Part shown: positions 1 to 64,000 of the stretch, piece after piece
How positions within the stretch are numbered: position 1 is the stretch's first letter
Layout of the letters: each line of letters opens with the position of its first letter
Source of the DNA: Psammoneis japonica
Taxonomy: Eukaryota
NCBI GenBank assembly: GCA_008632985.1
Contig: QPGO01000098.1
Location: 62,001 to 126,000 of the forward strand
DNA length: 64,000 nt
Reading direction: 5' to 3'
Notes under the pieces: model-generated
The model's database searches: none
Told to the model about the DNA's origin: nothing
Seen by the model: the letters and a program-made list of their open reading frames with translations, nothing else
Made by a program: the position numbers and the translations under genes

Positions 1-3000
1 ACAACAGTCCGATCGCGCAGGATTGCATCGATGTGCAATCTCATTCACAGGCAAAACATCCTGAACCAACCCAACGGTTCCAACTCTGTGTTTGGCATGA
101 CAATGCATTAAAGTTGCGTGCGTCTTCCAGTCGACTTGGTTGAAGACCTCTTCAGACCAAGAGTGCTTTTGCTTCATGTGCTCAATTGGCACAGGAGATG
201 CTGCTGCGTGTCGAATCTGGCTCTTGAAATTGGACGTAACAGCTCCTTTCTCGAGAAGAAAATTGGCAGCGCAATGAGGCAAGCGTGGTGCAGTTTCAGT
301 GTCACCAAAATGTTTGCCCTGGAATGCTCCAGCCAAGTGATCGGCCCGAACGTTCAACCGCACATTAAGAGGAAGTCGGGAAAGCGGAGTGTGGCGATCC
401 TGGTGTCCTTTAACCCATTCAACGGCAACAAAAGTGCCGCTCTTGTCTTGCACCCGGCATTCCTGTAAATCAAGAAAAGCATGAAGAATTTCGTTCACGA
501 CATCCCAATCCGGAGACAATGTGTGCGAGACATGGTGACGAAGAAGGAAATCCGTTTGGCTGTCCAAGGAGCATTCCTCACACTCAACGGGAGGAGGGGT
601 GTTGAGATTTTGGACTGCGTTCACGAGGGAGCTGTTGTCACACACAGACAAAAAGCCTTGCAAGAAAACCGCATCGCAAAATTCCATCAGCCGAAGCATG
701 AATCGAGACACAGATGACAGACCACATGCTTCCGCTCGGTGCGAAGCAGGGCGTTTCCCAAAAACCGGTCCAGCACAATCAACCAAAATAACTCCTTCAA
801 TCGTGAGTGTCCAACCAAAGGTGGCAGACTCGTGTGTGATGGAGCCGTCGCTGCCCATTTTTCCAATCGCAGTGCGAAGGGCATCAGCAATCTCAAACAC
901 GGAGCGGTGCAGGGTGAGGAACAACTCAAAGTCAGATGCACTTGGAAGAGCAAGCGGAGCATCAAATCCCACTCGCTGAAAGGAGATTGTCCAATGTCCA
1001 GTGTCGGCAGAATCAACGAAGATGGGAACAGCAGCAGAAGAAGGATGGGGAACCACTTCCAACGCACTCACCGAGTCAGCGCTCACATTGGACACCGGAA
1101 AAATTTCAAAACCCAAGGGTGATCGAATGTAAAGGAACTGTTCAGTTGAAGAGAAACACGCCGATGCCTGCATCCGCATTTGGTCCACTGGGACCACCCA
1201 ATCCCCTGAAGGCTCCCGTAAGTCGCAGGCATCTGAATTGCAGAAAAGAAGGCATGCGCGTCGCCATTGTTTCCAGGCGGCTGGGGACGGATTTTCCTGG
1301 TCAACAAAAATTAATCTGGCAGGTGCTGCTGGCTGGGGGATGGTTGTCCCAGCACTTTAGATTCATCAAGACTGAGGCCATCAGGAAGCGCAACATCAGA
1401 AAGCGTGAGAACCTGAAGAAACAGACGGCAATAATTTGCCAAGCATGCTTGACGATTGGCGAACATTCCTGACTCCAGGACCGCGTCCACAATGTGTTGG
1501 TCGTCATTGTGCTGAAGGGGAAGAACTCCACTCTGATCCAGTTCCATTCTGCCATTAATTCGAGAGAGGAAGGACCGAAGTGACATCAGCCATTTTGATT
1601 CAGAATGGGGAAGAACCGCAGTGACGTCATTGAGACAACTAATTCCTGTGCCCAGATGAAGTTGTGTCCACGAGACGGCAATGCGCAACAGCAAATTCGG
1701 CTGACCATCACCTCGCCAGTGCTTGAGAAATTGGAGAGCTTGAGCCAATCCTTGTTCCACATCTGGGGAGCGAAAACCACCGCCTCCCAACGAGCAAGGG
1801 CCACACAGAAGATCCCGTTTCGTGTTGCGGTTGTAGCCACATTCAGCAAAAACAGCTCTCATGGCTTTCCGTTGGATCTCAAGAAGTTGCTTGGGCAGGA
1901 AATGAGTGTTCGGGAGAACGCAGGCAACAGACGGAAGACAGCTTGCATGACAATGAGTCCAGGCATTGCTGCGGGTCATCGGACAGTTTCGAACAAGAGC
2001 ACTCTTGGAGTCGCTCTTTTCTTCAAGCTTGGAGCATTGAGTCTTCTGGGTTCCAACCGGTGACTTGTGGTGTCCCAAGGTCTTATGAGCCGAATGAGCT
2101 GACAGCTGAGTGCTGCAATGGGAGGAGGATCTGTCCGCCGTGTGTGTTTCCAATTCGAATTCATCGTGATGAGGTTTCAGGCGCGGCTCACCATCGTTGG
2201 TGAAAAGCCACTCGATGGCGTGGAACGAGCATTTTGGCAATTCCAGTTCGTGACCAGCAGCATTGAGAAGATCGCACCACAGTTGAGTGTCATGCTGCAG
2301 CTTCAATGCAAGATCGGCAGCCGAGGGTTGAGGAGATGCCCGAAAATCGTTTGCCTGGGTGGATGCATCGTCAACATAACCACGTGAGAACATGCGAAGC
2401 TGAATTGAACGGTCGGGAGATTCAAAGAACGCTCCATGCGCCTTCTGGTCAAACAAATCAAACAATGAATTGCAAATCTGGTTCCAACACTGGGGAGAAT
2501 TGCCACTGCCTTGACCGCTGCCATAAATCGGAAAATCAGCAGTGTGAGAGTAAGAATCCTGGGCAAGTCCTGTTTCCGTTCGAAGCCAGTGTCGAGCCTC
2601 GTGGAGGGTTTCCGTGGCAGACGCCGTGACCTGCTTGTCCATGCCAAGGCTCCTGCTCTGAACAGCACACACAGCCGGAAGGTTCCGATCACAACACGAG
2701 GTGCAATCATTGTCTCCTGACACAAGAGTCTTCCGTCCAGTCCTTGACATCTCAAGCACAAGTTCTTCCAAAAACACCGGATCATTCGCACATTTGAATG
2801 CTCTCGTGCCACAGATCCCTGGATTGCACAGTCGTTCCTGTTCCATGTGTTGTGCCAAAGCTCGCCACTTGACACTGCAGATGAATTGAAAATCCGCCTC
2901 ACAGATGTGTGCAACACGCAATCGGTGAATCTTGGCATTTCCCGGTTCCTTGAAAATCATGACATTCACGACATCTTTCCAGCGGTCGCAGGAACATCCC

Positions 3001-5228
3001 CACTTCAAAGCGCAGTTCAGCAAGTTCAAACGGATGTGGATGAGGTTAGTTTGGACCGCATCCAAGGCATCCTTCTCAGGAGTGGGATCTCCGCCATCAA
3101 GAAAGGAGTCAGAAAACGAGTGAGAGGCGTGCATCACTTTCCAATGACCAAGATGCATGCCGGACTTGACAGAAGTGGCAGTCGACTCAGTCCAGTTTTT
3201 GATCTTGGCTTCCAATTCGTTTGCCGAGACTTGGTTGGCAATCGAAACCGGGGAACGCCGTCGAAGATGTTGCACAAACGATGAGGTGGCTTCATTTAAG
3301 GAGTGAGTTTCGTGCTCTCCATCGAGAATCAAATCAGCCACAATCATGTTGCCTGAGAAACCAAGGTCTGCTGAGAGTGGAGGAACGGTCGGGGGAGTTC
3401 CTTGGGCCTGACCGAAATGGCACTGATTCCGATCACGGAGGGCGGAAGCAACTTCATCAGGAGCATCCACTGCAACCCATTCATCACAATCTTTAGGATG
3501 TGCTGCCGGATCCGCAGGAATCTGAACGCTGGCAACGCCTGCTTTGTGGTCTGAATCAAATGCACGAATTTTCCTGAAGAGCCTTGTAGTTTCTTCCGCC
3601 CTTCGTAGGTTGCGGATGATGTTGGCTTTACGTTTGGACTCTTTGCTGCCGTCTAGTTCCAATTCGGCAATGCGAGATTCAGCATCTTTCTCTCTGTGGA
3701 TGGCACTGTCTTTGGCGATCTGACGACATTCCTTCTGAGCTGCAGCTGACGCACGCTGACATTCGGCCAGATTTTCTGGTGGGATGAATCCTGTTGGGGC
3801 AGAGGCTTGAAGTTGTTTGATTCTATCCACCTGGTCATGCTTGGTGCGAATCATAGAGAGCAACCGATTTAGGATGTAGATCTTGTGCCAGATGGCGGCT
3901 AGAGTCACAGACCATTGAGGTTCACGATGACGTCAACACTTCTTGGCTGATGACAGGGACAATTGAAGAATGTCACGGTCAAGGCGTTCCGCAAGAGAAT
4001 GATCCGGAGCATTAGAATCTGACAGAGCTTGAGATCGTTCCAAAACATTTCTCTGATCCAGCATCGGTCCTAGATGCTTGAGGAACGTTGTGACTTGAGG
4101 TTTAGAAGAAGCGTGAATGTCCCGGAAAGCCGCCTTCGGTAGATCAACCTTGGGGTTCCCGAACAACTGTGTTGTGTCGAAATCAACGAAATGCGCACGA
4201 TGATCAGAATGTGTGCGACAACCAAATGGTTCGTACCCACCATGACGAGCAGACTCAAGAGCTCCTGGAGTCGCCAATGCGCAATCCAATCGGCGTTTCC
4301 CACGGGAGCAAGTCGAAAAATCCGTGTCTTTCATAAGATGACACACAACGTCAGAGAGGTCAAAGCGCTGTGCCATCGATGAGAGAAGGTCGTTGTCGTC
4401 AGTAAAATCTGCATTGAAGTCTCCACAGATGATGACCTCCCGATCAGGGTCAGACAAGAAGGATTGAAGGATCTTCGACAAGTCCTGACAGAACGCTTTC
4501 CGTGGGTCGAGAGTAGAGGATTCTCTTTGCCTGAGTAGAGACACTTGTTGTGCAAAAGCAGTGGTTTTGCCAGGGGAGTTTCGGTGTTTTGGACAAACCC
4601 GACAACAAGACATCACCACAACTTGGCGTCCTTGCTTGCCATCAAACACTTGAAAGGACCACCGGCCAAGAGGATCTGATTCTTGAGATCGAAAACGACC
4701 AGCAATCGAGTTGCAAGATAAAAGAGCAGTGCCACCTGGCTTGCAGGGTGAAACAAAGGAGATGTCACTCGTCGAAAAAGTGGCTCGACCATGATGCAAA
4801 GAATTGCGCACCGTTTTCAAACAGGCAGACTTAATCGGATGCTGAGAAGTGTCCAAACAAGTTTCCGAGATGCCTGTCAGGTCCGCCTGGATCTCNNNNN
4901 NNNNNNNNNNNNNNNNNNNNNNNNNNNNNNNNNNNNNNNNNNNNNNNNNNNNNNNNNNNNNNNNNNNNNNNNNNNNNNNNNNNNNNNNNNNNNNNNNNNN
5001 NNNNNNNNNNNNNNNNNNNNNNNNNNNNNNNNNNNNNNNNNNNNNNNNNNNNNNNNNNNNNNNNNNNNNNNNNNNNNNNNNNNNNNNNNNNNNNNNNNNN
5101 NNNNNNNNNNNNNNNNNNNNNNNNNNNNNNNNNNNNNNNNNGGATTGTGACAAGCCGATGAACGGCTGGGGGTGAGGCCGTGCTTCCACGAAGGAAGACT
5201 GAGGACTAGACCCGGATGGAGAAGGCAT
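1..5228 (-). pseudogene. LINE ORF2 (APE endonuclease, reverse transcriptase, RNase H), interrupted
   Basis: In-frame TGA at 3933-3935 (KKC*RHREP versus KHCRQHREP in the other LINE; likely CGA>TGA). Further breaks downstream of 1311. YVDD at 2367-2378. Confidence 0.88.
4896..5141. other. Assembly gap (N run)
   Basis: Run of N. Confidence 1.
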
Positions 5229-5296
5229 CCTGTCTGCGTCATGAGAAAAAAGCTGGTTAGACGACTGGGCCCGCCTTGCAGAAAATCCAAATCAGT

Positions 5297-6877
5297 TCAA
5301 TTCAAGTCCTCCATGGCAGTGTCGTTGGGAGGTTGTTTGGAGGAAGAGCCAGCGGGAACCAAAACTGCTGGGCGTTTGCGGTGCAGAGATTGACTGGACC
5401 CAGCAGACATGGCCACAAGAGACTCTTGAACAAGAGAGTGAACCTCATTAGATGAAGTTTCCAGTGAAGCCTGACAATGCTGCTCCAGACGCTCGACACG
5501 CTTTTCGTCATCCTGTTGAGATTGTAAGACGAGTTGCTTCAATTCGGCAACTTCTTGAGACACAGAAGTGAGATCAGACGCAGCAGGAGTGCCTGGAAAA
5601 ACCGTGCCAGGTGCACTCCAGAGAACTTGTGCGAAAGTTTGAAATCCACCATGAATTCCCACAGTGGGCGGGATTGGAGCCAAAGGAGGAGGTTGTGGCT
5701 GTGCCGATGGATCAGTGAGAGAACCAGAAGGAGAAATGTCAGAAATGTCAAGAGAAACCCAACTCTGGATGCTCGCAGATGTGATCGAATCTGCCGCATC
5801 GGAAATGTCATCAGCGACACCAGGGATCATCGGGCGGGGAGCGTTCACCAGAGGAACAACGTCGCCAGGGAGCTCATTGATCCAGCCAGGTAACTGTTGA
5901 GAGATCTGCTGCCCAATTTGATGAAAATGAGTCTTGTCAACAAGAACATTGTGCCGCGGAGTCTTGGCAAAACGTTTCGACGGAACAAAATCCAGTGCGC
6001 CGGGAATGGGGCTGATGACATGAGTTTTGGCAAGTGTTTTGCTTTGTTCACGCACTGCTTTGTCGAATTCGTCAGGGTGAGAACAACGCCACCGGGAAAA
6101 AATAAGGACCAATGGATGCGTTTTTAGAACTTCCAACAATGCCGTGATCATGTCTTTGGCATGCTGCCGCGGAGTTTCAACAGCATAAAACGTTGCACGG
6201 ATGGAAGGATCTTTGGGAGACTTGACAGAGTGAGGCATCAATCGGAAGTGAAGTTTGGACTTGGCACGAGGAGAGAGTAACTCCAACAACTTTTTCACAG
6301 CAAAGTCAGCCGGACAGTGTTTCGGGAGATGATCCATGAGGAGAGCAACGTGAGACAAGTTGACAATCGTCTCATCCCATTCATGACGCCGCATGAAAAC
6401 ACCATTGTCTTTCAAAACTTTATTGACAAATGGAATGTTCCGGACATCTGACAAGGACAAGGAAGTGCGGATGCGATGGGCGACAACAAAGGCAGGGGGA
6501 TGACGACGAGAGCCGCCGATGCGATGCACGACAAAATGTTGTGAGTGAACAAGACCAGAAGTCCATTCAACCACGTTGACATCAGAAAGGCGTTTGCCTT
6601 GGTTCGACACAATGGACACCTCATTCACCAATGGGTCTTGGGAGGCAGTCTGCTGCAAGGCATGAAGAATGGTCGCATGCCCCATGGCGAGAACCGTGGT
6701 GGCGTTGTCTTCAGAAGAGGTGAGTTCAAAACGAAGGGTGATCTCTTTCAGATCGGCACTTTCGGGACGGCCGGAACCAGTCCTGGCAGGAGTGAATGGA
6801 GCATTGTCCATGCCAGAGGGAGGATGAGGGTTGTGCTCACCGGGAGGGCTAGCCAGCGGCAGCGGAGGGGTCGTCAT
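5297..6877 (-). CDS. LINE ORF1-like protein (mutated)
   Basis: Long ORF directly upstream of the APE domain. Shares LKEITLRFE/FEEITVRFD and VNVVEW/VNVAEW segments with ORF1 fragments of the second LINE. Start taken at MTTPP (uncertain). Confidence 0.7.
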   Translation of the reverse strand: MTTPPLPLASPPGEHNPHPPSGMDNAPFTPARTGSGRPESADLKEITLRFELTSSEDNATTVLAMGHATILHALQQTASQDPLVNEVSIVSNQGKRLSDVNVVEWTSGLVHSQHFVVHRIGGSRRHPPAFVVAHRIRTSLSLSDVRNIPFVNKVLKDNGVFMRRHEWDETIVNLSHVALLMDHLPKHCPADFAVKKLLELLSPRAKSKLHFRLMPHSVKSPKDPSIRATFYAVETPRQHAKDMITALLEVLKTHPLVLIFSRWRCSHPDEFDKAVREQSKTLAKTHVISPIPGALDFVPSKRFAKTPRHNVLVDKTHFHQIGQQISQQLPGWINELPGDVVPLVNAPRPMIPGVADDISDAADSITSASIQSWVSLDISDISPSGSLTDPSAQPQPPPLAPIPPTVGIHGGFQTFAQVLWSAPGTVFPGTPAASDLTSVSQEVAELKQLVLQSQQDDEKRVERLEQHCQASLETSSNEVHSLVQESLVAMSAGSSQSLHRKRPAVLVPAGSSSKQPPNDTAMEDLN

Positions 6878-7418
6878 GGCGACGGCTGCTTGGCACACAA
6901 AACGCGTGGAATTCCACGTAGAACTTGCCAATGTGTGCTTGCGTGGAAAAGTGCCCTTCCCCAAAAAAGACCCCTCCCCCTTCGCGCGTTTCGAGCGCCC
7001 TCCCCGTGCATCCAAAAGAAAACCAAAAAAGTCCTCACGGTGGCGCGACGCCGGCCTCGGCGGCGAGGGCGGCCCGTCCACAGCAGAAACTCCTTGTTCG
7101 CATAGCTGGCTCCGGTCCGTCGCGATGAAGCGGGCGGCAGATCCCCGCCCCGCCGACTGCTGCATCTTCTTGGGAGTGATGTGTTGCGGTGAGTGTCGGC
7201 TCTTGTTTTGCCTTGATTTGCATCTGCTGGTCACACCGTCAGCTGGGATTTGTGAGACAATCTACTCACCCAACATCATTGCTGACTTGGACACACCTTT
7301 CCACCTGTTCTCTGGCAGGTTGAGCGCTGTGAACACTGTGAGCACCAACAGTGGAGCCACAGCATCTCTGCAAAGCTCGTGGTGACCAGGGCAATTGCGA
7401 ACGCGATGAGTGCTGCCT

Positions 7419-8941
7419 TCATGCAGAATTCCCATGTCTGGAATGCTTCCCGGGCTGGTCATTCCTGGTGGGACTTGAGGTCTTTGATGATTGAGGCCAG
7501 AGCATTGGTGCAGGGTGCCTTCTTGTTGGAATCCTTTGATCTGCTTTCAGATTCTTGAGCTTTGCGAAGATGACAACCTTTGTCTCCTGGATCATCAGGT
7601 GAGTGAGCCACCCAAGCGGAATGGCACTTGCACCAAAAGTGGTCTCGTCCCTTCTGACTCTTGTGGCGATGCTTGTGACCATTGACAGTCTTTGCAGGGT
7701 CACCGTCCTTTGGCGGAGTTTTCTTCCAGGCTTGTCCTGTTTCTTGGCATGCCTCAGGTTCTTGCTCTTGTTCTTGGAGTTCTGCTTGCCGCCACCTCCC
7801 TTGGACTTGTTGGGAGTGCTCTTGAGGGCCTTGGACAGCTTGAGATTGTGGTCCTTGATGGCCTCAACTTCCGGGGTGAGTGCAACAATCCTTTCTTGCT
7901 CTGGAGGGAGTGCTCCCCACTTCTCTGCTTGATCAAGATTGGTGTGCTTGTTGAGAGCCAGTTGCATGACTCATTCCAATGTGCAGTCCTCACCATCGTC
8001 ACACTTTTGCTCAATGTTGGCCATGCACTTGACAAATGCTTGGTCACCAGCTGCAGTGTAACCCTTGAATGGGTTGATGACTGGGTCATCGCAGCCTTCT
8101 CCCCTGGCTCTGAGGCCATCATGGTTGAGTTTGATGCACTCATTGAACTCTTCGATGTTCAAGTTGCAGGTTGACATGTGCAAGTCAAGGCTGGACAAGT
8201 TCTTGTGGAAGCAGTTTGCAGTCGAGCAAGTGTCCACGATGGCCTTTTGGTTGAGCAATTTGAAGAACAGTGTGCCAACCTGTACGTTGTTGATCTTGCA
8301 TTGCTTGCTCTCAGCGATGATCTTGTCTCCAGCTTCTGCAGTTAGCGTCTGAGAGATTGTCTCAGCCATCTGGACTTGGTTCTGGGCTTGCCTTGACTGA
8401 GCAGCCATGCAGGCAGCAGCATGATCACGCACTTGGTGATTAAGTCTCGATTGACTCTGTTGCTGTCAGGGATCAACATGATGTTGCCTGTTCCTGACTT
8501 CCATCCTGACTCTGCTGCTTGTTCATTTAGAACTTCACAGAACTTGTTGAGACCTTCAGAGTCTCCATTGAACTTGTGAGGTGGTGGAGCCGCAGCAGTG
8601 TTCCACAGCTTGAGACCTTGCGAGGTTCCGCAATTGACTCAGTTGTTTGGACAATGTTGACCAGGTGTCAACGCAAGTGCAGGTTGTGCAGCAGGTGCCA
8701 CAGGAGGAACCGGAGGCACTGGTGGTGCGCCTCCACCACCACCACCTGGTGGAGCAACTCCTCCACCACCACCTCTGCCACCACCCACAGGAGGAATTGG
8801 TGGAATCGGTGGTTCCTGTGCTGGTGTGGCTGCCGGTGCTGCAGCTGGAGCAGCAGCAGGAGCTGCCACTGGAGCTGGAGCTTGTGCTGGAGCTGGAGTT
8901 CCAGCCATTGCCAATGAGGTGCAGGTGGTCACCATTGTCAA
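7419..8941 (-). pseudogene. Copia-type (diatom CoDi-like) gag relic
   Basis: Pro/Ala/Gly-rich N-terminus, then ALTPG...GLKLW...KFNGD, and a C-terminal knuckle FWCKCHSAWVAH read across frameshifted minus-strand frames. No pol seen; the LINE abuts it at about 7230. Confidence 0.6.
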
Positions 8942-10975
8942 ATGGTTTTGATTTCAACCAATGGCTGGCTTGAAATCAAAGTTGCAAAGCAGGTTGCAGA
9001 GGAAGCATGTGGGATTCTACCTGGGACACAGGTCCTGTCTGTAGAATGTGCTGCTGACAATCAGCACAAGGTGCTCAAAGCCAGCAAAATGGCAACGAGT
9101 TGTCTCACTGACTCATGCTCAGTTGAAATTGTGAGCTAAAACTGATTTAAAAGTGATTCTCTTGTTTTGTGATCCAAGACATCTTGGATGATGCCGCGTC
9201 AGAAAATGGACATTCTTTGAACATCATTCATGTAGAATGTGTGCTGAGGGTCACGGTGGAGGTTCGACACTTGCATTGAAACTTTCTGATGTCTGACTCA
9301 GCCGTGTAGAAATTCTAAGATGATTGGACATCTCTGAATGTCCACAGTCTTTCTAAAATGTCACACCATCCGCTTTCTGGTCTCAGGCAATTTGTCCTCT
9401 TGACTTGTCCGTGCAACGCCCTGTAGAATGTCATGAGCCTCCATGATGATGTGAGATTGGAGTTGAAGCTCCAAGACATGATTGTGACATCCAATGAGGC
9501 ACAGGCCATTGGTCTTGCCATGTCTCTTGCAAAATGGAAGTCACAAAGTCCACCAATGTCTCTTCACTGTGGGCACGCAAATCTTCCATGGAGTCTGGTG
9601 TGACCAACTTTTCCAAGGAAGCTCGCAATGTTTTCAGAAGGGGTTTGAGCAGGTTCTCACAACAGAAATCAGAGGTGATGGTGAATGTTGGGTTGCCCAT
9701 TGTTCGGGTGGCCAATGCCACCCCAATGTGAACTGACACAGTCAGGTGGTCACCAACATCAATGGTTTCTTGCAAGAGATCCTTGAAACTCAAGTCCTCC
9801 TTGATCCTGTGTCTTGGTCCAGACATTTCCTCCCACCAGCCAATTTGTTCGCCACAAGATGCAGATTCTTGGCATTGCACAAGACGTTGAATGTTGATGT
9901 TGGACCGGCTCCCATGCCAAAACCTTTGGCACCTTGCCAGTGGAAAAAACTCATGTCGTTCGGTTTCCTCTGCTGGATCTGGCAGCATGTTCATTGTGCA
10001 ATTTACAAGTCCCGTGTGATGCAGAGGCTGACTCTTGGGAAAACAAAGGTCGTTGAAGCTGCGCTTGAGCAAACTCATCGCCAGCTCAAGCTCTCCCTCC
10101 TCAAAGGGGGAATGTGCATGGACATCCTCCAGCGTGCGCTTCACATCCGCCTGTCAGTCCAACAGCATCCACCATTTTCCCCTTGTGCACAAAATCAGAG
10201 ATGTTGAGCCCAGTCATTTTTTTGTGCCAATGGGCATGATGCCTGTGAGCCAAATTTTTGCACTGGACACCTGCTCCAGGAGAACCTTGACAGAACGGAA
10301 GAATGAAAAATGCTTTGCAAAGCGTGGCTTGATCTGGAATTGGACACTTTCACAGAGCTTCTCCCCGTGATGCAGAATCAATTGCAATGAGCCATCACGA
10401 ACAGGCTGATCACACTTGTCAACAAGAATTGACAGACGCCCTTTGTCATGTTGCACTGTGGTGCCCAAAGCACGAACCATTGTTGAAACAGATTGGTCTT
10501 TGATTTTCACCCCTTGGGAAAATGTTTGAAGTTTTCATTGAGTCGCTTGTTGTTCTCTAAAAGAAAAACCACTTTCTCCTTGATGCAACATTCAGTTTCA
10601 TGGTCCAGTGTTTTGCAGCATTGAACTTGTTTTTCTTCCTCTTTGTTCTCTTCACAATTGGAAAAGCAAATGGCGCCAAAGTCAATCCGGAGGATGCACC
10701 ACTGGTTTTGATCTTTCTCGCCAATGGAATGACTCAGATCCGTGTCCACGTTGGATTCCTTGTTGATGGAGAACAACTCGTCTGCAAGCAAAAACAGTGT
10801 GGTTTTCCCAAGTTGCATGGGACGAGCAAAACAGATGGCACTTTCCACAGCGTGGAACAGTTCTTCTAGAAACAAACTGTTGTCGCGACAGCTGCAGAAC
10901 TTTCGGCACACATTGGCAGCACCATTCTGATGGCATCCAGGGAAATGGAAGCCGGTTTGTTTGCTTCTCTTTGAT

Positions 10976-11018
10976 GCCCTTTCCAAGGGATTACACACTA
11001 AAGTCCCTTGCCCTTTCC
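10976..11018. mobile_element. 25-bp insertion with 6-bp terminal inverted repeat and 9-bp target duplication
   Basis: gccctttcc + aagggattacacactaaagtccctt + gccctttcc; the paralog has a single gccctttcc at 61922-61930. Confidence 0.8.
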
Positions 11019-11063
11019 GTATTCGATGATTTGGAAGGTCTAGAGAGCTAGTTGCTTGACGTT

Positions 11064-11269
11064 TGGGGGAAGACTCCAGCCAGCCACTGGCTGAAAAAAG
11101 TCTGCTGTCAGTGCGTTTGGGGGTTTTGCCAGTAGAATTTTTACGTACACAGAATACGACGAGTCTGTCCAGCGTTCACCAAAACCCCCTAACGCACAGA
11201 TTGACAGATTCGTTCAGTGCAAATTCTGCACAAGATTCTTCAGCCAGCAGCTGGCTGAGACTTCCCCCA
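11064..11269. mobile_element. Foldback MITE, copy 1 (4-bp TSD cgtt)
   Basis: Ends tgggggaagactccagccagc / gctggctgagacttccccca, flanked by cgtt on both sides. The empty site gacgttgctcat is present in the paralog at 61966-61977. Confidence 0.92.
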
Positions 11270-11814
11270 CGTTGCTCATGGTGGTGTTGGTGTGGAGTGC
11301 AGTACGACCATGCGAATAAGGGAATGTTTTTTTCATGCGTGCACGACGTTCGAATGAGATCTGGCGCCGTGATCATGTTTTCGTAAGTGAGACGCAGTCA
11401 TCTCAGAGAGCATTGTCTTACGAAATGGCCTCAGCATGTCATCTTAGCGTGTGATATCCAGATCACTTAGCACTTCTTAGTGCCTGCAGTGTGAAGCGAC
11501 AAACCAGCACCGTCTTCCCACCACCGAGGACGCCTGGAGCTGACATTTGCGAAGATGGGGTGCGCAAGCCCCTGAGGCATTGATGAGCAGCTCTGACTTG
11601 AATGTTGCATGCATTGATTTTAAATTGTTTGTGAAAGAAAAATATCATGCAAACTCTCATCGCGAATAGAATCCTGGGTTTGCCAGCTGCCAATGAGACA
11701 ATCGACTTTGGCATGGTGTGACAGTCTGCAACCAGAGGAAGGTTCAAAGGGGTTGAAGCCACTCCTAATTTGTGGGGTTGACGAGTTTTCATGTACAAAG
11801 GTTATGGACACCAT

Positions 11815-13227
11815 TTAAGTGTTATCAGCACCATTCCCCCTCATGAAAGGAACAATATGATTGGCAGCAAATGTTCGTACAATTTCATACTGCTCGGCTT
11901 CATCCACCATGTCAAGTAAATCAAGCTCATCTGCAACATCGTCATTGTAGTGCGGAGCTAGTAATCGCAGAGCATTTGCCGCTTCCTTGGCATAATTTCC
12001 ATCTGAGCTCACCTTTCCCTGACTTGTCGGCAATTCTCTTCGATTCGTTGACGACTTCTCTCCACCGTCCCAATTTGAGTGTCGCGATGCTCCGCGGTTG
12101 CCTCCACATGCTTCGGTATCCCCGTCCTGATTCGGGGAACTATCATTATCACTCATGTCGTCGGGTGTCTTGTCGGGACCGGTTCGAGAGCGTTTTGGCC
12201 GTGGCGCCTGGGAAAGTTTTAGAAGGAGAGCCTGAAAGGAGAGCCTGTCGGAGAGTGTGGAAGGAAGCGTTAATGGTGTGATACTTGTGGACTCGACCGC
12301 CAGGATGTTCTCTAGGATATATTTCGAGGCTGCCGCGGCCATGCTACCCTCTTGCACGAGCTTGAAAAGTGCAACACCCCCGGGGGCATCGTCACAATCG
12401 GCGAACCAGTAAAATGTCCAGGACGACTCTAGGTCTGTCAAAATAGATACGATTCCACGCATTTGGTTGAGAAACGCCGCCGCGAAGTGCTCGGCAATGA
12501 CTTGTGGACTGTGATCTTTGTTCGCAAGGTTTCTCGGTTTTTTCAGCTCCATCTGAGCATCAAACGAATTTCGGATAGTCTTGTGTTTCACGTCCTCTAA
12601 TGTCGTAATGACCACATCAGTTGTTCCTTTAATTCGTCTCGTGTCGGAATCCAACCCCCGAATTTCGACGTCTAAGAGACCCCGGATCGGCTGCACGTCC
12701 GCAAAAAGATAGTCGCCCGGTAACCGCATATTTTCCTTTAGATACTTCATGTAAGTGGTACGGTTCTCATAAGAATCTTCTGGGCTGCTATTCCACTGAA
12801 AAACGGGGCAATCGGGAAATGTCGACGGCATGGTGGGCCAACTCGCTGACTTCTCGGGCATATCCAAAAACATGCTCAACAAAGCCCGCTTGGATCTGAC
12901 CGTAGCATCCGAAAGAACAATGGTTTTACTCTTTGCTGCGTAATCTAAAGCCATGCTGACTAGCGCCGCCGTTTCCTCTTTGGTAAACAGCGCCGGGGGC
13001 GGCGGTGGTGGCTGCTGCTGCTGCGGCGGCGGCGCTTGCGGTGGTCCTAGTGTGTACTTGCCACCCGGTACAAGGGTTGCGAACCCCCTGACTTGATACC
13101 CCTCCTCGTCAATCAAACACTTGACACCTTCTTGGTCGAGCAATGTGTTGAGCTCCGCGTCAGTACTGAGTCGCACACGACCAACATCTTGTACGGTTAT
13201 TCCAACAGTTTTGGTAGCCATGGCCAT
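11815..13227 (-). CDS. Crinkler (CRN)-like protein: short N-terminal header, P/Q linker, restriction-endonuclease-fold domain
   Basis: Uninterrupted ORF of about 470 aa with normal Tyr and TpA content. Motif pattern KGTTDVVI...MELKK...QVIAE...SILTDL..W fits a PD-(D/E)XK fold. Family call is from memory of motifs. Confidence 0.7.
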   Translation of the reverse strand: MAMATKTVGITVQDVGRVRLSTDAELNTLLDQEGVKCLIDEEGYQVRGFATLVPGGKYTLGPPQAPPPQQQQPPPPPPALFTKEETAALVSMALDYAAKSKTIVLSDATVRSKRALLSMFLDMPEKSASWPTMPSTFPDCPVFQWNSSPEDSYENRTTYMKYLKENMRLPGDYLFADVQPIRGLLDVEIRGLDSDTRRIKGTTDVVITTLEDVKHKTIRNSFDAQMELKKPRNLANKDHSPQVIAEHFAAAFLNQMRGIVSILTDLESSWTFYWFADCDDAPGGVALFKLVQEGSMAAAASKYILENILAVESTSITPLTLPSTLSDRLSFQALLLKLSQAPRPKRSRTGPDKTPDDMSDNDSSPNQDGDTEACGGNRGASRHSNWDGGEKSSTNRRELPTSQGKVSSDGNYAKEAANALRLLAPHYNDDVADELDLLDMVDEAEQYEIVRTFAANHIVPFMRGNGADNT

Positions 13228-13886
13228 TGTGGTTACAAGTTCGTACCACAACAACTACTGTATGTAGAGATGATGTTTGAGATGTTTTCGATCGTACGGT
13301 AAGGAAGTGGTTCAGCCCAAGAAAAGGAAGAAGATAAGGAAAAATCTTTGTACTAAGATTCAGGTAGTATCCTACGTAGATTATGACGTCAGCTGTGGCG
13401 CTGCGCGTGTTTTCTGCGCGATGCCATGAGCGAAAAAGCACACGGAACGAACTCGTCGTGCGTGATGAGCCGTTGTCGACGATGGTCAATGCGGGTGTGG
13501 ATAGCCAGAGAAAGCACAAGGCGCTCCTTATTGACAACTGCATCTGTTGAAAGTCTCTTCTCCCATCTTGAGCTTGTTGTGGACTCGATTGGAAAGAACA
13601 TGCTGGAAGACAACATGGAAGCATGTTGTCTCTTTGGACCCAAGATTGTGGTGCCCAACGGCGTCTGCCTCGCTCGTTGAATGCAGCATGTTGAAGTGCA
13701 TTGGTTCTACTAGGGACAAGTCATCGACTGCCAGAGTAGATGAAAGGATCATGTTAGTTGCAACTACGTGGCAAATCACGATGATTAGATTTTTCCTTGT
13801 CTGGTTTCCTTGTCTTTCCTCATCCAAGGAAATTTGGGGTCGAATGAGGAATTCCCTGCGATCGAAAAACCTGTGCATGTGCTGTC

Positions 13887-14133
13887 CCTCCTTGCACCCA
13901 AGTTTAGATGGAGATGGACTGACTCAAACCAACCCCGCTCGATGACTGTGACCCCTTGCTTGACCCGCATTGGAAGTGGGGTGCTTCCGACTCAAGATGA
14001 CTCGGTCTGGTCTTCTGACTGTGACCGGTCAAACTTTGGTTTTCTTTTCTCTCACTTTTCCAGCTTTGTCGGAACAGGAACCCTGATCAATGTGACTGGA
14101 TCACTCAAGCTTGGAAAAGCATTCTTCTTTTTA
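13887..14133 (+). repeat. Split direct repeat A1
   Basis: Near-identical to 22304-22550. Confidence 0.95.
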
Positions 14134-14322
14134 GTCTCTCTCATCATGTTGGATTTCTTCGCCTCGGGTGTCTCTGATGATGCGTTCGTCGATTTGGCTC
14201 GTCAGCTCGAGACTGATGTCATCTTGCCGTTCTCGTTGAGCTCTCCTGCAGCTGCCTCTCCTCAGGCTCACCCCTCTGGGGCTGCATGACAGGGGGGTCA
14301 CAAGGGCTTAAATCCCCAAGGC

Positions 14323-16602
14323 TTGAGCGAGGACATTTCGGGGGGTCATGGTCATCACCAATCGGACATTGACAGGGCGGAGTTGGGGGAAGTCATTTCC
14401 CACCCTCCAGGAACTCACGTTTTGGAGAGAGACGCGTCCCGCCCATTTCAGAGGGAAGCTCGCTCCTCTCGGGCAGGCTTCTTTGGGCGGGATTTGGCGG
14501 GTGATGGTCGGAGCATGCTTGAGATGGAGGGGGAAGGTGCGTCTTCTTCGTCCTCGCATGTGTCTCGTTGTCGGATCACCTGGCTGGAGACGACTGGCGC
14601 ACCCCGATGCTTGGGAATCAAGGGTGGGGGGGCCACCTTCTGCCTCAAAAAGGCAAGCGACTGCAACGTGAAGCACAAGGGTGGAAGTGTGGACATCCCG
14701 GCCATGGGGATGGTGGTTGTCCTCAAGTCACCGGATGCGGGGTTTTGCCAGCCCATTCTAGACGGAGGAAGCATGTCAGGCGAGGTGTCAGCAATGTGGG
14801 AATCGGAGTCGGATGCCCCAGCCGGTTGGAGGCAAAAGTTCTTGGTGCTGTCCAATGGCGAACCCTTCTTCACCGAGGACGAGGTTGAACCAGCCCTGCA
14901 GGAGCATGAAAGGGCAGCCGTCTTCAAGACGCCGGCTCGCAAGGAATGGCCGGAACCTGCCCCCCTTCACGAACACACCGTGTTGGAGGGGTTCATCCCA
15001 CATGAAAACAGATTCTGTCTGCACCTGCGCAGTTCCTGGCGGCAAACAAGAGCCTGTCTGCTTTAGCCCGGGTTGTGCAATCTGCCAAGGTGGTTTGCGG
15101 CAAGTCGGAGAGGCACTGGCCGGACCAGGTGACAAGGCCGGAAAGCGATCCAATGCCATGGAGTCCATGCTTGACATTCTCAGCCGCAAATTGGATCAAC
15201 TCGATGCATCCCTCGGCACTCTGACGCAGAGCTTTGATGAATCCCTCCTGGCTCCCACCTCTGGGGTGCCTTGGCAAACGTTGCATGTCGTGAATCAGGA
15301 GTCCAGTCCACGGACCTTGTGGACCGCATCACGGAAGTGGAAACGGGTTGGAGAAGCCAATCCAACCACCTCGTAAGAACGTTCAACAACAGGCTCCAAG
15401 GGATGCAAGACCGGTTGGGATCTATGGCGAGCCGCGCTGACCTGGAAACCTTGAAGAGAAACATGCTCCAGGTCTGCACGCAGCTGACCTCAAAGGTGAG
15501 ATCGTTGGAGTCACATGGAGCTGCGGGGTTCTCACCGCCAGGTGCTGCCCATGATCAAGGCTCCGTGGACGCACGCCTCACTCGACTGGATCGATCAGCA
15601 AGTGAGCTACGTGCAAAGTCAGACAAATCAGCGATCATGTTTTCGGGGGCAGGCGCATCGTCTTACGAGGATTGCCAGGCTTGGATGACGCAACACTTCC
15701 CGTCGCGGGCTTGTGGATGTTTGACCGACATTGTCCTCCTCTTGGATCGGATCAAAGGAATCGAGCCAATGGCACTGCACCATTTTCTATCCCAGTGGAC
15801 AAAGCGAATGAGTGTGAACATCGAAACCGAGGAAGATGCGCGAACCCTGGCGGGCTTCCAATGTCGCACGCCTCGAATCCTTGACTCGGGATCTGTGAAG
15901 TCGACCCAGACCTTGGGATTGCATCCCTCATGCTTGGACAGGGTCGAGACCCACGAACACTGGTCATCAGGGAATGTGGGAACGAAGCACTTCATCGAGG
16001 GGAAGATCGCCACGGTGGAGAATGATGTCATGGAGGACATCAATCAGCGCATCAGACCGGGAACATTCGAGAGCCAGGTGGTGCAGGATGCGTTGTCGAA
16101 ATCGGTGGCCTTTCTGCGGGCGCTGGCACAGTTCATGGACTCGACTTGTGCATCACTCACCAACCTGAGCAAGTTCTCCAAGAAGAAAGCGTGGTCCTTG
16201 ACCACCAAATTAACTCACCGCATCTTCTGGGACATCCACAAGGTGCGCTCCGGGGTTTTTACCTCCATTTCAGGCACGGACCCAGACGCAGTGTGCAGCA
16301 AGATTTTGTGGGCGGTGTTTCGGACCCAGGACATCATGGCGGAGCACACGTCGCTGGGCTTTGCCGATCATCCCTCAATGGCATCGGAGTGTGTCAAGTT
16401 TCTTGCGACAAACTCAGGTTTCGAGGTGGCAACGGATTTGCAATCCTCTGTCCTGACGCTGACCGAGAAAGCCAAAAACGCCAGCTCAGAGGCCAAATCA
16501 GCCCAGGCGCGAGGGGATGCTGCTCACGTTGAGCTTGGAAAATTGTGGACGGAGATTAAAGACCTGACTTGTTGGCTCAAGGCTCTGGAGAACAAGAAGT
16601 GA
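14323..16602 (+). pseudogene. gag-like ORF1 of the YR retrotransposon (frameshifted)
   Basis: Consecutive ORF pieces 14323-15066 and 15271-16602, with a Cys/His cluster (CLG..FCLKK..CNVKH) and predicted coiled coils; position upstream of RT. Confidence 0.65.
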
Positions 16603-17477
16603 AGCTCACGGGGAATGGAGGATCTGCGGGAGCAGCAGGTCTCGATTGGCAGGCCGACTGACCTGGGGCATGTCATGCGAGGCCAAAAAGCCTTCTCTTT
16701 TCAGGGAGCTTGTTTGATTCTCACCTCCGGTCCCCCAATCTGGCTTTTGTCCATGAGACCAAGGGAATGGCCCACTGTCTGCTGCTGCTGCGACGACACT
16801 GCCAGCTCCCACTGGAGCCCCCCATTGGCAGAGTTGTTCCAGAGTCAGTTGGACGCCTCCTTGGCACGTGTCTCGTGGTCAAGTGTGGAACAACTGGCTG
16901 AGCAGGTTGATGTTGTTCTCATGTCGGGGCACCCTCGTTCCTTGAATCTGCGGCACACATGATGCGGTCGGCGCCCTTGATTGTGATCCCTGTGGGAGCA
17001 GTTTCCAGGTGCAGCCTCCTCAGACTGCACCAGTTGCAGCGGCGGGACTTGACACACGTGGTGGTGGGCGGTGTTGCGTCTTTTCGGACTGCGCTGTTCT
17101 GGCGGGGGGTTCCTGCACCGGCCCTCAACGGAGGCCTGCGGCGCTCTGTTGGGCACATCATTGATTGTAAGCTCCCTGGGTCGCCATCGCCTCAACACCC
17201 TCGTGGTGATTTTCACAAGGAGGGTGACCTTCTCAACCCACAGTTTTTGAACCGACCAGTCGTTTGCTCATCTCATCGGTCGTTGACAGGTTGGGTCACC
17301 CGCACACTCTCGGTGGATGAGATGCTGGTGGCCTGGGATTTCCCTCTGCATTTCCAAATGTCCCAGGTACATCGGGCTTTTGAGCGGGGTTTTTCACTTG
17401 TCCCATTGAATCTCCTCACCCTTTTTGTGGAGGCGTTTGTTGAGGGCACTCCCCGGGATTTGCCATGACCTGGGGGT

Positions 17478-20250
17478 GTGGACCATGGGGACACGGTGGT
17501 CAAGGTTCCACTTCTCGGGGCTGGGACTTGGCCACCAGGTCTTTGGCGGCATTTGCCGCACACATGGATTGACGCATCTCTCATGACGGCGAAAGCCGCC
17601 AAGGACGATGCAGCGGTGCCTCCTTTCCGGTTGTGGGACAAGCGGATGACCCTGCTTTTCCTGGGCTTTGGCAAGGTTTTACCTGCCCTTCAGGACTTGG
17701 CACACCAATGGTGGCGGCGGAGGACTCTTCGGTCCTTTCGAGCACATCTGCGTTGGGAACATGGGTCGACGTGGGTCGCCATGCTGGCGATGCAATGCCG
17801 GCGTTTTGGGGACGCTACCGGGCATCTTCGGGGGGGGTTTGTCGCCACCCTCCACTCCCGTCCTTGGTGCTCGATGCACACCTTGGGGCGGAGGCGTTGA
17901 CACAAGCATTGGGCAGCTCCTGGTGGAATTGGGACCGAGGTTCTTCCCTTTTATTTTGGCGATGGCCCACTCCGGAACAGCGAGTTGGGGCTCGGGATGG
18001 GATCCGGATGTTTGTCAAAGGTCCCCTCCCTCGCAATTGCCGATGGCAGCGCATCCGGGGGTCCGAGCATGAGATTCTCAGGATGGCGGACAAAATTAGA
18101 AAGGTCCAAGACCAAGGTGCATCCATCGTGGAAGGGTGATTAGCTCAACCGACCATTTCTGGGTCCCAAAAACCGTCCGGGTGGAACCCCAGAATGGTCG
18201 TCTGGTGGAAATCGTCGAGGACGTATGAATGGTTTATGATGGGACCTCTTCCAGGTTAAATGATGCCCTCTGGGCACCCTCTTTTTCTTGCCCACTCCCG
18301 CGTCGGTTCTGGGGTGCATGACCCGCTCTGCTTTTTCGGTGGACCTCGATCTGGGTGATGTGTTTTTGAACTTTTTCATGGATCCCAACATTCGACCACA
18401 TGCGGGGATGACTTAACCCCACTCAAGCCATGTCTCCCATCGCAGGAGTCGATCTCGGCAGGCCCGCTCTGGTTTGAGCGATGGAACCGTTTGTTTGTGG
18501 GCATGCGGCCCAGCCCCTGCTTGGCGGTGCGGGCATTCCATTGGGCCGATGAGATTGCCAGAGGTGATCCGAACCGAGTCTCCAACATCATGGGATGCGA
18601 CAGGCTGCTCCCAAACTTGCCGGGTGACCCAAATTTCCAGATGGAGAAACCGTTTGTCATGAAGTGGAATTCGCGTCGCAAGGAAATTGCTGGCGACATC
18701 AAAACCTTTGTGGATGACTTGCAGGGAATGGGGGCTAGCGAGGAATCCGCGTGGCAAGTTGCTCACCAAATGGCCTCGTGCTTGCAGCATCTTGGTCTGC
18801 AGAATGCTGCTCGAAAGGCACGCCCTCCTTCTCAGATAGAAACCGGAGCTTGGGCTGGCACCATTTTCCGAGTTGTCAACAGGATGTCACCCAGTCGGCA
18901 TCTCAGGCCAAATGGGGAAAGCCAAGGGCATCATCGCCGAACTGCTTAGTTTTTACGCCAAGCAGCCGGAGGGCTTTCTTCCCACTTTTGACTTCAAGGA
19001 TCTGGAGGGAAAGCGGGGGTTTCTAGTCCACCTTGCTGTGACTTGCTCTTTTCCAATGCCATTCCTAAAAGGGATCCATCTGACCCTTGACTCCTGGCGC
19101 CCAAATTGGAAGAAGGATGGTTGGGCGATGACGGCCAAAGAGTTTGCAAGTTGGGTTCACCACCTCGCTGAGAAGCAGGGCCTTGACCCGGCAGAGGTTG
19201 CTGAGGGGCTGAGGGATCAACCGCCCCCTCCGCAGGTCATGGCGGTCCCTCGTCTTTTCATGGACTTGACAGCCATGGCCGCATTGCGGAGTCGCCGACC
19301 CCTGCTGCGGTCATCATCAGGTCCTCGAAAATCGTCACCATCCTCCATGGCTTTGGTGATGCATCTGGAAAAGGCCTTGGCACCTCCTTGGAAGCAGCAG
19401 ACGGAACAATTGCATTTCGGATCGGTGTGTGGGGCGATGATGAACTGGGGAACTCATCCAACTGGAAAGAGTCATCCAATGCGGTGGATGCCATCCAAGA
19501 ACTTGGAGAGCAGGGAGAATTGACCGGCGCGTGTTTGTTCTTTTTTACGGACAACTTGGTTGCCGAAATGGCTTGGTGCAAGGGCACCTCTTCCAGCCCT
19601 CTTCTGCTTGAGCAGGTTGTCCGGTTGAAAACTTTGGAGGCTGAGCATGGGATTGGCCACATCTCATGCATGTCTCGGGGGGGCGGATGACAGCACAGGG
19701 TGCAGACGGAGTCTCTGGGGGAGTGTTGTCCGAGGGAGTCATGAACGGAGCCAAGATGCTGTCATTTGTCCCTCTCCATCTTAGAGCCACAGCATGGTCG
19801 GCCACTCTCTTCACGTGGGTTCAATCTTGGGCTGGAGCCCCTCCTCCGGAACTGCTGACCCCCTTGGATTGGTGTCAGAAGGGTCACGACATTGTGGGGT
19901 GGAATTGCCCAGCTTGCGAAGCAATCGAAATGCCCCATTTCAATGCGGGCACTTGGGTCTGGGCCCCACCTCCAGCCGCTGCGAGAGCGGCTCTGGAAGA
20001 GCTCCGGATCGCAAGGATCAAGCACCAGACATGTTTCGCATGTTCATCTGCCCACGTCTAATGACACCGGAGTGGCAGAAGCAGTTGCACAAGGCAGCGG
20101 ATCTTGTGTTCACCATCCCGGCTGGATCAAGGCCTTTCTGGCCAGGTGACATGTTCAAGCCCTTGCCAATTGGCCTCTTTTTCCATTTGTTTCCTGCAGC
20201 CCTTGGCAGCTTTGGGGAACCCCAAAAATGCATGCTGTGGACCGGTCCTT
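17478..20250 (+). pseudogene. RT and RNase H of the YR retrotransposon (frameshifted)
   Basis: VDLDLGDVFLNF, GMRPSP, KTFVDDL, WAGTIF (RT); GFGDASGKGLG, FFFTDNLVAE, AQGADGVS (RNase H). Confidence 0.85.
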
Positions 20251-20599
20251 GCGGCGAGTGTGGCCGGATGCTGCGGTGGACGAAAGGAACATTCTGCGCA
20301 AATTTTGTGCACAATGCAGGAATCTGGCCGGCATGTCAGAGAGCATGGTGTCCAGGGTGTTGCACTTCAAAAGAAAGCATGACTTTCCATCCAGGGGGGA
20401 CTCTGGTGGACGACCCTCAAAACGATGATGCGCAAACACACGGGGGGGGACCGCCCAAGGCTGGACGACAATGCGTGGCACCGGAAGCCGCAGGACAAAA
20501 ACAAGTTCGTGCGGGCGCGAGCAGGGATCATCTCATGGTGGCGTTTGAGTGTGACACCTGTGCATTTCACAAGCTGCACCAGAGGGAACCTTTGCCTCA

Positions 20600-21743
20600 T
20601 CACCTGAGATGAGGTTGCTCCAGCGTGCATTCGGCGGGTGATCTTGGATGCGTTTTGGAGCAGGGAGTCGACAACGGTCGAAGCAAATGCATCGAGAGTT
20701 GGAAGAGGCCTCGTCTTGTCTGAACGTCTGGGCCTGACAGGGCCTCACCTCGAGCCAGGTCCTCTCCCGTCCTGTGATCACTGTGGGCATGAGGTCGCCA
20801 TGCAGATGTCTTGGCTTCGACGGCTGCAGGAAAACACTCTGAATCGTACACTCAGTTTGATGCGATTCGAAAATCATGCGGCTCACTCCAATCAGGTGCG
20901 CGCCTCGGCGCAGGCCAATTCACGTGCTCCAGCATTGGGGGACTTGGAAGGGAAACAGCATCTGCGGATGTGCGAAGACCCGTGTGCCTCACTGTGGTTC
21001 CAACGTTTTATGACCGGATGCAAAAGAGGATGGGCCAAGATTGGAGGCCCGACAGAGCGATGTTGGTTGATGTCATGCAACATCTGTTGCCTCGGGTCGA
21101 GGAGAAGGCTCTTCGAGCCCCAGGGGAGGTGGACAGATTTGTGCACCTTGCACGTGGATTGCACTTTGTGGCTGGCTGCGTCTTGTCTCTTCGAGGTCCC
21201 GAAGGTCTTCTTGTGGACTTGGGGGCTCTTGTCAAACATCTGCCAAGACATGCAGAGCATGTTGTGGCAGAGTCAAGGGAGAGCATGGGGAGCGGCAGCA
21301 CCCCCAGTGTCAACGTCACCAGCTCAGGTGTCAACCTTCAGTTTTGGGTAGAAATGGCAGTCTCGCTGCACTGGGGCCGTCGGCGAACACGTGGACCAGT
21401 GATGTCGAATGTGGACGGAGAGGTCTTATCCACTGAAGAGCTCAACGCTTTCTTGCATGAAGTTTTGGGAGACATCTATGATGACCACCCAAGCCTGTTT
21501 GCAGCTGACATCACTTCGGTTGCTGACACACAGGACAAGTGTGATGTGAGTCATTCGTTCAGGAGGGGTTCGGACTCGCGTGCCATTGCTCAAAAGGTGT
21601 CGGAAGATGACATTGACATCGTCAACTGGTGGAAGAAGAAGGAAAGATCGGGTGCGGCACGACCTGCACATAAAATGCGCCAACACCACGCCGATGTCAC
21701 CCTTCTTTTACCCTCATTCCTACGTCATGCCAAGGCCATGTGA
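20600..21743 (+). pseudogene. Tyrosine recombinase of the YR retrotransposon
   Basis: SLRGPEG (Arg), HSFRRGS (HxxR), W, and MRQHHA where the catalytic Tyr is expected. Confidence 0.85.
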
Positions 21744-21855
21744 TTCGGGCGGTCGCAAGCCCTTGGAAACGTCAGGTCCCCGGAGAGCAGTCTTCCAGCT
21801 TCCTGCTCTCTGGATCTTTATGTTTGGTGGCCACTGCCCAGGATTCTCATCGGGG

Positions 21856-22306
21856 GGATTAGAGCTCGACCCGCCTCATTCGGCCTCGGGAGTCGACAAG
21901 ACGAGGTCTGGGATTGCTGCGCAGCACAACACCTTCGACGGCTTCGGTTTTCGTGCGGGAAAACCTTGTCTGGCGTGTCTTCGTTCGAGACGGTCGTTTG
22001 CTCTCTAGTTCGCACCCAACGTCGCAAAATGCCGAAGGGTGCGACACTAGAGTTTGGCTCTCGAAAATGCCCGAGGTGTTGGTGCTCCGTGGATTTTCCG
22101 GAAGAGCCCCTGTGCTGGCACAGGACCCTGTGGAGGTTTGGGTTTCTCCCATCCCCCCGTGTACGGAGCAGAGCTCATGCCGAAAGCTCTGCTCTGTGAG
22201 TCTCCTGAGTGTCACAAGGTTTTTCATTGCTTCTTGGTGGTTCTTGATTGGGATCATTCGAGATCTAGTCCGAAGCGGCGGTTTGCTGAGTCGACACTCG
22301 GATCCT
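21856..22306 (+). repeat. Split direct repeat B1
   Basis: Aligns with 22568-23017. Confidence 0.95.
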
Positions 22307-22550
22307 CCTCGCACCCAAGTTTAGATGGAGACGGACTGACTCAAGCCAACCCCGCTCGATGACTGTGACCCCTCGCTTGATCCGCATTGGAAGTGGGGCA
22401 CTTCCGACTCAAGATGACTCGGTCCAGTCTTCTGACTGTGACCGGTCAACCTTTGGTTTTCTTTTCTCTCACTTTTCCAGCTTTGTCGGAACAGGAACCC
22501 TGATCAACGTGACTGGATCACTCAAGCTTGGAAAAGCATTCTTCTTTTTA
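22304..22550 (+). repeat. Split direct repeat A2
   Basis: Aligns with 13887-14133. Confidence 0.95.
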
Positions 22551-22567
22551 CCCACCCACCACACCCT

Positions 22568-23017
22568 GGATTGGAGCTTGACCCGCCTTGTTCGGCCTTG
22601 GAGTCAACAAGACGAGGTCTGGGATCACTGCGCAGCACAACACCTTCGACGGCTTTGGTTTTCGCAGGGGAAAACCTTGTCTGGCGTGTCTTCGTTCGAG
22701 ACGGTCGTTTACTCTCTAGTTCGTACCCAACGTCGCGAAATGCCGAAGGGTGCGACACTAGAGTTTGGCTCTCGAAAACGTCGAGGTGTCAGTGCTCCGT
22801 GGATTTTCCGGAAGAGCCCCTGCACTGGTGCAGGACCCTGTGGAGGGTTTGGGTTTCTCCCATCCCCCCTTGTGCAGAGCAGAGCTCACATCAAAAGCTC
22901 TGCTCTGTGAGTCTCCTGAGTGTTGTGAGGTTTTTCGTTACTTCTCAGTGGTTCTTGATTAGGATCATTCGAGATCTAGTCCGAAGCGGCGGTTTGCTGA
23001 GTCGACACTCGGATCCT
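22568..23017 (+). repeat. Split direct repeat B2
   Basis: Aligns with 21856-22306. Confidence 0.95.
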
Positions 23018-26000
23018 TTTCTGTTTTCGCAAAAGCGCGATGGAAAAATGGATGACAGCACGCAACAATGACACCAGTGCGTGCGACGTATGAACAAGTG
23101 GTCCAACGCAATGAGCGAGCGCGCGAGGCATCTGACTGAACCACCCGTTTGCTTCGGGTTGCAGCTGCATTGCCGGAGACATGGATGGGCAATGTTCAAT
23201 CAGCATCACATTGGCTGCCGACCAGCCTCTCACTTCCAGCGTGATCATCCCACAGCATCTGTGGAGACTTTGAATTCTTGTGTGCTAATTTTTTCCTTGG
23301 GGCAGAGCTTTTTGTCAGATTGCCGGTGGCAGCCACAAGCTGAGGAGCTCTCTGCCCACCAGCGACAGTGGACAACATGTGTGCCAGCAAAAAACAGCAA
23401 GAGAAGATCTCAGAGAGATCATCTTGACTGTCTTAAAAGTGTCTGCTGACCATCATCTGCCCACAGTCTGACCTTGCATAGAATCAGCTGACACCCTCTC
23501 CTGATCTGGTGTGTCCAATGGTGCAGATCATGCAGATCACAGACAGAACAAAAAGGGAAGGCAACAATCACCACAGGGCTGTTTTCAGAGGGTCCAAAGA
23601 TGGAATCAAGAACACAGTCCTGCACAGTGGACCCAGCTCTCAGGCAGGTGCGCACCCTGTGCACTTGCTTGTGGAGCCCAATGAGGGGAGGGTTTGGCCC
23701 CGCCGAACCCAACAAGAAGGGTCCAAGCAACAAGGTGGAGACCAACTTAGCCCAACAAGAAGGCCACACGACAAGCTGTGGGTCATTCTTGCCATTGTGC
23801 AACCCAACGAGAAGGTCGGAACTGAGGCACATTGAGTGCACAGGGAGCACATGGGGTCTCCCGCTGTGACGATTTTGTGCAGAGTTTGACCATTGACAAC
23901 TGCTCAGGGAGCGCTTTTATGTGCAAGACTGAGGTTCCGCAGCACTTTTTTACACAAATTTTGTTCATGAAGATGCACACAATGGTCAAATGTTGTGGGA
24001 CAAAGCACACACACATGGCGCTTTCCTCCATCATGATGGAAGTCATCGATCTTTGCAGCTGTTCCGATGATGCATCATGCTCTTCACTTGATCTGTGCTT
24101 CAAGTTTGATGACAATTGTGCAGTTCAAGACAGCTTTTGGTCTCATGATGGGGAAAGAGTGCTGTCACCATGGAAAGCTTCCACCCAAATCCAGCACGCT
24201 GATGTCATTCCGTCGCAGTTTGGGAGCGATTTGTTGTCAGATGAAGCCTCAATGCACTCTTGGCACATGGAAAAAAGTCACGATGTCATCGATTGAAATG
24301 TCAAAAGCAATTGAGGCACGTTTTCTGTCTGAATCCAATCCATCGCAATGATGCCATTTTCATTTTCCTGCAGCTGCAAGGATGTCCAGTTCTTTTGCTG
24401 TTTCCCACCATCAGTTGATGTTTTTGATGGCGGGTGACCCTTTTGGATGACCACTCCATGCTTGATTGACTCTGCAATGCGTGCATGTGCTCATTGCATT
24501 GCGTTCTGCGCAATCTTGTTGGCTTTGGCATGATTTGCACATGCACACCTCTTGTGTGATGTTCTGCCAGGAAATGCAGAAGCTGGCATGTGTTTGCCGT
24601 GGGTCCCGAGTTTGAATTTCACTGTCTGCTTTGATCTCATTTCCGGCTCAATTTTCTCATCCTCACACATTGGTTCATTGATCATGTTGACAATGGCAAA
24701 CACCAGAAGTGCAACAGTGGCTGCCAAAGCTCCAGCAGCATCAGCATCAAGGACAGATGTGGGCACGACACAGTCCGAGTCAGTTTGCGTGTGCAAAGTT
24801 GGAAACGACAAGAATCGGCAAGTTGGTTTTTCCATGGCTCCATCACATCCTCCCAGCAAGTGTTCTCTCACAACTGCTGCCTGTCTCCCTCTCTGTCTTT
24901 CCTTGTGGCAGCATGGCACAACATGCATCAATGGAAAGCCCCAACATTGGTCAGCTTGTCCAGAAAAGAAGGCCCCACCATCAAGAGTTTGCATCGATGT
25001 GTCCATTGGTTCCATGGTGAAAGCTTTTGCTCCATGACTCAAAATGGCATCTCACCATTGTTCTTTCTGTTTTCTCTCTTCACAGATGAACAACAAAGCA
25101 TGTGTCAAAAGGCAGACATGGCCGCAAATGAGACACCATGGATCTGCCATCACCGCTGTGAGTGTTGTCATCAGAAGTGTTTGCTGTGTCATTGTTGGCT
25201 CAAAATTTGCGCCTCACCATTGTTCTTTTTGTTTCCTTTGGTGCAGAGTGGAGATTGATGCGAATCAAGCCAACGGCAGAATTGTGCTGCCCCCCAATCC
25301 ATGCACAAGGTCAGCAACACTTCTTTCGTCACGTGTTGGTGTTTTTTCTTCATGTTGTTGTCTCACAGATGCTTTTCTTTCTTTGTGCAATAATGTGGCT
25401 AGTTCATTGACTGTTGCAGCTGTTTCCACGTCCCAAGCATCTTCCAAGGATGGTGGCAATGCAGCAGCGGCATTTGCTGCAAACCTTCCTTCCAAGAATT
25501 CCTCCCCCAAAGACACACTGCTGCTTTCATTGGTTAAGATTCAGCTCTGCATGGCACCAAAGCAGAGACCAAGGCAATCAATGACCTCACCTTCAACACC
25601 AAGAAGCGTGAGAATGAGAAAGTGCGATGGGAAGCTTAATTTTTCAACTCCATGAGCAAGCATCCCGCTGTCCGCTGCCTTGCCAAGTTCATCAATGTGC
25701 GCGGTCATGCCAAGCCTGTCAGACGATTCTGCATTGTTTGTGCTGGTCTCAAGATGTTTGCCAAGTGAAAAATCATCAACGCCTGCCTCATTGTTTTCAG
25801 CATTCCTTTGAGGATGCACCTCACTGACAAGTCCTCCACATCCAGCATGTCTGCCAACAAATGCACGCCCTCCACATTGCTCAAGATCCACAAGCATCTT
25901 TTTTCAGTCTTCCAGTCCAAAGGTGTTGTGCATTCTCTCACCAAAGATTTCAATGGCAAGGGTGGCTTTCAAGGCCATTGGAAGACCCAAATGGATGCCA

Positions 26001-27504
26001 CCGCCCAAGCCCGTCCCGGATGTTACACCAACAAGAATGCGGTGCACTTCAACCCCAAGGCTGACTAGAAGATCCACAATGTGGACCCTCCGCTTGACCC
26101 CATGAACAATCTAGAGCACATGCTCATGTTGCTCATTCACCTGCATTCTGCAGCATTCATGTTGTGAGCTGGAGAAGAGGAACGTCATTCAATTTGCATT
26201 GCTGCTTGTCTGCTTCCAGCTGACACTCACACAGTTGTGCTTGTTTGCTTTGCACGCCATTAGATTGCCAAGCTTGAAGCAAGGCATGGCAAGTTTGGAG
26301 TCAAGCAAGATGGCCCTTGCAAGGGCTGCCATTTGATTGACCTAGATTTTGGCCGCAACGTGGACAAGGCATTGAAGCTGTCCCTCAAGAACACTTCCTT
26401 TTGTGAGGAGGAAGGTTTCCACGACCATGTCGAGAATCCTTGGGATCCATTTTGTGTTGTTCGGCTCACGGATCCCTGTCTCAATTGTTTTTGCCCCCCG
26501 GGTGTGACGGGCCACTTCTTTTTGTCACCCAGCACCAAAGAAGGAACTCAACACACGTCTGTGTGCTTTGGTTTTCAACTCGTTTGTCTCTGCTGTCATT
26601 GACAATCCATTGCTTGTGCTGTTGAACTCAGAGACGTGCAAGACTCATCCCACCCAAGACCCACCAAGTCAACATGACTCCCGGTGGTGTTTTTGGCAAG
26701 AACTGCCCCAACAAGGTCTCAAAGAAGCTTGCCCTTCCACGCAATTTCGATCAGCCGGAGAAGAACACGGCTCATTCCAAGAGGAGGTTTGGCATCTCCA
26801 AGTTAGCCAATTCAAAGGAGGCCATCTGCAGGAAGGAGACAACTGGTGCCACCCCTCACTCCAGTGAAAGCACTGCCGCCATTCATCAAGTGCCGAATGA
26901 AACTGCCAAGGGCAAGTGCTGCAGAGCATTTTTATTTGGTTCTGATGATCTTGACTCCCTGTCTTCCAATTCATCCACCAGCTCATCTTCCGCCCGTTCT
27001 CTGCCAGTTGTTCTTCCTCCTGGTCCCACATGCTTGCCCATTCTTGCTCCTGGTCCCGCCCATTCTTTGCCCATTGTCTCATCTTGACAGGAGCCAAATG
27101 CTGGATTTGCCAGCGCTCCTGCTCAAGCAACACCTGTCGCTCCTCAGCAAGCTCCCCAGTCCATCGCACTGTCCACCCTTCAAGCACAGTTGACCACAGC
27201 AACAGCTGTTCAGCTCCAGCCAATGCTCCAGCAGCCTGTGCAAGTTGTGCACTCCTCCAACCCGGCTTTTGCATGCCCTCTGCTGCAGCAAGTGCATCCG
27301 CTGGTGCAAGTGTGTCCGTCTGATGCCTCAGCTTTGTCTGCCTCAGCATGTGCATCCACCGCAGCAGGTGTGCCCTGTCCAGCAACTGTGCCAACCACTG
27401 CAGCAGCTGCAGGTGCATCAAGCACCACTGATGCAGCAGCAGTTGCACCAACTGATGCAGCAGCTGCCATGGCCACCTCTGCCGCTCACTCATGCTCATT
27501 CCGA

Positions 27505-27808
27505 CTCTCCTCTGGCAAGAAGTCTCTTGACAGGCATGTGTCCATCTTGTCCACAGCTTGCTTGATGATGTCAATCAACATTTGTGTGGCACTCACCTCA
27601 TTGTTTGCTCCATCTGCTTTTCATGTTCCTGTGCCTCACTTGCTTCCAACAACTTTTGGTCTCGCTGCTTCTGTGCATCACTGCCAGTGCTTCTCTGACT
27701 CCTCCAGCAAGAAGACTCTTGACAGGTGCGTGTCTACCTTGTCCAAAGTTTGCTGACATTGTCAATCATCATTCATGTGCTGCTCACCTCATTGTTTGCT
27801 CTGTCCAT
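27505..27808 (+). repeat. Two degenerate direct repeats of about 110 bp
   Basis: gcaagaag(t/a)ctcttgacagg...ctcacctcattgtttgctc at about 27505-27615 and 27698-27808. Confidence 0.7.
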
Positions 27809-28049
27809 CTTTTGTCTTCCTCTCCCTCGTTTCTTTTTTCCCGCGACTGCGTTTTTCGTCATGCTGCTGTGCGCCACGCTTGGTTTGCTCCTGATTTCAT
27901 TGCCATGGTTTCATGCAACCTTTCCATGTGCGTAATTTCCACATAAATGCCTCACATGTAGAGCACCAAAATGCTGTCAAATTGCATGGCAATGGCCATT
28001 GACGGTTTTTAGAATTGCCTGGGGCCACCCACACTCGAGCAGTGGGAGG

Positions 28050-29990
28050 TGGGAGTCCCCAAGTGCAAGTGAGTGGACAAGATCAACCCATGGGAATGGG
28101 TGGAAGAAGATGGAAATGATGCCTCAGCAGTGCCCATGAAAGCACCGTCAGGCAGTCAATGGTGTGAGCTTGTTGACATCCAAAAATGATCAGATCTTCA
28201 TGGTTTGATGGGATCGCCCATGAACACATCCCATCCTTGGACCGTTGGCCGTCAAGATTGAGCAGACTAAAGAATGGGTTGAGGTCCACCCAGCAAATTT
28301 GAAGTGACGCAATTGCACTCCTGATGATCCAGGAGTCTGCTGCCAATTTCTTCATCAAACTGCCGATGGCCAAAATGAGTTTCAATTGGGCTCAGTGGTG
28401 GACTCTGACAAAGAGGCAAAACGATTTGAAGAGATGCAAAAAAACAGAGCAAAAAGATCAGAGAAGACCAAGAGGAAAAGATTCAAGATCAAAGAGCATT
28501 GGCAGAAGCAATTCAATTGATGGAGGTGAATTTGGGTGACTGCAACTTGTGCGTGAATGGAAGCAACCCAGATCATTTCTTGGGATTTTTTTCTTGATGA
28601 GACGGATCCCTTACAGTGAATCTTTCCAGCGGTTGATCTGGCTGCTGGACTTGGAGTGCAAACAACCCGCCAGCTCTTTGATTTCAAGAACCGCTCTGTC
28701 GCGCAACAGTTGAGTGGATTGCTGTTGATCCAGACATTTTGGGCACCAAATCTGGGTTCACATGTTTGAAGAATGAAGCAAAGACGAGGGAGCCTTTGTT
28801 TTGGGATGAAAAGACAGATGCTTCTGTTTTTTGAAATGATGCAGTTCAGCTCAAAGGCTTGTCAACTGAACAGTTGAATGACAGGTGTGCCAAATTTTTT
28901 TGTCATCAAGACCCGATGGATCCAGAAAGATGTGGTGCACAGTTGCTCAGCAAAGAGCTGCATCTCAAGAAGAAGAAAATGAGTGTCAAACGTCAAAATC
29001 TGTTTGAAGCCCCCTGTGCTCCCACGGAACGTAAAGCCTTGCTGGCAATGTCCAGTGACAAAATGCAGAACTTTTTCAGTGCTGACCTTTGTAGATGTGC
29101 ATTGGACATGGATGTCAATTGATCGGAAATGTGGTCCAGCCTGGGGCATTGGTTTGGAAAATGTGCTTTGGTCACCTGGGTGCTGCTGGCTTGTGGTCAT
29201 TCCTCACAATCTGGATGGAAGCAGTCACTGGAACTTGCGTGCCACCTCCTTGACTTTGGAGGTTGTTTTGTTCAACTCAATGAATGGCATTTATCTGAAG
29301 GAAATGGATGTGGGAACTGGACGGGAATGGAAGCTTTTGTTTGTCAGAAAGGAGTGACCATGATCATTGAAGACAGCAAGCAATTGCATGACAAGTGGAA
29401 AGGATTGGAAGTCTTTCTCTGGAGAAAAGTGAAGCCCGGGTGCAATCGGAAGGAGGTTTGTGACAAGATTGCTGAGAAACTAAAGGAAGAATTGACATTG
29501 AGGAAATTTTGAGAGAAATGAAGTCCTTGGGGAAGAGCTGATGAATGATCCATGGATGTTCCCGCATTGTCTCATTTCACTTGTAGTTGACCGCAACCAG
29601 TGCTGCAAAGCACAATGGAGATGAGTGTTTTTGGCACCAATGAAAGACAACTGCATTTGCATGAACAATGATTGCCTTCATGCAATGTGTCCAGCGTTGT
29701 CCACATGTCATCTGTGGAAAAAGATCTTTGCTGAAGCCTTGCCAAAAATTGCCACAATTAAATGACAATCGCCCCCTTGACAGCCCTGAGCTGCTGAGAC
29801 ATCACCTGCACCGCTGGATCCCGCAACAACAATGGGCAATCCCAAGGGACTTGATGGAGTGCTGAGTCCCCAGTTTGCCAGCCAGTTTTTGAGTGAAACA
29901 AGTGGAGCACAAAGCGGATTCTGGTGAAAGGATTCACTTCCAAACTGCCACAGCACACACCAAGCACACAGGAGGAACAGAAGTGGAAAT
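28050..29990 (+). repeat. Old duplicated segment, copy 1 (relic of an unknown gene)
   Basis: Colinear matches to 33390-35310, e.g. atggtgtgagcttgttgac, atccagacattttgg, gaatgaagcaaagac, gtcattcctcacaatctgg. Confidence 0.8.
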
Positions 29991-32900
29991 GAGCTCAAAT
30001 GACAACAAAACAGGTGTTGAGCATCATTTTTAGCGCTTTGGAGTGCAAAACAGTGCAGCTGGAAAGAGCTGTTCTCTTTGTGACACTTGCAGCAACTGTG
30101 GCACCACAGTCAACAAGACAGCTGTGTCCTGTTGTTGTCAACAATTCTGTGGTCTCCTCTGCTTCCTGACTGTGCAAAGCAATGTCCGCACTGTTCGGAA
30201 CTCTGGATCCAGAAACAGAGAGAAGCCCTGCAATGAGGTTTGCCAAAATTGCAGCAACAAGCAAAAATTCCATGGCTCTGGATGGAGCTTCAGCAGGCTG
30301 CTTGCTTGGTGCCATTGCTGGAGGAGGCGCAACATGCAGACCTGCACTCCCATTCATCATCTTTGGTGCATGCACATTTTGGATCCCACAGCACAGTGCA
30401 GGTTCCAGGTTCTCTGGCACTGTCCAAGCAATTTGTGAAATCTCTTGCACTGCTAAAATGCTTGCCCCCTTCTGGTGCAATGGTTTTCCCAAAAGCAGCT
30501 GGACTGCTGAAGTCTTGTTTGCAACATGCCAGAAAGTCCATGCAATGCAGCTGAAGAAGTTCAGGGTCTTGTGTGGAGGAAATGCAGCAGACAAGCTCAG
30601 ATTCATTGGGAATGCTTGCATCTGGAAACTCTTTGAGTGCAGCTCAATTGCCAGTGTCATCGCAGGGAGCAAATTCTGGAAGCCCAGTTTGACACGTGCA
30701 AGTGTTGTTGCAAATGACAGTGCAATTCACCACAACATTCCATTCTTGGCCATGAAAGAAACTGTCATCTGCTGCAAAATGAAAGACAGCAGTGTTCACA
30801 AAGCAGCAGCAGCTGTCAATGCACAATGGTGCAAATCATGCCATTGCTGTCACAGGCATTTCCTGTGCTGTTGTCACCACAACATAATTTTCACATGTGG
30901 CAACCTGAAATCACATTTGTGGGCAAAATGGCACAGCACTGTCTGGTTGTCATGCACTTTTGACAAGCCAATGGGGGGTGGGGAGCAAAATTGAAGTCTT
31001 TTCTGGATCATGTGCAAGCACTGGTGTGCCATCAGCTGTGACCACAAGTCAAGTGAAAGCAAGACACTCACATTGTCTTGTCTTCAACATGCAATGCAAC
31101 TGATGGAGCATCTCCAGCACACTCAGCTCATGACATGTTCTCGCTCCAGGTGATGCACAAAATGACAGCCCATTTTGAATGTCAGCAGTGTGTTGTTCAC
31201 ATGTAAAATGCTCTCACAAAAAACACTTGTGTGGATGGGCTTTTGCAGGTGTCTGCAGCATGGACAGTCAAACATTGTTTTTGCAGCACTGAAGTCATGA
31301 AATGCTCATCACAAATTGCTCAGTGGACTCAACGCTGATTGTGCGACAGCACATTGGGTGTGGCAAAGTCTTTGCAAGTGGAGCTCCAACCAGAAAGCAC
31401 CAGCAAAACATCAACATTTGAACACATCTGTGCTTTTGGTGGCAGAAGCTTGGTTGCAAGTAAGAGACTGCACAAAAATCATGCAATTGTTTTTGTGCAC
31501 AATTTGGTCAATGCGCAGGAGCTAGCTGGGACACAACATGCCCCACCCCAAGTGGCAAGAAGTCAATGCAGCCTTCCAGAAATCTGTGGAGTGCTCACAA
31601 CACTGCAGTGCCTGACCAAAACTGAGACCGCAGACTGTGTGTGCCTCAAATTCCTGAGCTGTGATCCAACCACATCTCTCACACAAATGCCACACAAAAC
31701 AGCACCAAGGTGCCACATGGAATGAGGACCTGTGGCATGATGAGAAAGAGCACAGACCATGAGTGAGTGCATGTCTTGCAAAAACCAAAAAGTCTTTCCT
31801 GCAAAAGGCAACAACAGCTGTTCAGCAAGAAAGACAATGCCACTGAAAGACAATGATGAAAAGGCACACACTTTTTAATGTCATTGCTTGCAAGGTGCAA
31901 CAGGCAGCAAAGTGCAATGACACAATGAGTCAGCACTGACCAAAAAGCAATGATTTTGCACTTGCAACCAACCAATTTTTTCTGCTCCAACCATGGCATG
32001 CTTCTGTCACAATTTCAACCAGAATCCAGTGGCAAAAGTCACATGTGCCAGTAGGTTCAAGCAGCAGGGTTGCATGCTGTTGGAGTGCAAAGCCTCAGCC
32101 TGCACATGCCTGGAGAGCATGCAGCACACCAGCACCACACCACCTGCATCAAATGCATCAACACCTGCACTGCTGCCCAGGTGGCATGCTGGAAAATGTT
32201 GCTAAAATCTGCATGGGAAGTGCAGGATGGGCTGTGCACAAACTGCTGGTTGAGCCTGGCCCAACTTGTCCCCCCCCTGCAGCCCCCCCCCCCCCCCCCA
32301 AGGGTGCCAGTGGCTGGGGCTCTGCACACCAGTGAGTCCTGGGGGAGACAGGCACAGGAGGCCAGGCCAACAGCACCTTGACCAGGGCTGGTGTTCAGGA
32401 TCATGGCTGAAAAGATCCTTTTGCTTGCACCAACACTTGTCTGCTGGTCAATTGCAGTGAGCATGAGAGCGCCGTTGGCTCTCTGAATTCTTCACCAGAA
32501 GGTGGCCTCCCTCTCTCATCTTGTCTGCTTGTGCACACCCATGGCATGCATGACTGCATGCCAGTTGCACAGCACAGCGCACACAAAAATGGAAGATTTT
32601 GGCATTGCATTCACTGCCTGTCAAAGACTGCTGGCTGTCACTTTCATTGCTTGTTGCTGGTGAGACTGCACCTGCCTCTCACCTCTGCTTGGGTCATTTG
32701 GCACAGAGCATTGTGGACAGCAGAAAAAGTCCAGTCATTTGCAGTGCCTGTTTTGCCATTGTGGTGGGTGATGACAATGATGAGGCTGAACCTGCTCTTG
32801 TGGATCAACTTGAAATTGTTCAAGATGACTCTGGAAGCAGTGAAAAGCAAGCACAAAGCAAACCAAGACAACTCTTGAAAGGCACTGGGGTGCCTTGCAT

Positions 32901-33389
32901 TTGCAGACATGGTGGCAGATGTTGTGCAAAGAAGTTGAGCATCATGTCTTCCACAAGAGTGTCACAATGAAGTGACCCAAGAAGCATTGAAGAGCTGCGC
33001 TGAAGGTTTTTAAGAACAGGTGAAACCACAGGAAGCATGCACAGGAGACTGCAGAACAGAAGATCTTTTGGAGGATCCCAGCAGTGCAAAAAAGTGCTGG
33101 ATCTTCCTCACAAAATTTGTCTGGTGGCAATGAAGAGCAACACTTCAGAGGTGTTGGAATGGCTGAGAGAGAAACAAGCCCCATGTTTCAAAAGAACAAA
33201 TTGGTGCCAAGAATCCTGAAAAAGTGTGCCAAACTCTCCTCCATGAGGCAGAGTGTTGAAACTGAACCAGCCTCAATTCCCTCCTCCTGCAACTTGGTGC
33301 ATCAGTGGACCCACAAAGCAGTTCTGGCAATGACGCCCCTTGACAAGCTTGTTTGTCAATGGAAGCTGAGCCAGAAGCTTGGCTCTTGT

Positions 33390-35310
33390 TGGAATGGGGT
33401 GCCAAAATGCAAGTGAGCAAACAAGAGGCATTGACATGGGAGCTGGCCAAACAGGAGGGAAATCCCTCTTTGGCAGCACTCATGAAAATGCCAAAAGTTG
33501 CTTGATGGTGTGAGCTTGTTGACCTCCAAAAATGATTGGATCTCAATGGATGGATGGGAGTCACTCATGAACACATCCCATCTGTGGGCCATTGCATCAT
33601 CAAGGTTGAGCTGGTTGACTCAAGAGTGGGTTTGGGTCTGTCCAGCTGATGTGAAGCAACATGATTGCACTCCTCAAGATGCAGGAGTCTGTCACCAGCA
33701 TCACCTGGACAAAGATGCTGATGGCCACAATCAATTTCATGTGGGCTCAAAGGCAAGCTGTGACCAAGAGGTGAGTGATTTAAACAGATGCAAAAAATGG
33801 AGGGAAAAGATCAAAGAAGAGCAAGAGGACAAGACTCAAGAGCTGAGCTCACAGGCAAAAGCAGTTTGATTGACAGAGGTGGACTCGGGCAACTGTCACC
33901 TGTGCATGGACTGACATTTCAGTGAACTGCTGTCAATCCAGACATTTTGGTCCCCAAATCCAGGTTTGCATTTTTTTGTTGAATGAAGCAAAGACAAGAG
34001 AGCCCTTGTTTTGGGACATGGAGAATGATGCTTGCTCCTGTTTTTCAAAATGATGCAGCTCAGCTGAAGGGCTTGTCAACTGAAAAGTTGATTGCCAGCT
34101 GTGCCAAAATTTGTCATCAAGACCCAAACAATGATCCAGAACAATGTGGTGTGCAGTTGTTCAGCAAAGAGTGGCATCTCTGGAAGAAACAATGAGTGTC
34201 AAATGTCAAAATCTGTTTGCAGCCCCCACCACTCCCACACAGAGTGCAAAGCCCCATGGGCAATGTGTCCAACCATGAAGCACAGGACCTCTTCAATGAG
34301 CTTCATGTGCTTGCACTGAATGTGGATGTCAGCTGACTGGCAAAGTTGATCCAACCTTGGACATTCATTTGGAGAACATGCACTGGCAACCTGGACACCA
34401 CCAATTTGCAGTCATTCCTCACAATCTGGTTTGGAGCAGTTGCCTGAACTTGTGCACTGCCTCCTTGCTGGGGGGTTGTTTTGCTCAACTTGACAAGTGC
34501 CATTTGTTTGAAGGAAATGGGCATCGGAGTGCAATGGCAATGGAAGCTCATGTTCATCAGAAAGGGATGACCATGATCATCAAATCCCACAATGAATCGC
34601 ATGACCAGGAGAAAGGATTGGCCACCTTTCTCTGGAAACAAGTGCCACACAGTTGTGGTTGGATGGCTGCTTGTGGCAAGATGGCCAAGAAAATGCTGAG
34701 AGAAAGCAGCAAATGATCCTTGGGGAAGAGCAGTCAGCTGATCCGTGGGTGTTCTCATGTTTTCTCTTTTTGCTTGGAGTTGACCACAGTGCCAGTGCTG
34801 CAAACAAGCACAGTGGAGGCTGGTGTTTTTGTGCCATCAAAAGGCTGCAGAATTGACTTGAGAACTGGTTGCCTTCATGCTGGCACATGCAATGCATCTC
34901 TCTCTCCACCAGCCAGTGATGGGTCCCTCTGCCAGAGTTGTTGCTTGCACATGCACACTTGCACAATCAGTGCATTTCATGCTTGTGAAATGGGTGAGCA
35001 TGTGACAACAGATGACTTGTGCACCTCTGGCACATGTTGCACACATGCAACAGATGAAAAAAGGACAGTTGCTGAGGTCCAGCCAAAGCTGCCCTCAACA
35101 AAGTGTCAATCACCCCCTTGGTAGCCCAGGCAGCTGTTGAGATGTCACCTGTGCTGTTGGGCTCCCACCACAGCAGCTGTGGATGACAAAAGTCTCCATG
35201 GTGAACTTTGCAGAGTGTCCAGCTTGCTGTCCAGTGTTTCCATGAATCTCTTGGTTCACAAAGAAGCACACACAAAGCACCAACAATGAACAGAAGCAGA
35301 AAAGAAGCAG
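33390..35310 (+). repeat. Old duplicated segment, copy 2
   Basis: Colinear with 28050-29990. Confidence 0.8.
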
Positions 35311-37942
35311 AGACAAGGTTTTTTGCAATGAACCCGGTGTCAAGCATCATTTTTGTGCCCGGACTTTTCTTTGAGAAACACGTGCATCAACCCCATTTTT
35401 GTCAACATTGTTGACCAGTTGAATTTTTGGCTGCTTGTTTTGACTCGAAAAGAGGTGCAGTGCATGCTGCAGTGCCACTGTGCTGTGACAAAGAAGTTGG
35501 GTTGCAGCAGGTAGAATGGGGCAGGTGCAAATGGGAAACCATCAAAACTGCTGCTCTCCTCCTCTGTGGGGCATCACCTGGGCCAACAGCCTTTCTGTGT
35601 GAGTGATGAAGATGACAGTGTCAAAGGAAGCCAGATGGACAATGAGTCAAAAGAGCAGCACAGCCAGATCATGACAGAGCAAATGGTGAGTTGAGCAGCT
35701 TGTGCAAAGTGTGGGTCCACCCTCAATCATCAAACTCACTTGCTGTCTCTTTGCACCAATCAAGCAACAAAAAAGAAAATTCTCTGTTGGCACAAGATGA
35801 TGGCAGCTCAGATCCATGTGAGTGCAGAGAATTGTGAAAGAATGGGCACTTGTTTCATTGAGTCCTTTGCAACTTTGTACAGCCACCTGCTCATCTCAGC
35901 CTTTGTTTGTTGAGGGATGTTGCAATGGCGGAAAAATGATTTGACAGGTGTCACAAAATCTTGTTCTCTGGCCCCACTGCGCTGGTGTGCTGACAGTTGA
36001 AAAGAACTTGCAGAACAATGGACTCCCCTTGTCAAAAACCTTTTCTGTCAGGGATGACATGGAGTCATTTGTTGTGCTCTGTGGTGTCTGCAAACTGCTC
36101 CATTCACTCCATGAGTGGTCTTGCTGCTGAAACCCAGCCTTTTGTCATGGCAGCATCTTCATGTGGTTGCCACATGTGCAATCTACGTTTGACCCCCTCT
36201 CACAGTGTTTTGGTGGGTCTTGCTGCAGCAGCTGGTGGCCCAGCTCTCCCATCTCTTCTTTGGCTTTGATGCCCCACCTTGTTTCATCCCCTTCTCCTTC
36301 AGACTTGTGTTTCCCCAAAATGCAAGAGCGCCTTTGTTTTTGTTGAGGACATGTTGACCAGGTCAAATGTTGGATCATCCTTTGACATGTGTGCCTTTTT
36401 ACATCATTCCAGCAGAGATGACTTGAGCTTGGCAGTTCTTTCAATTCTTGTCCATTGTGTTGGTTGCAAACCCAAGAGCCACCCCCAAAATGAAGTGTTC
36501 AGAGTGACAGCACACTTGCACAAACTTCACTCCAGCCACAAATGACTTTTCTGGACTGGCACTTTGGGCATGCTCTCACTTGTTGGCTGATGCCATCAAC
36601 TGCCAACTCAGCAATGCAGGAAACACAGGATGCACTTGGGCACCATTTTTACAGCACCTGGCTCCAGCCCTGCCATTTTGAAGAACAACTCTTGCAAAGT
36701 GTGAGCCCAAGTCTCAGCAGTTTCTGTTGTTTTACCCACTCACTGTTTGCAAGGCAGCTGTTGCACAAGTTTGAGGAAAGAAACTTGGCAGGTGCAACTT
36801 CCACACTCTTTGTGACAGACTCCTCTGTTGCAGGCAAATCAAAAGAGCTGACCTTGGTGTTTCAGCAAGATTGTTTTGTGAAGTGCAATTTTCAAGGTTC
36901 CAAGGGCAGGGTGCAACTGGCCAACTTTCAACACATGTGTGCATGTGCTTGAACGCAACCTTTTCTTGTTGTTGCACCACATTTTCAGGACAGAATGACC
37001 TTGCAAGTGTCAAAATGAAAAGTGAGCAGTTAGAGACATCATTGTGGTTTTGACCATGGCAGCTTGGGAGCAAGATTGCAGAAAAATGTTCACCAGCAAG
37101 TGTTGTTTGCATTTTTAACATGTTTGCCATTTGTGGGGATGCACTTGTTTTGCATTCATTGGAGTGTCAACACCCACCCACTTGTTTGCCACAACTCAAC
37201 AGGGCTCTGTGAGAAAGTGATGATGACATGCTGGCAATGACACGGCATGACTGCAGTGCTGAGAACAAGGAAAGTCAGAGAGAAGTTCCTGCAGCATTTG
37301 AGCGCAGCTCTTTTGGCCATGCCCCATCACTCTGAATGGCACCTGCAATTGTGCCCCACAGAAGTGGCCCAGTTGCCATCCAATGCTGGGTTAGAGACTT
37401 TTGCATTGACCAAAAAGACACACTGCAAAATGTTTGACAGCTTGAGAATCTTTGCCTCCTGCTCCCATTGTTGCAAAGGTTGCCATTGTCAAGAACAAAA
37501 GAAGCAAGCAATGGCACAACAAGAAGAGTCTCACAAAAGTGGCCCTCCCTCTTCTCTCATTCAGAGGGGTTCTGTGTTGAAGCTGCCAGGTCTTGGTCTT
37601 GGTGGCTGTGTGTCATTCCCACTTAGATTGGGATCTCCATCAGGTTGTCAGCAATGCTCATGCTCAGCACAAGCGGGGCCCCCCTCTGCCAACCAACGAC
37701 ACTCAGATTGCACATTTCAAAAACCTCATTGACTTTGACAAAGACCATTTTGCACATTCTCTTTCTCATTTTCGTGGCTGCAACATCTCTGCCACAAGCC
37801 GACAACTCTTGCACCATTGTTGTTTGCATTTGCTGCTGTTGCTGCAGCTCTTGGCACCATCTCCACTTGTGTGCTCTCATGCACAAAAGTGTCAACACCA
37901 ACAGCCCCACGTGCGCCAATGCTTCCAGAGCACTGATTTGCC

Positions 37943-38980
37943 ATGGCACCGGTGAACAGCACCCATTCCAAGACAGCAACATCTTGGCGGGAATGCATTT
38001 CATCCCTTCAAGCGGCAATGTCACCAACGCCAGTGCCAGATGCCACTGTGGATGCCAGTGCTCCACCCATTGCTGATGCTCCATTGGTTGGCACCTCCAT
38101 CATGGCAGCAGTCCGTGAAAGCATCCGTCCATCCAATGCCACTGATCATCCGGCTGATGCCCCTGCCATTGCCTCTCCCCTGCTGCCACCCACGTTACCC
38201 ACCATTGCTGCTCCGCCTGCTGGCATGTCGGTGCCCTCTTCCCTGCCTTGTTTGCCTCCACCTCTGGACCACAACTGGCCGCATTCACCTCCGGTGCCAC
38301 CTGCGGACCTCAACCCGCAATTTCAAATGCAGTTGTTGGCCTCTGTGGCACTGAATGAGGAGTGTGGTGAATCTCTGGCCAAGGCTAAAGCTGCCATTGC
38401 ATCACTCCACCAGGAGCTTGATTCCCTCCGGTCTGTGGTTGAACAGACTCGCACTGATGTGGCCAATGTTGCTGCTGTGCGAGCAATGAACACCTTCCGA
38501 ATGTCAATTGAGACTCAACTGCAAGCCACCAAAGAAGAGGCTGTTGCTTCAGCAGGCGATGCCACTGACGCTGCAGTGGCGGCTCGTGATGACCAATTTG
38601 TGCAACAGCCAGACAAGCACCTCGCCCCCCATGGTCCAATTTGCCTCAGCTTTGGCAGTCTTGCTGACCAACAGGTTGTGCTGCTGGCCTCCAATTTTGA
38701 AGTTGTTGGGCTGGAAGCATCAGATGAGAAGCACATGTCTTGTCCAGAGGATGTCTCAAGGCAAGTGAGAAAGCAAGCAATGGGCAGCTCTGATGGCAAC
38801 AAGTCTCCAAATGGCGGCAATGTTGATGAAGAGGTGGACTCCAATCCAGCCTGCACTTGTGCTGGTGGCTTTTTGGATGGCAGTGTGGGTGTCCATTGGG
38901 GATGTGGGGTGCAGATTCTTTTGTCACAAGAGAGTTGCCTTTTGACAATCCATGTGCAGATGAACAAGCACCCAATGTGA
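37943..38980 (+). pseudogene. Pro-rich and coiled-coil relic ORF, possibly from a retroelement gag/ORF1
   Basis: Protein-like helical stretch (LAKAKAAIASLHQELDSLRSVVEQ) within decayed DNA; no diagnostic motif. Confidence 0.3.
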
Positions 38981-41973
38981 CCTCATCTGAAAAGCACTTT
39001 TTGCTTTGATGCTGACATGCAGCAAATGTGTTTCATGAGATTGAACTGAATGATCAAGTGAGGCTCCCAGGCTGTGTTGTCTCTGTCATCCAGAAATGAT
39101 TCCCAGAACCATGTGGCATCTGCAAAGGACACAAACATGTGTGCATCCAGCAGTGGGCACAAAACAAGCAAGCTTTTCAACTGCTTGATTGCTTGACATT
39201 CCAGTTGACAGAGAGTGCATTGTCTTCTGTCCAACCATCACTTTGCCCTTCTTCCTTGGTTGCATCACTTGGGCATGTTTTTGCATGATGGTTCTGGGCA
39301 TTTTGGCTTGGGCAGCATCTGGCAGTGCACAGGCGCACAAAAAACCAACATTTCCCATCAACTGTCCAACTGCCAAACACTCCAACTGTGTTGCCTCACA
39401 TTTAAAATGTTTTCTGCTGCATTGGTTGCAAGGTCTCTTTGGTGCATCCCAGTGTTTCCCATTTGTTCTGCAGTCATCATCAAGCAACACTTTGTTTGGT
39501 TTGTGTCTCTTTGGATCCTGTGGGTGTCCTTTGAGGAGTTGCACAAGTTGCACCAGCTCTCTTCTTTGACACTCTCTAGAACTCAGTTTTGTTGACTTAG
39601 ACCCCACAGCCTTTTTGTCCTTCTTTCCAAACATTGTTTTCTGATGGGCCTTTTGAACCATCAAGTCACTGCATTGGAAACTGTGTGGGCCAGTGTCATG
39701 CAGAGTCCTGCCTGGGGCCAGAGCTCATCTGCAGGTTATTTGTCATCTGCAGTGTGAAAGAAGAGCAGCTTTTTGGTGCTTGCAAACCTGGTCAGTGCTC
39801 CTCAATCACAGTGCTTGTGATTGCTGTCCAATCTGTCAGTTTGATGGCCTTCAGGAGAGCCACCCAGCTGTCTGTGGCAAGATTTCTGTGCATCAATGTG
39901 CTCTGTCTGTGTTTGCTGGACAACCTTGCACAACCTCAGCAACTGTGCTGCCAACTGGTTCTTGGCAATGCACAACTTCTTGCAACCATTCTCTGCAGAT
40001 CCATGAACTGCCTCTTGCCACCAATCCCCATCTGCAGTGTGGCAGGCCCCCCAAATGTGCAGAACAAATTACAAACAATGTGCTCCACTGCTTGCAGGCA
40101 GCTGTGGTTGGTCACACACTGATTGTGACCTCAGCACAAATGCAACTCAATGACAAGGCACCAGTGAAAAATCTCAAGAACCCCCCTTCATTGAAGGCAT
40201 GCACATTCCAAGTTCCCAATGGGGTGAGTGTCTCAAAAGAAGGCATCAGAGCTCTCATGGCCTTTGTCATTCCCAACAAAGTGCAATGAACCACAGGCTC
40301 CCATGTTTCTGGAATCAACCAGTGGTGCTTGTGATGTGTGGGCTCTTGTGAGTTTTCTTGCCAGGGCAGCAATGTGCACAATGAAGATGACTGACTTGGC
40401 TGCAGCCACGCACTTTGCATCATTGTGCAAGTGTGCCTGAACCAAGCCTGTCCAAGCAGCAAAGCAGCAGAGGAGCACAGCAACACTTTTCAATGCACTG
40501 ATGCTGCAAACACCAGCTGTCATTCTGGCACCACAATGAACCTGATGCAGACTCCTCCAAATTTCCTCAAGCTGCTTGTGGGCAGCTCATGTGCTGGTTT
40601 TGCCAGCCAAAGCTTTCATGATGACACTGCTCAATTGTGCCATTTCCAAAGACAACAGGTGAGCTGTGACAGCTGAGGTTGCACAACAAAGATTGAGCCA
40701 TGCCTCTGCTGGGTTGTTCCTTGGTGCTTGCTTCAAGCAAGACAAAGTGCCCACCACAGGCTCACAAGCAAACCTCATGTCTGTGTGTCACTCATGTTTT
40801 GTCCACTTGAAAAAATGCCTCCCAACACAAAATTTTCCTTGTCATTCAATCCAAGCAGACTCTGCGCATCTTCGTTTGGAAGATGAGACAGTCCTGCAAC
40901 TCCATTGCTTGCTTCCCACCAGCCTTGTGCAAATCCCAGATTGCTGTGTTTTAGCTGATTGCAAGTTCAGCGCAGTGCAACATCCACCCACTCCATGCCA
41001 ATGCAAACAGTGCTGGGTGGTGGCAAGCAAAACATGTCCTCCTGAAGACACTTGACAAAGGCATCATGGCACAACAAGAGAACCACAAGAGATCAAGTGG
41101 GTCATTGTGGGCATCACAGGCCCAACCAAGGATGTCTGGGAAATGATGTTGGGTGCTTGCATTTTGTCACACAGTCTTTGCTGAATCATGTCCATGGAAC
41201 TCAATGCTGCCATCCGACCATTGCACGAATCTCAACTGTCTGCAACTCGTGAAAACCTGAGACAGTTGACAAAACATGAGGTCGAGCCAAACCGGGTGGT
41301 GTGCGTTGGGACGAGCCACCACTTCTGCCAGGTGCCATGTGCAATTTCGATTGTGGTTTTCTGCCAAACGCTCCTTCTCGACCAACGCAGAAGAAAGGAA
41401 AATTGACGACAAGAATGAACAAGCCACGAGCTTGGAAAGGACAGGAGCATCTGTTGACCAACTTGTGGGACTCGATCTTTTTCTTTTTGGTGTTTGGATG
41501 CAAAAAATGCTGGAAAATTTTGGAAATCCATCAGAGTTCTCATTGGAGTTCGCTCCTGTAACTGACGTGCAAATCCCACGTAGCTGTGCCGGCGCGAGCA
41601 ATTTCATTCGTTGCTTTTTCATGTTCTTCGTGCAAAATGCACGTGCTTTGATCGTTTTTTGTTGACACACACAGAAAACGATCGAAAAAAGGCACAAGAA
41701 CGAAAATGGGAAAGCATCTTTTGTTGCGCATTGCTGTTTTTGACTTGTTGTTCCTGCCGCCAATGAGTGAGACACAACACGATGCCTTGATGAGAGAGAG
41801 GGGCTTTGATGCGTTGCTGACAGTCCCTTTCTGACGTGCCTGTCAACTGATGACCGATTGCTGAATTGAATTGGGAATGCTGAAATGTGCAATTCTTCAA
41901 TCTGAAACCATTTGCTTCCTTCCCTCGTCATCTTCTACGTGGCACTGCAGTCGCAAGTTCTACAAAAGCACGC

Positions 41974-42976
41974 AATGGCAACCTTTTCAGAGAGGCCAAG
42001 CGCCGTCATGGGCCCGGACGGGCACGACGTTTGCATGCGTCGCTCGGTTCAGATGGCAGTGCTGTACGAAGCCAAGCACTGCTTGGCTGATTGTCTTCCT
42101 GGGTTGAGGATCTTTCAACGCAAGATTGCTCTCTACGACATGGCCAACTGCTTGGTTCAGGGTCTTCCCCTGTCGGATCAGACCAAGGAGGAAGTCATGT
42201 GGTGCACCGCACGAGTCGGGAGGCTCTCAACTCAGACACAGTGTGGAAGCGTGTGAAGCTCATTTCTCGTGAGCTCGAGAAGCTTGTGCTCAAGATCAAG
42301 CCCTTTCTGGAGGGTCGTTCTTTTGATGATGCCTGTGAGGAGTTCATTCAGAGTCAGTTTGTGAGTCAGTTTGTGAGTTTTCAATGAATGGGATTGCAGC
42401 TGAGTCATTCAAGTTTCTGGGATCTAAGTTGTTGTGACGTTTTGTGTCATCCTCAGGAACTCGTGTCGGGAACCAAGGGCAAGAATCATCCCCGTCATTG
42501 GAACACAGCCACAACAATGTGTTCATGACATGTGCGTGCACTGTCGTGGCGAGGATTTGGATCCCTCTCTTCCCGCTCCCAAGCCTCCCAAACAAGTCAT
42601 TGTCCCAAGTGAATGCCCTCAAAAGGGCAAGGACTGTACATTCTTGGTGGCAAACCAGGGAGGTACGACAATGACATCGGCAGCAGCTGCAGCGGCTGCT
42701 CCCAGGGCGGATCCCGACATTGACGAAGCCGAGTTGGAGGACATTGTCAATCCTCCCGCAGTGACCGAGAGTGCCGCCAACGAAGAGCGCCGTCGGCTTT
42801 TGAAGGAGGTGCGGGAGCACTTGGATCTTTTGAAAGAATTCGAAGGGGTGATTTCGGCGGATGAACTCAAAAAGCGAAAGAGGGATCTCTTTCAGGCGCT
42901 TCCGTCGGCTCCTCCGCCGGTGACGCCAAAGAAAAAGGCGCGCACCACTGAACCCGAAGGTGCCGTGGGAGTTTAG
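41974..42976 (+). pseudogene. Degenerate gene of unknown function (possibly a transposon accessory protein) with a probable intron at 42361-42456
   Basis: Protein-like fragments in shifting frames ending ERRRLLKEVREHLDLLKEFEGVIS...PKKKAR; GTGAGT...CTAAG...CAG intron signals. Confidence 0.45.
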
Positions 42977-43136
42977 AAAGTGGTGGAATGGGGGTGTGTC
43001 ATTTGGCAATTTTGGCAGTGGAGTGCTTCTAATTGACAACGACAGGACTTGTGACAATTGAAATCTCTCGAAATGTTGCAACAGGGAAAAAGATGCCGAG
43101 ACCACTGTTGCAGCTCTGTCGTTCAGGCAGCGAGAC

Positions 43137-43466
43137 AGAATTTTGAATTTTCATGGATGGAATGAAGAAGAATCATCGTCGGAGCGGGTGGATCGACAAT
43201 GATGACATGACATTGTGAAGCACGCATTGCTGCGGTAGCCCCAAAAGCAACACCGCCTGAAGTTGGCGGAAATCGGTTCGCGAGGTTTGAGGTCGTCAAA
43301 ACTAGAATTTTGAATTTTTGTGGATGGAATGAAGAAGAATCATCATCGGAGTGGGCGGATCGACAATGATGATGTGACATTATGAAGCATCGCTGCGGTG
43401 GCCCCAAAAGCAACACCGCCCAAAGTTGGCGGAAATCGGTTCGCGAGGTTTGAGGTCATCAAAACT
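43137..43466 (+). repeat. Tandem duplication, two units of about 165 bp
   Basis: 43137-43303 and 43304-43466 both run agaattttgaatttt...gaggtc(g/a)tcaaaact. Confidence 0.93.
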
Positions 43467-45552
43467 GGACTGATGAGGTTGCAGCGGCGAGGATGATTTC
43501 ATGACCAAAGTAGATAAAGACGGCTCACAACATCTGCATCATCGGATCAGTTGTTGTTGTCTGTTGTTGTCGCAACTCACTGCTGCCATGGGCTGCTGGA
43601 ACTTTACGTTTTGGGACAACGACGAGTGTGCCGAGTTTCTTCTGGTGCTCTTTCAGCACCTTGGCCTGTCGACCATCCTACGCAAGGAAGATGTCGGCAA
43701 GGGTCCTCGCCACCACACAGTGGCAATGGTCATTCCTCCCAATCAATTGGGTGAACCTTTGATTGTCTGTCACGACGGTGAGGAGTTGGAAGAGATGCGC
43801 CGTCTGCACCACTCTGTCATGGCTGGTGACCTTGAACGTGCCAAGGTAAGATCCTCTCTTTGAGGAACACCTTCTTGCCAACTTGGCCAGTGACGAGGCG
43901 CATCTTGATCTCAAGAAGCTCGGGCTCAAGGCTGAGCATCTCTTGACTCTCATCCACATGCACGTTGGATTGCCTGTGGATGCAGTCAAGCTCGACGAGT
44001 TGGCTCAAGTCTTTGACACCGTGACAATGAGGGAACACATTCGATTGATGAGCACCTGAAGAACCACACGGGGGCGACGGATGCGGAGCTTGAACAGCTT
44101 TGCAACGAGCAGGCTCCCGCGATTTGTGCCGGCATTCTAGCGTGCAAGAGCATGATCTTGTCCAACGACATGCTCGATTCCATGTCCTTGGCACACATTG
44201 GTCCTCGGCAGTCCATGATGATGTGGATGAATGGCCTGCTCCCCAATGCATTGAAGCCTGAACATGTCTGGCGCGGACTCTGCAGCTGGCTGTTTTCAAG
44301 GTTGATGGCAAGTCAAACATGACACACAATGCAACATCATGACGCTTGTCGGTGTTTGGTGCACATGCTGACAATGAAGCTTTTGTTTCAGGAACCGGTG
44401 ACGACTCTGATGATTCGGCGTCTGAATCGTCCAACTGAGGGCGTGCGACAGCCTGCCAAGTCTGGTCTTGTGAATGAAGTGTGACGGGTGTGGAGGTGTT
44501 TCTCACCTTGCTCTTTGCAGCTGGTGCCGCTGCTGCCACTCATTTTGAGCATGCATGATGCGAATTGAGTTTCAATCGCTGTCGTTTGTTTCTAGCTGTG
44601 ATGGCAAAGCCTGCCTGAACATGATAGAAATCGTGTCTCATTCAACCTGCGCATGCATTTTTTTCTCTCTTGGCATCAATCGTTGCACTCTCTTTGCTTC
44701 TTTCCTCTTTTTTGCCCCATTTTGTGGTCCTTTCATCATTTCGTTCCTTTCGGACTTTTGAGTTTGAGTCGTCATCTGCGCTTGCCAAATCCTTGTCAGC
44801 GCCACGTCCTCGACTGATTCCATGATTTTGCCCATGTTCATGGATGAAAATTGGAAAGGAGGGGGGCAAGCAGTGAAGTGCATTTGGTTGACGAGATGAC
44901 AGAGAACTTCCAAAAACGCGTCCACAGGTGACAAGACAACAAGTGAAGGTCGCCAATTCAACACGATCGAAGAGAGAACGATGCCTCAGCTGCTCTCTAG
45001 CTAGAAAGAGTTGAGCCACTCTAGAGTGACCACTGCTCTCTGGCAGCTGCCACTCTGCTCTCCACAGAGCAATTGACAGCATCCCATCTGCTGGGGATGC
45101 GCCGCTGACGCAGTGGCAAAGCGATGGAAGAAGGACCAAAAAGTCAAGAACAATGCAACAACTGAAACCAAGTGCAGCTCGTTGAATTCAGCACCACAGT
45201 TGGGGACATGCCATTGAAAGCGTGGACAGCCATGGAATGGCCAAATTGTTTTGCTCCAGCAAGAATGAAACCTGCGACGTGTTTCCCCCAGACTCTGCTG
45301 ATGCAGTGACCTTCTGCCTTGTCCATTCGGTGCATTTTGCCAACAGAGAGAGGCGTTTTGCTCAACCTTGCCAACCTTGCCAGGGGTTCCAATGATCCCT
45401 CAAGGCTTTGTGCTCTCGGACGTTTTGGCAGAATGGGGAAGGCAGCGCTTTGCCAGTCTGTAAGGTGCAAAGATGCATTTTCTACTGACACACCATCAAG
45501 TGACAATGGACACACAACATTGGTTTGGGTTAGCCCCACTCGGGCAAAAAAT

Positions 45553-46191
45553 CGAACCACGCAGTGGTTCGCAACTTGCGCAGCGTAAAACTCGCAACAG
45601 ACACAATGAAGTGGTGCCCACACAGACACAACCTTTTAAACAGAGGCAAAAAGCCATTGTCATCAATGCATTGTGTTGTCAGCCACCACTCGTGTGTGGA
45701 GCTCGATCGCCGTCAAATCACCGTCATGGTCGTTGGCGGTGATTTTCTCACCTGCAGAAACAACCGCAGGGCAGTGCCAGAAAAAAATGTCAAACCATTG
45801 AGCGGTTCGCTGCGCAGACAAGCACCGGGAGCCCCGCAGAATTGGCGAACCATGAGGTGGTTCGGGAGGACGAGCGTAGAAATGTACGTGGTAATTTGCA
45901 CCAGAGAGTCGAGTGCAAAATCGAACCAGAAAAATGAGGCTCAGGATGAACAAGACGGCAGCAGTGCGGAGAAGTTTAAGAACATGGTAAACCACTGCAA
46001 TGGAGCACACATGTTGTCAAACAGACGTTGCTGTGTCAACTGATGCAATGTTGTTGTAGATGTCTCATCATCTTTTACACTTTTGCCCATCGTCTGTCAG
46101 TTCGTTTTTGGCTTGCCACGAACCACGTGATGGTTCGGGGCAGGAATCGTGCGCATTCATGATTTTGCGTGGTGAACCACTGCATGGTTCG
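45553..46191. promoter_or_regulatory. Four copies of palindrome (C)GAACCA-N5-TGGTTCG
   Basis: At 45553-45571, 45846-45864, 46119-46137 and 46173-46191; function unknown. Confidence 0.5.
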
Positions 46192-46399
46192 CGCTGGGAG
46201 TGGGGTCAGTTCCACATGTGGAACAACTGACACAAGTGCCGTCAAACGAAGTGACAGATGCCGACACTCATGTCCACCAACACCACTTGTGACGTGCTGA
46301 GACTCCAAGGCTCTACAATGCAAACAAGTGCATTCTCAAAGATGATTCTCAAGAACAAAGATGCTTCAACAAATCACACGCCGTTGAATGGATGTCTTC

Positions 46400-49300
46400 A
46401 TTTTTCCCTTTGCATTTACACTCGGCTGCAATGGCTGCGATGCCTCCGCCCTTTTTCGTGATTTCTGACTTTGCTTGTTCACTCTTTTCTGCATTTGTCG
46501 CATTGAATTTACCTGCGTGTTTTCAATGCCAGGCTCACCGTAGAAAAACCGACCACCATGGCGTCGTCTTCCCTGCTGCCAGCAGCAATGCCGCTGATGC
46601 AAACAAAGATGCCACCACCGCTGACGACATTGCTGTCGACCTGACATCCCTCAAACCTTCATCCAAACCGAAACAACGACAGTTTGAAGAGATCACTGTT
46701 CGTTTTGACATTCGTGGTCCAGAAGCGACTTGCAAGCCAATGGCCCTCATCACTTCCCATCTTCAAATTCTCAGTCAGATCCTTTTTCTTTTCACAACGA
46801 AGTTCAGATTTTGGACAACTGCAACACCAGAATTGCAAATGTGAATGTTGCCGAATGGGTGTCGACTCTCCAGCACGAACGTCATTTTCAGATTTCTGCG
46901 ACTCGGAGCGGTGAGAATCGTCCGGTCACTCACCGTTCATGTCATCGCATCCTTGCGAAAGTTCCCCTTTGCGACATTCGTTCTCATCCCAACATTCAAA
47001 GCATTTTGGAGGCAAACAATGCCGGTTTGAAACGTCCTGTTAGAATGAGTCCGTCATCGACACGGCCAGTCCAGCACATTTTATTGCTGCCACTTCAAAG
47101 CATGCTCCCATTGACGCCGCAACTAAGTTGTTTCTCAAAGACCTTGGGGATTTAAAAACCAAGATGCCAAAGTTCCAACTAGCCCCCACTTCCGTCCAAG
47201 CAGATGACAACAAAACATCAGTCCCCATCCGCACCGTGACCTTTTCTGTCGAGGTCCAACAAGATGATTGCCGAACTGCGGCAAAAACCTTGTTGTGTGC
47301 TTCGAGAAACTTCCGACCCATGTCCTTGTGGCAAAAACTCGACACTTGTCTCCACTCGCCTTCCACAATGCGGTTAAAACGCAAGCTCAACGAAACAACA
47401 ATGCCTTCATCGCACCGTTTTGCCTGCTTCCGTGGACATGATGTTCTTTTTGGAAAACCACGTCAAAGCAATTGAAGGTGTGACAGATGTTTTTCCTTCC
47501 CCCAACATGTCATCTGCCAGGAGACACAATGTTCTGGTCAAACGAAATCATTTCAAAAAGGCTCGAGCGGAGATTTCTGCATGCATTTTGAATGAAATCC
47601 CAAATGTTCCGAAAGAGTCCTGTCTGTCTCCTCCATTTGACGATCTTCCTCAAGTGCCTGGTGTTTTTGACGAAGCTTCTGATGCAGCAAATCCATCATG
47701 TCGGCTGGTGTTCGCAGCTTGGAGTCCTTGACTTTCTCTGACGTGTCTCCTTGACCAACCAAGATGCTCCTTGCCCCAACCGCCTTCCCACTCCTTCGTC
47801 TGGCAGAGGTCATGGTCGGACTGCGCTTCCTGGTCACGGTGACTTGGCAGCGCGCCCCATTCCTCCTCAGATGTTTACAAACCCGCCATCATTTCAATCT
47901 CCCAACTTTGGTTTCACTGGACATCCTGGCATCACGTCTCCGCAAGCGTCTTATGCTCAAATCACTCAATCCTTGTCGAGCTCTTCGATTGCTTCCGTTC
48001 AGTTTGCCGAGGTCCAGCGCACCATGACCCAAATGCAAACCCGCCATGAAAAGGCCCTTCGTGATCTACATGAGGAGCACACACACGAACTGCACAACAT
48101 GCAATCGCAATGTTCGGAGAAACTGTCAGGCATGCAAGACCAGATGAACGAGATCATTCAGTTGCTCCAAGCGTCTCAATCTGCTTCTTCAGCCAGTCCT
48201 GCGAGGAAGCAACAAAACCAAAATCAGACTCCCGACCGCAGCAACGATGGAAAAGACTCGGATTTTTAGCACGGAGATGGATCTCGCCGCCCCCATCTCC
48301 ACAAACCATCAGGCGCCCTCCCGACATTCATCAGCACACGTCTCCCCCGTCTCTCGCTTGAGTGTTCCGATGCACTGGCAAGTGTCGGCCTTTCTTTCTC
48401 CAACATGACTCCACTCTGCTTCCTTGCTTTAAGCCCCAGTCTTCTCTTTGGAGGAGCATGGCCCAATCATGAGCAGCAACCCTTCTGCCGCAACCATTTC
48501 TGCGTGGCAATCTCTTTTAGACAGACGAAGTTGCCATCCGCCGGTTGATTGACGCATTGATTTCTTGCGCTTAAAAACCAACGAACCCACAGGTGACAGC
48601 CTCAGTCCCAAGCTGCCACACCACACACGATCATGTGCCTTCAACACCAATGGATGTGAGTTTGACAAGCGAGGTGGCGACATCAACGAATGCTGCCAGG
48701 TGGCCAACGAAATCCAAGCCGACATTGTTGGTGTGTCCGAAGCATGTTTGGATGCGACACAATGCAACATTCTGTCAGCATGCAGGTCTGCAGTTTCCAA
48801 TTCCCTGTTGCACGGCAGAGGCACATTCTCCACCAGCTCCACACCCTTCTCTGCGCAGCACAAACCAGGCAGAACCGCTCCATTTTCTTGCAATTCCGCA
48901 TCTGCGCGGTGTCGATCCCAACATTCTGATCCTCTCGGGCGATGGTCCATTCAAGCATTTGACGGTCGCAATGGAAGGCAGGTCATGTTTGTTTCATGCT
49001 GCAGAGTGTGCGCCAAGAATCAACAACAACCAGGAAAAACCACCGGTTTGCTCAACAACAATGCCTCCTTCGACAGAACGGCAATGCAGTTGCAGACCCA
49101 CGGAAAGCCTTTTGTGCGCATTTGTCCCGTGTTCTTCAAGACTTTGTGACTGACTCCAACAGAGAAGTTATTTTGTTTGGTGATTTCAATGTGGATTTCG
49201 AATTTGACACTGATTCTCTGGCAAGCCTGGCGCAACGATTCAATTTGTCTGACGTGTTCTTCAATCTCATTGGCAGTGCCAATTTTTCCACTTACACCCG

Positions 49301-52300
49301 TGGATCCAAACGCCTCGATTTTGTTCTTGCTTCGCCGGGAGCATTGTCGGCCGTCAGATTAGGAGGGTGCGAAGCCTTTGGGTGTCGAGTCACTTCTGAC
49401 CACAGAGCGCATTGCGTGGACTTTGATGCGATGGCATTGTTTGGGAAGCCTGCGGTCGATCTACCCAAAGCACGCTTCCGAGACATTCAAGCGTCATCGA
49501 AGCCCCAAGTCGCGGCTCACTTGAAATCCATTGGTCCCATGTTGGAAAGCCGCTCGGTGTTGGAACGGTCTGCGTGGCTTTTGGCGCTCAACGAACCCAA
49601 CCACAAACTGGCAGAGAGATTGGATCATGACATCTTACAGTTTTCCTTGTCCGCGGCCAAACATTGTAGACAACATCGGGAACCCGACTGGTCGGTGGAG
49701 TTGTTGGACCTTCGCCATCGTGTCTGCATTTTCTCCAGAGTTGTTTCCATGATGCGCACCAAAATTGATTGTGTGTCTCAGATTCAATGGATTTGGGATG
49801 AACTCAAAGGTTCCTTTGTCATTCCTGAGACCTTCCAAGAATGTTCAGCAGCCCTGCGAGAGGCTCAATCAGATTGCAAAAGGTTGGCAGCGGACAGCGT
49901 CACGCATCGGGAGAGAGAAACATCGACTAAAATCGCCACCCTCGACTTGGAAGGAACCAAACAGTCCCGAAAGCAAGCCTTGATTCTTCGCAATGTTCAA
50001 AAAGCAGAAGAAATGGCACGTCTTTTCAAGAAGATCAAATCGTGCAAGGCGGAACGCGACACTGGCATTGACAGCGTTCAAGTTCCTAGAAACCCAAGTG
50101 CACATCCTAAAGAATGCGACAACTGGATGACTCTTGATGCACCAGCAGAAGTTGCTCATGCTCTTCGGGTGCGGAATCAGAAACATTTTGGACAAGCTCA
50201 AGGCACTCCTCCGACCGCACCTCCTTCATCCATGGACCTTGGATTCACCGGCGATGCCATCATGGCGGAACTTGTGTCAGACGGTGACTGCGACACTTCG
50301 TCTCTCAACGAGGCCACAGCTCATTGATCGCATGTTCAAAACGTTGATCTCCTGTTTCATTGTCGGATCAGTTGACCAAGGCAGAGTTAGAGGGCAAAAT
50401 CAAAAGTTGGAAGGAGTCTGCCTCTACGTCCCCACACTCTGGTTTACATTTGGGACATTGGAAAGCCATGCGTGCGCCTCATCAATTCTCGGATGCCCCC
50501 ATTTCGGACCATGAAGACGACTCCGAACGCACTGCTTTGGACAACATCCAACAAACTCTGATCCAAATTCGCCTCAACCTTCTTAATTGTGCATCTGATG
50601 GGGTCACTCTTTCGACCGCTGGAAGGACACAGTCAACGTGATGATTTTCAAAGAACCTGGCAACAACAAGATTCACCGCCTGCGCGTTGTTCACATCTAC
50701 GAAGCTGACTTTCAGCTCATCACTGGCGTAAAGTGGAGAGCTCTGGCTCAAAACATGGAACATCGAAGGTTGCACAATCCTGGTGTTTGCGGCACTCGTC
50801 CCTTTCTCAATGCCCACACTCCAGTTCATCTGAGGAACTCATGCTCGAGACCAGTCGAGTGTCTCGCAAGTCGGCCATTGACAGCGACGACGATTGCACG
50901 TCATGTTTTGACAGGAACATCCCCGCTTTGGTCGCTGTCCAGAACCGCAGCAATGGCATGCCTAAGAAAGTCACCCAAGTTGCCAACACTGCACTTCACG
51001 AAGCTTGCCACTGGTTGAAAACGGTTCTCGGATTATCTCCAACATCCTGCTCCCACTCTGACGAGTTGCCTGTTCTCGGGACGGGGCAAGGCAGCGGCAG
51101 ATCGTCATTCGATTGGACCAAATCTGCAACAGTCTCTTTGATGTCTTTGATCGTCATGCTCATGGCGCGTTCTTTGAAACCCCTGACAGAACAACGTCCG
51201 TGCGAATGTTTGACCAAGGCTGTGTGGACGATGCGTCCAAACAAGTCAACGATTTTCGCGCATCTCCCCAGCCTTGCATGCTTGAACTTGCTTTCAAAAT
51301 GCAAGAGGACAACCAATTATGGTGTGATCTCTTGAACGCCGCAGGTCACGAACTGGAACTGCCCAAATGTTCATTTCACGCCATCGAATGGATGTTTGCA
51401 GACGATGGTGAGCCTTGTCTCAGACCTTGCAACGACAAACTCATAATCGAGATTGCATCTGCCGACAGGACCACGAGTCAACGGAGCAAACAGCTGTCTG
51501 CATGCTCTTCCCACAAAACTTTGGGCACTTGCAAAGCTCCCATCGGCAGCCAGAAGACGCAATGCTCGGCGCTCAAGAAGAAAAGTGACGACATTGCCAT
51601 GTTCCTCCGCTCTTGTCCTTTGGATCGTCATGAAGCTTGGACCCATTGCTTTGCATGTTACTTTCTTCCATGACTTGCGTTCTCCCAAACACTCATTTTC
51701 TTCCCAAGGAACTGTTGGAAATGCAACGAAAAGCAGTGCGCATTGTTGTCGCTAAATGCAGATGCAATCGGAACACGAAGCGCGATGTTTTGTTTGGACC
51801 CCATTCTTTGGGTGGAGGAGGTTTTCGTTCGTTGGATGTGGAGCAAGGTGTCGCCCAAGTGTTGCAGTTCTTACGACACTGGCAAGGATCGGGCCAACCA
51901 CAAGCCATGTCTCATGTCACTGTCTCTTGGATTCAATTTCATCTCAGCACGGGCGTCAGCTTCCTCCGTGACGTGACTTCGAAACTGCCTCATGCAGAGT
52001 CAAAATGGTTCATGTCCATGCTTCATTTCTTGCACGAGTGAATGCTTGTGTTGACTTTGACAACACTGGTGTCCTTCCGTTGCAGAGAGACAACGATCAG
52101 CACATTGTGGATGGCTTTGGACTCAGGAATTTTTGACGAACGTGAGGTTGGGTGGGCAAATTGCTGCTGCTCTCCCTGATGGTCGGTCTCTCAATCGTGC
52201 GCATTGGAGGGCAAACGTTCTTTTTTAGCGGAGTGTCGAGGTTGAACCCGGTTGAACAACAGCGCCCGTCTGCACGTGCATGGAAGCAATGGAAGAGGTT

Positions 52301-54300
52301 TTGTTCCCTCTTGTGTGTGGAGAATGCTGCAACTCTCAAAGGTCCTTTGGGACAGTGGGTCGTGTCTTCCTTGGACATGCGAATGTCTCACCCGGCGCAC
52401 TACGAACCAGACGAACAATGCTTGTGCATTCGCACCGATTCAGGTTTTCAAGTTTTCCCATTACGAGACAACTGTGCGGACTCAGTTTCTGAGCTGGAAA
52501 CATTGCATGATTTTTCTCCATCAGCTGCCCTCTGTTCATCCCGTTGCTGTTCCCATGCGCCCCATTGCTCCGAACGATTTCATGACGATGCTGCAGTTCC
52601 CACCAAAATGGGAAGCCTCGTCATTCGCAGATGTCTCATTGCACAAGTCTGTTTTCGAAATTGCAGACCGTCTGAGAGCGTCACGTGCTTCCGTGGGTGG
52701 TGATGGATTGGTGATTGAATTTTGTGGAACCTTTGGCTGGACACCAACAGTTTGGGTGCACCTTTGGTGGATTGCGCTGGCCCCATGTTTGGTTTCGTCC
52801 TTCGTCTTATCGGGCAGAAGCACATGGCATTTTGTCCGTGCTGTGGTTCATTTTTCGGACAATGGAATGTTGCCAATCTACATTCCCTCTCGGCCTGGAC
52901 ATTCATTGTGACAACTCTTCGCTGATTCGACACATTTTGGACTTTGCAGCCGTGCCACCATTGCCAGACGATCTTGACGAATCCAACCGAGCCCGGGACT
53001 GTCACCAACGTCATCATGTGGCGAACACTTTATCGTCAGAATGGGGCTTGCTGCATGAAACATGTCAATCGACTCATGACACATCGAGTTTCTCTGTTGG
53101 CGAATCTGCCGGAACACCAGTTGAATTGCATTGGGTGAAAGGGCATCAAGATGACAACGCACCTCTCGATTCTCTTTCGTTGCCAGCCAAATTGAGTGTT
53201 CGAGCCAATGTGCCAGCAAGTCGATGCCATGGTCACCACTCAGAGGACGTGCCAGTTGCACCAAGAACTCCTCATTGTTTGGCAAACCCAGTGGTCCAAC
53301 ACGCAACTGTGAATTCGAATTTTAAGCCTGCCCTTCGTTTCGAAGCATCCAGTCCCGCCCTTGTCAAGTGCATGAAAAAAAAGTTTGGTTGGTCGGACTT
53401 GGCACATGAGTCCATCGATTGGACTGCACACTCCAAATTGATGTCACAAAACATCAGACGAAAGGTGAGCACTGTCAAGTTGGTGCAAGACTTGCTTCCT
53501 GCTGGCAAGATCATGCACCAGCATGATCCGGTGCAGCCTGATTGCTGCACTCATTGCCTTCGCCCAATGGAAGACCGTGGCCACATTCTACGATGTCCTC
53601 ACAATGAAGAGTGGCGCACAAAATTTTTACAAGGTTTGCGGAAAAAGTGCGACGATGTCAACACATTACCTTCCATCCGTGATTTGATCCTTTTGTCTGT
53701 CAAGTCTTGGTTTCGTGAAGAAATCATGTGTTCTGATGGGCTGCATCGAAGTGCAGTGGCCGCACTTCGATCCCAGGATGCTGTTGGTTGGAGACACATT
53801 TTCAGTGGACGCTTTTCTCGAGAATGGAACGTGACTCAACGGACTTGCCTGTCATCCAGTGGACTGCATCAGGATCTTTTGGACAAAGAGAAGTGCTTGG
53901 ACTGGGCAGCAACAATTGGGAATTGCATTTGGGGGCAATGGTGGGAACTGTGGGATTCTCACAACGACGATGCACATGGTCACGACTCGGATGCTGGGAA
54001 GTCTTCTCAGCGATGAGATGCCAAGGCAGAGGTTCGGGCTGTTTTTTCAAAATCAGATGGAACATCTTGCAAAGGACAGGGCACAACCATTCAACTCCGT
54101 GGATGAACACCTCACACATTCGACCCATCGTGTTCGGAGTTGGCCAGCCATGGTGAAACCAATGTTCAAGTCAAGCATGAAAGAGGCCAAGCGCCTTGCA
54201 GCACGCGGCACTCGAACGATCGCCAGTTGCTTTGGCGCGGCATCGTCTGCGGATGATGCCAATCTTGGCCAATTGCTGCATGCTCCTGCCACACTGTCAG
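46400..54300 (+). mobile_element. Second Ambal-like LINE (ORF1 about 46550-48269; ORF2 about 48565-54240), degenerate
   Basis: APE (GVSEACLD, LFGDFNVD, RLDFVL, SDHRA); RT (GTGQGSG, GCVDD); RNase H (SYRAEAHG, HCDNSSL, WVKGHQD); CCHC finger (CTHC..EDRGHILRC); many frameshifts. Ends approximate. Confidence 0.9.
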
Positions 54301-54399
54301 TGCACTGGGGGTGTGGGTTAGCTTGTTGCCGGAGTTGCGGGGTGGAAGCGCAGCAGCACTTTAAAGATGGAATTTTGGTTTTGTTTTGACTTTGCTTGT

Positions 54400-55547
54400 T
54401 CACTGCAAAAGGACAGACCAAGCAGGAAAAGGAGTGTTTTTTGCGGACATCTTCATCTTCAACATTGTTGTCCATGGCCGCAATCACAGGATCCACAGCG
54501 ACCAACAGCTCAGCGGAAGAGGTTGGGAGTTCGCGAAGGATGAAGCGAAGACACGCGATGGCCCTGCCAATGAGCAACGTGGGCCCAGCTCCATGGTTTT
54601 TAATTGCACTCACAATGACGCCAATGCACCCGGCTTCAACAACTTTCTTTGTGTCTTCAAATGCAAGATTTTTGAGAGCAGCACAACCCCTGCACTGGAT
54701 TCCGCATTGCCTTGAAAACTGCTTCATTGCACGCACAATGGCAGTCAGAGCATCAGCTGCAGACGCGTTCCAGACGCAGGTGGGAATCCGTGTGACATTG
54801 GGCCTGCAGAATTCTGCGTGCGAGCTCCGCAGTAAAATTGTTGGGTGGTTGACATGTCAATGATTGCCAACAGAAAATGAGGCAATTTTGCAAACGCAAA
54901 AACTCGTCCACGATTGAAGCACATCATTTTTTGCTCAGCGCAGTGCATTCTTCAGACATTGAAGAATGCACTGGGCGCATCAATGTTCCCACAATTTCCC
55001 CAAATAAAATGTCTGGGGTTTCGCAAAATGGCGAGAGTGGAACAATTTTTTGGAAGATCACAAGTAGAAATGTGCACGCGAAACATACGACGGATGACAA
55101 AAAACAATTGTGTCACACGTCAGTGCTGCGAGCTCCCACCTGGGGCCGGAACGCGTCTGCATTGGATTTCGTTTTGAAATGGCCGCCATCGTTGCACGTA
55201 AAACAGGTGATTAGGTGGCACACTTTTGATTTGGTGACATGCGATTCCGTCGTGTTTAATGCGTGTACAAGATTTTTGCAAACGTCAGTGCCTTTGAACT
55301 CGTTGCGAATCTCGTTCCTGTCAACACCAAGCTCAATCATCCAATTGATGGCGATTTCTGCTTTCTTTTCGCTCAGCAACATTTGTACAAGGACGACGTT
55401 TGTTTTTGCTGGAAGTGCATCCATCATTTCAACAACAGAATCATCATCATCCTCCTCGCTTTCACCAACAACGCGACGACGTGCGTGTGGGGGCTCCTCC
55501 TCCTTGTCTCCGGCATCCACAGCGGCCCTCTTCTTCGACCTTGACAT
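54400..55547 (-). pseudogene. Armadillo-repeat protein gene, degraded
   Basis: AIVRAMKQF..IQCRGCAALKNLA..KKVVEAGCIGVIVSAIKNH is ARM-like; ATG at 55547 (MSRSKKR); interrupted, though introns are not excluded. Confidence 0.6.
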
Positions 55548-58410
55548 GACACCACCACGACTCTCTTCTAAAATAATAGTTTGATTATACAATAATTGTA
55601 CCGGTGTCAGTCGAGAGTCGAGCGATGTCAACAATCAACAATGCTCATAGCTCATAGAGCAATGACAAAGCAGCGGGCGTGACCATCACAGCGGCGGAAG
55701 CGAATTCGGGAATCGGCGACTGTGATTCACGTAGTTTGATCTATCCGACTCGATCGACGATTTCGAAAGCTATAATACCGGAGACGACTCAACCGGTCCC
55801 GGCGTCCGTGACTGAAATTTCACCACGGTGAAGTACGAGAGTCGAATAATTCGATTGGACTAAACGTTCCCGATTTGGCATAAAAAACGGCATGTTGTAC
55901 TTTGATGCATCTCGCCATGGCATACATCGTTGGGTCGATGTATCTTTCATGTGGGATCTTTTTCTACCGTTGTTATGAAGAGGTTGATACATTGGTTTGG
56001 TTTTCTGGGGGGCTTTGGTTTTGACACACGGTGCAAACGGTAACGTGCCTCGACTCGTGACTCGATTTCTGCAGGGTACGGGCAACATCTGAATGGTCGA
56101 CAACGTCGCGACGGTAAGTTCTCTTTGTGTTTTATCATTTTATATCGTTTTCCTATTCACTAAAGATCATTGTTGCTTTTTGTTACAGCGTGTAAGGTCG
56201 ATTGATGGTCTCGTGCGGTCGATTGTTGCATCTGTGATGTTGGTGTTTTTTTTTCGCGGCGTTTGCACCCCGTTTGGGAGCCTTATGCCTCATCCCACTC
56301 TACATCCTTTGGTGTACCTATTATGTATATTAATGTGGATTTGTGACGCGCTTGATATGTTTTTGAAGGTCTTGGTCGGCTCGTAATCACAGCATGTCGT
56401 TTTTCGGCGATAACAATTTCTTGAAAGTGCATACCGTGGGAACAAAACGATGCGATGGAGCCTCGGAGACACCTATGACATTGGTATTTGTCAGAGAGAC
56501 TTTCCATCGTCCAAAGAAGGTAACCCTGTGAGTATGTTGTGATTGATTGAGTTTTGGACTCGTTTTGACGAAACTTGCATACCTCACGACCCTTTTTTGG
56601 TGCGTCTCGATCATGCGTGCAGGTGTCTGGTCCTTTTTGACCCTTTCCACCTACCCTTCAACCGCATTATCATCATTATCTAAGACATGATATTGTCTAC
56701 ATTATTTTGGGAGATCTTTGTGGTATAACTACGACTCTAGGCTTTGCAATGGGTAAAATGGGATGGTTGAGGCTTGTGTTGGCTGGCTCATCGCCTCCTC
56801 TAGAATGCGCGGATGCCACGAACCGCTGATGGTACTTGGGGGCATAAAAATTGGTAAGGCGACTCAGTTCTACCTTTAAAAGGTGCCCCTAGTGAGTATA
56901 TTGCTGTGTGTAACCCCAATCTATTGTTGTTGTGTACGTTGTTCCGCTCATATTTTCATTTTGCCTGTCATTTTCCAGTGTGACTATCGTTGACCGTTAA
57001 AGCTTGCAGTGGCATTTCCAGACCCACACTCTACATGATAGATATCTTTTGATACTCTTTGCTCATATGGGGAAATCAGATCCTGGAGCAATCAGTTCCT
57101 AGTCAATCTAGTAGAGGTGTATGACTATTCGATGAAATGTGGGATGGAGTGTAGGCGTAAAAGCTGTTGCTTCTGGACGGTACGTACCGTATGCTTACTG
57201 TAGAGTGTGTGTGTGTGTGTACTTCACCATTTCGAATGATGACTTACCGATCTGCTATTCTAAGACACAGGAAAGATATCTCTCTACGAGTAGTAGGGAG
57301 CACGGTGCCGGCTGTGCGCGAGAAGCCATATAGTAATGAAGACGGTACCGTCCTAAGCGCAGAAGTCTCCGCATTGTAGGATGAACTCTCTGGTGGAGAG
57401 TGCTACTACTTTTGATTATAACTTGGTGCAAAAGGTAAGTTTGATTGAGAAGTTGTGTATTATATATCCCCTTTTAGCACTGAGACTAACGCAGTTCATT
57501 GTTCTTTTTGACCCGTATATAGATGGCTTCGCACTGGAGGACAATGCGCGTGAGACAGCAGCTGTCAAAGCTACAGAGGGACACCATTTGTCTCTAGGTC
57601 CTAGTTCAAGTGAATCTGAAGCAACCCGAAGCTTTCGAATCCAGGGGAGTTAGAGATATTGTCTTCGCCGAGACAGAGATCGTAGGCAAGCTCAGCCAGA
57701 TAACCACCATCGAATGCATTGTCCATTTGGGATTTTCGCATCGGCGCAGCGGCATTTTCTTTGGCATCCTTGAGCGATGAAGCAGCAGATAAAGCACATA
57801 GATGACTCATGGTTTGTCGCTGTTCTTTGTGGTGTTTATTGGAGCTGCGACTGAGTTTGAAACAACAGCGGTACGGTCATTGCGGCGTTGGCGTTGACCC
57901 GTCGCGTCGGAGGGAATTCAAATCTTGCGCGCGTCCTCCTTCGCGCGCGGCGGGAACGTTTGAGGCAACGGGAACGTTTGAGGCCGCCGGTGCAGTAGTT
58001 TGTTGCCGGCGCTTGGATGCAGTTTTGTGATGTGAAACAGCTGTTTCGCGTGGAAACAACAGCTTAGTCATCCGTTGAGTCATGATGACGTCTTTCGTCC
58101 CGCTGCCGAACCTCATCCCGAGTGTGTTTCATTGCCAGGCAGATGTTTTGCATTTGTTGGCTGAGGAGTGGCAGGTTGTGTTCTAAAGAAGAATTGATGG
58201 AGTTCCCACAAATGGAAAAAAGAGTGAGAGCTCCACTTTGCTTGTGCTGCACAACACGCGCCATGGCGTGCCAACAAAGAATGCTCTCCTTCCTTGTTGG
58301 TGGGCTGCCTGCAAAAATGCCTCTGTGAAAAATGTGAGTTCATTCATTCTAGAAAAATTGCAATCACGCAAATGGGGGTTGCACCAAATTCCCACTCACT
58401 TGGATTTTGC

Positions 58411-58752
58411 NNNNNNNNNNNNNNNNNNNNNNNNNNNNNNNNNNNNNNNNNNNNNNNNNNNNNNNNNNNNNNNNNNNNNNNNNNNNNNNNNNNNNNNNNN
58501 NNNNNNNNNNNNNNNNNNNNNNNNNNNNNNNNNNNNNNNNNNNNNNNNNNNNNNNNNNNNNNNNNNNNNNNNNNNNNNNNNNNNNNNNNNNNNNNNNNNN
58601 NNNNNNNNNNNNNNNNNNNNNNNNNNNNNNNNNNNNNNNNNNNNNNNNNNNNNNNNNNNNNNNNNNNNNNNNNNNNNNNNNNNNNNNNNNNNNNNNNNNN
58701 NNNNNNNNNNNNNNNNNNNNNNNNNNNNNNNNNNNNNNNNNNNNNNNNNNNN
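58411..58752. other. Assembly gap (N run)
   Basis: Run of N. Confidence 1.
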
Positions 58753-60067
58753 ACATGTCTGCAAGCCGCCATTCTGAGCACGCAAGGCGCCATTGTCATT
58801 CCTGTTGCACACAACTCTGGCTGGGCCTGTGTGACAGTTGGCACCATGCTTGGTCTTTTTTGTTGTTTGAAAAGTGTCAATCATCTGACAGTGCATTGAT
58901 GCTCCTTTTGTTTTGCACCTTTAAAGCTTGTCTTTGGGCAGATGAGCTCCTGCTTTCTGTCTTCCAGGTGCAAACTTTCACTTGGCAGAATGGGCAACAG
59001 ACAAAATTTCATCCCATCTGAAGACCCCCTCTGGGTGCAGGACCTGTGTGTGTGGTTGCATGCACTGCAGCATGTGTGAAAAAAGCTGCAGCTGACAGGA
59101 TGCCACTCCAAGGGTTGCCCTTGTCCAGCTCCATCTGTGAAGGGCAGAGGTCTCAGACTGCACAAGACCAGTCCCCAGAACCACACTGAGTTGTCAAAAA
59201 CATTTCTGGCTGTTCAGTTTGTTGTCCTTGCAACATTGTGCTGTCAGTGCACACACACAAAGGCTCTCCATGGCACTCCAAGGCACTCCAAGGCACTCCA
59301 AGCTTGGAAAACAACAGACAGAAACAACACCAAGAAGTGATGTTGCCCTCCTCCTTGCATCCAAGGAGCCATGCAGTTGCACACTTGCTTTGGACTGAAT
59401 GATTCTTCACACAGCCAGCCATTTTTGCCCATGAACATGAAGACAGTTGCACAGTTCTCTCACAAACCCACATGCACCAAACATGGTTGCCTTCAAACAC
59501 ACTGCATTTCTTGCAGATCTGCCAGGTCTTGCTGCCAGTGCATTGCAGTCTGCAAAAATTCATGAAATGGATGATCAAAGGTTACACTCACTGTTGACTG
59601 GAAGAAGCAAGAAGCAGCCAAGGACATCAAGGAGAGTGGCAGACAGTGTTTGGTTGCATCTGAGCCAATCTGCAGCCAGAAGTCAATCTTTGTGGGGAGT
59701 CTGCCAGCAAATTGCAAAGAGCCTTCTTCCATGAGAGGAGCTCTTCTGCCCCAAAACCTGAAACTACAAACTGCTGAGCATTGCCAGCTCGAGAGTGCAG
59801 TTTTGGCACAGTGATGCACCCAACACCAGCCAACAACGCTCATGCAAGTTGCTCTCCCTGTGTGTCCTCTGCAGGGTTGGCTGCACAGACTGCTGGCTGC
59901 TGCGCCGATTGGTCGCTGTAAGCTGTGCCAAAATAGAGTGTTTGGAAGAGCTGCCAGGACAATAATTCTACCTCTGTTATTTTTTACATGACTTAAATGG
60001 TGGCCAATAGAAACAATTACACCTGTTTATCTCTTTTACTCTGCACTGCCTTACTTGCTCCCTGTCG

Positions 60068-61977
60068 TTAGTTGTCCTGACGCAGTTTTTTCACAACATA
60101 AGCGGCACCGTTGTCGTACATTACAATGACAAATCCCGCGACAGCCCTGCCCTTTCCCGCGTCCTCCATCGCCTGCCGTGTTTTAACATATCCTGCTAAC
60201 TGCTCTTGAGCTTTTGATACGAAATCGGCAGTAGGAGGCGTCTGAGACGCAACTTGTTTCAGTTCCAGTATCACTACACTGGTGTCGGAGCTAAATGTGA
60301 CATCCGTCCGCTTTCCGGTCTCGGGCAATTTGTCCTCTTGACTTGTCCGTGCAACGCCCTGTAGAATGTCATGAGCCTCCGTGATGACGTGAGATTGGAG
60401 TTGAAGCTCCAAGATATGATTATTGACATCCGATGAGGCCCAGGCCATTAGTCTTGCCATGTTCTTATGCGAAATAGAAGTCACAAAGTCCACCAATATC
60501 TCTTCACCGTGGGCATACAAATCTTCCGTGGAGTCTAGTGCGACCAACTTTTCCAAGGAAGCTCGTAACGTTTTCAGAAGGGGTTTGAGCAGGTTCTCAC
60601 GATAGAAATCAGAGGTGATGGCGAATTTGGGTTGTCCATTGTTCCAGTGGCCGATGCCACCCCAATGTGAACTAATATAGTCAGGTAGTCACCAACATCG
60701 ATGGTTTCTTTCAAGAGATCCTCCAAACTCAAGTCCGCCTTGATCTTGTATCTCGGTCCAGATATTTCCTCCCTATCAGCCAATTTGTTCGCCACAAGAC
60801 GTAGATTCTTGGCATTGCACAAGACGTTGAATATCCATGTCGGAACCGGCTCCCGCGCCAAACCCTTTGGCACCTTACCAGTGGATAAAAACTCACGTCG
60901 TTCGGTTTCCTCTGCTGGATCCAGCAGCATATTCATTATGCCATTTACAAGTCCCGTGTGATACAGAGGCTGACTCTTAGGAAAACGAAGGTTATTGAAG
61001 TTGCGCTTGAGCGAACTCATCGCCAGCTCAAGCTCTCCCTCCTTAAAGGGGGAATGTGCGTGGACATCCTCCAGCATGCGCTTCACGTCCGCCTCTCTCA
61101 GTCCAACAGCATCCGCCATTTTCCCCTTGTACGTAAAATCGGAGATGTTAAGCCCACTCATTCCTTTTATACCAATGGGCGTGATGCCTGTGAGCCAAAT
61201 TTTTGCACTGGATACCTGCTCCAGGAGAACCTTGACAGAACGGAAGAATGAAAAATACTTTGCAAAGTATGACTTGATCTGGAATTGGACACTTTCGTAG
61301 AGCTTCTCCCCGTGATGCGGAATCAATTGCAATAAGCCGTCACGAACAGGCTGATCATACTCGTCAACAAGAATTAATAGACGCCCTTTATCATGTTGCA
61401 CTGCGGTGCCCAAAGCACGAACCATCGCCGAAATAGATTGGTCTTTGATTTTCACCCCTTGGGAAAACGTTTTGAAGTTTTCGTTGAGTTGCTTATTGTT
61501 CTCTAAGAGAAAAATTACTTTCTCCTTGATGCAACATTCGGTTTCATAGTCCAGCATTTTGCAGCGTTGAACCCATTCTTCTTCCTCTTCGTTCTCTTCA
61601 TAATTGGAAAAGCAAACGGCGCCAAAGTCAATCCGGAGGACGTACCACTGGTTTCGATCGTCCTCGCCAACGGAATAACTCAGATCCGTGTCCACGTTGG
61701 ATTCCTTGTTGATGGAGAACAATTCGTCCGCAAGCGAAAACAGTGTGGTTTTCCCAAGTTGCATGGGACGAGTAAAACAGATAGCACTTTCCGTAGCGTG
61801 GAACAGTTCTTCTAGAAACAAACTGTTGTCGCGATAGCCGCAGAACTTTCGGTACACATTGGCAGCACCATTCTGATGGCGTCCAGGGAAATGGAAGCCG
61901 GTTTGTTTGCTTCTCTTTGACGCCCTTTCCGTATTCGACGATTCGGAAGGTCTAGCTAGTTGCTTGACGTTGCTCAT
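60068..61977 (-). CDS. AAA-ATPase-like plus C-terminal PD-(D/E)XK nuclease protein, with a single frameshift near 60630
   Basis: RPMQLGKTT (Walker A variant), ILVDEYDQP (Walker B), WLTGITP; RTDVTF..VILELKQ..KAQEQLAGY in 60068-60556. The paralog at about 9690 has one extra base that joins the two ORFs. Confidence 0.8.
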
Positions 61978-62024
61978 GGTGGTGTTGGTGTGAGTACGAC
62001 GAATGTATTCAGAGGGTCCAAAGA

Positions 62025-62237
62025 TGGGGGAAGTCTCCAGCCAGCGCTGCTGGCTGAAAAAAGTCTGCTCGTCAGTGCGTTTGGGGGTTTTGCAAGTATG
62101 ACAATTTTTACGTATGCAAAAGAAGACGAGTCTGTCCAGCGTTCACCAAAACCCCCTAACGCACAGATTGACAGACTCATTCAGTGCAATTTCTACACAA
62201 AATTCTTCAGCCAGCAGCTGGCTGGAGACTTCCCCCA
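62025..62237. mobile_element. Foldback MITE, copy 2 (4-bp TSD aaga)
   Basis: Perfect 21-bp TIR tgggggaagtctccagccagc / gctggctggagacttccccca, aaga on both flanks, and an internal inverted repeat tgcgtttgggggttttg / caaaaccccctaacgca. Confidence 0.92.
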
Positions 62238-62929
62238 AAGAATCATCACAAGAATACAGTCCTGCACTTGCAGGCACCGGTGCGGGCCCTGGGAGCTGCT
62301 GGAAAAAACGATTGTGCCACTGCCGGCACAAGCCTTGATGACGCAGCCATGCGGCCCTGCACGTTGGGCACAGACAGACGCCACCCGCAGCAGCACATGC
62401 CATGCCATGCAATGCACTGCATTGCCACAGATGCCCAACACCAAAATCACAGTCTTGATGTGAAAAAAGCCTTCCATGACACCAGTGTTGTCTGACTTCA
62501 TTTCTAAAAGCATTCGCTGGTCCACTCGCGCCAGCAAATTTCAAGATTCGCTCGCTCGCTCGCTCGAAGCAAGAGCCCAGTGACAGCCAAAAGCACAAAA
62601 GCCCAAAACAATCAAGTCAGGTCCCACGGTCGGACACACCCAGCATGAGAAATCGCAGACAAGCCGGTGGTCAGGCAGATGATGATGCAGCCAGTGTGGT
62701 GCTTGGGGCAACAAGCAGGCGCAACAATTGCGCCATCGGCGCACCCTCAAATTTCCCGCCATGTGGCACGCGACAGTCTCCAAGTCGGTTCTCGGTTCGC
62801 TTTCCTCTGCTTGCTCGTGAGAGCATTGCAGTGACGATGAGATTGAGAAACATTCGTGGCAACAATGCTTCCACCAAAAAATGCTTTTTGCTGTTGTTTC
62901 AACCATCAAAATGCTCGACATCAAATGGT

Positions 62930-63871
62930 GGGCAGCCCATCATGAGGGCCAACTGTGTGATGTTGGCCACGGCATGAAACACATGGCAATGTGTTTCCTT
63001 TGCATGGCATCATCTTTTCTGAAGCATTCCAAAGTGCTTGGGCCATCCATTGACAGCCTCATGCCTTGCCCTTGCTGTTGTTTTCATGGCCTCGTCTGCA
63101 TTTCTTGGGCCGGATGGTGTCAAGCTGCACTGGCAGCCGTCGCTGTGGCCACCGTTGGCCAGACACATCTTGCCATCTTCAAGCTCTTCAATGATCCATT
63201 TGCGAGCAATGCTCAGATCCAGCAACCCAGCTGGGTGTGGTCCATTGACCCAAACAATCCACCCTGTTTGAGTGCATGCTCCAATTTCACACCGCAGCCC
63301 AGCACTGTGGAATTTGTGGGAGAACCCTGTTGGATCGAACGGCAATGGCTCACAGATTCTGAAATCAGCGCCATCGAGTGTCACCAAACAAGTGCTGCCG
63401 TTATCACCAATGAAGCGGTCTTCCCAGTGAATCTAAAAGAAGGTGTCAGCTCACTTGTTTCATGCACATGAGCTTGTCTGGAATGGCGCGCACCAAATCC
63501 AACTGTCCAACAAGTTGAATGCTGACCCAAACCCATTTTCTCAGCGTGTCTTCATGAATTTTGTTACAGATTCTGGCAACGACTGTCTCAGATTCATGCA
63601 ATTTGAGAAAGCAAAGGGTGCACAGCAGGTGAATGGGCAAAAATCCTGGTGGCATTTTTCCGTCGTCTTCCAGAAGCCCCCACAACTCAGATGCTGCTTC
63701 TTGTGGGGTGCAGAAGCATGATGTGAAGCGACAGTTCCACACTGCAGGTGAGCCTTTTTGCTTCTGAATGACAGTCTGTGCCAAGCACTCTGTGGCCTCT
63801 TTGGGTGGATGCATGATTGGTGGTTGCTGGTGCACACAGCCAATCAAGCACTGTTTTAGACTTTTTTCCAT
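62930..63871 (-). pseudogene. DDE transposase relic (PIF/Harbinger-ISL2EU, DDE_Tnp_4-like)
   Basis: HLLCTLCFLKLHE..TLRKWVW; TLDGADFRICEP..SHKF..GLRCEIG..GWIVWVNGP..ANGGH..RARHEAVNG. Confidence 0.8.
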
Positions 63872-64000
63872 TGGACCGTGTGTGCCACCTGCTGTTCCAG
63901 TTGTTTGTTGAGAGTTGTGCTTGTCATCTTGGGCGCAGTTTGGGTTCTCATTTGGAGAGGCCTTTCGTGAGATTCCGTCGTGTGTGACGAAAACACGAAA

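Follow-up and report, generated by a model that had tools for sequence, protein, structure and literature searches.

Strand-symmetric TpA loss to TpG and CpA in one of two paralogues and across transposon-rich tracts of a 64-kb window

Results

Features of the window

The window, i.e., the whole stretch of 64,000 nucleotides that was analysed, is made up of TpA-depleted tracts and three islands with normal TpA content (Table 1). The depleted part, which represents approximately 87% of the window, contained 292 TAs in 55,259 bp, with observed/expected ratios of 0.09 for TA, 1.58 for CA, and 1.56 for TG. The three islands contained 333 TAs in 8,153 bp, and the corresponding ratios were 0.60, 1.20, and 1.21. 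The edges between depleted tracts and islands were sharp, and one of them was located inside copy A near 10,975. In the zone of approximately 30-41 kb, CpG was nearly all lost as well.

Table 1. Coordinates of the features in the window.
Feature	Positions	Strand	Description
TpA-depleted tract	1..10950	.	LINE, other repeats, copy A
LINE	1314-4895	-	endonuclease and long ORF; within tract 1..10950
Copy A	9356..10975	-	3'-truncated, frameshifted pseudogene of the AAA-ATPase_like (PF09820) family; hypermutated tract
5' end of copy A	10976..11063	-	approximately the first 19 codons; TAs retained (alignment and TA map)
MITE-like hairpin element	11064..11270 (end approximate)	.	inserted in the 5' end of copy A
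Island 1	10950..13800	.	TpA normal; contains the 479-aa ORF
479-aa ORF of island 1	11818-13254	-	multi-copy family, no Pfam domain, not hypermutated
TpA-depleted tract	13800..55000	.	8.6-kb element, CpG-poor zone, second LINE
8.6-kb element	between 247-base direct repeats 13887-14133 and 22304-22550		within tract 13800..55000
Second LINE	48963-54013	+	within tract 13800..55000
Island 2	55000..57900	.	TpA normal (observed/expected 0.45-0.84)
TpA-depleted tract	57900..59800	.	includes assembly gap 58411-58752
Island 3	59800..62250	.	TpA normal; coincides with copy B and its MITE
Copy B	60071..61977	-	near-intact paralogue; 467-aa ORF 60574-61977
Second MITE	62025..62237	.	same family as in copy A; independent insertion, 53 bases off the site equivalent to that of copy A
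TpA-depleted tract	62250..64000	.

We submitted 135 stop-to-stop ORFs of the window to Pfam, 14 of which were rerun at E up to 5, and almost nothing was matched in the depleted DNA. The Rfam and tRNA scans of the window resulted in no match. In the protein atlas, the ORF of island 1 matched only unnamed oomycete-type clusters (score 0.91). The targets seen in the window were LINEs, other repeats, and a pseudogene copy, while some multi-copy elements were spared; no certain single-copy host gene lies within it, and no viral insertion was recognised.

The PF09820 match had an E value of only 1.5e-3 for copy A versus 1e-13 for copy B. The last 186 residues of copy B are in another frame (60071-60688), giving one frame break. 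A 34-base insertion (10976-11009), found in copy A only, lay where the mutated tract ends abruptly. The MITE in copy A has a 4-base target duplication and retained its TAs; contig depth was 3000-5000 at this element versus approximately 52 for unique sequence. The second MITE has perfect 21-base terminal inverted repeats.

Differences between copies A and B

The two copies were aligned locally from 9356 (A) and 60293 (B), which resulted in 1718 columns, 49 of them with gaps. The sequence-only reading of this DNA had claimed that nearly all A/B differences fall at TpA or CpG, and the alignment agrees with it: 130 of the 144 mismatches were transitions, nearly all of them with CG or TA in B and TG or CA in A, and 14 were transversions. 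The mismatch sites (B > A) comprised 27 CG>CA, 26 CG>TG, 25 TA>TG, 21 TA>CA, and six TA>CG (three dinucleotides), with 39 in all other classes. Between 61767-61880 and 10821-10940, eight substitutions had been listed, of which five affect TpA and three affect CpG, along with six protein changes (Y42C, G47S/Y48C, Y101H, Y112C/V113I, Y126C, and Y144H); all of them were found.

Copy A contained nine TAs (observed/expected 0.08) and 40 CGs (0.42), whereas copy B contained 60 TAs (0.51) and 89 CGs (0.96). From the ancestral sites, copy A had lost 53 of 59 TAs and 55 of 89 CpGs. The TA loss corresponds to approximately 1.1 hits per site, against a background A/B divergence of 2.3% at other sites (32/1369).

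The 59 TAs of copy B had become TG (25), CA (21), or CG (3) in copy A; six were kept, and four were affected by indels or other changes. The TA loss is thus strand-symmetric (25 TG versus 21 CA), as had been read from the letters. For the substitution rates, B was taken as the ancestor, and both strands were counted; A>G on one strand is indistinguishable from T>C on the other. Away from CpG, the changes in the A lineage were mostly A>G and T>C. A>G occurred at 53/115 TpA, 4/283 ApA, 6/233 CpA, and 3/242 GpA sites, which confirms the proposed elevation at TpA over other A contexts (53/115 versus 13/758; odds ratio 49, Fisher p 5e-40). The weaker AA target suggested by the same reading did not appear, the ApA rate being no higher than those of GpA and CpA; this also speaks against the WA signature of polymerase eta, in which both TpA and ApA would show raised A>G.

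C>T decay at CpG is a second, separate process on copy A, with 52/177 changes at CpG versus 11/611 elsewhere (odds ratio 23, p 2e-26), and the claim that TpA loss coexists with CpG decay was therefore upheld. Long tracts (1-7 kb, 14-23 kb, and 42-55 kb) had a TpA observed/expected ratio of approximately 0.1, yet retained CpG at 0.7-0.9. Therefore, the two decays are uncoupled, and the suggestion that error-prone repair triggered by 5mC lesions causes the TpA loss was not sustained.

A preference for a pyrimidine after TA is tentative. T-A-Y was changed at 37/64 sites versus 16/48 for T-A-R (p 0.013), and in mixed contexts the TAY strand was changed 17 times versus 7 (p 0.03). Among the surviving TAs, T-A-T was present at 0.36 times its expected share, as estimated from an internal baseline, because the islands are confounded by base composition. 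However, the product tetranucleotides that such a preference should enrich were not enriched (Spearman +0.46, the wrong sign for a 3' preference).

Direction of change and restriction to one copy

For the polarity test, the 74 amino-acid differences between A and B were scored against 17 outgroup homologues. The B state was backed at 65 of the 74 differences and the A state at six, with three ties. Thus, TA is ancestral, and the change went from TA to TG/CA, which is the polarity that the sequence-only reading had proposed. Fourteen Tyr codons of B are now Cys, His, or Arg in A; at 10 of these positions Tyr occurs in at least 12 of the 17 outgroups, and at one position Phe occurs in 15.

The losses were confined to one copy, 53 TAs in copy A and none in copy B, synonymous sites included, which supports the earlier description of the process as regional and speaks against a uniform one. 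Six TA sites were shared, 53 were private to B, and three were private to A, all three facing gap columns. All 13 synonymous TA-type differences had the TA in B and none in A; hence, the asymmetry does not come from selection on B.

Other repeats, homologues, and samples

Between two repeat copies that decay independently, the footprint is the CA<>TG double transition. This class was dominant in three further repeat pairs, with 24 cases versus at most 9 of any other class, 40 versus at most 9, and 10 of 12. In the LINE ORF of the window, Tyr accounted for 0.7% of residues versus 2.2-4.4% in 55 homologues. At 12 conserved Tyr columns, this ORF had Tyr at two, His or Cys at seven, and another residue at three, whereas the homologues had His or Cys at 0-2 of them. 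Observed/expected TG and CA were alike over the LINE (bins covering 1-4 kb).

The named homologues of two mobile or multi-copy gene families were all from diatoms (Cylindrotheca, Bacillariaceae, Seminavis, Attheya, and Nitzschia inconspicua). A metagenome scan with a single family protein found nothing, whereas a scan with the family alignment resulted in 14 loci, four of which were close relatives. One homologue (P0005) had His or Cys at 10 of 13 conserved Tyr columns, against 0-2 in 31 others. It shares 87% identity with protein P0004 of Cylindrotheca fusiformis; I>M, Y>H, Y>C, N>D, T>A, and V>A make up most of the differences. Its DNA was present on two metagenome contigs, mutually 99.5% identical. 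In the longer one (L002), the gene part had a TpA observed/expected ratio of approximately 0.2-0.3 in 500-base bins, and the upstream DNA was normal.

For the read check, contigs were obtained from a public DNA run that is probably the source sample and, thus, not an independent one. These contigs differed from copy A at four of 636 bases and four of 238 bases, with a depth of approximately 52, whereas a paralogous contig of the same run had 60 differing positions over those 636 bases. The TG/CA letters of copy A, which were to be confirmed in raw reads, are therefore supported.

Discussion

Comparison with known systems

The sequence-only reading knew of no description of such a process. However, integrated viruses in Bigelowiella natans undergo de novo TpA-only hypermutation to TpG/CpA, according to a 2026 preprint (Mettrop et al., bioRxiv 10.64898/2026.01.13.699255). 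Its mutation-accumulation lines, sequenced with Illumina, yielded 302 de novo mutations, of which 231 fell in two viral insertions; all but one of these 231 were A>G or T>C, and those were all at TpA (10.64898/2026.01.13.699255). The de novo rate was approximately 1000 times higher in target regions, in some lines only, and adenine deamination is the only published proposal for its cause (10.64898/2026.01.13.699255). The main text of the preprint contains neither a flanking-base analysis nor diatoms (10.64898/2026.01.13.699255). It was the sole description of TpA-directed hypermutation found in our literature search, which found none for diatoms.

As in B. natans, the changes here were confined almost entirely to A>G and T>C at TpA, giving TpG or CpA according to the strand, and they formed regional clusters, depleted in TpA and enriched in CpA and TpG, beside normal DNA. 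B. natans is a chlorarachniophyte (Rhizaria), whereas the relatives of the genes analysed here are diatoms (Stramenopila). The decay is also deeper and more continuous, with an observed/expected ratio of 0.09 over approximately 55 kb versus the 0.45 given in the preprint for a giant-virus insertion of B. natans, where a cluster comprises at least three 1-kb windows. Transposons and a gene pseudocopy are the targets seen here, and foreign or viral DNA those in B. natans.

Fungal RIP causes C>T changes, mainly CpA>TpA, is triggered by duplication, and lowers GC. As in RIP, transitions accumulate in a burst within a region and in one set dinucleotide context, and repeated DNA is disabled, but the direction is opposite, GC is raised, and no stop codons are created, TAA and TAG being removed instead. 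A RIP-like trigger by repetition was not supported: copy B, the multi-copy element of island 1, and the MITE, at approximately 60-100 times single-copy depth, keep their TAs. Like the 5mC-type CpG decay, which affects copy A and the zone of 30-41 kb as well, TpA loss has a palindromic dinucleotide target, TG and CA as products, and sites removed by one hit, although the target and the base change are others. ADAR/APOBEC editing against viruses and retroelements offers a parallel of hypermutation by deamination as a defence, and ADAR favours a 5' U. It acts, however, on RNA or a single cDNA strand, whereas inherited genomic DNA is changed here on both strands.

Alternative explanations

From the pair alone, TA versus TG/CA can be read either way, and copy B might have undergone classical RIP-like CpA>TpA mutation, with TG/CA ancestral and copy A affected by CpG decay only. 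The outgroups refute this, backing the B state at the great majority of differences, conserved Tyr included; moreover, copy B retains its long ORF with a single frame break, and an ancestor with a TpA observed/expected ratio of 0.08 would be abnormal for coding sequence. Its probability is negligible. A sequencing or assembly artefact, e.g., systematic miscalling at modified TA, is highly improbable. The sole read-level check does come from the probable source sample, but normal-TA islands occur in the same assembly, the hypermutated homologue was recovered in two separate metagenome assemblies, and the signature is real in the Illumina data of B. natans (10.64898/2026.01.13.699255). We also give very little credence to ADAR-like adenosine editing of RNA, with the edited transcripts returned to the genome by retrotransposition. 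The mutated elements do include LINEs, and A>G with a 5' U is an ADAR preference, as the discussion of the preprint states (10.64898/2026.01.13.699255). However, ADAR-type editing is expected on the transcribed strand only, whereas the products in copy A were symmetric, TG and CA were alike over the LINE, and whole tracts were affected, including unrelated elements and the DNA between them. The 3' G preference of ADAR was not seen at the changed TAs either.

Another explanation assumes genome-uniform TpA decay, in which old DNA is worn down and the islands, including copy B, are recent arrivals. In its favour, depletion extends over approximately 87% of the window, the islands hold multi-copy, young-looking elements, all three islands could be younger insertions, and the MITEs inside A and beside B retain TAs. 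Nevertheless, A and B share a common ancestor at only 2.3% background divergence, and the losses, synonymous ones included, all fell in A; the tract edge within copy A is sharp; and contig ends elsewhere in the genome had approximately 15 TAs in approximately 290 bases, a normal density from a small and noisy hand count. We regard uniform decay as improbable, although timing and targeting could not be fully separated within one window. A lesion on thymine, which is unlikely but somewhat less so, would leave the same signature: a modified T at TpA (oxidised or hypermodified), or aberrant glycosylase repair, would give T>C on either strand. The data are compatible with T>C as well as with A>G on the opposite strand, TA is palindromic, as expected of a maintained base mark, and dinoflagellates carry 5-hydroxymethyluracil preferentially at TpA. 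Aberrant T excision by thymine-DNA glycosylases has been reported, although in a TpG/CpA context (PMC4041421). On the other hand, we know of no route that makes a modified T strongly mutagenic towards C, nothing in the data points to base modification, and the one published proposal remains adenine deamination (10.64898/2026.01.13.699255).

Proposed process

The observed pattern, which is directional, specific to one dinucleotide, strand-symmetric, restricted to one of two copies, and recurrent in other families and samples, probably represents locus-confined DNA hypermutation of TpA to TpG/CpA, of the same kind as in B. natans and beside an independent CpG decay. Such hypermutation would be near saturation over most of the transposon-rich window. 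Copy A would have been mutated after its split from copy B, which was spared, and each TA would take a single hit and then no longer be a target, as in CpG decay. Our best guess for the chemistry, held at slightly less than even confidence, is that an enzyme deaminates adenine to inosine at 5'-TA where the DNA lies in silenced chromatin, perhaps with a preference for a pyrimidine on the 3' side. The role may be one of genome defence, in which transposons and pseudogenes would be disabled without stop codons arising. It is conceivable, though we hold it only tentatively, that a chromatin-targeted editor of genomic DNA is common to diatoms and chlorarachniophytes, and perhaps to the SAR lineages at large, and converts TpA to TpG/CpA in silenced mobile DNA until saturation. 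The palindromic TA may carry a heritable mark on which this editor depends and which decays in the manner of 5mC at CpG.

Implications

The type of process is already in print for B. natans, and it appears here in a genome for which all the named relatives of its genes come from diatoms. If the proposed reading is true, a hypermutation so far described in one chlorarachniophyte also shapes diatom genomes, much more heavily, and comparative genomics would narrow the search for the enzyme to genes common to both lineages. It would also explain the poor annotation of repeat-rich diatom DNA, where mutation erodes the Pfam matches of the copies and every reading frame comes to contain long false ORFs. 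Low TpA combined with high CpA and TpG would then be a simple flag for silenced DNA, and base-editing research would take an interest in a natural editor of adenine at TA in double-stranded genomic DNA. If the shared editor exists, it would erase codons for Tyr, Ile, and Leu, and with these the signatures of protein families, and at the same time eliminate stop codons, and much of the 'dark' repeat DNA of diatoms would be hypermutated transposons that are invisible to homology searches.

Comparison of copy A with copy B

The hypermutated pseudogene (copy A) was aligned from position 9356 with its paralogue (copy B) from position 60293, resulting in 1718 columns with 144 mismatches and 49 gap columns; 130 of the 144 mismatches were transitions. 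Almost all differences were a CG or TA in copy B facing a TG or CA in copy A: 27 sites were CG>CA, 26 CG>TG, 25 TA>TG, 21 TA>CA, and six TA>CG, the last comprising three dinucleotides. Of the 1369 positions that belong to neither a CpG nor a TpA, 32 (2.3%) differed between the copies. Copy A contained 9 TAs (observed/expected 0.08) and 40 CGs (0.42), and copy B contained 60 (0.51) and 89 (0.96), respectively. All eight substitutions that the sequence-only reading listed for its sample stretch were recovered, as were its six examples of Tyr>Cys/His.

The copy B product matches PF09820 (AAA-ATPase_like) with a Pfam E of about 9e-14. Its ORF has 467 aa, the final 186 residues being in a different frame; as these are 88% identical to a homologue, there is one frame break, and the description of copy B as near-intact was fair. 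Either a genuine frameshift or an error in the assembly may account for the break.

For polarity, 17 of the 32 homologues, chosen among the longer ones, were aligned to copy B; the homologue P0005 was excluded because it is itself mutated. The copies differed at 105 codons, 31 synonymous and 74 residue-changing. At the latter, the 17 homologues agreed with copy B at 65, with copy A at 6, and were tied at 3. Fourteen Tyr codons of copy B had turned into Cys, His, or Arg in copy A; at ten of these sites, 12 or more of the 17 outgroups have Tyr, at another 15 have Phe, and the remaining three are unconserved. Judged by this outgroup agreement and by the conserved tyrosines, TA is ancestral and TG/CA derived, which is the polarity originally proposed.

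Target specificity and flanking bases

Substitution rates were counted on both strands with copy B taken as the ancestor. A>G changes affected 53 of 115 TpA, 4 of 283 ApA, 6 of 233 CpA, and 3 of 242 GpA sites (TpA versus the remaining contexts, odds ratio 49, p 5e-40), whereas C>T changes affected 52 of 177 CpG sites versus 11 of 611 in other contexts (odds ratio 23, p 2e-26). This tabulation bears out the A>G excess at TpA claimed from the sequence; the weaker AA target suggested alongside it is absent. From the 59 aligned TAs of copy B, 25 became TG, 21 CA, and 3 CG in copy A, 6 were kept, and 4 underwent indels or other changes. The process is therefore strand-symmetric, as had been read, and one hit abolishes the target.

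Between the copies, the A of T-A-Y was hit at 37 of 64 sites and that of T-A-R at 16 of 48 (p 0.013). Where the two contexts were mixed, 17 hits fell on the TAY strand versus 7 on the other (p 0.03). For the TAs that survive in depleted DNA, the ratio of observed to expected share was 0.36 for T-A-T, 0.99 for T-A-C, 1.25 for T-A-G, and 1.27 for T-A-A. Product-tetranucleotide enrichment matching the 3'-neighbour preference was not seen (Spearman +0.46, the wrong sign), and the preference is thus treated only as a lead.

Repeats, islands, and tract edges in the window

TpA observed/expected was 0.16 for the whole window. Outside three islands, it was 0.09 (292 TAs in 55,259 bp; CA 1.58, TG 1.56), and inside them 0.60 (333 TAs in 8,153 bp; CA 1.20, TG 1.21). 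The near-complete loss of TAA and TAG leaves the window with 83 ORFs of at least 150 aa across all frames, and Pfam searches of the long ORFs found very little.

Where two copies have decayed independently, an ancestral TA or CG is read as CA in one and as TG in its partner. In three more repeat pairs, this class of double transition predominates over the other seven (see table). Tyr makes up 0.7% of the LINE ORF, compared with 2.2-4.4% in 55 homologues. Of 12 conserved Tyr columns, the ORF retains Tyr in 2, has His or Cys in 7, and some other residue in 3; in the homologues, 0-2 of these columns hold His or Cys. The island 1 ORF is unmutated: 2.7% of its residues are Tyr, and of 7 conserved tyrosines 5 are retained and none is changed to His or Cys. 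Its multi-copy family has no Pfam domain and counts 54 database relatives (identity up to 74%, some in marine transcriptomes); one relative bears PF12550, a DNA-binding domain that occurs in Crypton-type elements.

The 8.6-kb element is GC-rich (56%) and TpA-depleted, and its ORFs are on the plus strand. It resembles an LTR element, but no Pfam domain was detectable in it, even at E 5.

The mutated tract of copy A comes to an abrupt end near 10,975, where a 34-base insertion lies; the 5' leader and about the first 19 codons retain their TAs. This edge may mark a boundary in chromatin or the join to younger DNA. One contig from a public DNA run skips the insertion.

Coordinates of features in the window
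Feature	Position	Strand	Remarks
Island 1	about 10,950-13,800		TpA map
Island 2	about 55,000-57,900		TpA map
Island 3	about 59,800-62,250		TpA map
Island 1 ORF	11818-13254	minus	479 aa
LINE ORF	1314-3932	minus	
LINE pair			CA/TG double transitions 24 vs at most 9 in any other class
Repeat pair	28.2-29.7 kb and 33.5-34.9 kb		CA/TG double transitions 40 vs at most 9
Repeat pair	21.9-22.3 kb and 22.6-23.0 kb		CA/TG 10 of 12; transitions 36 of 39 mismatches
MITE-like hairpin	11064-11270 and 62025-62237		about 210 bases; 21-base terminal inverted repeats; 4-base target duplications
Direct repeats	13887-14133 and 22304-22550		247 bases, 95.5% identical; bound the 8.6-kb element
CpG nearly lost atop TpA loss	30000-41000 and 59000-60000		CpG observed/expected about 0.02-0.17 in most bins; TG and CA up to 1.8-2.3
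Insertion	10976-11009		34 bases, only in copy A, exactly at tract edge; repeated 10-base motif flanks
Copy B frame break	60574-60688		one base absent from copy B in the alignment, near 60,630 (estimate)

Alternative explanations

Copies A and B share 6 TAs; 53 occur only in copy B and 3 only in copy A, each of these three facing alignment gap columns. At synonymous differing sites, TA is found only in copy B at 13 and only in copy A at none, an asymmetry that selection on copy B cannot account for. With TA loss so one-sided, a uniform genome-wide bias does not explain this pair. A RIP-like CpA>TpA change in copy B is ruled out by the outgroup polarity.

Repetition alone as the trigger is clearly out, since both MITE insertions keep their TAs. 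Each copy carries the MITE in its 5' end, but the two sites are separated by 53 bases, and the insertions were therefore independent; contig depth of 3000-5000 over the MITE, versus about 52 in unique DNA, suggests 60-100 or more copies. Repair triggered by 5mC lesions, as the sequence-only reading supposed, is argued against by TpA-depleted tracts (1-7, 14-23, and 42-55 kb) that keep CpG at about 0.7-0.9; in the 30-41 kb zone CpG is about 0.05, and the two losses are uncoupled.

Other samples and reads

In P0005, 10 of the 13 conserved Tyr columns are occupied by His or Cys, whereas the other 31 of the 32 homologues show these residues at 0-2. It is 87% identical to P0004 of Cylindrotheca fusiformis, and the leading differences between them (I>M, Y>H, Y>C, N>D, T>A, V>A) are each a TA>TG/CA codon change. 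Two metagenome contigs carry the DNA of P0005 (L002 and L003; 99.5% identity across 1993 bases). TpA observed/expected is 0.19-0.29 (500-base bins) in the gene part of L002 and normal in the 2.4 kb upstream. Positions 1-2400 of L002 are very TA-rich (up to 1.47), and the switch lies near position 2470, not far from the gene start.

Contigs assembled from the public DNA run, at a depth of about 52, match copy A except for 4 letters over 636 bases and 4 over 238 bases; a paralogous contig differs at 60 positions over the same 636 bases. The run is probably from the source sample, so this confirmation in reads is partial. A hand count over contig loose ends that flank other copies elsewhere gave about 15 TAs in some 290 bases, which hints weakly that TpA is not scarce across the rest of the genome. 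For the two tested families, every named relative is a diatom (Cylindrotheca, Bacillariaceae, Seminavis, and Attheya for the first; Nitzschia inconspicua for the second), and the best identity among database hits is at most 77%. The window therefore probably belongs to a raphid pennate diatom rather than to Bigelowiella natans, an assignment drawn from mobile or multi-copy genes only.

Relation to a known system and implications

The sequence-only reading knew of no description of such a process; our full-text literature search returned one, a bioRxiv preprint on Bigelowiella natans (10.64898/2026.01.13.699255). According to its main text, 231 of 302 nuclear point mutations in mutation-accumulation lines fell inside two integrated viral regions; 230 of the 231 were A>G or T>C, every one of these at TpA. 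Target rates were about 1000 times background, in only some lines. The preprint also describes 124 clusters of TpA-depleted windows, with transposon domains enriched in low-TpA coding sequences, and the authors suggest that an ADAT2-like adenine deaminase is responsible; neither a flanking-base analysis nor any mention of diatoms appears in the main text (10.64898/2026.01.13.699255).

The hypermutation stands as real, directional, TpA-specific, strand-symmetric, and confined to particular loci within silenced repeat DNA; the original observation and the core of its interpretation hold, without the AA target and the 5mC-lesion repair. It is not new in kind, but it appears to be a new case, far more extreme, from a second lineage. 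Adenine deamination is our leading guess for the chemistry, and a lesion on the thymine side is its main rival. The process may serve genome defence. For annotation, gene finders would over-call genes in TpA-depleted DNA, and Pfam matches collapse in mutated copies, as with copy A (E 1.5e-3 versus about 1e-13 for copy B).

Follow-up and report, generated by a model that had tools for sequence, protein, structure and literature searches.

Rapid TpA loss and slower CpG decay in the same chromosomal domains of the diatom Psammoneis japonica

The distribution of TpA and CpG in a 64,000-nt stretch of the Psammoneis japonica genome (assembly GCA_008632985.1, contig QPGO01000098.1, positions 62,001 to 126,000; hereafter the window) is best explained in two steps, with two different mutation processes probably acting on the same chromosomal domains. 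One rapidly turns TpA into TpG or CpA, the other slowly does the same to CpG. The window contains the following parts, with the ratios of observed to expected counts where they characterize a part:

1–7261, minus strand: LINE with endonuclease and reverse transcriptase, belonging to the youngest of the families seen; most TpA erased, CpG almost unaffected
9356–11269, minus strand: copy, now erased, of the AAA-ATPase-like gene plus small element of 60293–62237, with which it forms an aligned pair
11313–13800, minus strand: intact gene-bearing island with an ORF at 11815–13254, the polarizing reference for erased duplicates downstream on the contig
13887–23017, plus strand: tyrosine-recombinase (YR) retroelement with split direct repeats (13887–14133 resembles 22304–22550, and 21856–22306 resembles 22568–23017); TpA erased, CpG partly decayed
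23644–28048: dispersed element (TpA 0.07, CpG 0.37), the two ends of which recur together elsewhere (loci L051, L062 and L064)
28052–30256: segment in common with a downstream paralogue (TpA 0.06, intermediate CpG of 0.29)
30339–41100: core, by composition devoid of both dinucleotides (TpA 0.02–0.06, CpG 0.04–0.07 outside the insert)
37599–38631: 1-kb insert, probably solo-LTR-like, with a 5-bp target duplication (TGGTC) and an empty site in the paralogue
41100–46483: TpA-erased, CpG-rich segment (TpA 0.12, CpG 0.75), found in both paralogues
46484–54383, plus strand: second LINE, delimited by its junctions, with a target duplication of about 18 bp and an empty site in the paralogue
55000–58000: intact island, used as a control (TpA 0.66, CpG 1.11)
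58100–59900: block depleted of both dinucleotides and containing an N gap; a 93% copy lies upstream on the contig (C100:46403–47958)
60293–62020, minus strand: intact AAA-ATPase-like gene (PF09820, Pfam E-value 1.2e-13; 522-aa open frame) with homologues in diatoms, used as a polarizing reference
62025–62237: 213-bp element present in high copy number and bounded by 37-bp terminal inverted repeats, whose TpA count tracks the state of its flanks
62900–63950: TpA-erased block with intermediate CpG, by composition

The LINEs were identified by endonuclease Pfam matches and 114 long LINE-type homologues. The degraded frames of the YR element gave no Pfam match, so that its label is based on terminal structure, visible motifs and ESM-Atlas look-alikes (at 0.96–0.97, with PF00589 on 25–36% of the members of some clusters).

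Depletion was scored as observed/expected over named segments of the window. As originally predicted, the YR element and both LINEs have few TpA yet many CpG: the ratios are 0.10–0.13 for TpA and 0.70–0.81 for CpG, namely 0.13 (54/416) and 0.80 (368/462) in the LINE at 1–7261, 0.13 and 0.70 in the YR element, and 0.10 and 0.81 in the second LINE. It had also been claimed that 23100–41100, 58100–59900 and 62900–63950 lack both dinucleotides. This is true for 58100–59900 (CpG 0.14, TpA 0.05, with the N gap at 58411–58752) and for the core at 30339–41100, where both ratios are below 0.08 with the exception of the 1-kb insert (CpG 0.38), but not for 23100–30256 and 62900–63950, where CpG is intermediate (in the latter, 24/66 = 0.37, with TpA at 4/66 = 0.06). 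Taken as a whole, 23100–41100 has 210 of 1064 expected CpG (0.20), 60 of 1187 expected TpA (0.05) and a TG+CA ratio of 1.81; along it, the CpG ratio is 0.33 at 23100–23643, 0.37 at 23644–28048, 0.29 at 28052–30256 and 0.04–0.07 at 30339–41100 outside the insert. The TpA and CpG ratios of the non-erased neighbours are 0.56 and 0.98 (11313–13800), 0.66 and 1.11 (55000–58000), and 0.55 and 0.96 (60100–62000), and the boundaries between erased and intact DNA are sharp, within a few hundred bases. Altogether, CpG loss forms a gradient, whereas the loss of TpA is nearly all-or-none.

The direction of the changes is evident from erased gene duplicates whose partner copies (60293–62020 and 11313–13229) remain intact, at 88–91% identity between the erased and the intact copy. 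In the pair 9356–11269 and 60293–62237, 47 of the 55 aligned TA sites are now TG or CA; at 2.3% other divergence, 4 of the 55 TpA but 31 of the 84 CpG were kept (Fisher p = 5e-5), and CpG turned into TpG or CpA at 51 of the 84 sites, compared with 21 transitions at 1322 other sites. The duplicate of the island at 11313–13800 (C100:158865–160370) kept 7 of 54 TpA and 44 of 97 CpG. Overall, gene duplicates lost about 90% of their TpA and about 60% of their CpG at 2–4% other divergence, and TpA gains amounted to 0–2 per close pair. GC-biased conversion is ruled out, because the other transitions in the gene pairs are balanced (11 AT>GC, 10 GC>AT). Double hits from TA to CG were rejected as the origin of the CpG that remain; they account for 3/55 and 1/54 sites in the gene pairs and for 0–1 columns per transposon family. 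Taken together, the TpA loss is a real, strand-symmetric mutation of TA to TG or CA in DNA.

For the transposon families, the order and the rates of the two losses were derived from a star-tree fit, which assumes independent copies; shared ancestry blurs the YR and second LINE families. In the three-copy fit for the youngest LINE, 71–83% of 111 ancestral TpA and 7–11% of 168 CpG were lost, the copy at 1–7261 having lost 83% and 11%, respectively, and differing from another copy (L099) by 0.7% other divergence. The fits yielded losses of 88% of TpA and 37% of CpG for the YR element, and of 91% and 37% for the second LINE (six copies). The ratio of the TpA hazard to the CpG hazard is 11–20 for the youngest LINE, 3.4–7.6 for the YR and second LINE families, and 2.0–3.2 for the gene duplicates. 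The prediction that TpA is erased faster or earlier than CpG is thus supported, with ratios from about 2 to 20, and once the ancestral state is accounted for, TpA loss is not proportional to CpG loss. The data distinguish only incompletely between an early burst and a constantly higher rate combined with resistant sites. In the youngest LINE there are about five TpA events for every CpG event, and over longer times CpG decay becomes heavy. As a rough lower bound, the TpA rate in copies of this LINE is about 280–510 times the other-site divergence; in a rough comparison, the CpG hazard is about 9–87 times that divergence. The coding sequence reflects the same order: compared with the 30 best outside homologues, the LINE retains 3 of 17 conserved Tyr and reads Cys or His at 12 of the 17, and in its 27 conserved Arg columns a CGN codon is kept in 17 and a CpG-type change is found in 2 (Tyr versus Arg retention, 3/15 versus 17/19, p = 7e-5). 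In the comparison with run X1, which comprises contigs only and is possibly the assembly's own data, so that differences may be alleles or close copies, 278 differences were found, 231 of them transitions, with types read from the 40 best supported. In the YR element, 20 of the 33 differences shown were CpG-type and 4 TpA-type (best-supported only), a hint that agrees with the predominance of CpG changes expected once TpA is saturated.

Contexts were counted in five non-redundant polarized pairs, and TAY versus TAR in a set of ten alignments. The TpA mutator favours TAY and spares AA. None of 42 TpA in RTAY was kept, compared with 3 of 73 in mixed contexts and 12 of 29 in YTAR, and TAY exceeded TAR 72:28 within sites. 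By preceding base, A>G changes occurred at 134/298 sites after T, 10/635 after A, 22/597 after C and 12/587 after G. Both strands are mutated, with a TG:CA ratio of 98:82 in the polarized pairs. Neighbouring events fell on the same strand in 74 of 170 cases (shuffled mean 85), that is, there are no same-strand runs, and processive single-strand action is not supported. Off-target A>G changes at non-TpA NAY sites were of borderline significance (16/686 versus 8/880, p = 0.04; p = 0.13 when CpA sites, which are confounded by CpG loss in the reference, are left out).

To the extent that the genome was sampled (98 1-kb pieces, autocorrelated, from ten fixed stretches on eight large contigs, about 100 kb), about half of it is erased, with TpA ratios of 0.0–0.2. 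TpA was below 0.25 in 48 of the 98 pieces, 25 of which had CpG below 0.35 and 11 CpG of at least 0.6. Conversely, CpG below 0.35 was found in none of the 45 pieces with TpA of at least 0.4, and in 0 of 156 over all loci. Low CpG was thus never seen without low TpA; the processes are nested in space. Of the two separable tiers that had been proposed, the separation in time and rate therefore stands, but spatially the processes are nested and CpG forms a continuum. Multi-copy elements are intact where their flanks have normal TpA. For the 213-bp element, TpA correlated with the state of the flanks over 26 copies (Spearman 0.76, p = 5e-6), and for a second small element rho was 0.86 (n = 15). Targeting follows the genomic domain, not copy number or pairing.

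A segmental duplication places some of these losses in time. The core differs from its paralogue by 24 TG/CA swaps in 2842 columns; it was mostly erased before the duplication. Relatives of 38632–39242 at three loci (L085, L090 and L091) have TpA ratios of 0.65–0.70 and CpG ratios of 0.85–0.90. The insert at 37599–38631 (TpA 0.06; CpG 29/76 = 0.38, versus 20/342 in its flanks) arrived after the duplication and is a younger island inside the core, and the second LINE was also inserted after the duplication. For the YR element and 23644–28048, later insertion is unproven, as the entire stretch is missing from the paralogue, which offers no empty site. Since the duplication, 130 of 183 CpG have been kept in each copy of 41100–45539, compared with 15/33 and 15/31 in 28052–30256 (p = 0.008 and 0.02) and 64/147 in the host-gene duplicates (p = 6e-7); the other divergence varies from 2.2% to 4.9% along the duplication, the parts of which are possibly not equally old. 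Furthermore, CpG is not strictly ordered by age: it is at 0.75 in the pre-duplication segment 41100–46483 and at 0.38 in the later insert. The proposal to use the two indices to date insertions can therefore be retained only in part. CpG can at most roughly order the time spent within an erased domain, as its local rate varies two- to threefold within one duplication, and TpA cannot rank older insertions, as it is almost saturated by about 0.4% other divergence and copies of small elements are erased or untouched depending on their neighbourhood.

In the two-step explanation, events start when a transposon inserts, or when a gene copy lands in or joins a targeted domain. The first step changes A:T to G:C at TpA on either strand, with 5'-TAY-3' favoured and at several hundred times background; it strips 70–90% of TpA at less than 1% other change and then stalls at the resistant YTAR sites. 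In the second step, CpG turns into TpG or CpA about ten times more slowly, and continues to do so. As both processes end in TG/CA, young inserts have lost TpA and kept CpG, and long-resident DNA has lost both. The pattern of each step is plain in the alignments. The second step is presumably caused by methyl-CpG deamination in silenced transposon DNA, and, judged from Phaeodactylum, silent chromatin that is CG-methylated is the most likely common signal. Tentatively, the chemistry of the first step could be adenine deamination in DNA by a TadA/ADAT-type enzyme, as opposed to thymine-side chemistry or error-prone repair. The deaminase-family genes seen in the genome resemble housekeeping types, with nothing tying them to the TpA pattern; PF00145 has 27 matches, among which DNMT5 was not singled out, and the profile of the 6mA methylase MT-A70 had zero matches in the genome and in the controls alike, which makes this negative uninformative.

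Several alternatives would make the TpA deficit secondary or ancestral. It could be an arithmetic by-product of CpG decay, which raises T and A counts; a vertebrate TpA deficit was reportedly explained as such an artefact by Duret and Galtier in 2000. A simulated full CpG decay of host-like DNA indeed moves TpA from 0.59 to 0.48, far above the observed 0.02–0.13, aligned TA sites turn directly into TG or CA, and TpA has also disappeared from DNA that retains its CpG; this reading has practically no probability left, in agreement with the original prediction. That the elements were TpA-poor from their origin, through codon usage or through selection against UpA, with CpG alone decaying after insertion, would fit the three large families, in which every copy found in this genome is TpA-poor (0.05–0.28 over long alignments) and no intact master copy was found. 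However, at 43 of 3321 columns one copy has TG where another has CA, conserved Tyr codons were converted, and ordinary gene duplicates were erased beside intact partners; six outside LINE relatives have TpA ratios of 0.58–0.63 and CpG ratios of 0.88–1.01, so that the LINE family was not born TpA-poor. We consider this origin hardly credible. ADAR-like A-to-I editing of element RNA, which would strip UpA before reverse transcription and could thus account for TpA being lost ahead of CpG, may contribute a small share, given the mild TG excess over CA on the LINE sense strands (30:19 and 160:122) and four matches to PF02137 (ADAR/ADAT1 domain) at two loci. It predicts TG on the sense strand alone, yet CA makes up 39–43% of the outcomes; moreover, erasure also affects small inverted-repeat elements and DNA-level gene duplicates, and fate is set by the insertion site. 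The two-strand outcome in DNA duplicates excludes RNA editing as the main route, and overall it is very improbable.

Other alternatives accept a mutation of DNA and differ in its agent or in the meaning of the tiers. Polymerase eta prefers A>G at WA, most strongly at TA. The TpA hits could be collateral to methyl-CpG deamination, if T:G mismatches triggered patch repair of the Pol eta type that writes G opposite T, which would explain the strict nesting with CpG decay; but AA is spared (10/635, versus 134/298 after T), TpA events exceed CpG events about fivefold in the youngest LINE, and the same-strand runs that patch synthesis would leave are absent, making this quite unlikely. Somewhat less unlikely is that thymine is the changed base, with a chromatin-bound enzyme oxidizing or alkylating T in 5'-RTA-3' so that it pairs with G. 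Sequence cannot separate the two possibilities, because A>G in TAY reads as T>C in RTA on the other strand; one gene (L182), whose link to the pattern is hypothetical, fuses a deaminase domain to a 2OG-Fe(II) oxygenase domain. Against this, no candidate enzyme or precedent was found, and the TAC/TAT preference resembles the motifs given for TadA-derived enzymes (PMC8052359, PMC10879117). Finally, the CpG contrast between blocks may reflect local methylation strength more than age, the tiers being chromatin states. The unequal CpG retention after the duplication and the lower CpG of the later insert compared with the earlier segment agree with this possibility, but the insert is much richer in CpG than the older surrounding DNA of the same domain, most of the erasure of the core predates the duplication, and the ages along the duplication may be unequal; we regard it as possible, albeit rather doubtful.

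Among known systems, RIP of ascomycete fungi mutates C to T at CpA/TpG and thereby gains TpA; it is triggered by homology and depends on RID/DIM-2 and the sexual cycle. Common to both are transitions at particular dinucleotides that destroy transposons and gene duplicates and have sharp boundaries. In contrast to RIP, TpA is removed here instead of made from CpA, one copy stays intact at 88–91% identity instead of both being mutated, high-copy elements in gene-rich surroundings escape, and strand-coordinated runs are absent. Much closer is the rhizarian Bigelowiella natans, in which integrated NCLDV and virophage DNA undergoes TpA hypermutation, with an ADAT-type deaminase proposed as the candidate cause and TpA-poor coding sequences enriched for transposon domains, according to the available text of a preprint (Mettrop et al., bioRxiv 10.64898/2026.01.13.699255). 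There as here, TpA changes to TpG or CpA on both strands, strongly locally, at hundreds to a thousand times background and in foreign or silent DNA; in P. japonica, A:T>G:C changes are confined to TpA with both outcomes, genes are spared, and the rate is raised by two to three orders of magnitude. The host of our sequence is a diatom, that is, a stramenopile, and the depletion is deeper (TpA 0.0–0.2 in about half of the 100-kb sample, versus 0.45 in the viral region of B. natans); the targets seen comprise LINEs and the YR element as well as small elements and duplicates of ordinary genes. The same domains show heavy CpG decay, and the preprint text, as available, mentions neither "CpG" nor "diatom", nor does its main text contain an analysis like that of the TAY preference. 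In B. natans the process, intermittent among lines and with a spectrum of almost only AT>GC in the target regions, was measured directly in mutation-accumulation lines, whereas for the diatom it is deduced from sequence and covers a different time scale. The slower tier resembles methyl-CpG decay as expected in Phaeodactylum, where DNMT5a methylates CG in transposon-rich domains that also bear H3K27me3, H3K9me2 and H3K9me3 (Hoguin et al., PMC9998398): CpG>TpG/CpA is likewise confined to transposon-rich domains. Such decay cannot remove TpA, and CpG methylation itself is only presumed in P. japonica. The likeness to TadA/ADAT2 is one of motif (A preceded by T and followed by C or T), with UACG described for TadA-derived enzymes (PMC8052359) and TAT and TAC among the motifs promoted in TadA-derived base editors (PMC10879117); those enzymes are engineered or act on tRNA.

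In searches that covered few subscription journals, the B. natans preprint was the only report found on TpA depletion or hypermutation of transposable elements, and none was found on TpA loss in diatom repeats or transposable elements. Literature on TpA/TpG/CpA genome defence and RIP was all fungal among the matches listed, and by title or beginning of the abstract no study of diatom mutation-accumulation spectra concerned TpA loss. Looking through LINE proteins for other organisms with such erasure gave a negative result: none of the 114 long LINE homologues had less than 2.4% Tyr (0.69% here), and none of six metagenome loci among the LINE relatives was TpA-poor; this search favours intact, recognizable copies and has no bearing on absence elsewhere.

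The results extend a TpA mutator from one rhizarian preprint to a stramenopile, where its targets at genome scale are transposons and redundant copies of genes. Its chemistry and its speed are independent of methyl-CpG decay, but it is confined to the same domains, and this combination of nesting and independence allows a direct test in diatoms with existing DNMT5 knockouts. TpA erasure makes no stop codons from sense codons, and dead elements can therefore resemble long ORFs that are poor in Tyr and rich in Cys and His. Repeat ages, dN/dS and pseudogene dating will be badly biased in such genomes unless TA, CG, TG and CA are masked. It is conceivable, though speculative, that diatoms possess a dedicated DNA adenine-editing defence, derived from TadA/ADAT and recruited to newly silenced chromatin, whose rapid, saturating wave of TpA loss, preferentially at TAY, precedes noticeable methyl-CpG decay, has rewritten about half of the genome and is possibly shared by descent with Bigelowiella across SAR. 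If the mutator is a natural, locus-targeted A:T>G:C editor of DNA with a TAY preference, it would be of interest for both genome defence and base editing.

The window (G000:C100:62001-126000, in an assembly of 91.4 Mb) has overall observed/expected ratios of 0.16 for TpA, 0.60 for CpG and 1.53 for TpG/CpA. As originally noted, both LINEs and the tyrosine-recombinase (YR) element combine few TpA (0.10-0.13) with many CpG (0.70-0.81); in three gene-bearing islands the values are 0.55-0.66 and 0.96-1.11. The block 23100-41100, with 0.05 and 0.20 overall, belongs to the proposed second tier lacking both dinucleotides, which turned out not to be uniform. CpG is 0.29-0.37 across 23100-30256, 0.04-0.07 across 30339-41100 except for a 1-kb insert with 0.38, 0.14 in 58100-59900 and 0.37 in 62900-63950. 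Thus, of the two tiers, the near switch-like behavior of TpA stands, CpG is graded, and a TpA switch plus a CpG gradient inside shared domains is the better picture. The two units of a tandem repeat at 43137-43469, each about 165 bp long, are separated by 14 transitions and no transversion. The features compared are:

1-7261 (-), first LINE
9356-11269, erased duplicate (TpA turned into TG/CA) of the gene at 60293-62020
13887-23017 (+), YR element
30339-41100, core
46484-54383 (+), second LINE
60293-62020, intact AAA-ATPase-like gene
9369-55769 versus C100:157211-177576, degraded segmental duplication, giving an independent order of events

In the erased duplicate, only 4 of the 55 TpA of the intact gene are kept, 47 having become TG or CA and 3 CG, whereas 31 of 84 CpG are kept and 51 are TG or CA. 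The 1322 other sites, outside TpA and CpG changes, show 21 transitions (11 AT>GC, 10 GC>AT) and 9 transversions. For the gene 11313-13229, the longer downstream duplicate on the contig keeps 7/54 TpA and 44/97 CpG, and the shorter shows the same pattern. The protein P0002 (60577-62142) belongs to a diatom PF09820 AAA-ATPase-like family with 31 homologues, those named being from Cylindrotheca, Seminavis, Bacillariaceae and Attheya; only one of its several local duplicates is intact. P0001 (11815-13254), a 479-aa open frame without a Pfam match, has two erased tandem duplicates at C100:157846-160370.

An outside comparison gave the same picture for the first LINE. Measured against the best 30 of 114 long homologues, it retains Tyr at 3 of 17 conserved positions and has Cys or His at 12; conserved Arg, by contrast, still has a CGN codon at 17 positions and a CpG-type change at 2 (p 7e-5). 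Six outside relatives have TpA of 0.58-0.63 and CpG of 0.88-1.01. The comparisons agree that TpA was lost by mutation and that composition is not the cause. In simulations, complete CpG decay lowered TpA only from 0.59 to 0.48. TpA erasure is therefore a process of its own and no by-product of CpG decay, as the aligned changes to TG/CA also indicate. Conversely, 85% TpA erasure alone took CpG from 1.00 to 0.86, so that the LINE value of about 0.8 is partly arithmetic. The 24 silicon-transporter matches in the genome, like the named homologues of P0002, mark it as that of a diatom. Broken silicon-transporter copies with in-frame stops (C53:435240-436044, C53:275025-275797 and C119:96497-98091) are candidates for additional polarised pairs.

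TpA erasure also runs ahead of CpG decay, as had been proposed. The first LINE and its copy L099 differ at 0.7% of other sites and have 146 CpG but only 16 TpA in common, with TG-versus-CA disagreement at 43 columns. Ancestral numbers were estimated by a star-tree mixture fit, which assumes independent copies and is safest for the first LINE. In that family (3 copies), 71-83% of 111 ancestral TpA and 7-11% of 168 ancestral CpG were lost. Losses were 85-88% versus 22-40% in the YR family (3 copies) and 86-93% versus 37-47% in the second LINE family (6 copies). Joint scaling of the two losses was not found: the TpA/CpG hazard ratio falls from 11-20 in the first LINE family to 2.0-3.2 in the gene duplicates. 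Since the TpA hazard stays at about 1.2-3 throughout while that of CpG climbs from 0.07 to 1 and above, a fast process saturates early beside a slower one. In the core both dinucleotides are gone; over 38632-39242, relatives elsewhere (L085, L090 and L091) still have TpA of 0.65-0.70 and CpG of 0.85-0.90. X1, a contigs-only sequencing run, gave 33 differences from the YR element, of uncertain source, among the 40 listed of 278; 20 are CpG-type and 4 TpA-type, a majority that fits TpA saturation. One X1 contig joins the YR ends (14104 to 22895), skipping 8790 bases, with a short side of only 22 letters; this join may be a repeat artefact. The YR frame 20793-21743, with recombinase-like motifs, reads His at the expected catalytic Tyr, as TpA erasure would give.

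The segmental duplication bears on the idea that both indices could date insertions. Its window copy is much longer because it gained insertions and the paralogue possibly underwent deletions; upstream, C100:45606-48317 holds additional copies of 57999-60308 and 9008-9366. Both the second LINE and the insert 37599-38631 carry target duplications, and the paralogue has the corresponding sites empty, so that the two postdate the duplication. The core, with only 24 TG/CA swaps in 2842 columns, was erased mostly before it. The later insert has 29/76 CpG versus 20/342 in the older flanks, which supports a time effect. However, 41100-46483 is present in both paralogues and yet has a CpG of 0.75, against a clean clock. 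CpG kept since duplication amounts to 130/183 per copy in 41100-45539 and to 15/33 and 15/31 in 28052-30256; the gene duplicates keep 64/147. As other-site divergence also varies along the duplication (2.2% to 4.9%), CpG gives a rough rank of residence time in the erased domain, and TpA is of no use beyond the youngest insertions. Dating by the two indices thus has limited value.

The sequence context narrows the mechanism. In five non-redundant pairs, TpA was kept at 0/42 RTAY, 3/73 mixed and 12/29 YTAR sites. In a set of ten alignments, at sites with unlike strands, the A before a pyrimidine was preferred 72:28. A slight TG excess on the LINE sense strands would allow a small share for an RNA stage, but strand outcomes of 98:82 show that both strands are hit, without an excess of same-strand neighboring hits over shuffles, which excludes this route as the main cause. 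Pol eta-type patch repair, judged by its mutational signature, is disfavored, because in the five pairs A>G changes affected 134/298 A after T but 10/635 after A, and strand runs are absent. Adenine deamination is a tentative reading, to which we give slightly less than an even chance; the change may also lie on the thymine side, an identical base-pair event. The TAY preference resembles the UACG motif of TadA-derived enzymes (PMC8052359) and the TAT and TAC among their promoted motifs (PMC10879117). Nine PF00383 matches occur in the genome, some of them candidate TadA-like and ADAT2-like genes by motif reading, next to four PF02137 and 27 PF00145 matches; all may be housekeeping genes. At L182:310-1785, a zinc deaminase domain (PF00383/PF14437) is fused to a 2OG-Fe(II) oxygenase (PF14226, PF03171). 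Broken or clustered cytosine-methyltransferase-like copies, possibly transposon-borne, occur among the PF00145 matches at C297, C10 (610995-617549) and C28 (650504-651471).

The closest case, described in a 2026 preprint, is Bigelowiella natans, where two viral inserts show TpA>TpG/CpA at about 1000x background and an ADAT-type enzyme is proposed (bioRxiv 10.64898/2026.01.13.699255). The diatom process is like it in the base change, in affecting both strands equally, in being local and in its rate, and may share its enzymology; lineage, scale, targets and CpG decay in the same places set the diatom process apart. Unlike in RIP, partners remain intact even where they are 88-91% identical to erased copies. 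A diatom report of such erasure was not found in the literature searched, with most subscription journals outside its reach.

The two losses are nested in space. Ten fixed stretches on eight large contigs yielded 98 usable 1-kb windows (2 of 100 were dropped for N). TpA was below 0.25 in 48, among which CpG was below 0.35 in 25 and at least 0.6 in 11. CpG below 0.35 at TpA of at least 0.4 occurred in 0/45 of these windows, and in 0/156 among 845 overlapping, repeat-biased windows over all loci. For 26 copies of a 213-bp element, TpA count followed flank TpA (rho 0.76), the CpG correlation being weak (rho 0.34, p 0.09); for 15 copies of a second small element, rho with the flanks was 0.86 for TpA and 0.79 for CpG. 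Copy number thus does not decide the fate of an element. By analogy with Phaeodactylum (PMC9998398), both losses may be co-targeted via silent, CG-methylated chromatin.

Follow-up and report, generated by a model that had tools for sequence, protein, structure and literature searches.

How do two copies of a repeat that belong to one and the same retrotransposon come to lose different TpA dinucleotides? The locus considered here lies in a 64,000-nucleotide stretch of apparently diatom-derived DNA (hereafter, the window), and a first-pass annotation, having noticed TA in one repeat copy where the other has TG or CA, proposed that the mutations arose in situ on chromosomal DNA and on both strands, as opposed to single-strand editing of an RNA or cDNA intermediate. 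Our analysis makes it quite probable that the locus is a dead copy of a DIRS-order retrotransposon that was inserted with A1 equal to A2 and B1 equal to B2, and then decayed through two context-specific transition processes within a repeat-rich domain.

The element occupies positions 13887-23017 of the window and is a degraded DIRS-order retrotransposon, with a tyrosine recombinase and split direct repeats in the order A1..B1-A2-B2. All the features described for it lie on the + strand. The 5' terminal repeat A1 (13887..14133) is 95.5% identical to A2 over 247 nt; the A unit proper begins at about 13889, and the 'CC' at 13887-88 also fits the end of B. At the other end, the internal copy of the 3' repeat, B1 (21856..22306), is followed by the internal copy of A, A2 (22307..22550, with the aligned part at 22304-22550), a 17-nt spacer (22551-22567) and the 3' terminal repeat B2 (22568..23017). 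This is the layout of split direct repeats as defined for DIRS-order elements by Szitenberg et al. (2014, PMC4157794), in that the internal repeats B1 and A2 lie downstream of the recombinase ORF, which ends at 21743. The ends of the element show no target-site duplication, and no second copy of it is present within the 64-kb window.

Between the repeats, two upstream open frames taken from the ORF list (14290-15066 and 15241-16602, together spanning 14290..16602) occupy the position of Gag in such elements; they produced zero Pfam matches at E 0.01. Next comes a degraded pol (16669..20413), delineated by tblastn with 28 long homologues and broken into at least 8 frame pieces, in which 'TFVDD' and 'FGDASGKGLG' are readable. 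By sequence, there is a single sub-threshold match to Pfam RVT_1 (E 2.5e-4). The predicted structure of one homologue, P0162 (pLDDT 83.9), which aligns with window positions 18288-20395 in tblastn, matches the reverse transcriptases of MoMLV, XMRV, CaMV and HIV at E 5.6e-9 and below (5.6e-9 for MoMLV; 550-590 columns for HIV-1), this fold being that of the relative and not of the broken copy in the window. Read on this relative, the predicted model points to a reverse transcriptase with RNase H in the element. After RNase H, the homologues share about 250 conserved residues (window 19660-20413) for which neither Pfam nor PDB sequence searches gave a match. DIRS1 and PAT have a methyltransferase domain, which Ngaro and Viper lack and which separates PAT from Ngaro.

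The recombinase ORF (20793..21743) is an open frame of 316 aa, with homology beginning near 20626 and 145 homologues at about 40% identity; in the protein database search, the best protein is 41% identical and there are no close paralogues. The ORF has no Pfam or PDB sequence match. Its predicted structure, modelled with 34 homologues, has a mean pLDDT of 64.5 with a confident core, and its top 15 Foldseek matches are all tyrosine recombinases, with a best E of only 2.6e-3; among its atlas neighbours, PF00589 is found in 13-86% of the members. These predictions indicate that the element probably carries a tyrosine recombinase instead of a DDE integrase. Across all the element frames and their intact homologues, Pfam found nothing except the sub-threshold RVT_1 match, and PDB sequence and profile searches with the element proteins returned nothing relevant. 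The copy is dead, with at least 8 frame breaks and 15 of 15 conserved tyrosines lost.

The alignment of B1 and B2 comprises 449 columns with 91.3% identity (90.7% counting gaps) and contains 39 substitutions, 36 of which are transitions. All six sites at which TA had been reported in one copy against TG or CA in the other were recovered. TA is retained in B2 at 22710, 22724, 22939 and 22960, where B1 has TG, CA, TG and TG, respectively, the coordinates first assigned to two of these sites (22710-11 and 22724-25) being exact; it is retained in B1 at 21860 and 22162, where B2 has TG. The site originally read as gtgTAc versus gtgCAg is a real difference but is not a TA/CA pair: it consists of TA/TG at 22162/22873 beside a separate CG/CA at 22164/22875, and the corrected tally is five TA/TG and one TA/CA. 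Taken alone, the six sites do not exceed the chance expectation because simulations often reach this number. When 36 transitions are scattered at random over B1 or B2, the mean number of such sites is 4.8-5.2, and at least six appear in 3470-4297 of 10000 simulations.

The overall context of the changes is far from random. Within YpR dinucleotides (TA, CG, TG, CA) lie 34 of the 36 transitions, compared to a simulated mean of 15 and a maximum of 26, with none of 20000 simulations reaching 34; only 5 of the B1/B2 substitutions fall outside decaying dinucleotide contexts. Ten doublets pair TG with CA (B1 positions 21877, 21915, 21954, 22080, 22113, 22119, 22178, 22213, 22215 and 22235), whereas the simulations gave 0.35 on average and never more than 4, with 0 of 10000 reaching ten; every other type of double-transition doublet occurs 0-1 times. 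CG in one copy is matched by TG or CA in the other at 8 sites of the B pair and 4 of the A pair. The differences between A1 and A2 comprise 4 TG(A1)/CG(A2) sites, 2 TG(A1)/CA(A2) doublets and 3 others. Neither the ten doublets nor the 8 CG-containing sites of B figured in the list of the first-pass annotation.

The comparison of B1 with B2 presupposes that split direct repeats start essentially identical. The replication scheme that makes them so is a literature model rather than an experiment on the family of this element. The premise itself holds for three intact relatives found on metagenome contigs, whose repeat pairs are identical at 843/843, 554/556 and 456/456 positions (99.6-100%), and the simplest reading is therefore that B1 and B2 diverged after the last copying; we infer that all of their differences post-date insertion. 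The repeats of these relatives have a TA o/e of 0.64-0.82, and for the closest loci taken in full the value is 0.48-0.57. Metagenome contigs scanned for an exact match to a conserved 22 nt of B contained none, and no RNA runs containing the element were listed.

The split repeats, conceived as an internal control, are a valid but weak instance of it, and a duplicated gene in the same window is the better control. A decayed copy of an AAA-ATPase_like gene (9356..11269, − strand) is 91.5% identical to an undecayed copy (60293..62237, − strand; pair range 88-92%) that has an open 522-aa frame (60577-62142), a TA o/e of about 0.5-0.7 and a match to Pfam PF09820 (E 1.2e-13). The homologues of this gene are 68-77% identical, and the named ones come from raphid pennate diatoms; on the strength of these relatives, two other candidate sources, a dinoflagellate with 5-hydroxymethyluracil and Bigelowiella natans itself, were set aside. 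The 60 TA of the normal copy correspond in the decayed copy to 9 TA, 26 TG, 21 CA, 3 CG and 1 other (51 of 60 lost), compared to only 1 TA that is private to the decayed copy; the 94 CG correspond to 39 CG, 26 TG, 27 CA and 2 others (55 lost). Over 1604 aligned bases, the spectrum consists of 28 A>G and 25 T>C changes at TpA, 27 G>A and 23 C>T changes at CpG, and 38 others, so that TpA accounts for 53 of the 66 changes of the A>G or T>C type, and the A>G changes comprise 28 at TpA, 5 at CpA and 1 elsewhere. The decay ends at about 10960, inside the homologous sequence, where a TA-normal island begins, and such a halt within homologous sequence indicates that the change was made in place.

This island (11001..13500), with TA o/e of 0.44-0.78 and normal CpG, adjoins the element on the left and contains an ORF (11818-13254) that has unnamed homologues only. 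Two further TA-normal islands lie at 55501-58000, where there is no long frame, and at 60001-62000. Outside the islands, over about 52 kb of the 64 kb, TA o/e is 0-0.3 on both sides of the retrotransposon, whatever the type or orientation of the elements there. CpG o/e drops to 0.0-0.14 at 30-41 kb, and TA is at its floor throughout the CpG o/e range from 0.9 to 0.0, which implies that TA loss is the faster process.

The conserved codons of the element allow the two losses to be compared within coding sequence. All 15 conserved Tyr codons are lost, 6 of them to His (CAY) and 3 to Cys (TGY). In the recombinase ORF, 0 of 8 conserved Tyr columns are kept (4 His, 2 Cys), including CAC at 21687 and CAT at 21726, and the conserved tyrosines near the recombinase C-terminus read His in the window copy; in pol, 0 of 7 are kept (2 His, 1 Cys). 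Most other conserved residue types in the recombinase and pol are kept at about 40-100% of the columns, and a CpG-type change to Q, W, C or H is seen in 9 of 53 conserved Arg columns. Loss of TA is thus far more complete than loss of CpG.

Taken together, the spectrum and polarity of the changes, their symmetry between strands, the domain boundaries and the near-identity of the relatives' repeats fit a simple model, and the original proposal of decay in place on the chromosome, after insertion and on both strands, is supported, mostly by the duplicated gene, the Tyr codons, the boundary and the intact relatives. Under this model, the element would have been inserted with A1 equal to A2 and B1 equal to B2, and the resident double-stranded DNA of the repeat-rich domain would be the substrate of two transition processes. 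One would be a very fast change of TpA to TpG or CpA, equivalent to A>G on either strand of the self-complementary TpA; the other, a slower change of CpG to TpG or CpA, would be ordinary decay of methylated cytosine. Both would finish at TG/CA and strike the repeat copies independently, yielding three kinds of sites: those at which one copy retains TA or CG, those at which the two copies have different products, and those with the same product, which are invisible. Because genes embedded in the domain are spared, targeting would depend on chromatin or domain state and not on sequence duplication. From about 80% TA loss against a background divergence of about 0.6% per copy in B, we estimate that TpA loss exceeds the background roughly 300-fold.

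The ancestry of the ten doublets bears on how much of B this model explains. Each TG/CA doublet is accounted for equally well by an ancestral CpG struck on a different strand in each copy, and the TpA process might accordingly have produced only the six single sites in B, with all ten doublets coming from deamination of methylated CpG. CpG decay is indeed active in both repeat pairs, with the 8 sites in B and 4 in A that pair CG with TG or CA, and an ancestral CG yields exactly this doublet; furthermore, if all ten doublets and an equal number of invisible sites had been TA, the starting TA o/e of B would exceed 1, above the values in the relatives. We nevertheless consider this derivation of the doublets unlikely. 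With 27 CpG shared and 8 single, the loss in B is about 13% per copy, which predicts some 0.3 doublets; no conserved Tyr is kept, as against CpG-type changes in 9 of 53 Arg columns; and TA in the window has already reached its floor where CpG o/e stands at 0.7-0.9. Arithmetic on the B1/B2 counts under a uniform rate gives about 1.5 TA-derived in addition to these 0.3 CpG-derived doublets, compared to the ten observed, and strong rate differences between sites must therefore be assumed. The surviving TAs are enriched in TTA and TAA contexts, and 0 of 31 in the ATA context are kept. Reconstructed base composition is indecisive: with the doublets taken as TA, B would have started at TA o/e 0.81 and CG o/e 1.08, and with the doublets taken as CG, at 0.47 and 1.19, the TA o/e of the relatives being 0.48-0.82. 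A TA ancestor for most of the doublets is what we infer. The same ambiguity affects the strand argument, since the unambiguous single sites within B split 5 TG to 1 CA, and the two-strand claim within B depends on one site and otherwise on doublets that possibly derive from CpG. Editing of a single-stranded RNA or cDNA intermediate by an ADAR- or deaminase-like enzyme, followed by integration, would produce such a bias, and B1 and B2, as separate segments of one intermediate, could be edited independently; the sense strand shows more TG than CA both in B1 (36:20) and in the element as a whole (792:684). However, there is no strong strand bias relative to the transcript. The Tyr codons of the element, with 6 CAY to 3 TGY, run contrary to the bias in B; in the duplicate, TG and CA number 26 and 21, and decay ends within homologous sequence; the mixed sequence flanking the element, about 52 kb that includes non-retroelement DNA, is equally depleted; and TG:CA ratios of 1.56 and 1.73 in TA-normal DNA are as skewed as that in B. 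We find editing of an intermediate very unlikely.

It could also be argued that the differences within the B1/B2 and A1/A2 pairs pre-date insertion, the repeats having been incompletely re-copied in each round or inherited from two different parents. The family is abundant and diverged, with 1073 contigs of a public DNA run aligning to the element at 80% or higher, 127 of which are at least 99% alike to the window; the homogenising step in DIRS-type elements is a proposed model; and lineage-specific states exist, as at 21874, where, among the variant positions listed, B1 and B2 are both unlike all 14 other contigs. The variant positions listed (40 of about 1900, weighted to sites where all contigs differ) mostly have TG or CA in the window and CG elsewhere, and they supplied no outgroup against which to polarise the B sites. 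Set against inheritance are the 99.6-100% identical repeat pairs of the intact relatives, the confinement of nearly all transitions to decaying contexts with 5 other substitutions, a spectrum that belongs to the decay of a dead copy and not to variation among working elements, and the death of the copy in other respects, through its frame breaks and the loss of all its conserved tyrosines. We regard inheritance as a distinctly improbable source of the differences. The direction of change might instead be the reverse, with TG and CA ancestral and TA newly created, for example, by RIP-like C>T changes at CpA; given how abundant TG and CA are, G>A or C>T changes striking them at random would give about the observed number of TA/TG and TA/CA sites. 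This scheme is hardly credible given that the region has a TA o/e of 0.1-0.3 with no excess of TA, that it is the open-frame duplicate that holds the TAs, with 1 private TA against 51 losses in the decayed copy, that His or Cys stands in place of conserved Tyr, and that TA o/e in the intact relatives is 0.5-0.8. Nor do we give any real credence to an artefact of sequencing or assembly, such as a miscalled modified base. Some platforms might, in principle, misread a modified T or A at TpA, and the sequence is found in one public run whose library type is not on record. However, contigs built independently from that run show the same sequence over stretches of the element, with 0-3 differences per ~500 bases, an agreement that is not fully independent because the run may be the assembly data of the window itself; sharp-edged TA-normal islands occur on the same scaffold, and frame breaks and CpG decay accompany the loss of TA.

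If decay in place by TpA and CpG transitions is the correct account, the chemistry of the TpA process can be approached by analogy. Our leading guess is a deaminase that acts on DNA adenine at 5'-TA, of the kind proposed for the chlorarachniophyte Bigelowiella natans, a suggestion that we put forward tentatively and would expect to fail somewhat more often than to succeed; the main alternative is a miscoding modified thymine or adenine at TpA. In a broader perspective, diatoms (stramenopiles) might share with a chlorarachniophyte (Rhizaria) a TpA-specific DNA-editing defence that would be aimed at silenced repeat chromatin rather than at viruses as such, would outpace methyl-CpG decay on double-stranded chromosomal DNA and would be the chief eraser of transposons, an idea to which we assign a probability only slightly short of even. 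If so, a second, distant group of marine algae would destroy transposons by converting TpA to TpG or CpA in place, and the process would be ancient and widespread among eukaryotes, a counterpart of fungal RIP that works by the opposite chemistry (A>G, not C>T). Nearly every TA, and hence every tyrosine codon and two of the three kinds of stop codon, would be gone before ordinary mutation reaches 1%, which would account for the long but spurious open frames of such genomes and for repeats in them that can no longer be recognised. The dating of insertions by repeat divergence would be distorted, given that B1 and B2 seem 9% diverged when the background is about 1%. The footprint, TA o/e <0.2 with CA+TG >1.4, could serve to map silenced domains in any assembly, and the enzyme, whether an adenine deaminase or a base-modifying system, would come within reach through comparison of the two lineages.

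Several known systems resemble this decay in part. Fungal RIP causes C>T changes mainly at CpA, so that TpA rises, consistent with the abstract of the RIPCAL paper; it hits both copies of a duplication. As in RIP, a flood of context-specific transitions kills repeated DNA and leaves a dinucleotide signature; unlike in RIP, TpA is destroyed here, and of two gene copies that are 88-92% identical, one has been spared. Editing by APOBEC or ADAR acts on one strand of RNA or cDNA and leaves a strand-biased signature limited to the retroelement. Deaminase-type hypermutation of retroelements is the common feature, whereas in the window both strands and non-retroelement DNA are affected. Methyl-CpG decay of transposable elements is the second process in the window, with the same TG/CA products and the same restriction to repeat DNA, but it is the slower one, and deamination of 5-methylcytosine cannot turn TA into TG or CA. 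ADAR is noted to prefer a 5' U in a preprint on B. natans (Mettrop et al., bioRxiv 10.64898/2026.01.13.699255), and methylation of diatom transposons by DNMT5a has been shown in Phaeodactylum (PMC9998398). As for the element itself, Ngaro, Viper and PAT-like DIRS elements have the same A1 - ORFs - B1-A2-B2 arrangement with RT/RNase H and a tyrosine recombinase, as described in PMC4157794 and PMC3266345 (Piednoel et al. 2011), and resemble this element, in which no target-site duplication is visible; the copy in the window differs in being dead and in having domains that Pfam models miss.

The closest parallel is B. natans itself. In mutation-accumulation lines of this species, two integrated viral regions received 231 of the 302 new mutations; with one exception these were A>G or T>C, and each A>G or T>C change among them was at TpA (bioRxiv 10.64898/2026.01.13.699255). 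The window, likewise, has its A>G and T>C changes concentrated at TpA, hit on both strands and confined regionally. The two systems further have in common that TpA>TpG and TpA>CpA are nearly exclusive, on either strand; that only foreign or repeat DNA is affected, ordinary genes keeping normal TA; and that TpA depletion and enrichment of CpA+TpG occur in clusters, with genes enriched for reverse-transcriptase or transposase domains (bioRxiv 10.64898/2026.01.13.699255). The rate excess is of similar order, 1000-fold as measured in the living lines of B. natans (bioRxiv 10.64898/2026.01.13.699255) against the roughly 300-fold estimated here from copy comparison. They differ in the host lineage, a diatom here and a chlorarachniophyte there; in the targets, which are retrotransposons and a pseudogene here and giant-virus inserts there, with CpG decay coupled to TpA loss in the window; and in extent, the loss being near saturation here (o/e 0-0.3 over about 52 of 64 kb) compared to 0.45 in the viral region of B. 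natans. Mutations were caught arising in B. natans and are inferred from copy comparison here. Our literature search for TpA-directed hypermutation in diatoms found no report. The signature of TpA loss is thus already known from B. natans (2026), and, judging from its sequence, the diatom-derived window looks like a second lineage in which the same signature has arisen.

The loss of TA from B1 (21856-22306, plus strand, delimited by repeat alignment) and B2 (22568-23017, plus strand, the 3' terminal repeat), two copies of one split direct repeat, is confirmed and extended by the present analysis. Aligned over 449 columns, the two copies differ by 39 substitutions, and all but three of these are transitions (36). 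All six sites at which the first-pass annotation had reported TA in one copy against TG or CA in the other are present, with TA retained in B2 at 22710, 22724, 22939 and 22960 and in B1 at 21860 and 22162; the sixth, however, had been read one base off as TA/CA and is really TA/TG, with a distinct CG/CA difference just after it, so that the corrected tally is five TA/TG and one TA/CA. By themselves, these six sites prove nothing: because TG and CA are very frequent here, 36 random transitions placed on B1 or B2 yield a mean of 4.8-5.2 such sites, and six or more appear in 35-43% of the simulations.

The context of the substitutions departs from chance far more clearly. Within TA, CG, TG or CA dinucleotides lie 34 of the 36 transitions, compared to a simulated mean of 15 and a maximum of 26 (20000 simulations). 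Beyond the sites already listed, the copies differ at eight sites with CG against TG or CA and at 10 doublets, that is, dinucleotide sites with TG in one copy and CA in the other; for such doublets, the simulated mean was 0.35 and the maximum 4 (10000 simulations), and other double-transition types occur 0-1 times each. Only five substitutions fall outside the four contexts, which puts the background divergence of B1 and B2 at about 1%. The other repeat pair, A1 (13887-14133, plus strand) and A2 (22304-22550, plus strand), contributes four CG/TG sites and two TG/CA doublets. Decay in this pair is one-sided in copy and strand, since A1 has TG at both doublets and also at all four CpG differences, where A2 has CG; the counts are too low to interpret. 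Separately, a tandem duplication unrelated to the element (43137-43306 and 43304-43469; about 170 nt, 91.6% identity) has a spectrum like that of B1/B2, in that all 14 substitutions are transitions, with three TA/TG sites, five CG/TG or CG/CA sites and three TG/CA doublets.

Repeats A and B belong to a dead tyrosine-recombinase retrotransposon of 9.1 kb (13887-23017, plus strand), in the 3' end of which the finding sits. A1 is followed by the internal region and A2 by a 17-nt spacer; the B/A junction reads GGATCC/TCCT between B1 and A2 and, conceptually, between B2 and A1, and no target-site duplication is visible at the element ends. A Pfam search of the element frames recognised none of them, and domains were therefore assigned via homologues and folds. 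The last open frame (20793-21743, plus strand) is assigned to a tyrosine recombinase in this way. It has 145 homologues that are about 40% identical, among them a protein of the diatom Fragilaria crotonensis. For its AlphaFold model, which drew on 34 homologues (mean pLDDT 64.5, confident in the core), each of the 15 highest-ranking Foldseek matches was a tyrosine recombinase, including MRSA integrase, lambda Int, XerH and Flp, the lowest E value being only 2.6e-3. The pol remnant (16669-20413, plus strand) matches pol proteins of 1100-1330 aa and aligns to these homologues only in at least eight pieces spread over three frames. The RT/RNase H fold was established on a relative, P0162, and not on the broken copy in the window: its model (pLDDT 83.9) resembles the reverse transcriptases of retroviruses and caulimoviruses (E 5.6e-9), and the alignment with HIV-1 RT extends over the RNase H domain too. 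Among related elements, the methyltransferase domain is the feature that separates PAT from Ngaro. The element has the same A1..B1-A2-B2 plan, with internal copies downstream of the recombinase, as the Ngaro, Viper and PAT-like members of the DIRS order (PMC4157794, PMC3266345), and in descriptions of split-direct-repeat elements A2 is identical to A1 and B2 to B1 (PMC4157794).

The premise that such repeats start essentially identical, on which the first-pass annotation relied, holds for working relatives. Among 74 metagenome loci encoding recombinase relatives, three combine an uninterrupted pol with a recognisable repeat pair (marine metagenome contigs; L032 2016-3737, L052 7691-9201, L024 149-604 and 9346-9801), and these pairs match at 843/843, 554/556 and 456/456 positions (99.6-100% identity). 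In L032, the 843-nt unit recurs at 879-nt spacing directly downstream of the recombinase, the arrangement that a B-A-B-A junction or a tandem or circular form should give. The terminal repeats of the intact relatives have an observed/expected (o/e) TA ratio of 0.64-0.82, and the whole loci of the closest relatives have TA of 0.48-0.57 and CG of about 1.0, in contrast to about 0.1 and 0.7, respectively, in the element of the window.

The B1/B2 pattern fits independent decay of two copies that were identical at the start. Such decay would leave sites with TA or CG surviving in one copy only, doublets where both copies lost the dinucleotide to different products, and invisible sites where both took the same product. 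A doublet is formally ambiguous, however, since deamination of an ancestral CG on opposite strands would look the same. In B, each copy has lost only about 13% of its CpG (27 sites shared, 8 single), so that about 0.3 CpG-derived doublets are predicted, which favours a TA origin, as does the near-complete loss of TA in the same element. Furthermore, TA is at its floor across the window while CpG o/e spans 0.9-0.0; TA loss is thus the faster process, and this too favours a TA origin for most doublets. Conversely, a uniform-rate model built on the TA sites (3 shared, 6 single) gives about 1.5 TA doublets against the 10 seen, so that a TA origin calls for rate differences from site to site, for which the contexts of surviving and lost TAs described below are evidence, and counting all 10 doublets and an equal number of invisible sites as TA would raise the starting TA density of B above that of the relatives. 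Taking into account both lines of evidence, we infer that most, perhaps not all, doublets had a TA ancestor.

A better polarised control than the B1/B2 pair is an AAA-ATPase_like gene pair found by self-comparison of the window. The intact copy (60293-62237, minus strand) lies in a TA-normal island and holds an uninterrupted reading frame of 522 aa (Pfam PF09820, E 1.2e-13), whereas the decayed copy (9356-11269, minus strand) lies within TA-depleted DNA. The best relatives of the intact frame in the database are 68-77% identical to it, and those with a name come from Cylindrotheca fusiformis, Bacillariaceae sp., Seminavis robusta and Attheya. With the Fragilaria protein in the recombinase family, this similarity makes a raphid pennate diatom the most likely source of the window. 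The decayed copy has lost 51 of the 60 TA and 55 of the 94 CG dinucleotides of its counterpart: the former now read 9 TA, 26 TG, 21 CA, 3 CG and 1 other, and the latter 39 CG, 26 TG, 27 CA and 2 CT. In the reverse direction, a single TA is private to the decayed copy. Across 1604 aligned bases of the decayed stretch, the spectrum consists of 28 A>G and 25 T>C changes at TpA, 27 G>A and 23 C>T changes at CpG, and 38 others; A>G off TpA is rare (5 at CpA, 1 elsewhere). The decay ends at about 10960, within homologous sequence and exactly at the island start, beyond which five TA are kept and 0-1 lost. Because the duplicate is polarised, it reveals two processes, TpA>TG/CA and CpG>TG/CA, acting on both strands of resident DNA in a bounded domain, with the other gene copy untouched. 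The TAs that survive in depleted DNA are over-represented in TTA/TAA and CTAG-like contexts and under-represented in ATA/TAT; in the duplicate, TA in ATA context was kept at 0/31 sites, compared to 4/23 for the remaining sites. When losses are assigned to the strand of the changed A, a 3' pyrimidine is favoured about 2:1 (37/62 versus 15/46 for a purine). This bias may represent a sequence preference of the TpA-destroying activity.

Polarity can also be read inside the element, at columns with at least 60% residue agreement among homologues. Conserved Tyr is kept at 0 of 8 such columns in the recombinase frame (4 His, 2 Cys, 1 Leu, 1 Ala) and at 0 of 7 in the pol remnants (2 His, 1 Cys, 1 Trp, 2 Phe, 1 Ala), whereas for most of the other conserved residue types retention is about 40-100% of columns, with the exception of Cys in the recombinase frame (0/3). 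Both TAY>CAY (n=6) and TAY>TGY (n=3) are found, so both products occur on the element's sense strand. Conserved Arg carries a CpG-type replacement (Q, W, C or H) at 9 of 53 columns, indicating that CpG loss is much lower than TA loss. The first-pass annotation had proposed mutation in place on both strands of chromosomal DNA, as opposed to single-strand editing of an RNA or cDNA intermediate. No strong strand bias relative to the transcript emerged: TG:CA is 26:21 in the duplicate and 792:684 over the whole element, the unambiguous sites in B (5 TG : 1 CA) are not significantly skewed, and the Tyr codons (6 CAY : 3 TGY) lean in the opposite sense to B. The proposal of in-place, two-strand decay is supported by the decay boundary and the near-even split in the duplicate, although the six sites from which it had been drawn are statistically weak.

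Across the window, o/e is 0.16 for TA, 0.60 for CG, 1.55 for CA and 1.52 for TG; about 52 kb lie at TA o/e of 0-0.3, and TA-normal islands occupy 11001-13500, 55501-58000 and 60001-62000. The stretch 30001-41000 (about 11 kb), with CpG of 0.00-0.14, TpA of 0.00-0.10 and CA+TG up to 1.8-2.0, presumably decayed earlier than any other part of the window. A diverged repeat pair (28159-29683 and 33505-34880, about 75% identity) contains 40 TG/CA doublets. Also TA-depleted are an ORF at 48963-50324 (plus strand) whose endonuclease/exonuclease/phosphatase domain (E 1.9e-6) is of the sort that LINE-type elements carry, and an inverted repeat pair (1433-3539 versus 50064-52162; about 2.1 kb, 65% identity); an open frame at 54056-54856 (minus strand), likewise in depleted DNA, has weak armadillo-repeat matches (E 4e-5, under the curated cut-off). 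Because TAA and TAG have nearly vanished from depleted DNA, long open frames abound there (55 of at least 180 aa in the 64 kb, both strands), and gene callers will over-predict proteins in such DNA. The window contains no second copy of the element. The element family is abundant, with 1073 contigs from a public DNA run. Contigs assembled independently differ from the window at 0-3 positions in about 500 bases; this speaks against an assembly artefact, although the window may itself derive from that run.

Taken together, these results define a TpA process that turns A into G at 5'-TA (T into C as read from the opposite strand), hits both strands of chromosomal DNA in bounded, repeat-rich domains and outpaces methyl-CpG decay. 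The second process is accounted for by the CpG methylation established for diatom transposons (PMC9998398). Targeting of TpA loss would follow silenced chromatin. A DNA adenine deaminase is a tentative candidate for the chemistry, to which we would assign somewhat less than half of the weight, the rest being divided between a modified base at TpA that miscodes and some mechanism that has yet to be thought of. Because one copy of a duplicate can be spared, the process is unlike RIP, which has a homology trigger. Full-text literature searches and a term check of one further preprint turned up no report of TpA decay in diatoms. A preprint on Bigelowiella natans already describes a process of this kind (bioRxiv 10.64898/2026.01.13.699255): of 302 new mutations in mutation-accumulation lines, two integrated viral regions received 231, which with a single exception were A>G or T>C changes lying at TpA, at a rate about 1000x background and in some lines only. 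In the same source, 124 genomic clusters carry the TpA-low, CpA+TpG-high footprint, TpA-depleted coding sequences are enriched in reverse-transcriptase and transposase domains, and the authors propose an ADAT2-like adenine deaminase working on DNA. The window thus presents a new instance of a kind of genome defence described only in 2026; it belongs to another major lineage, and the intensity here is saturating.
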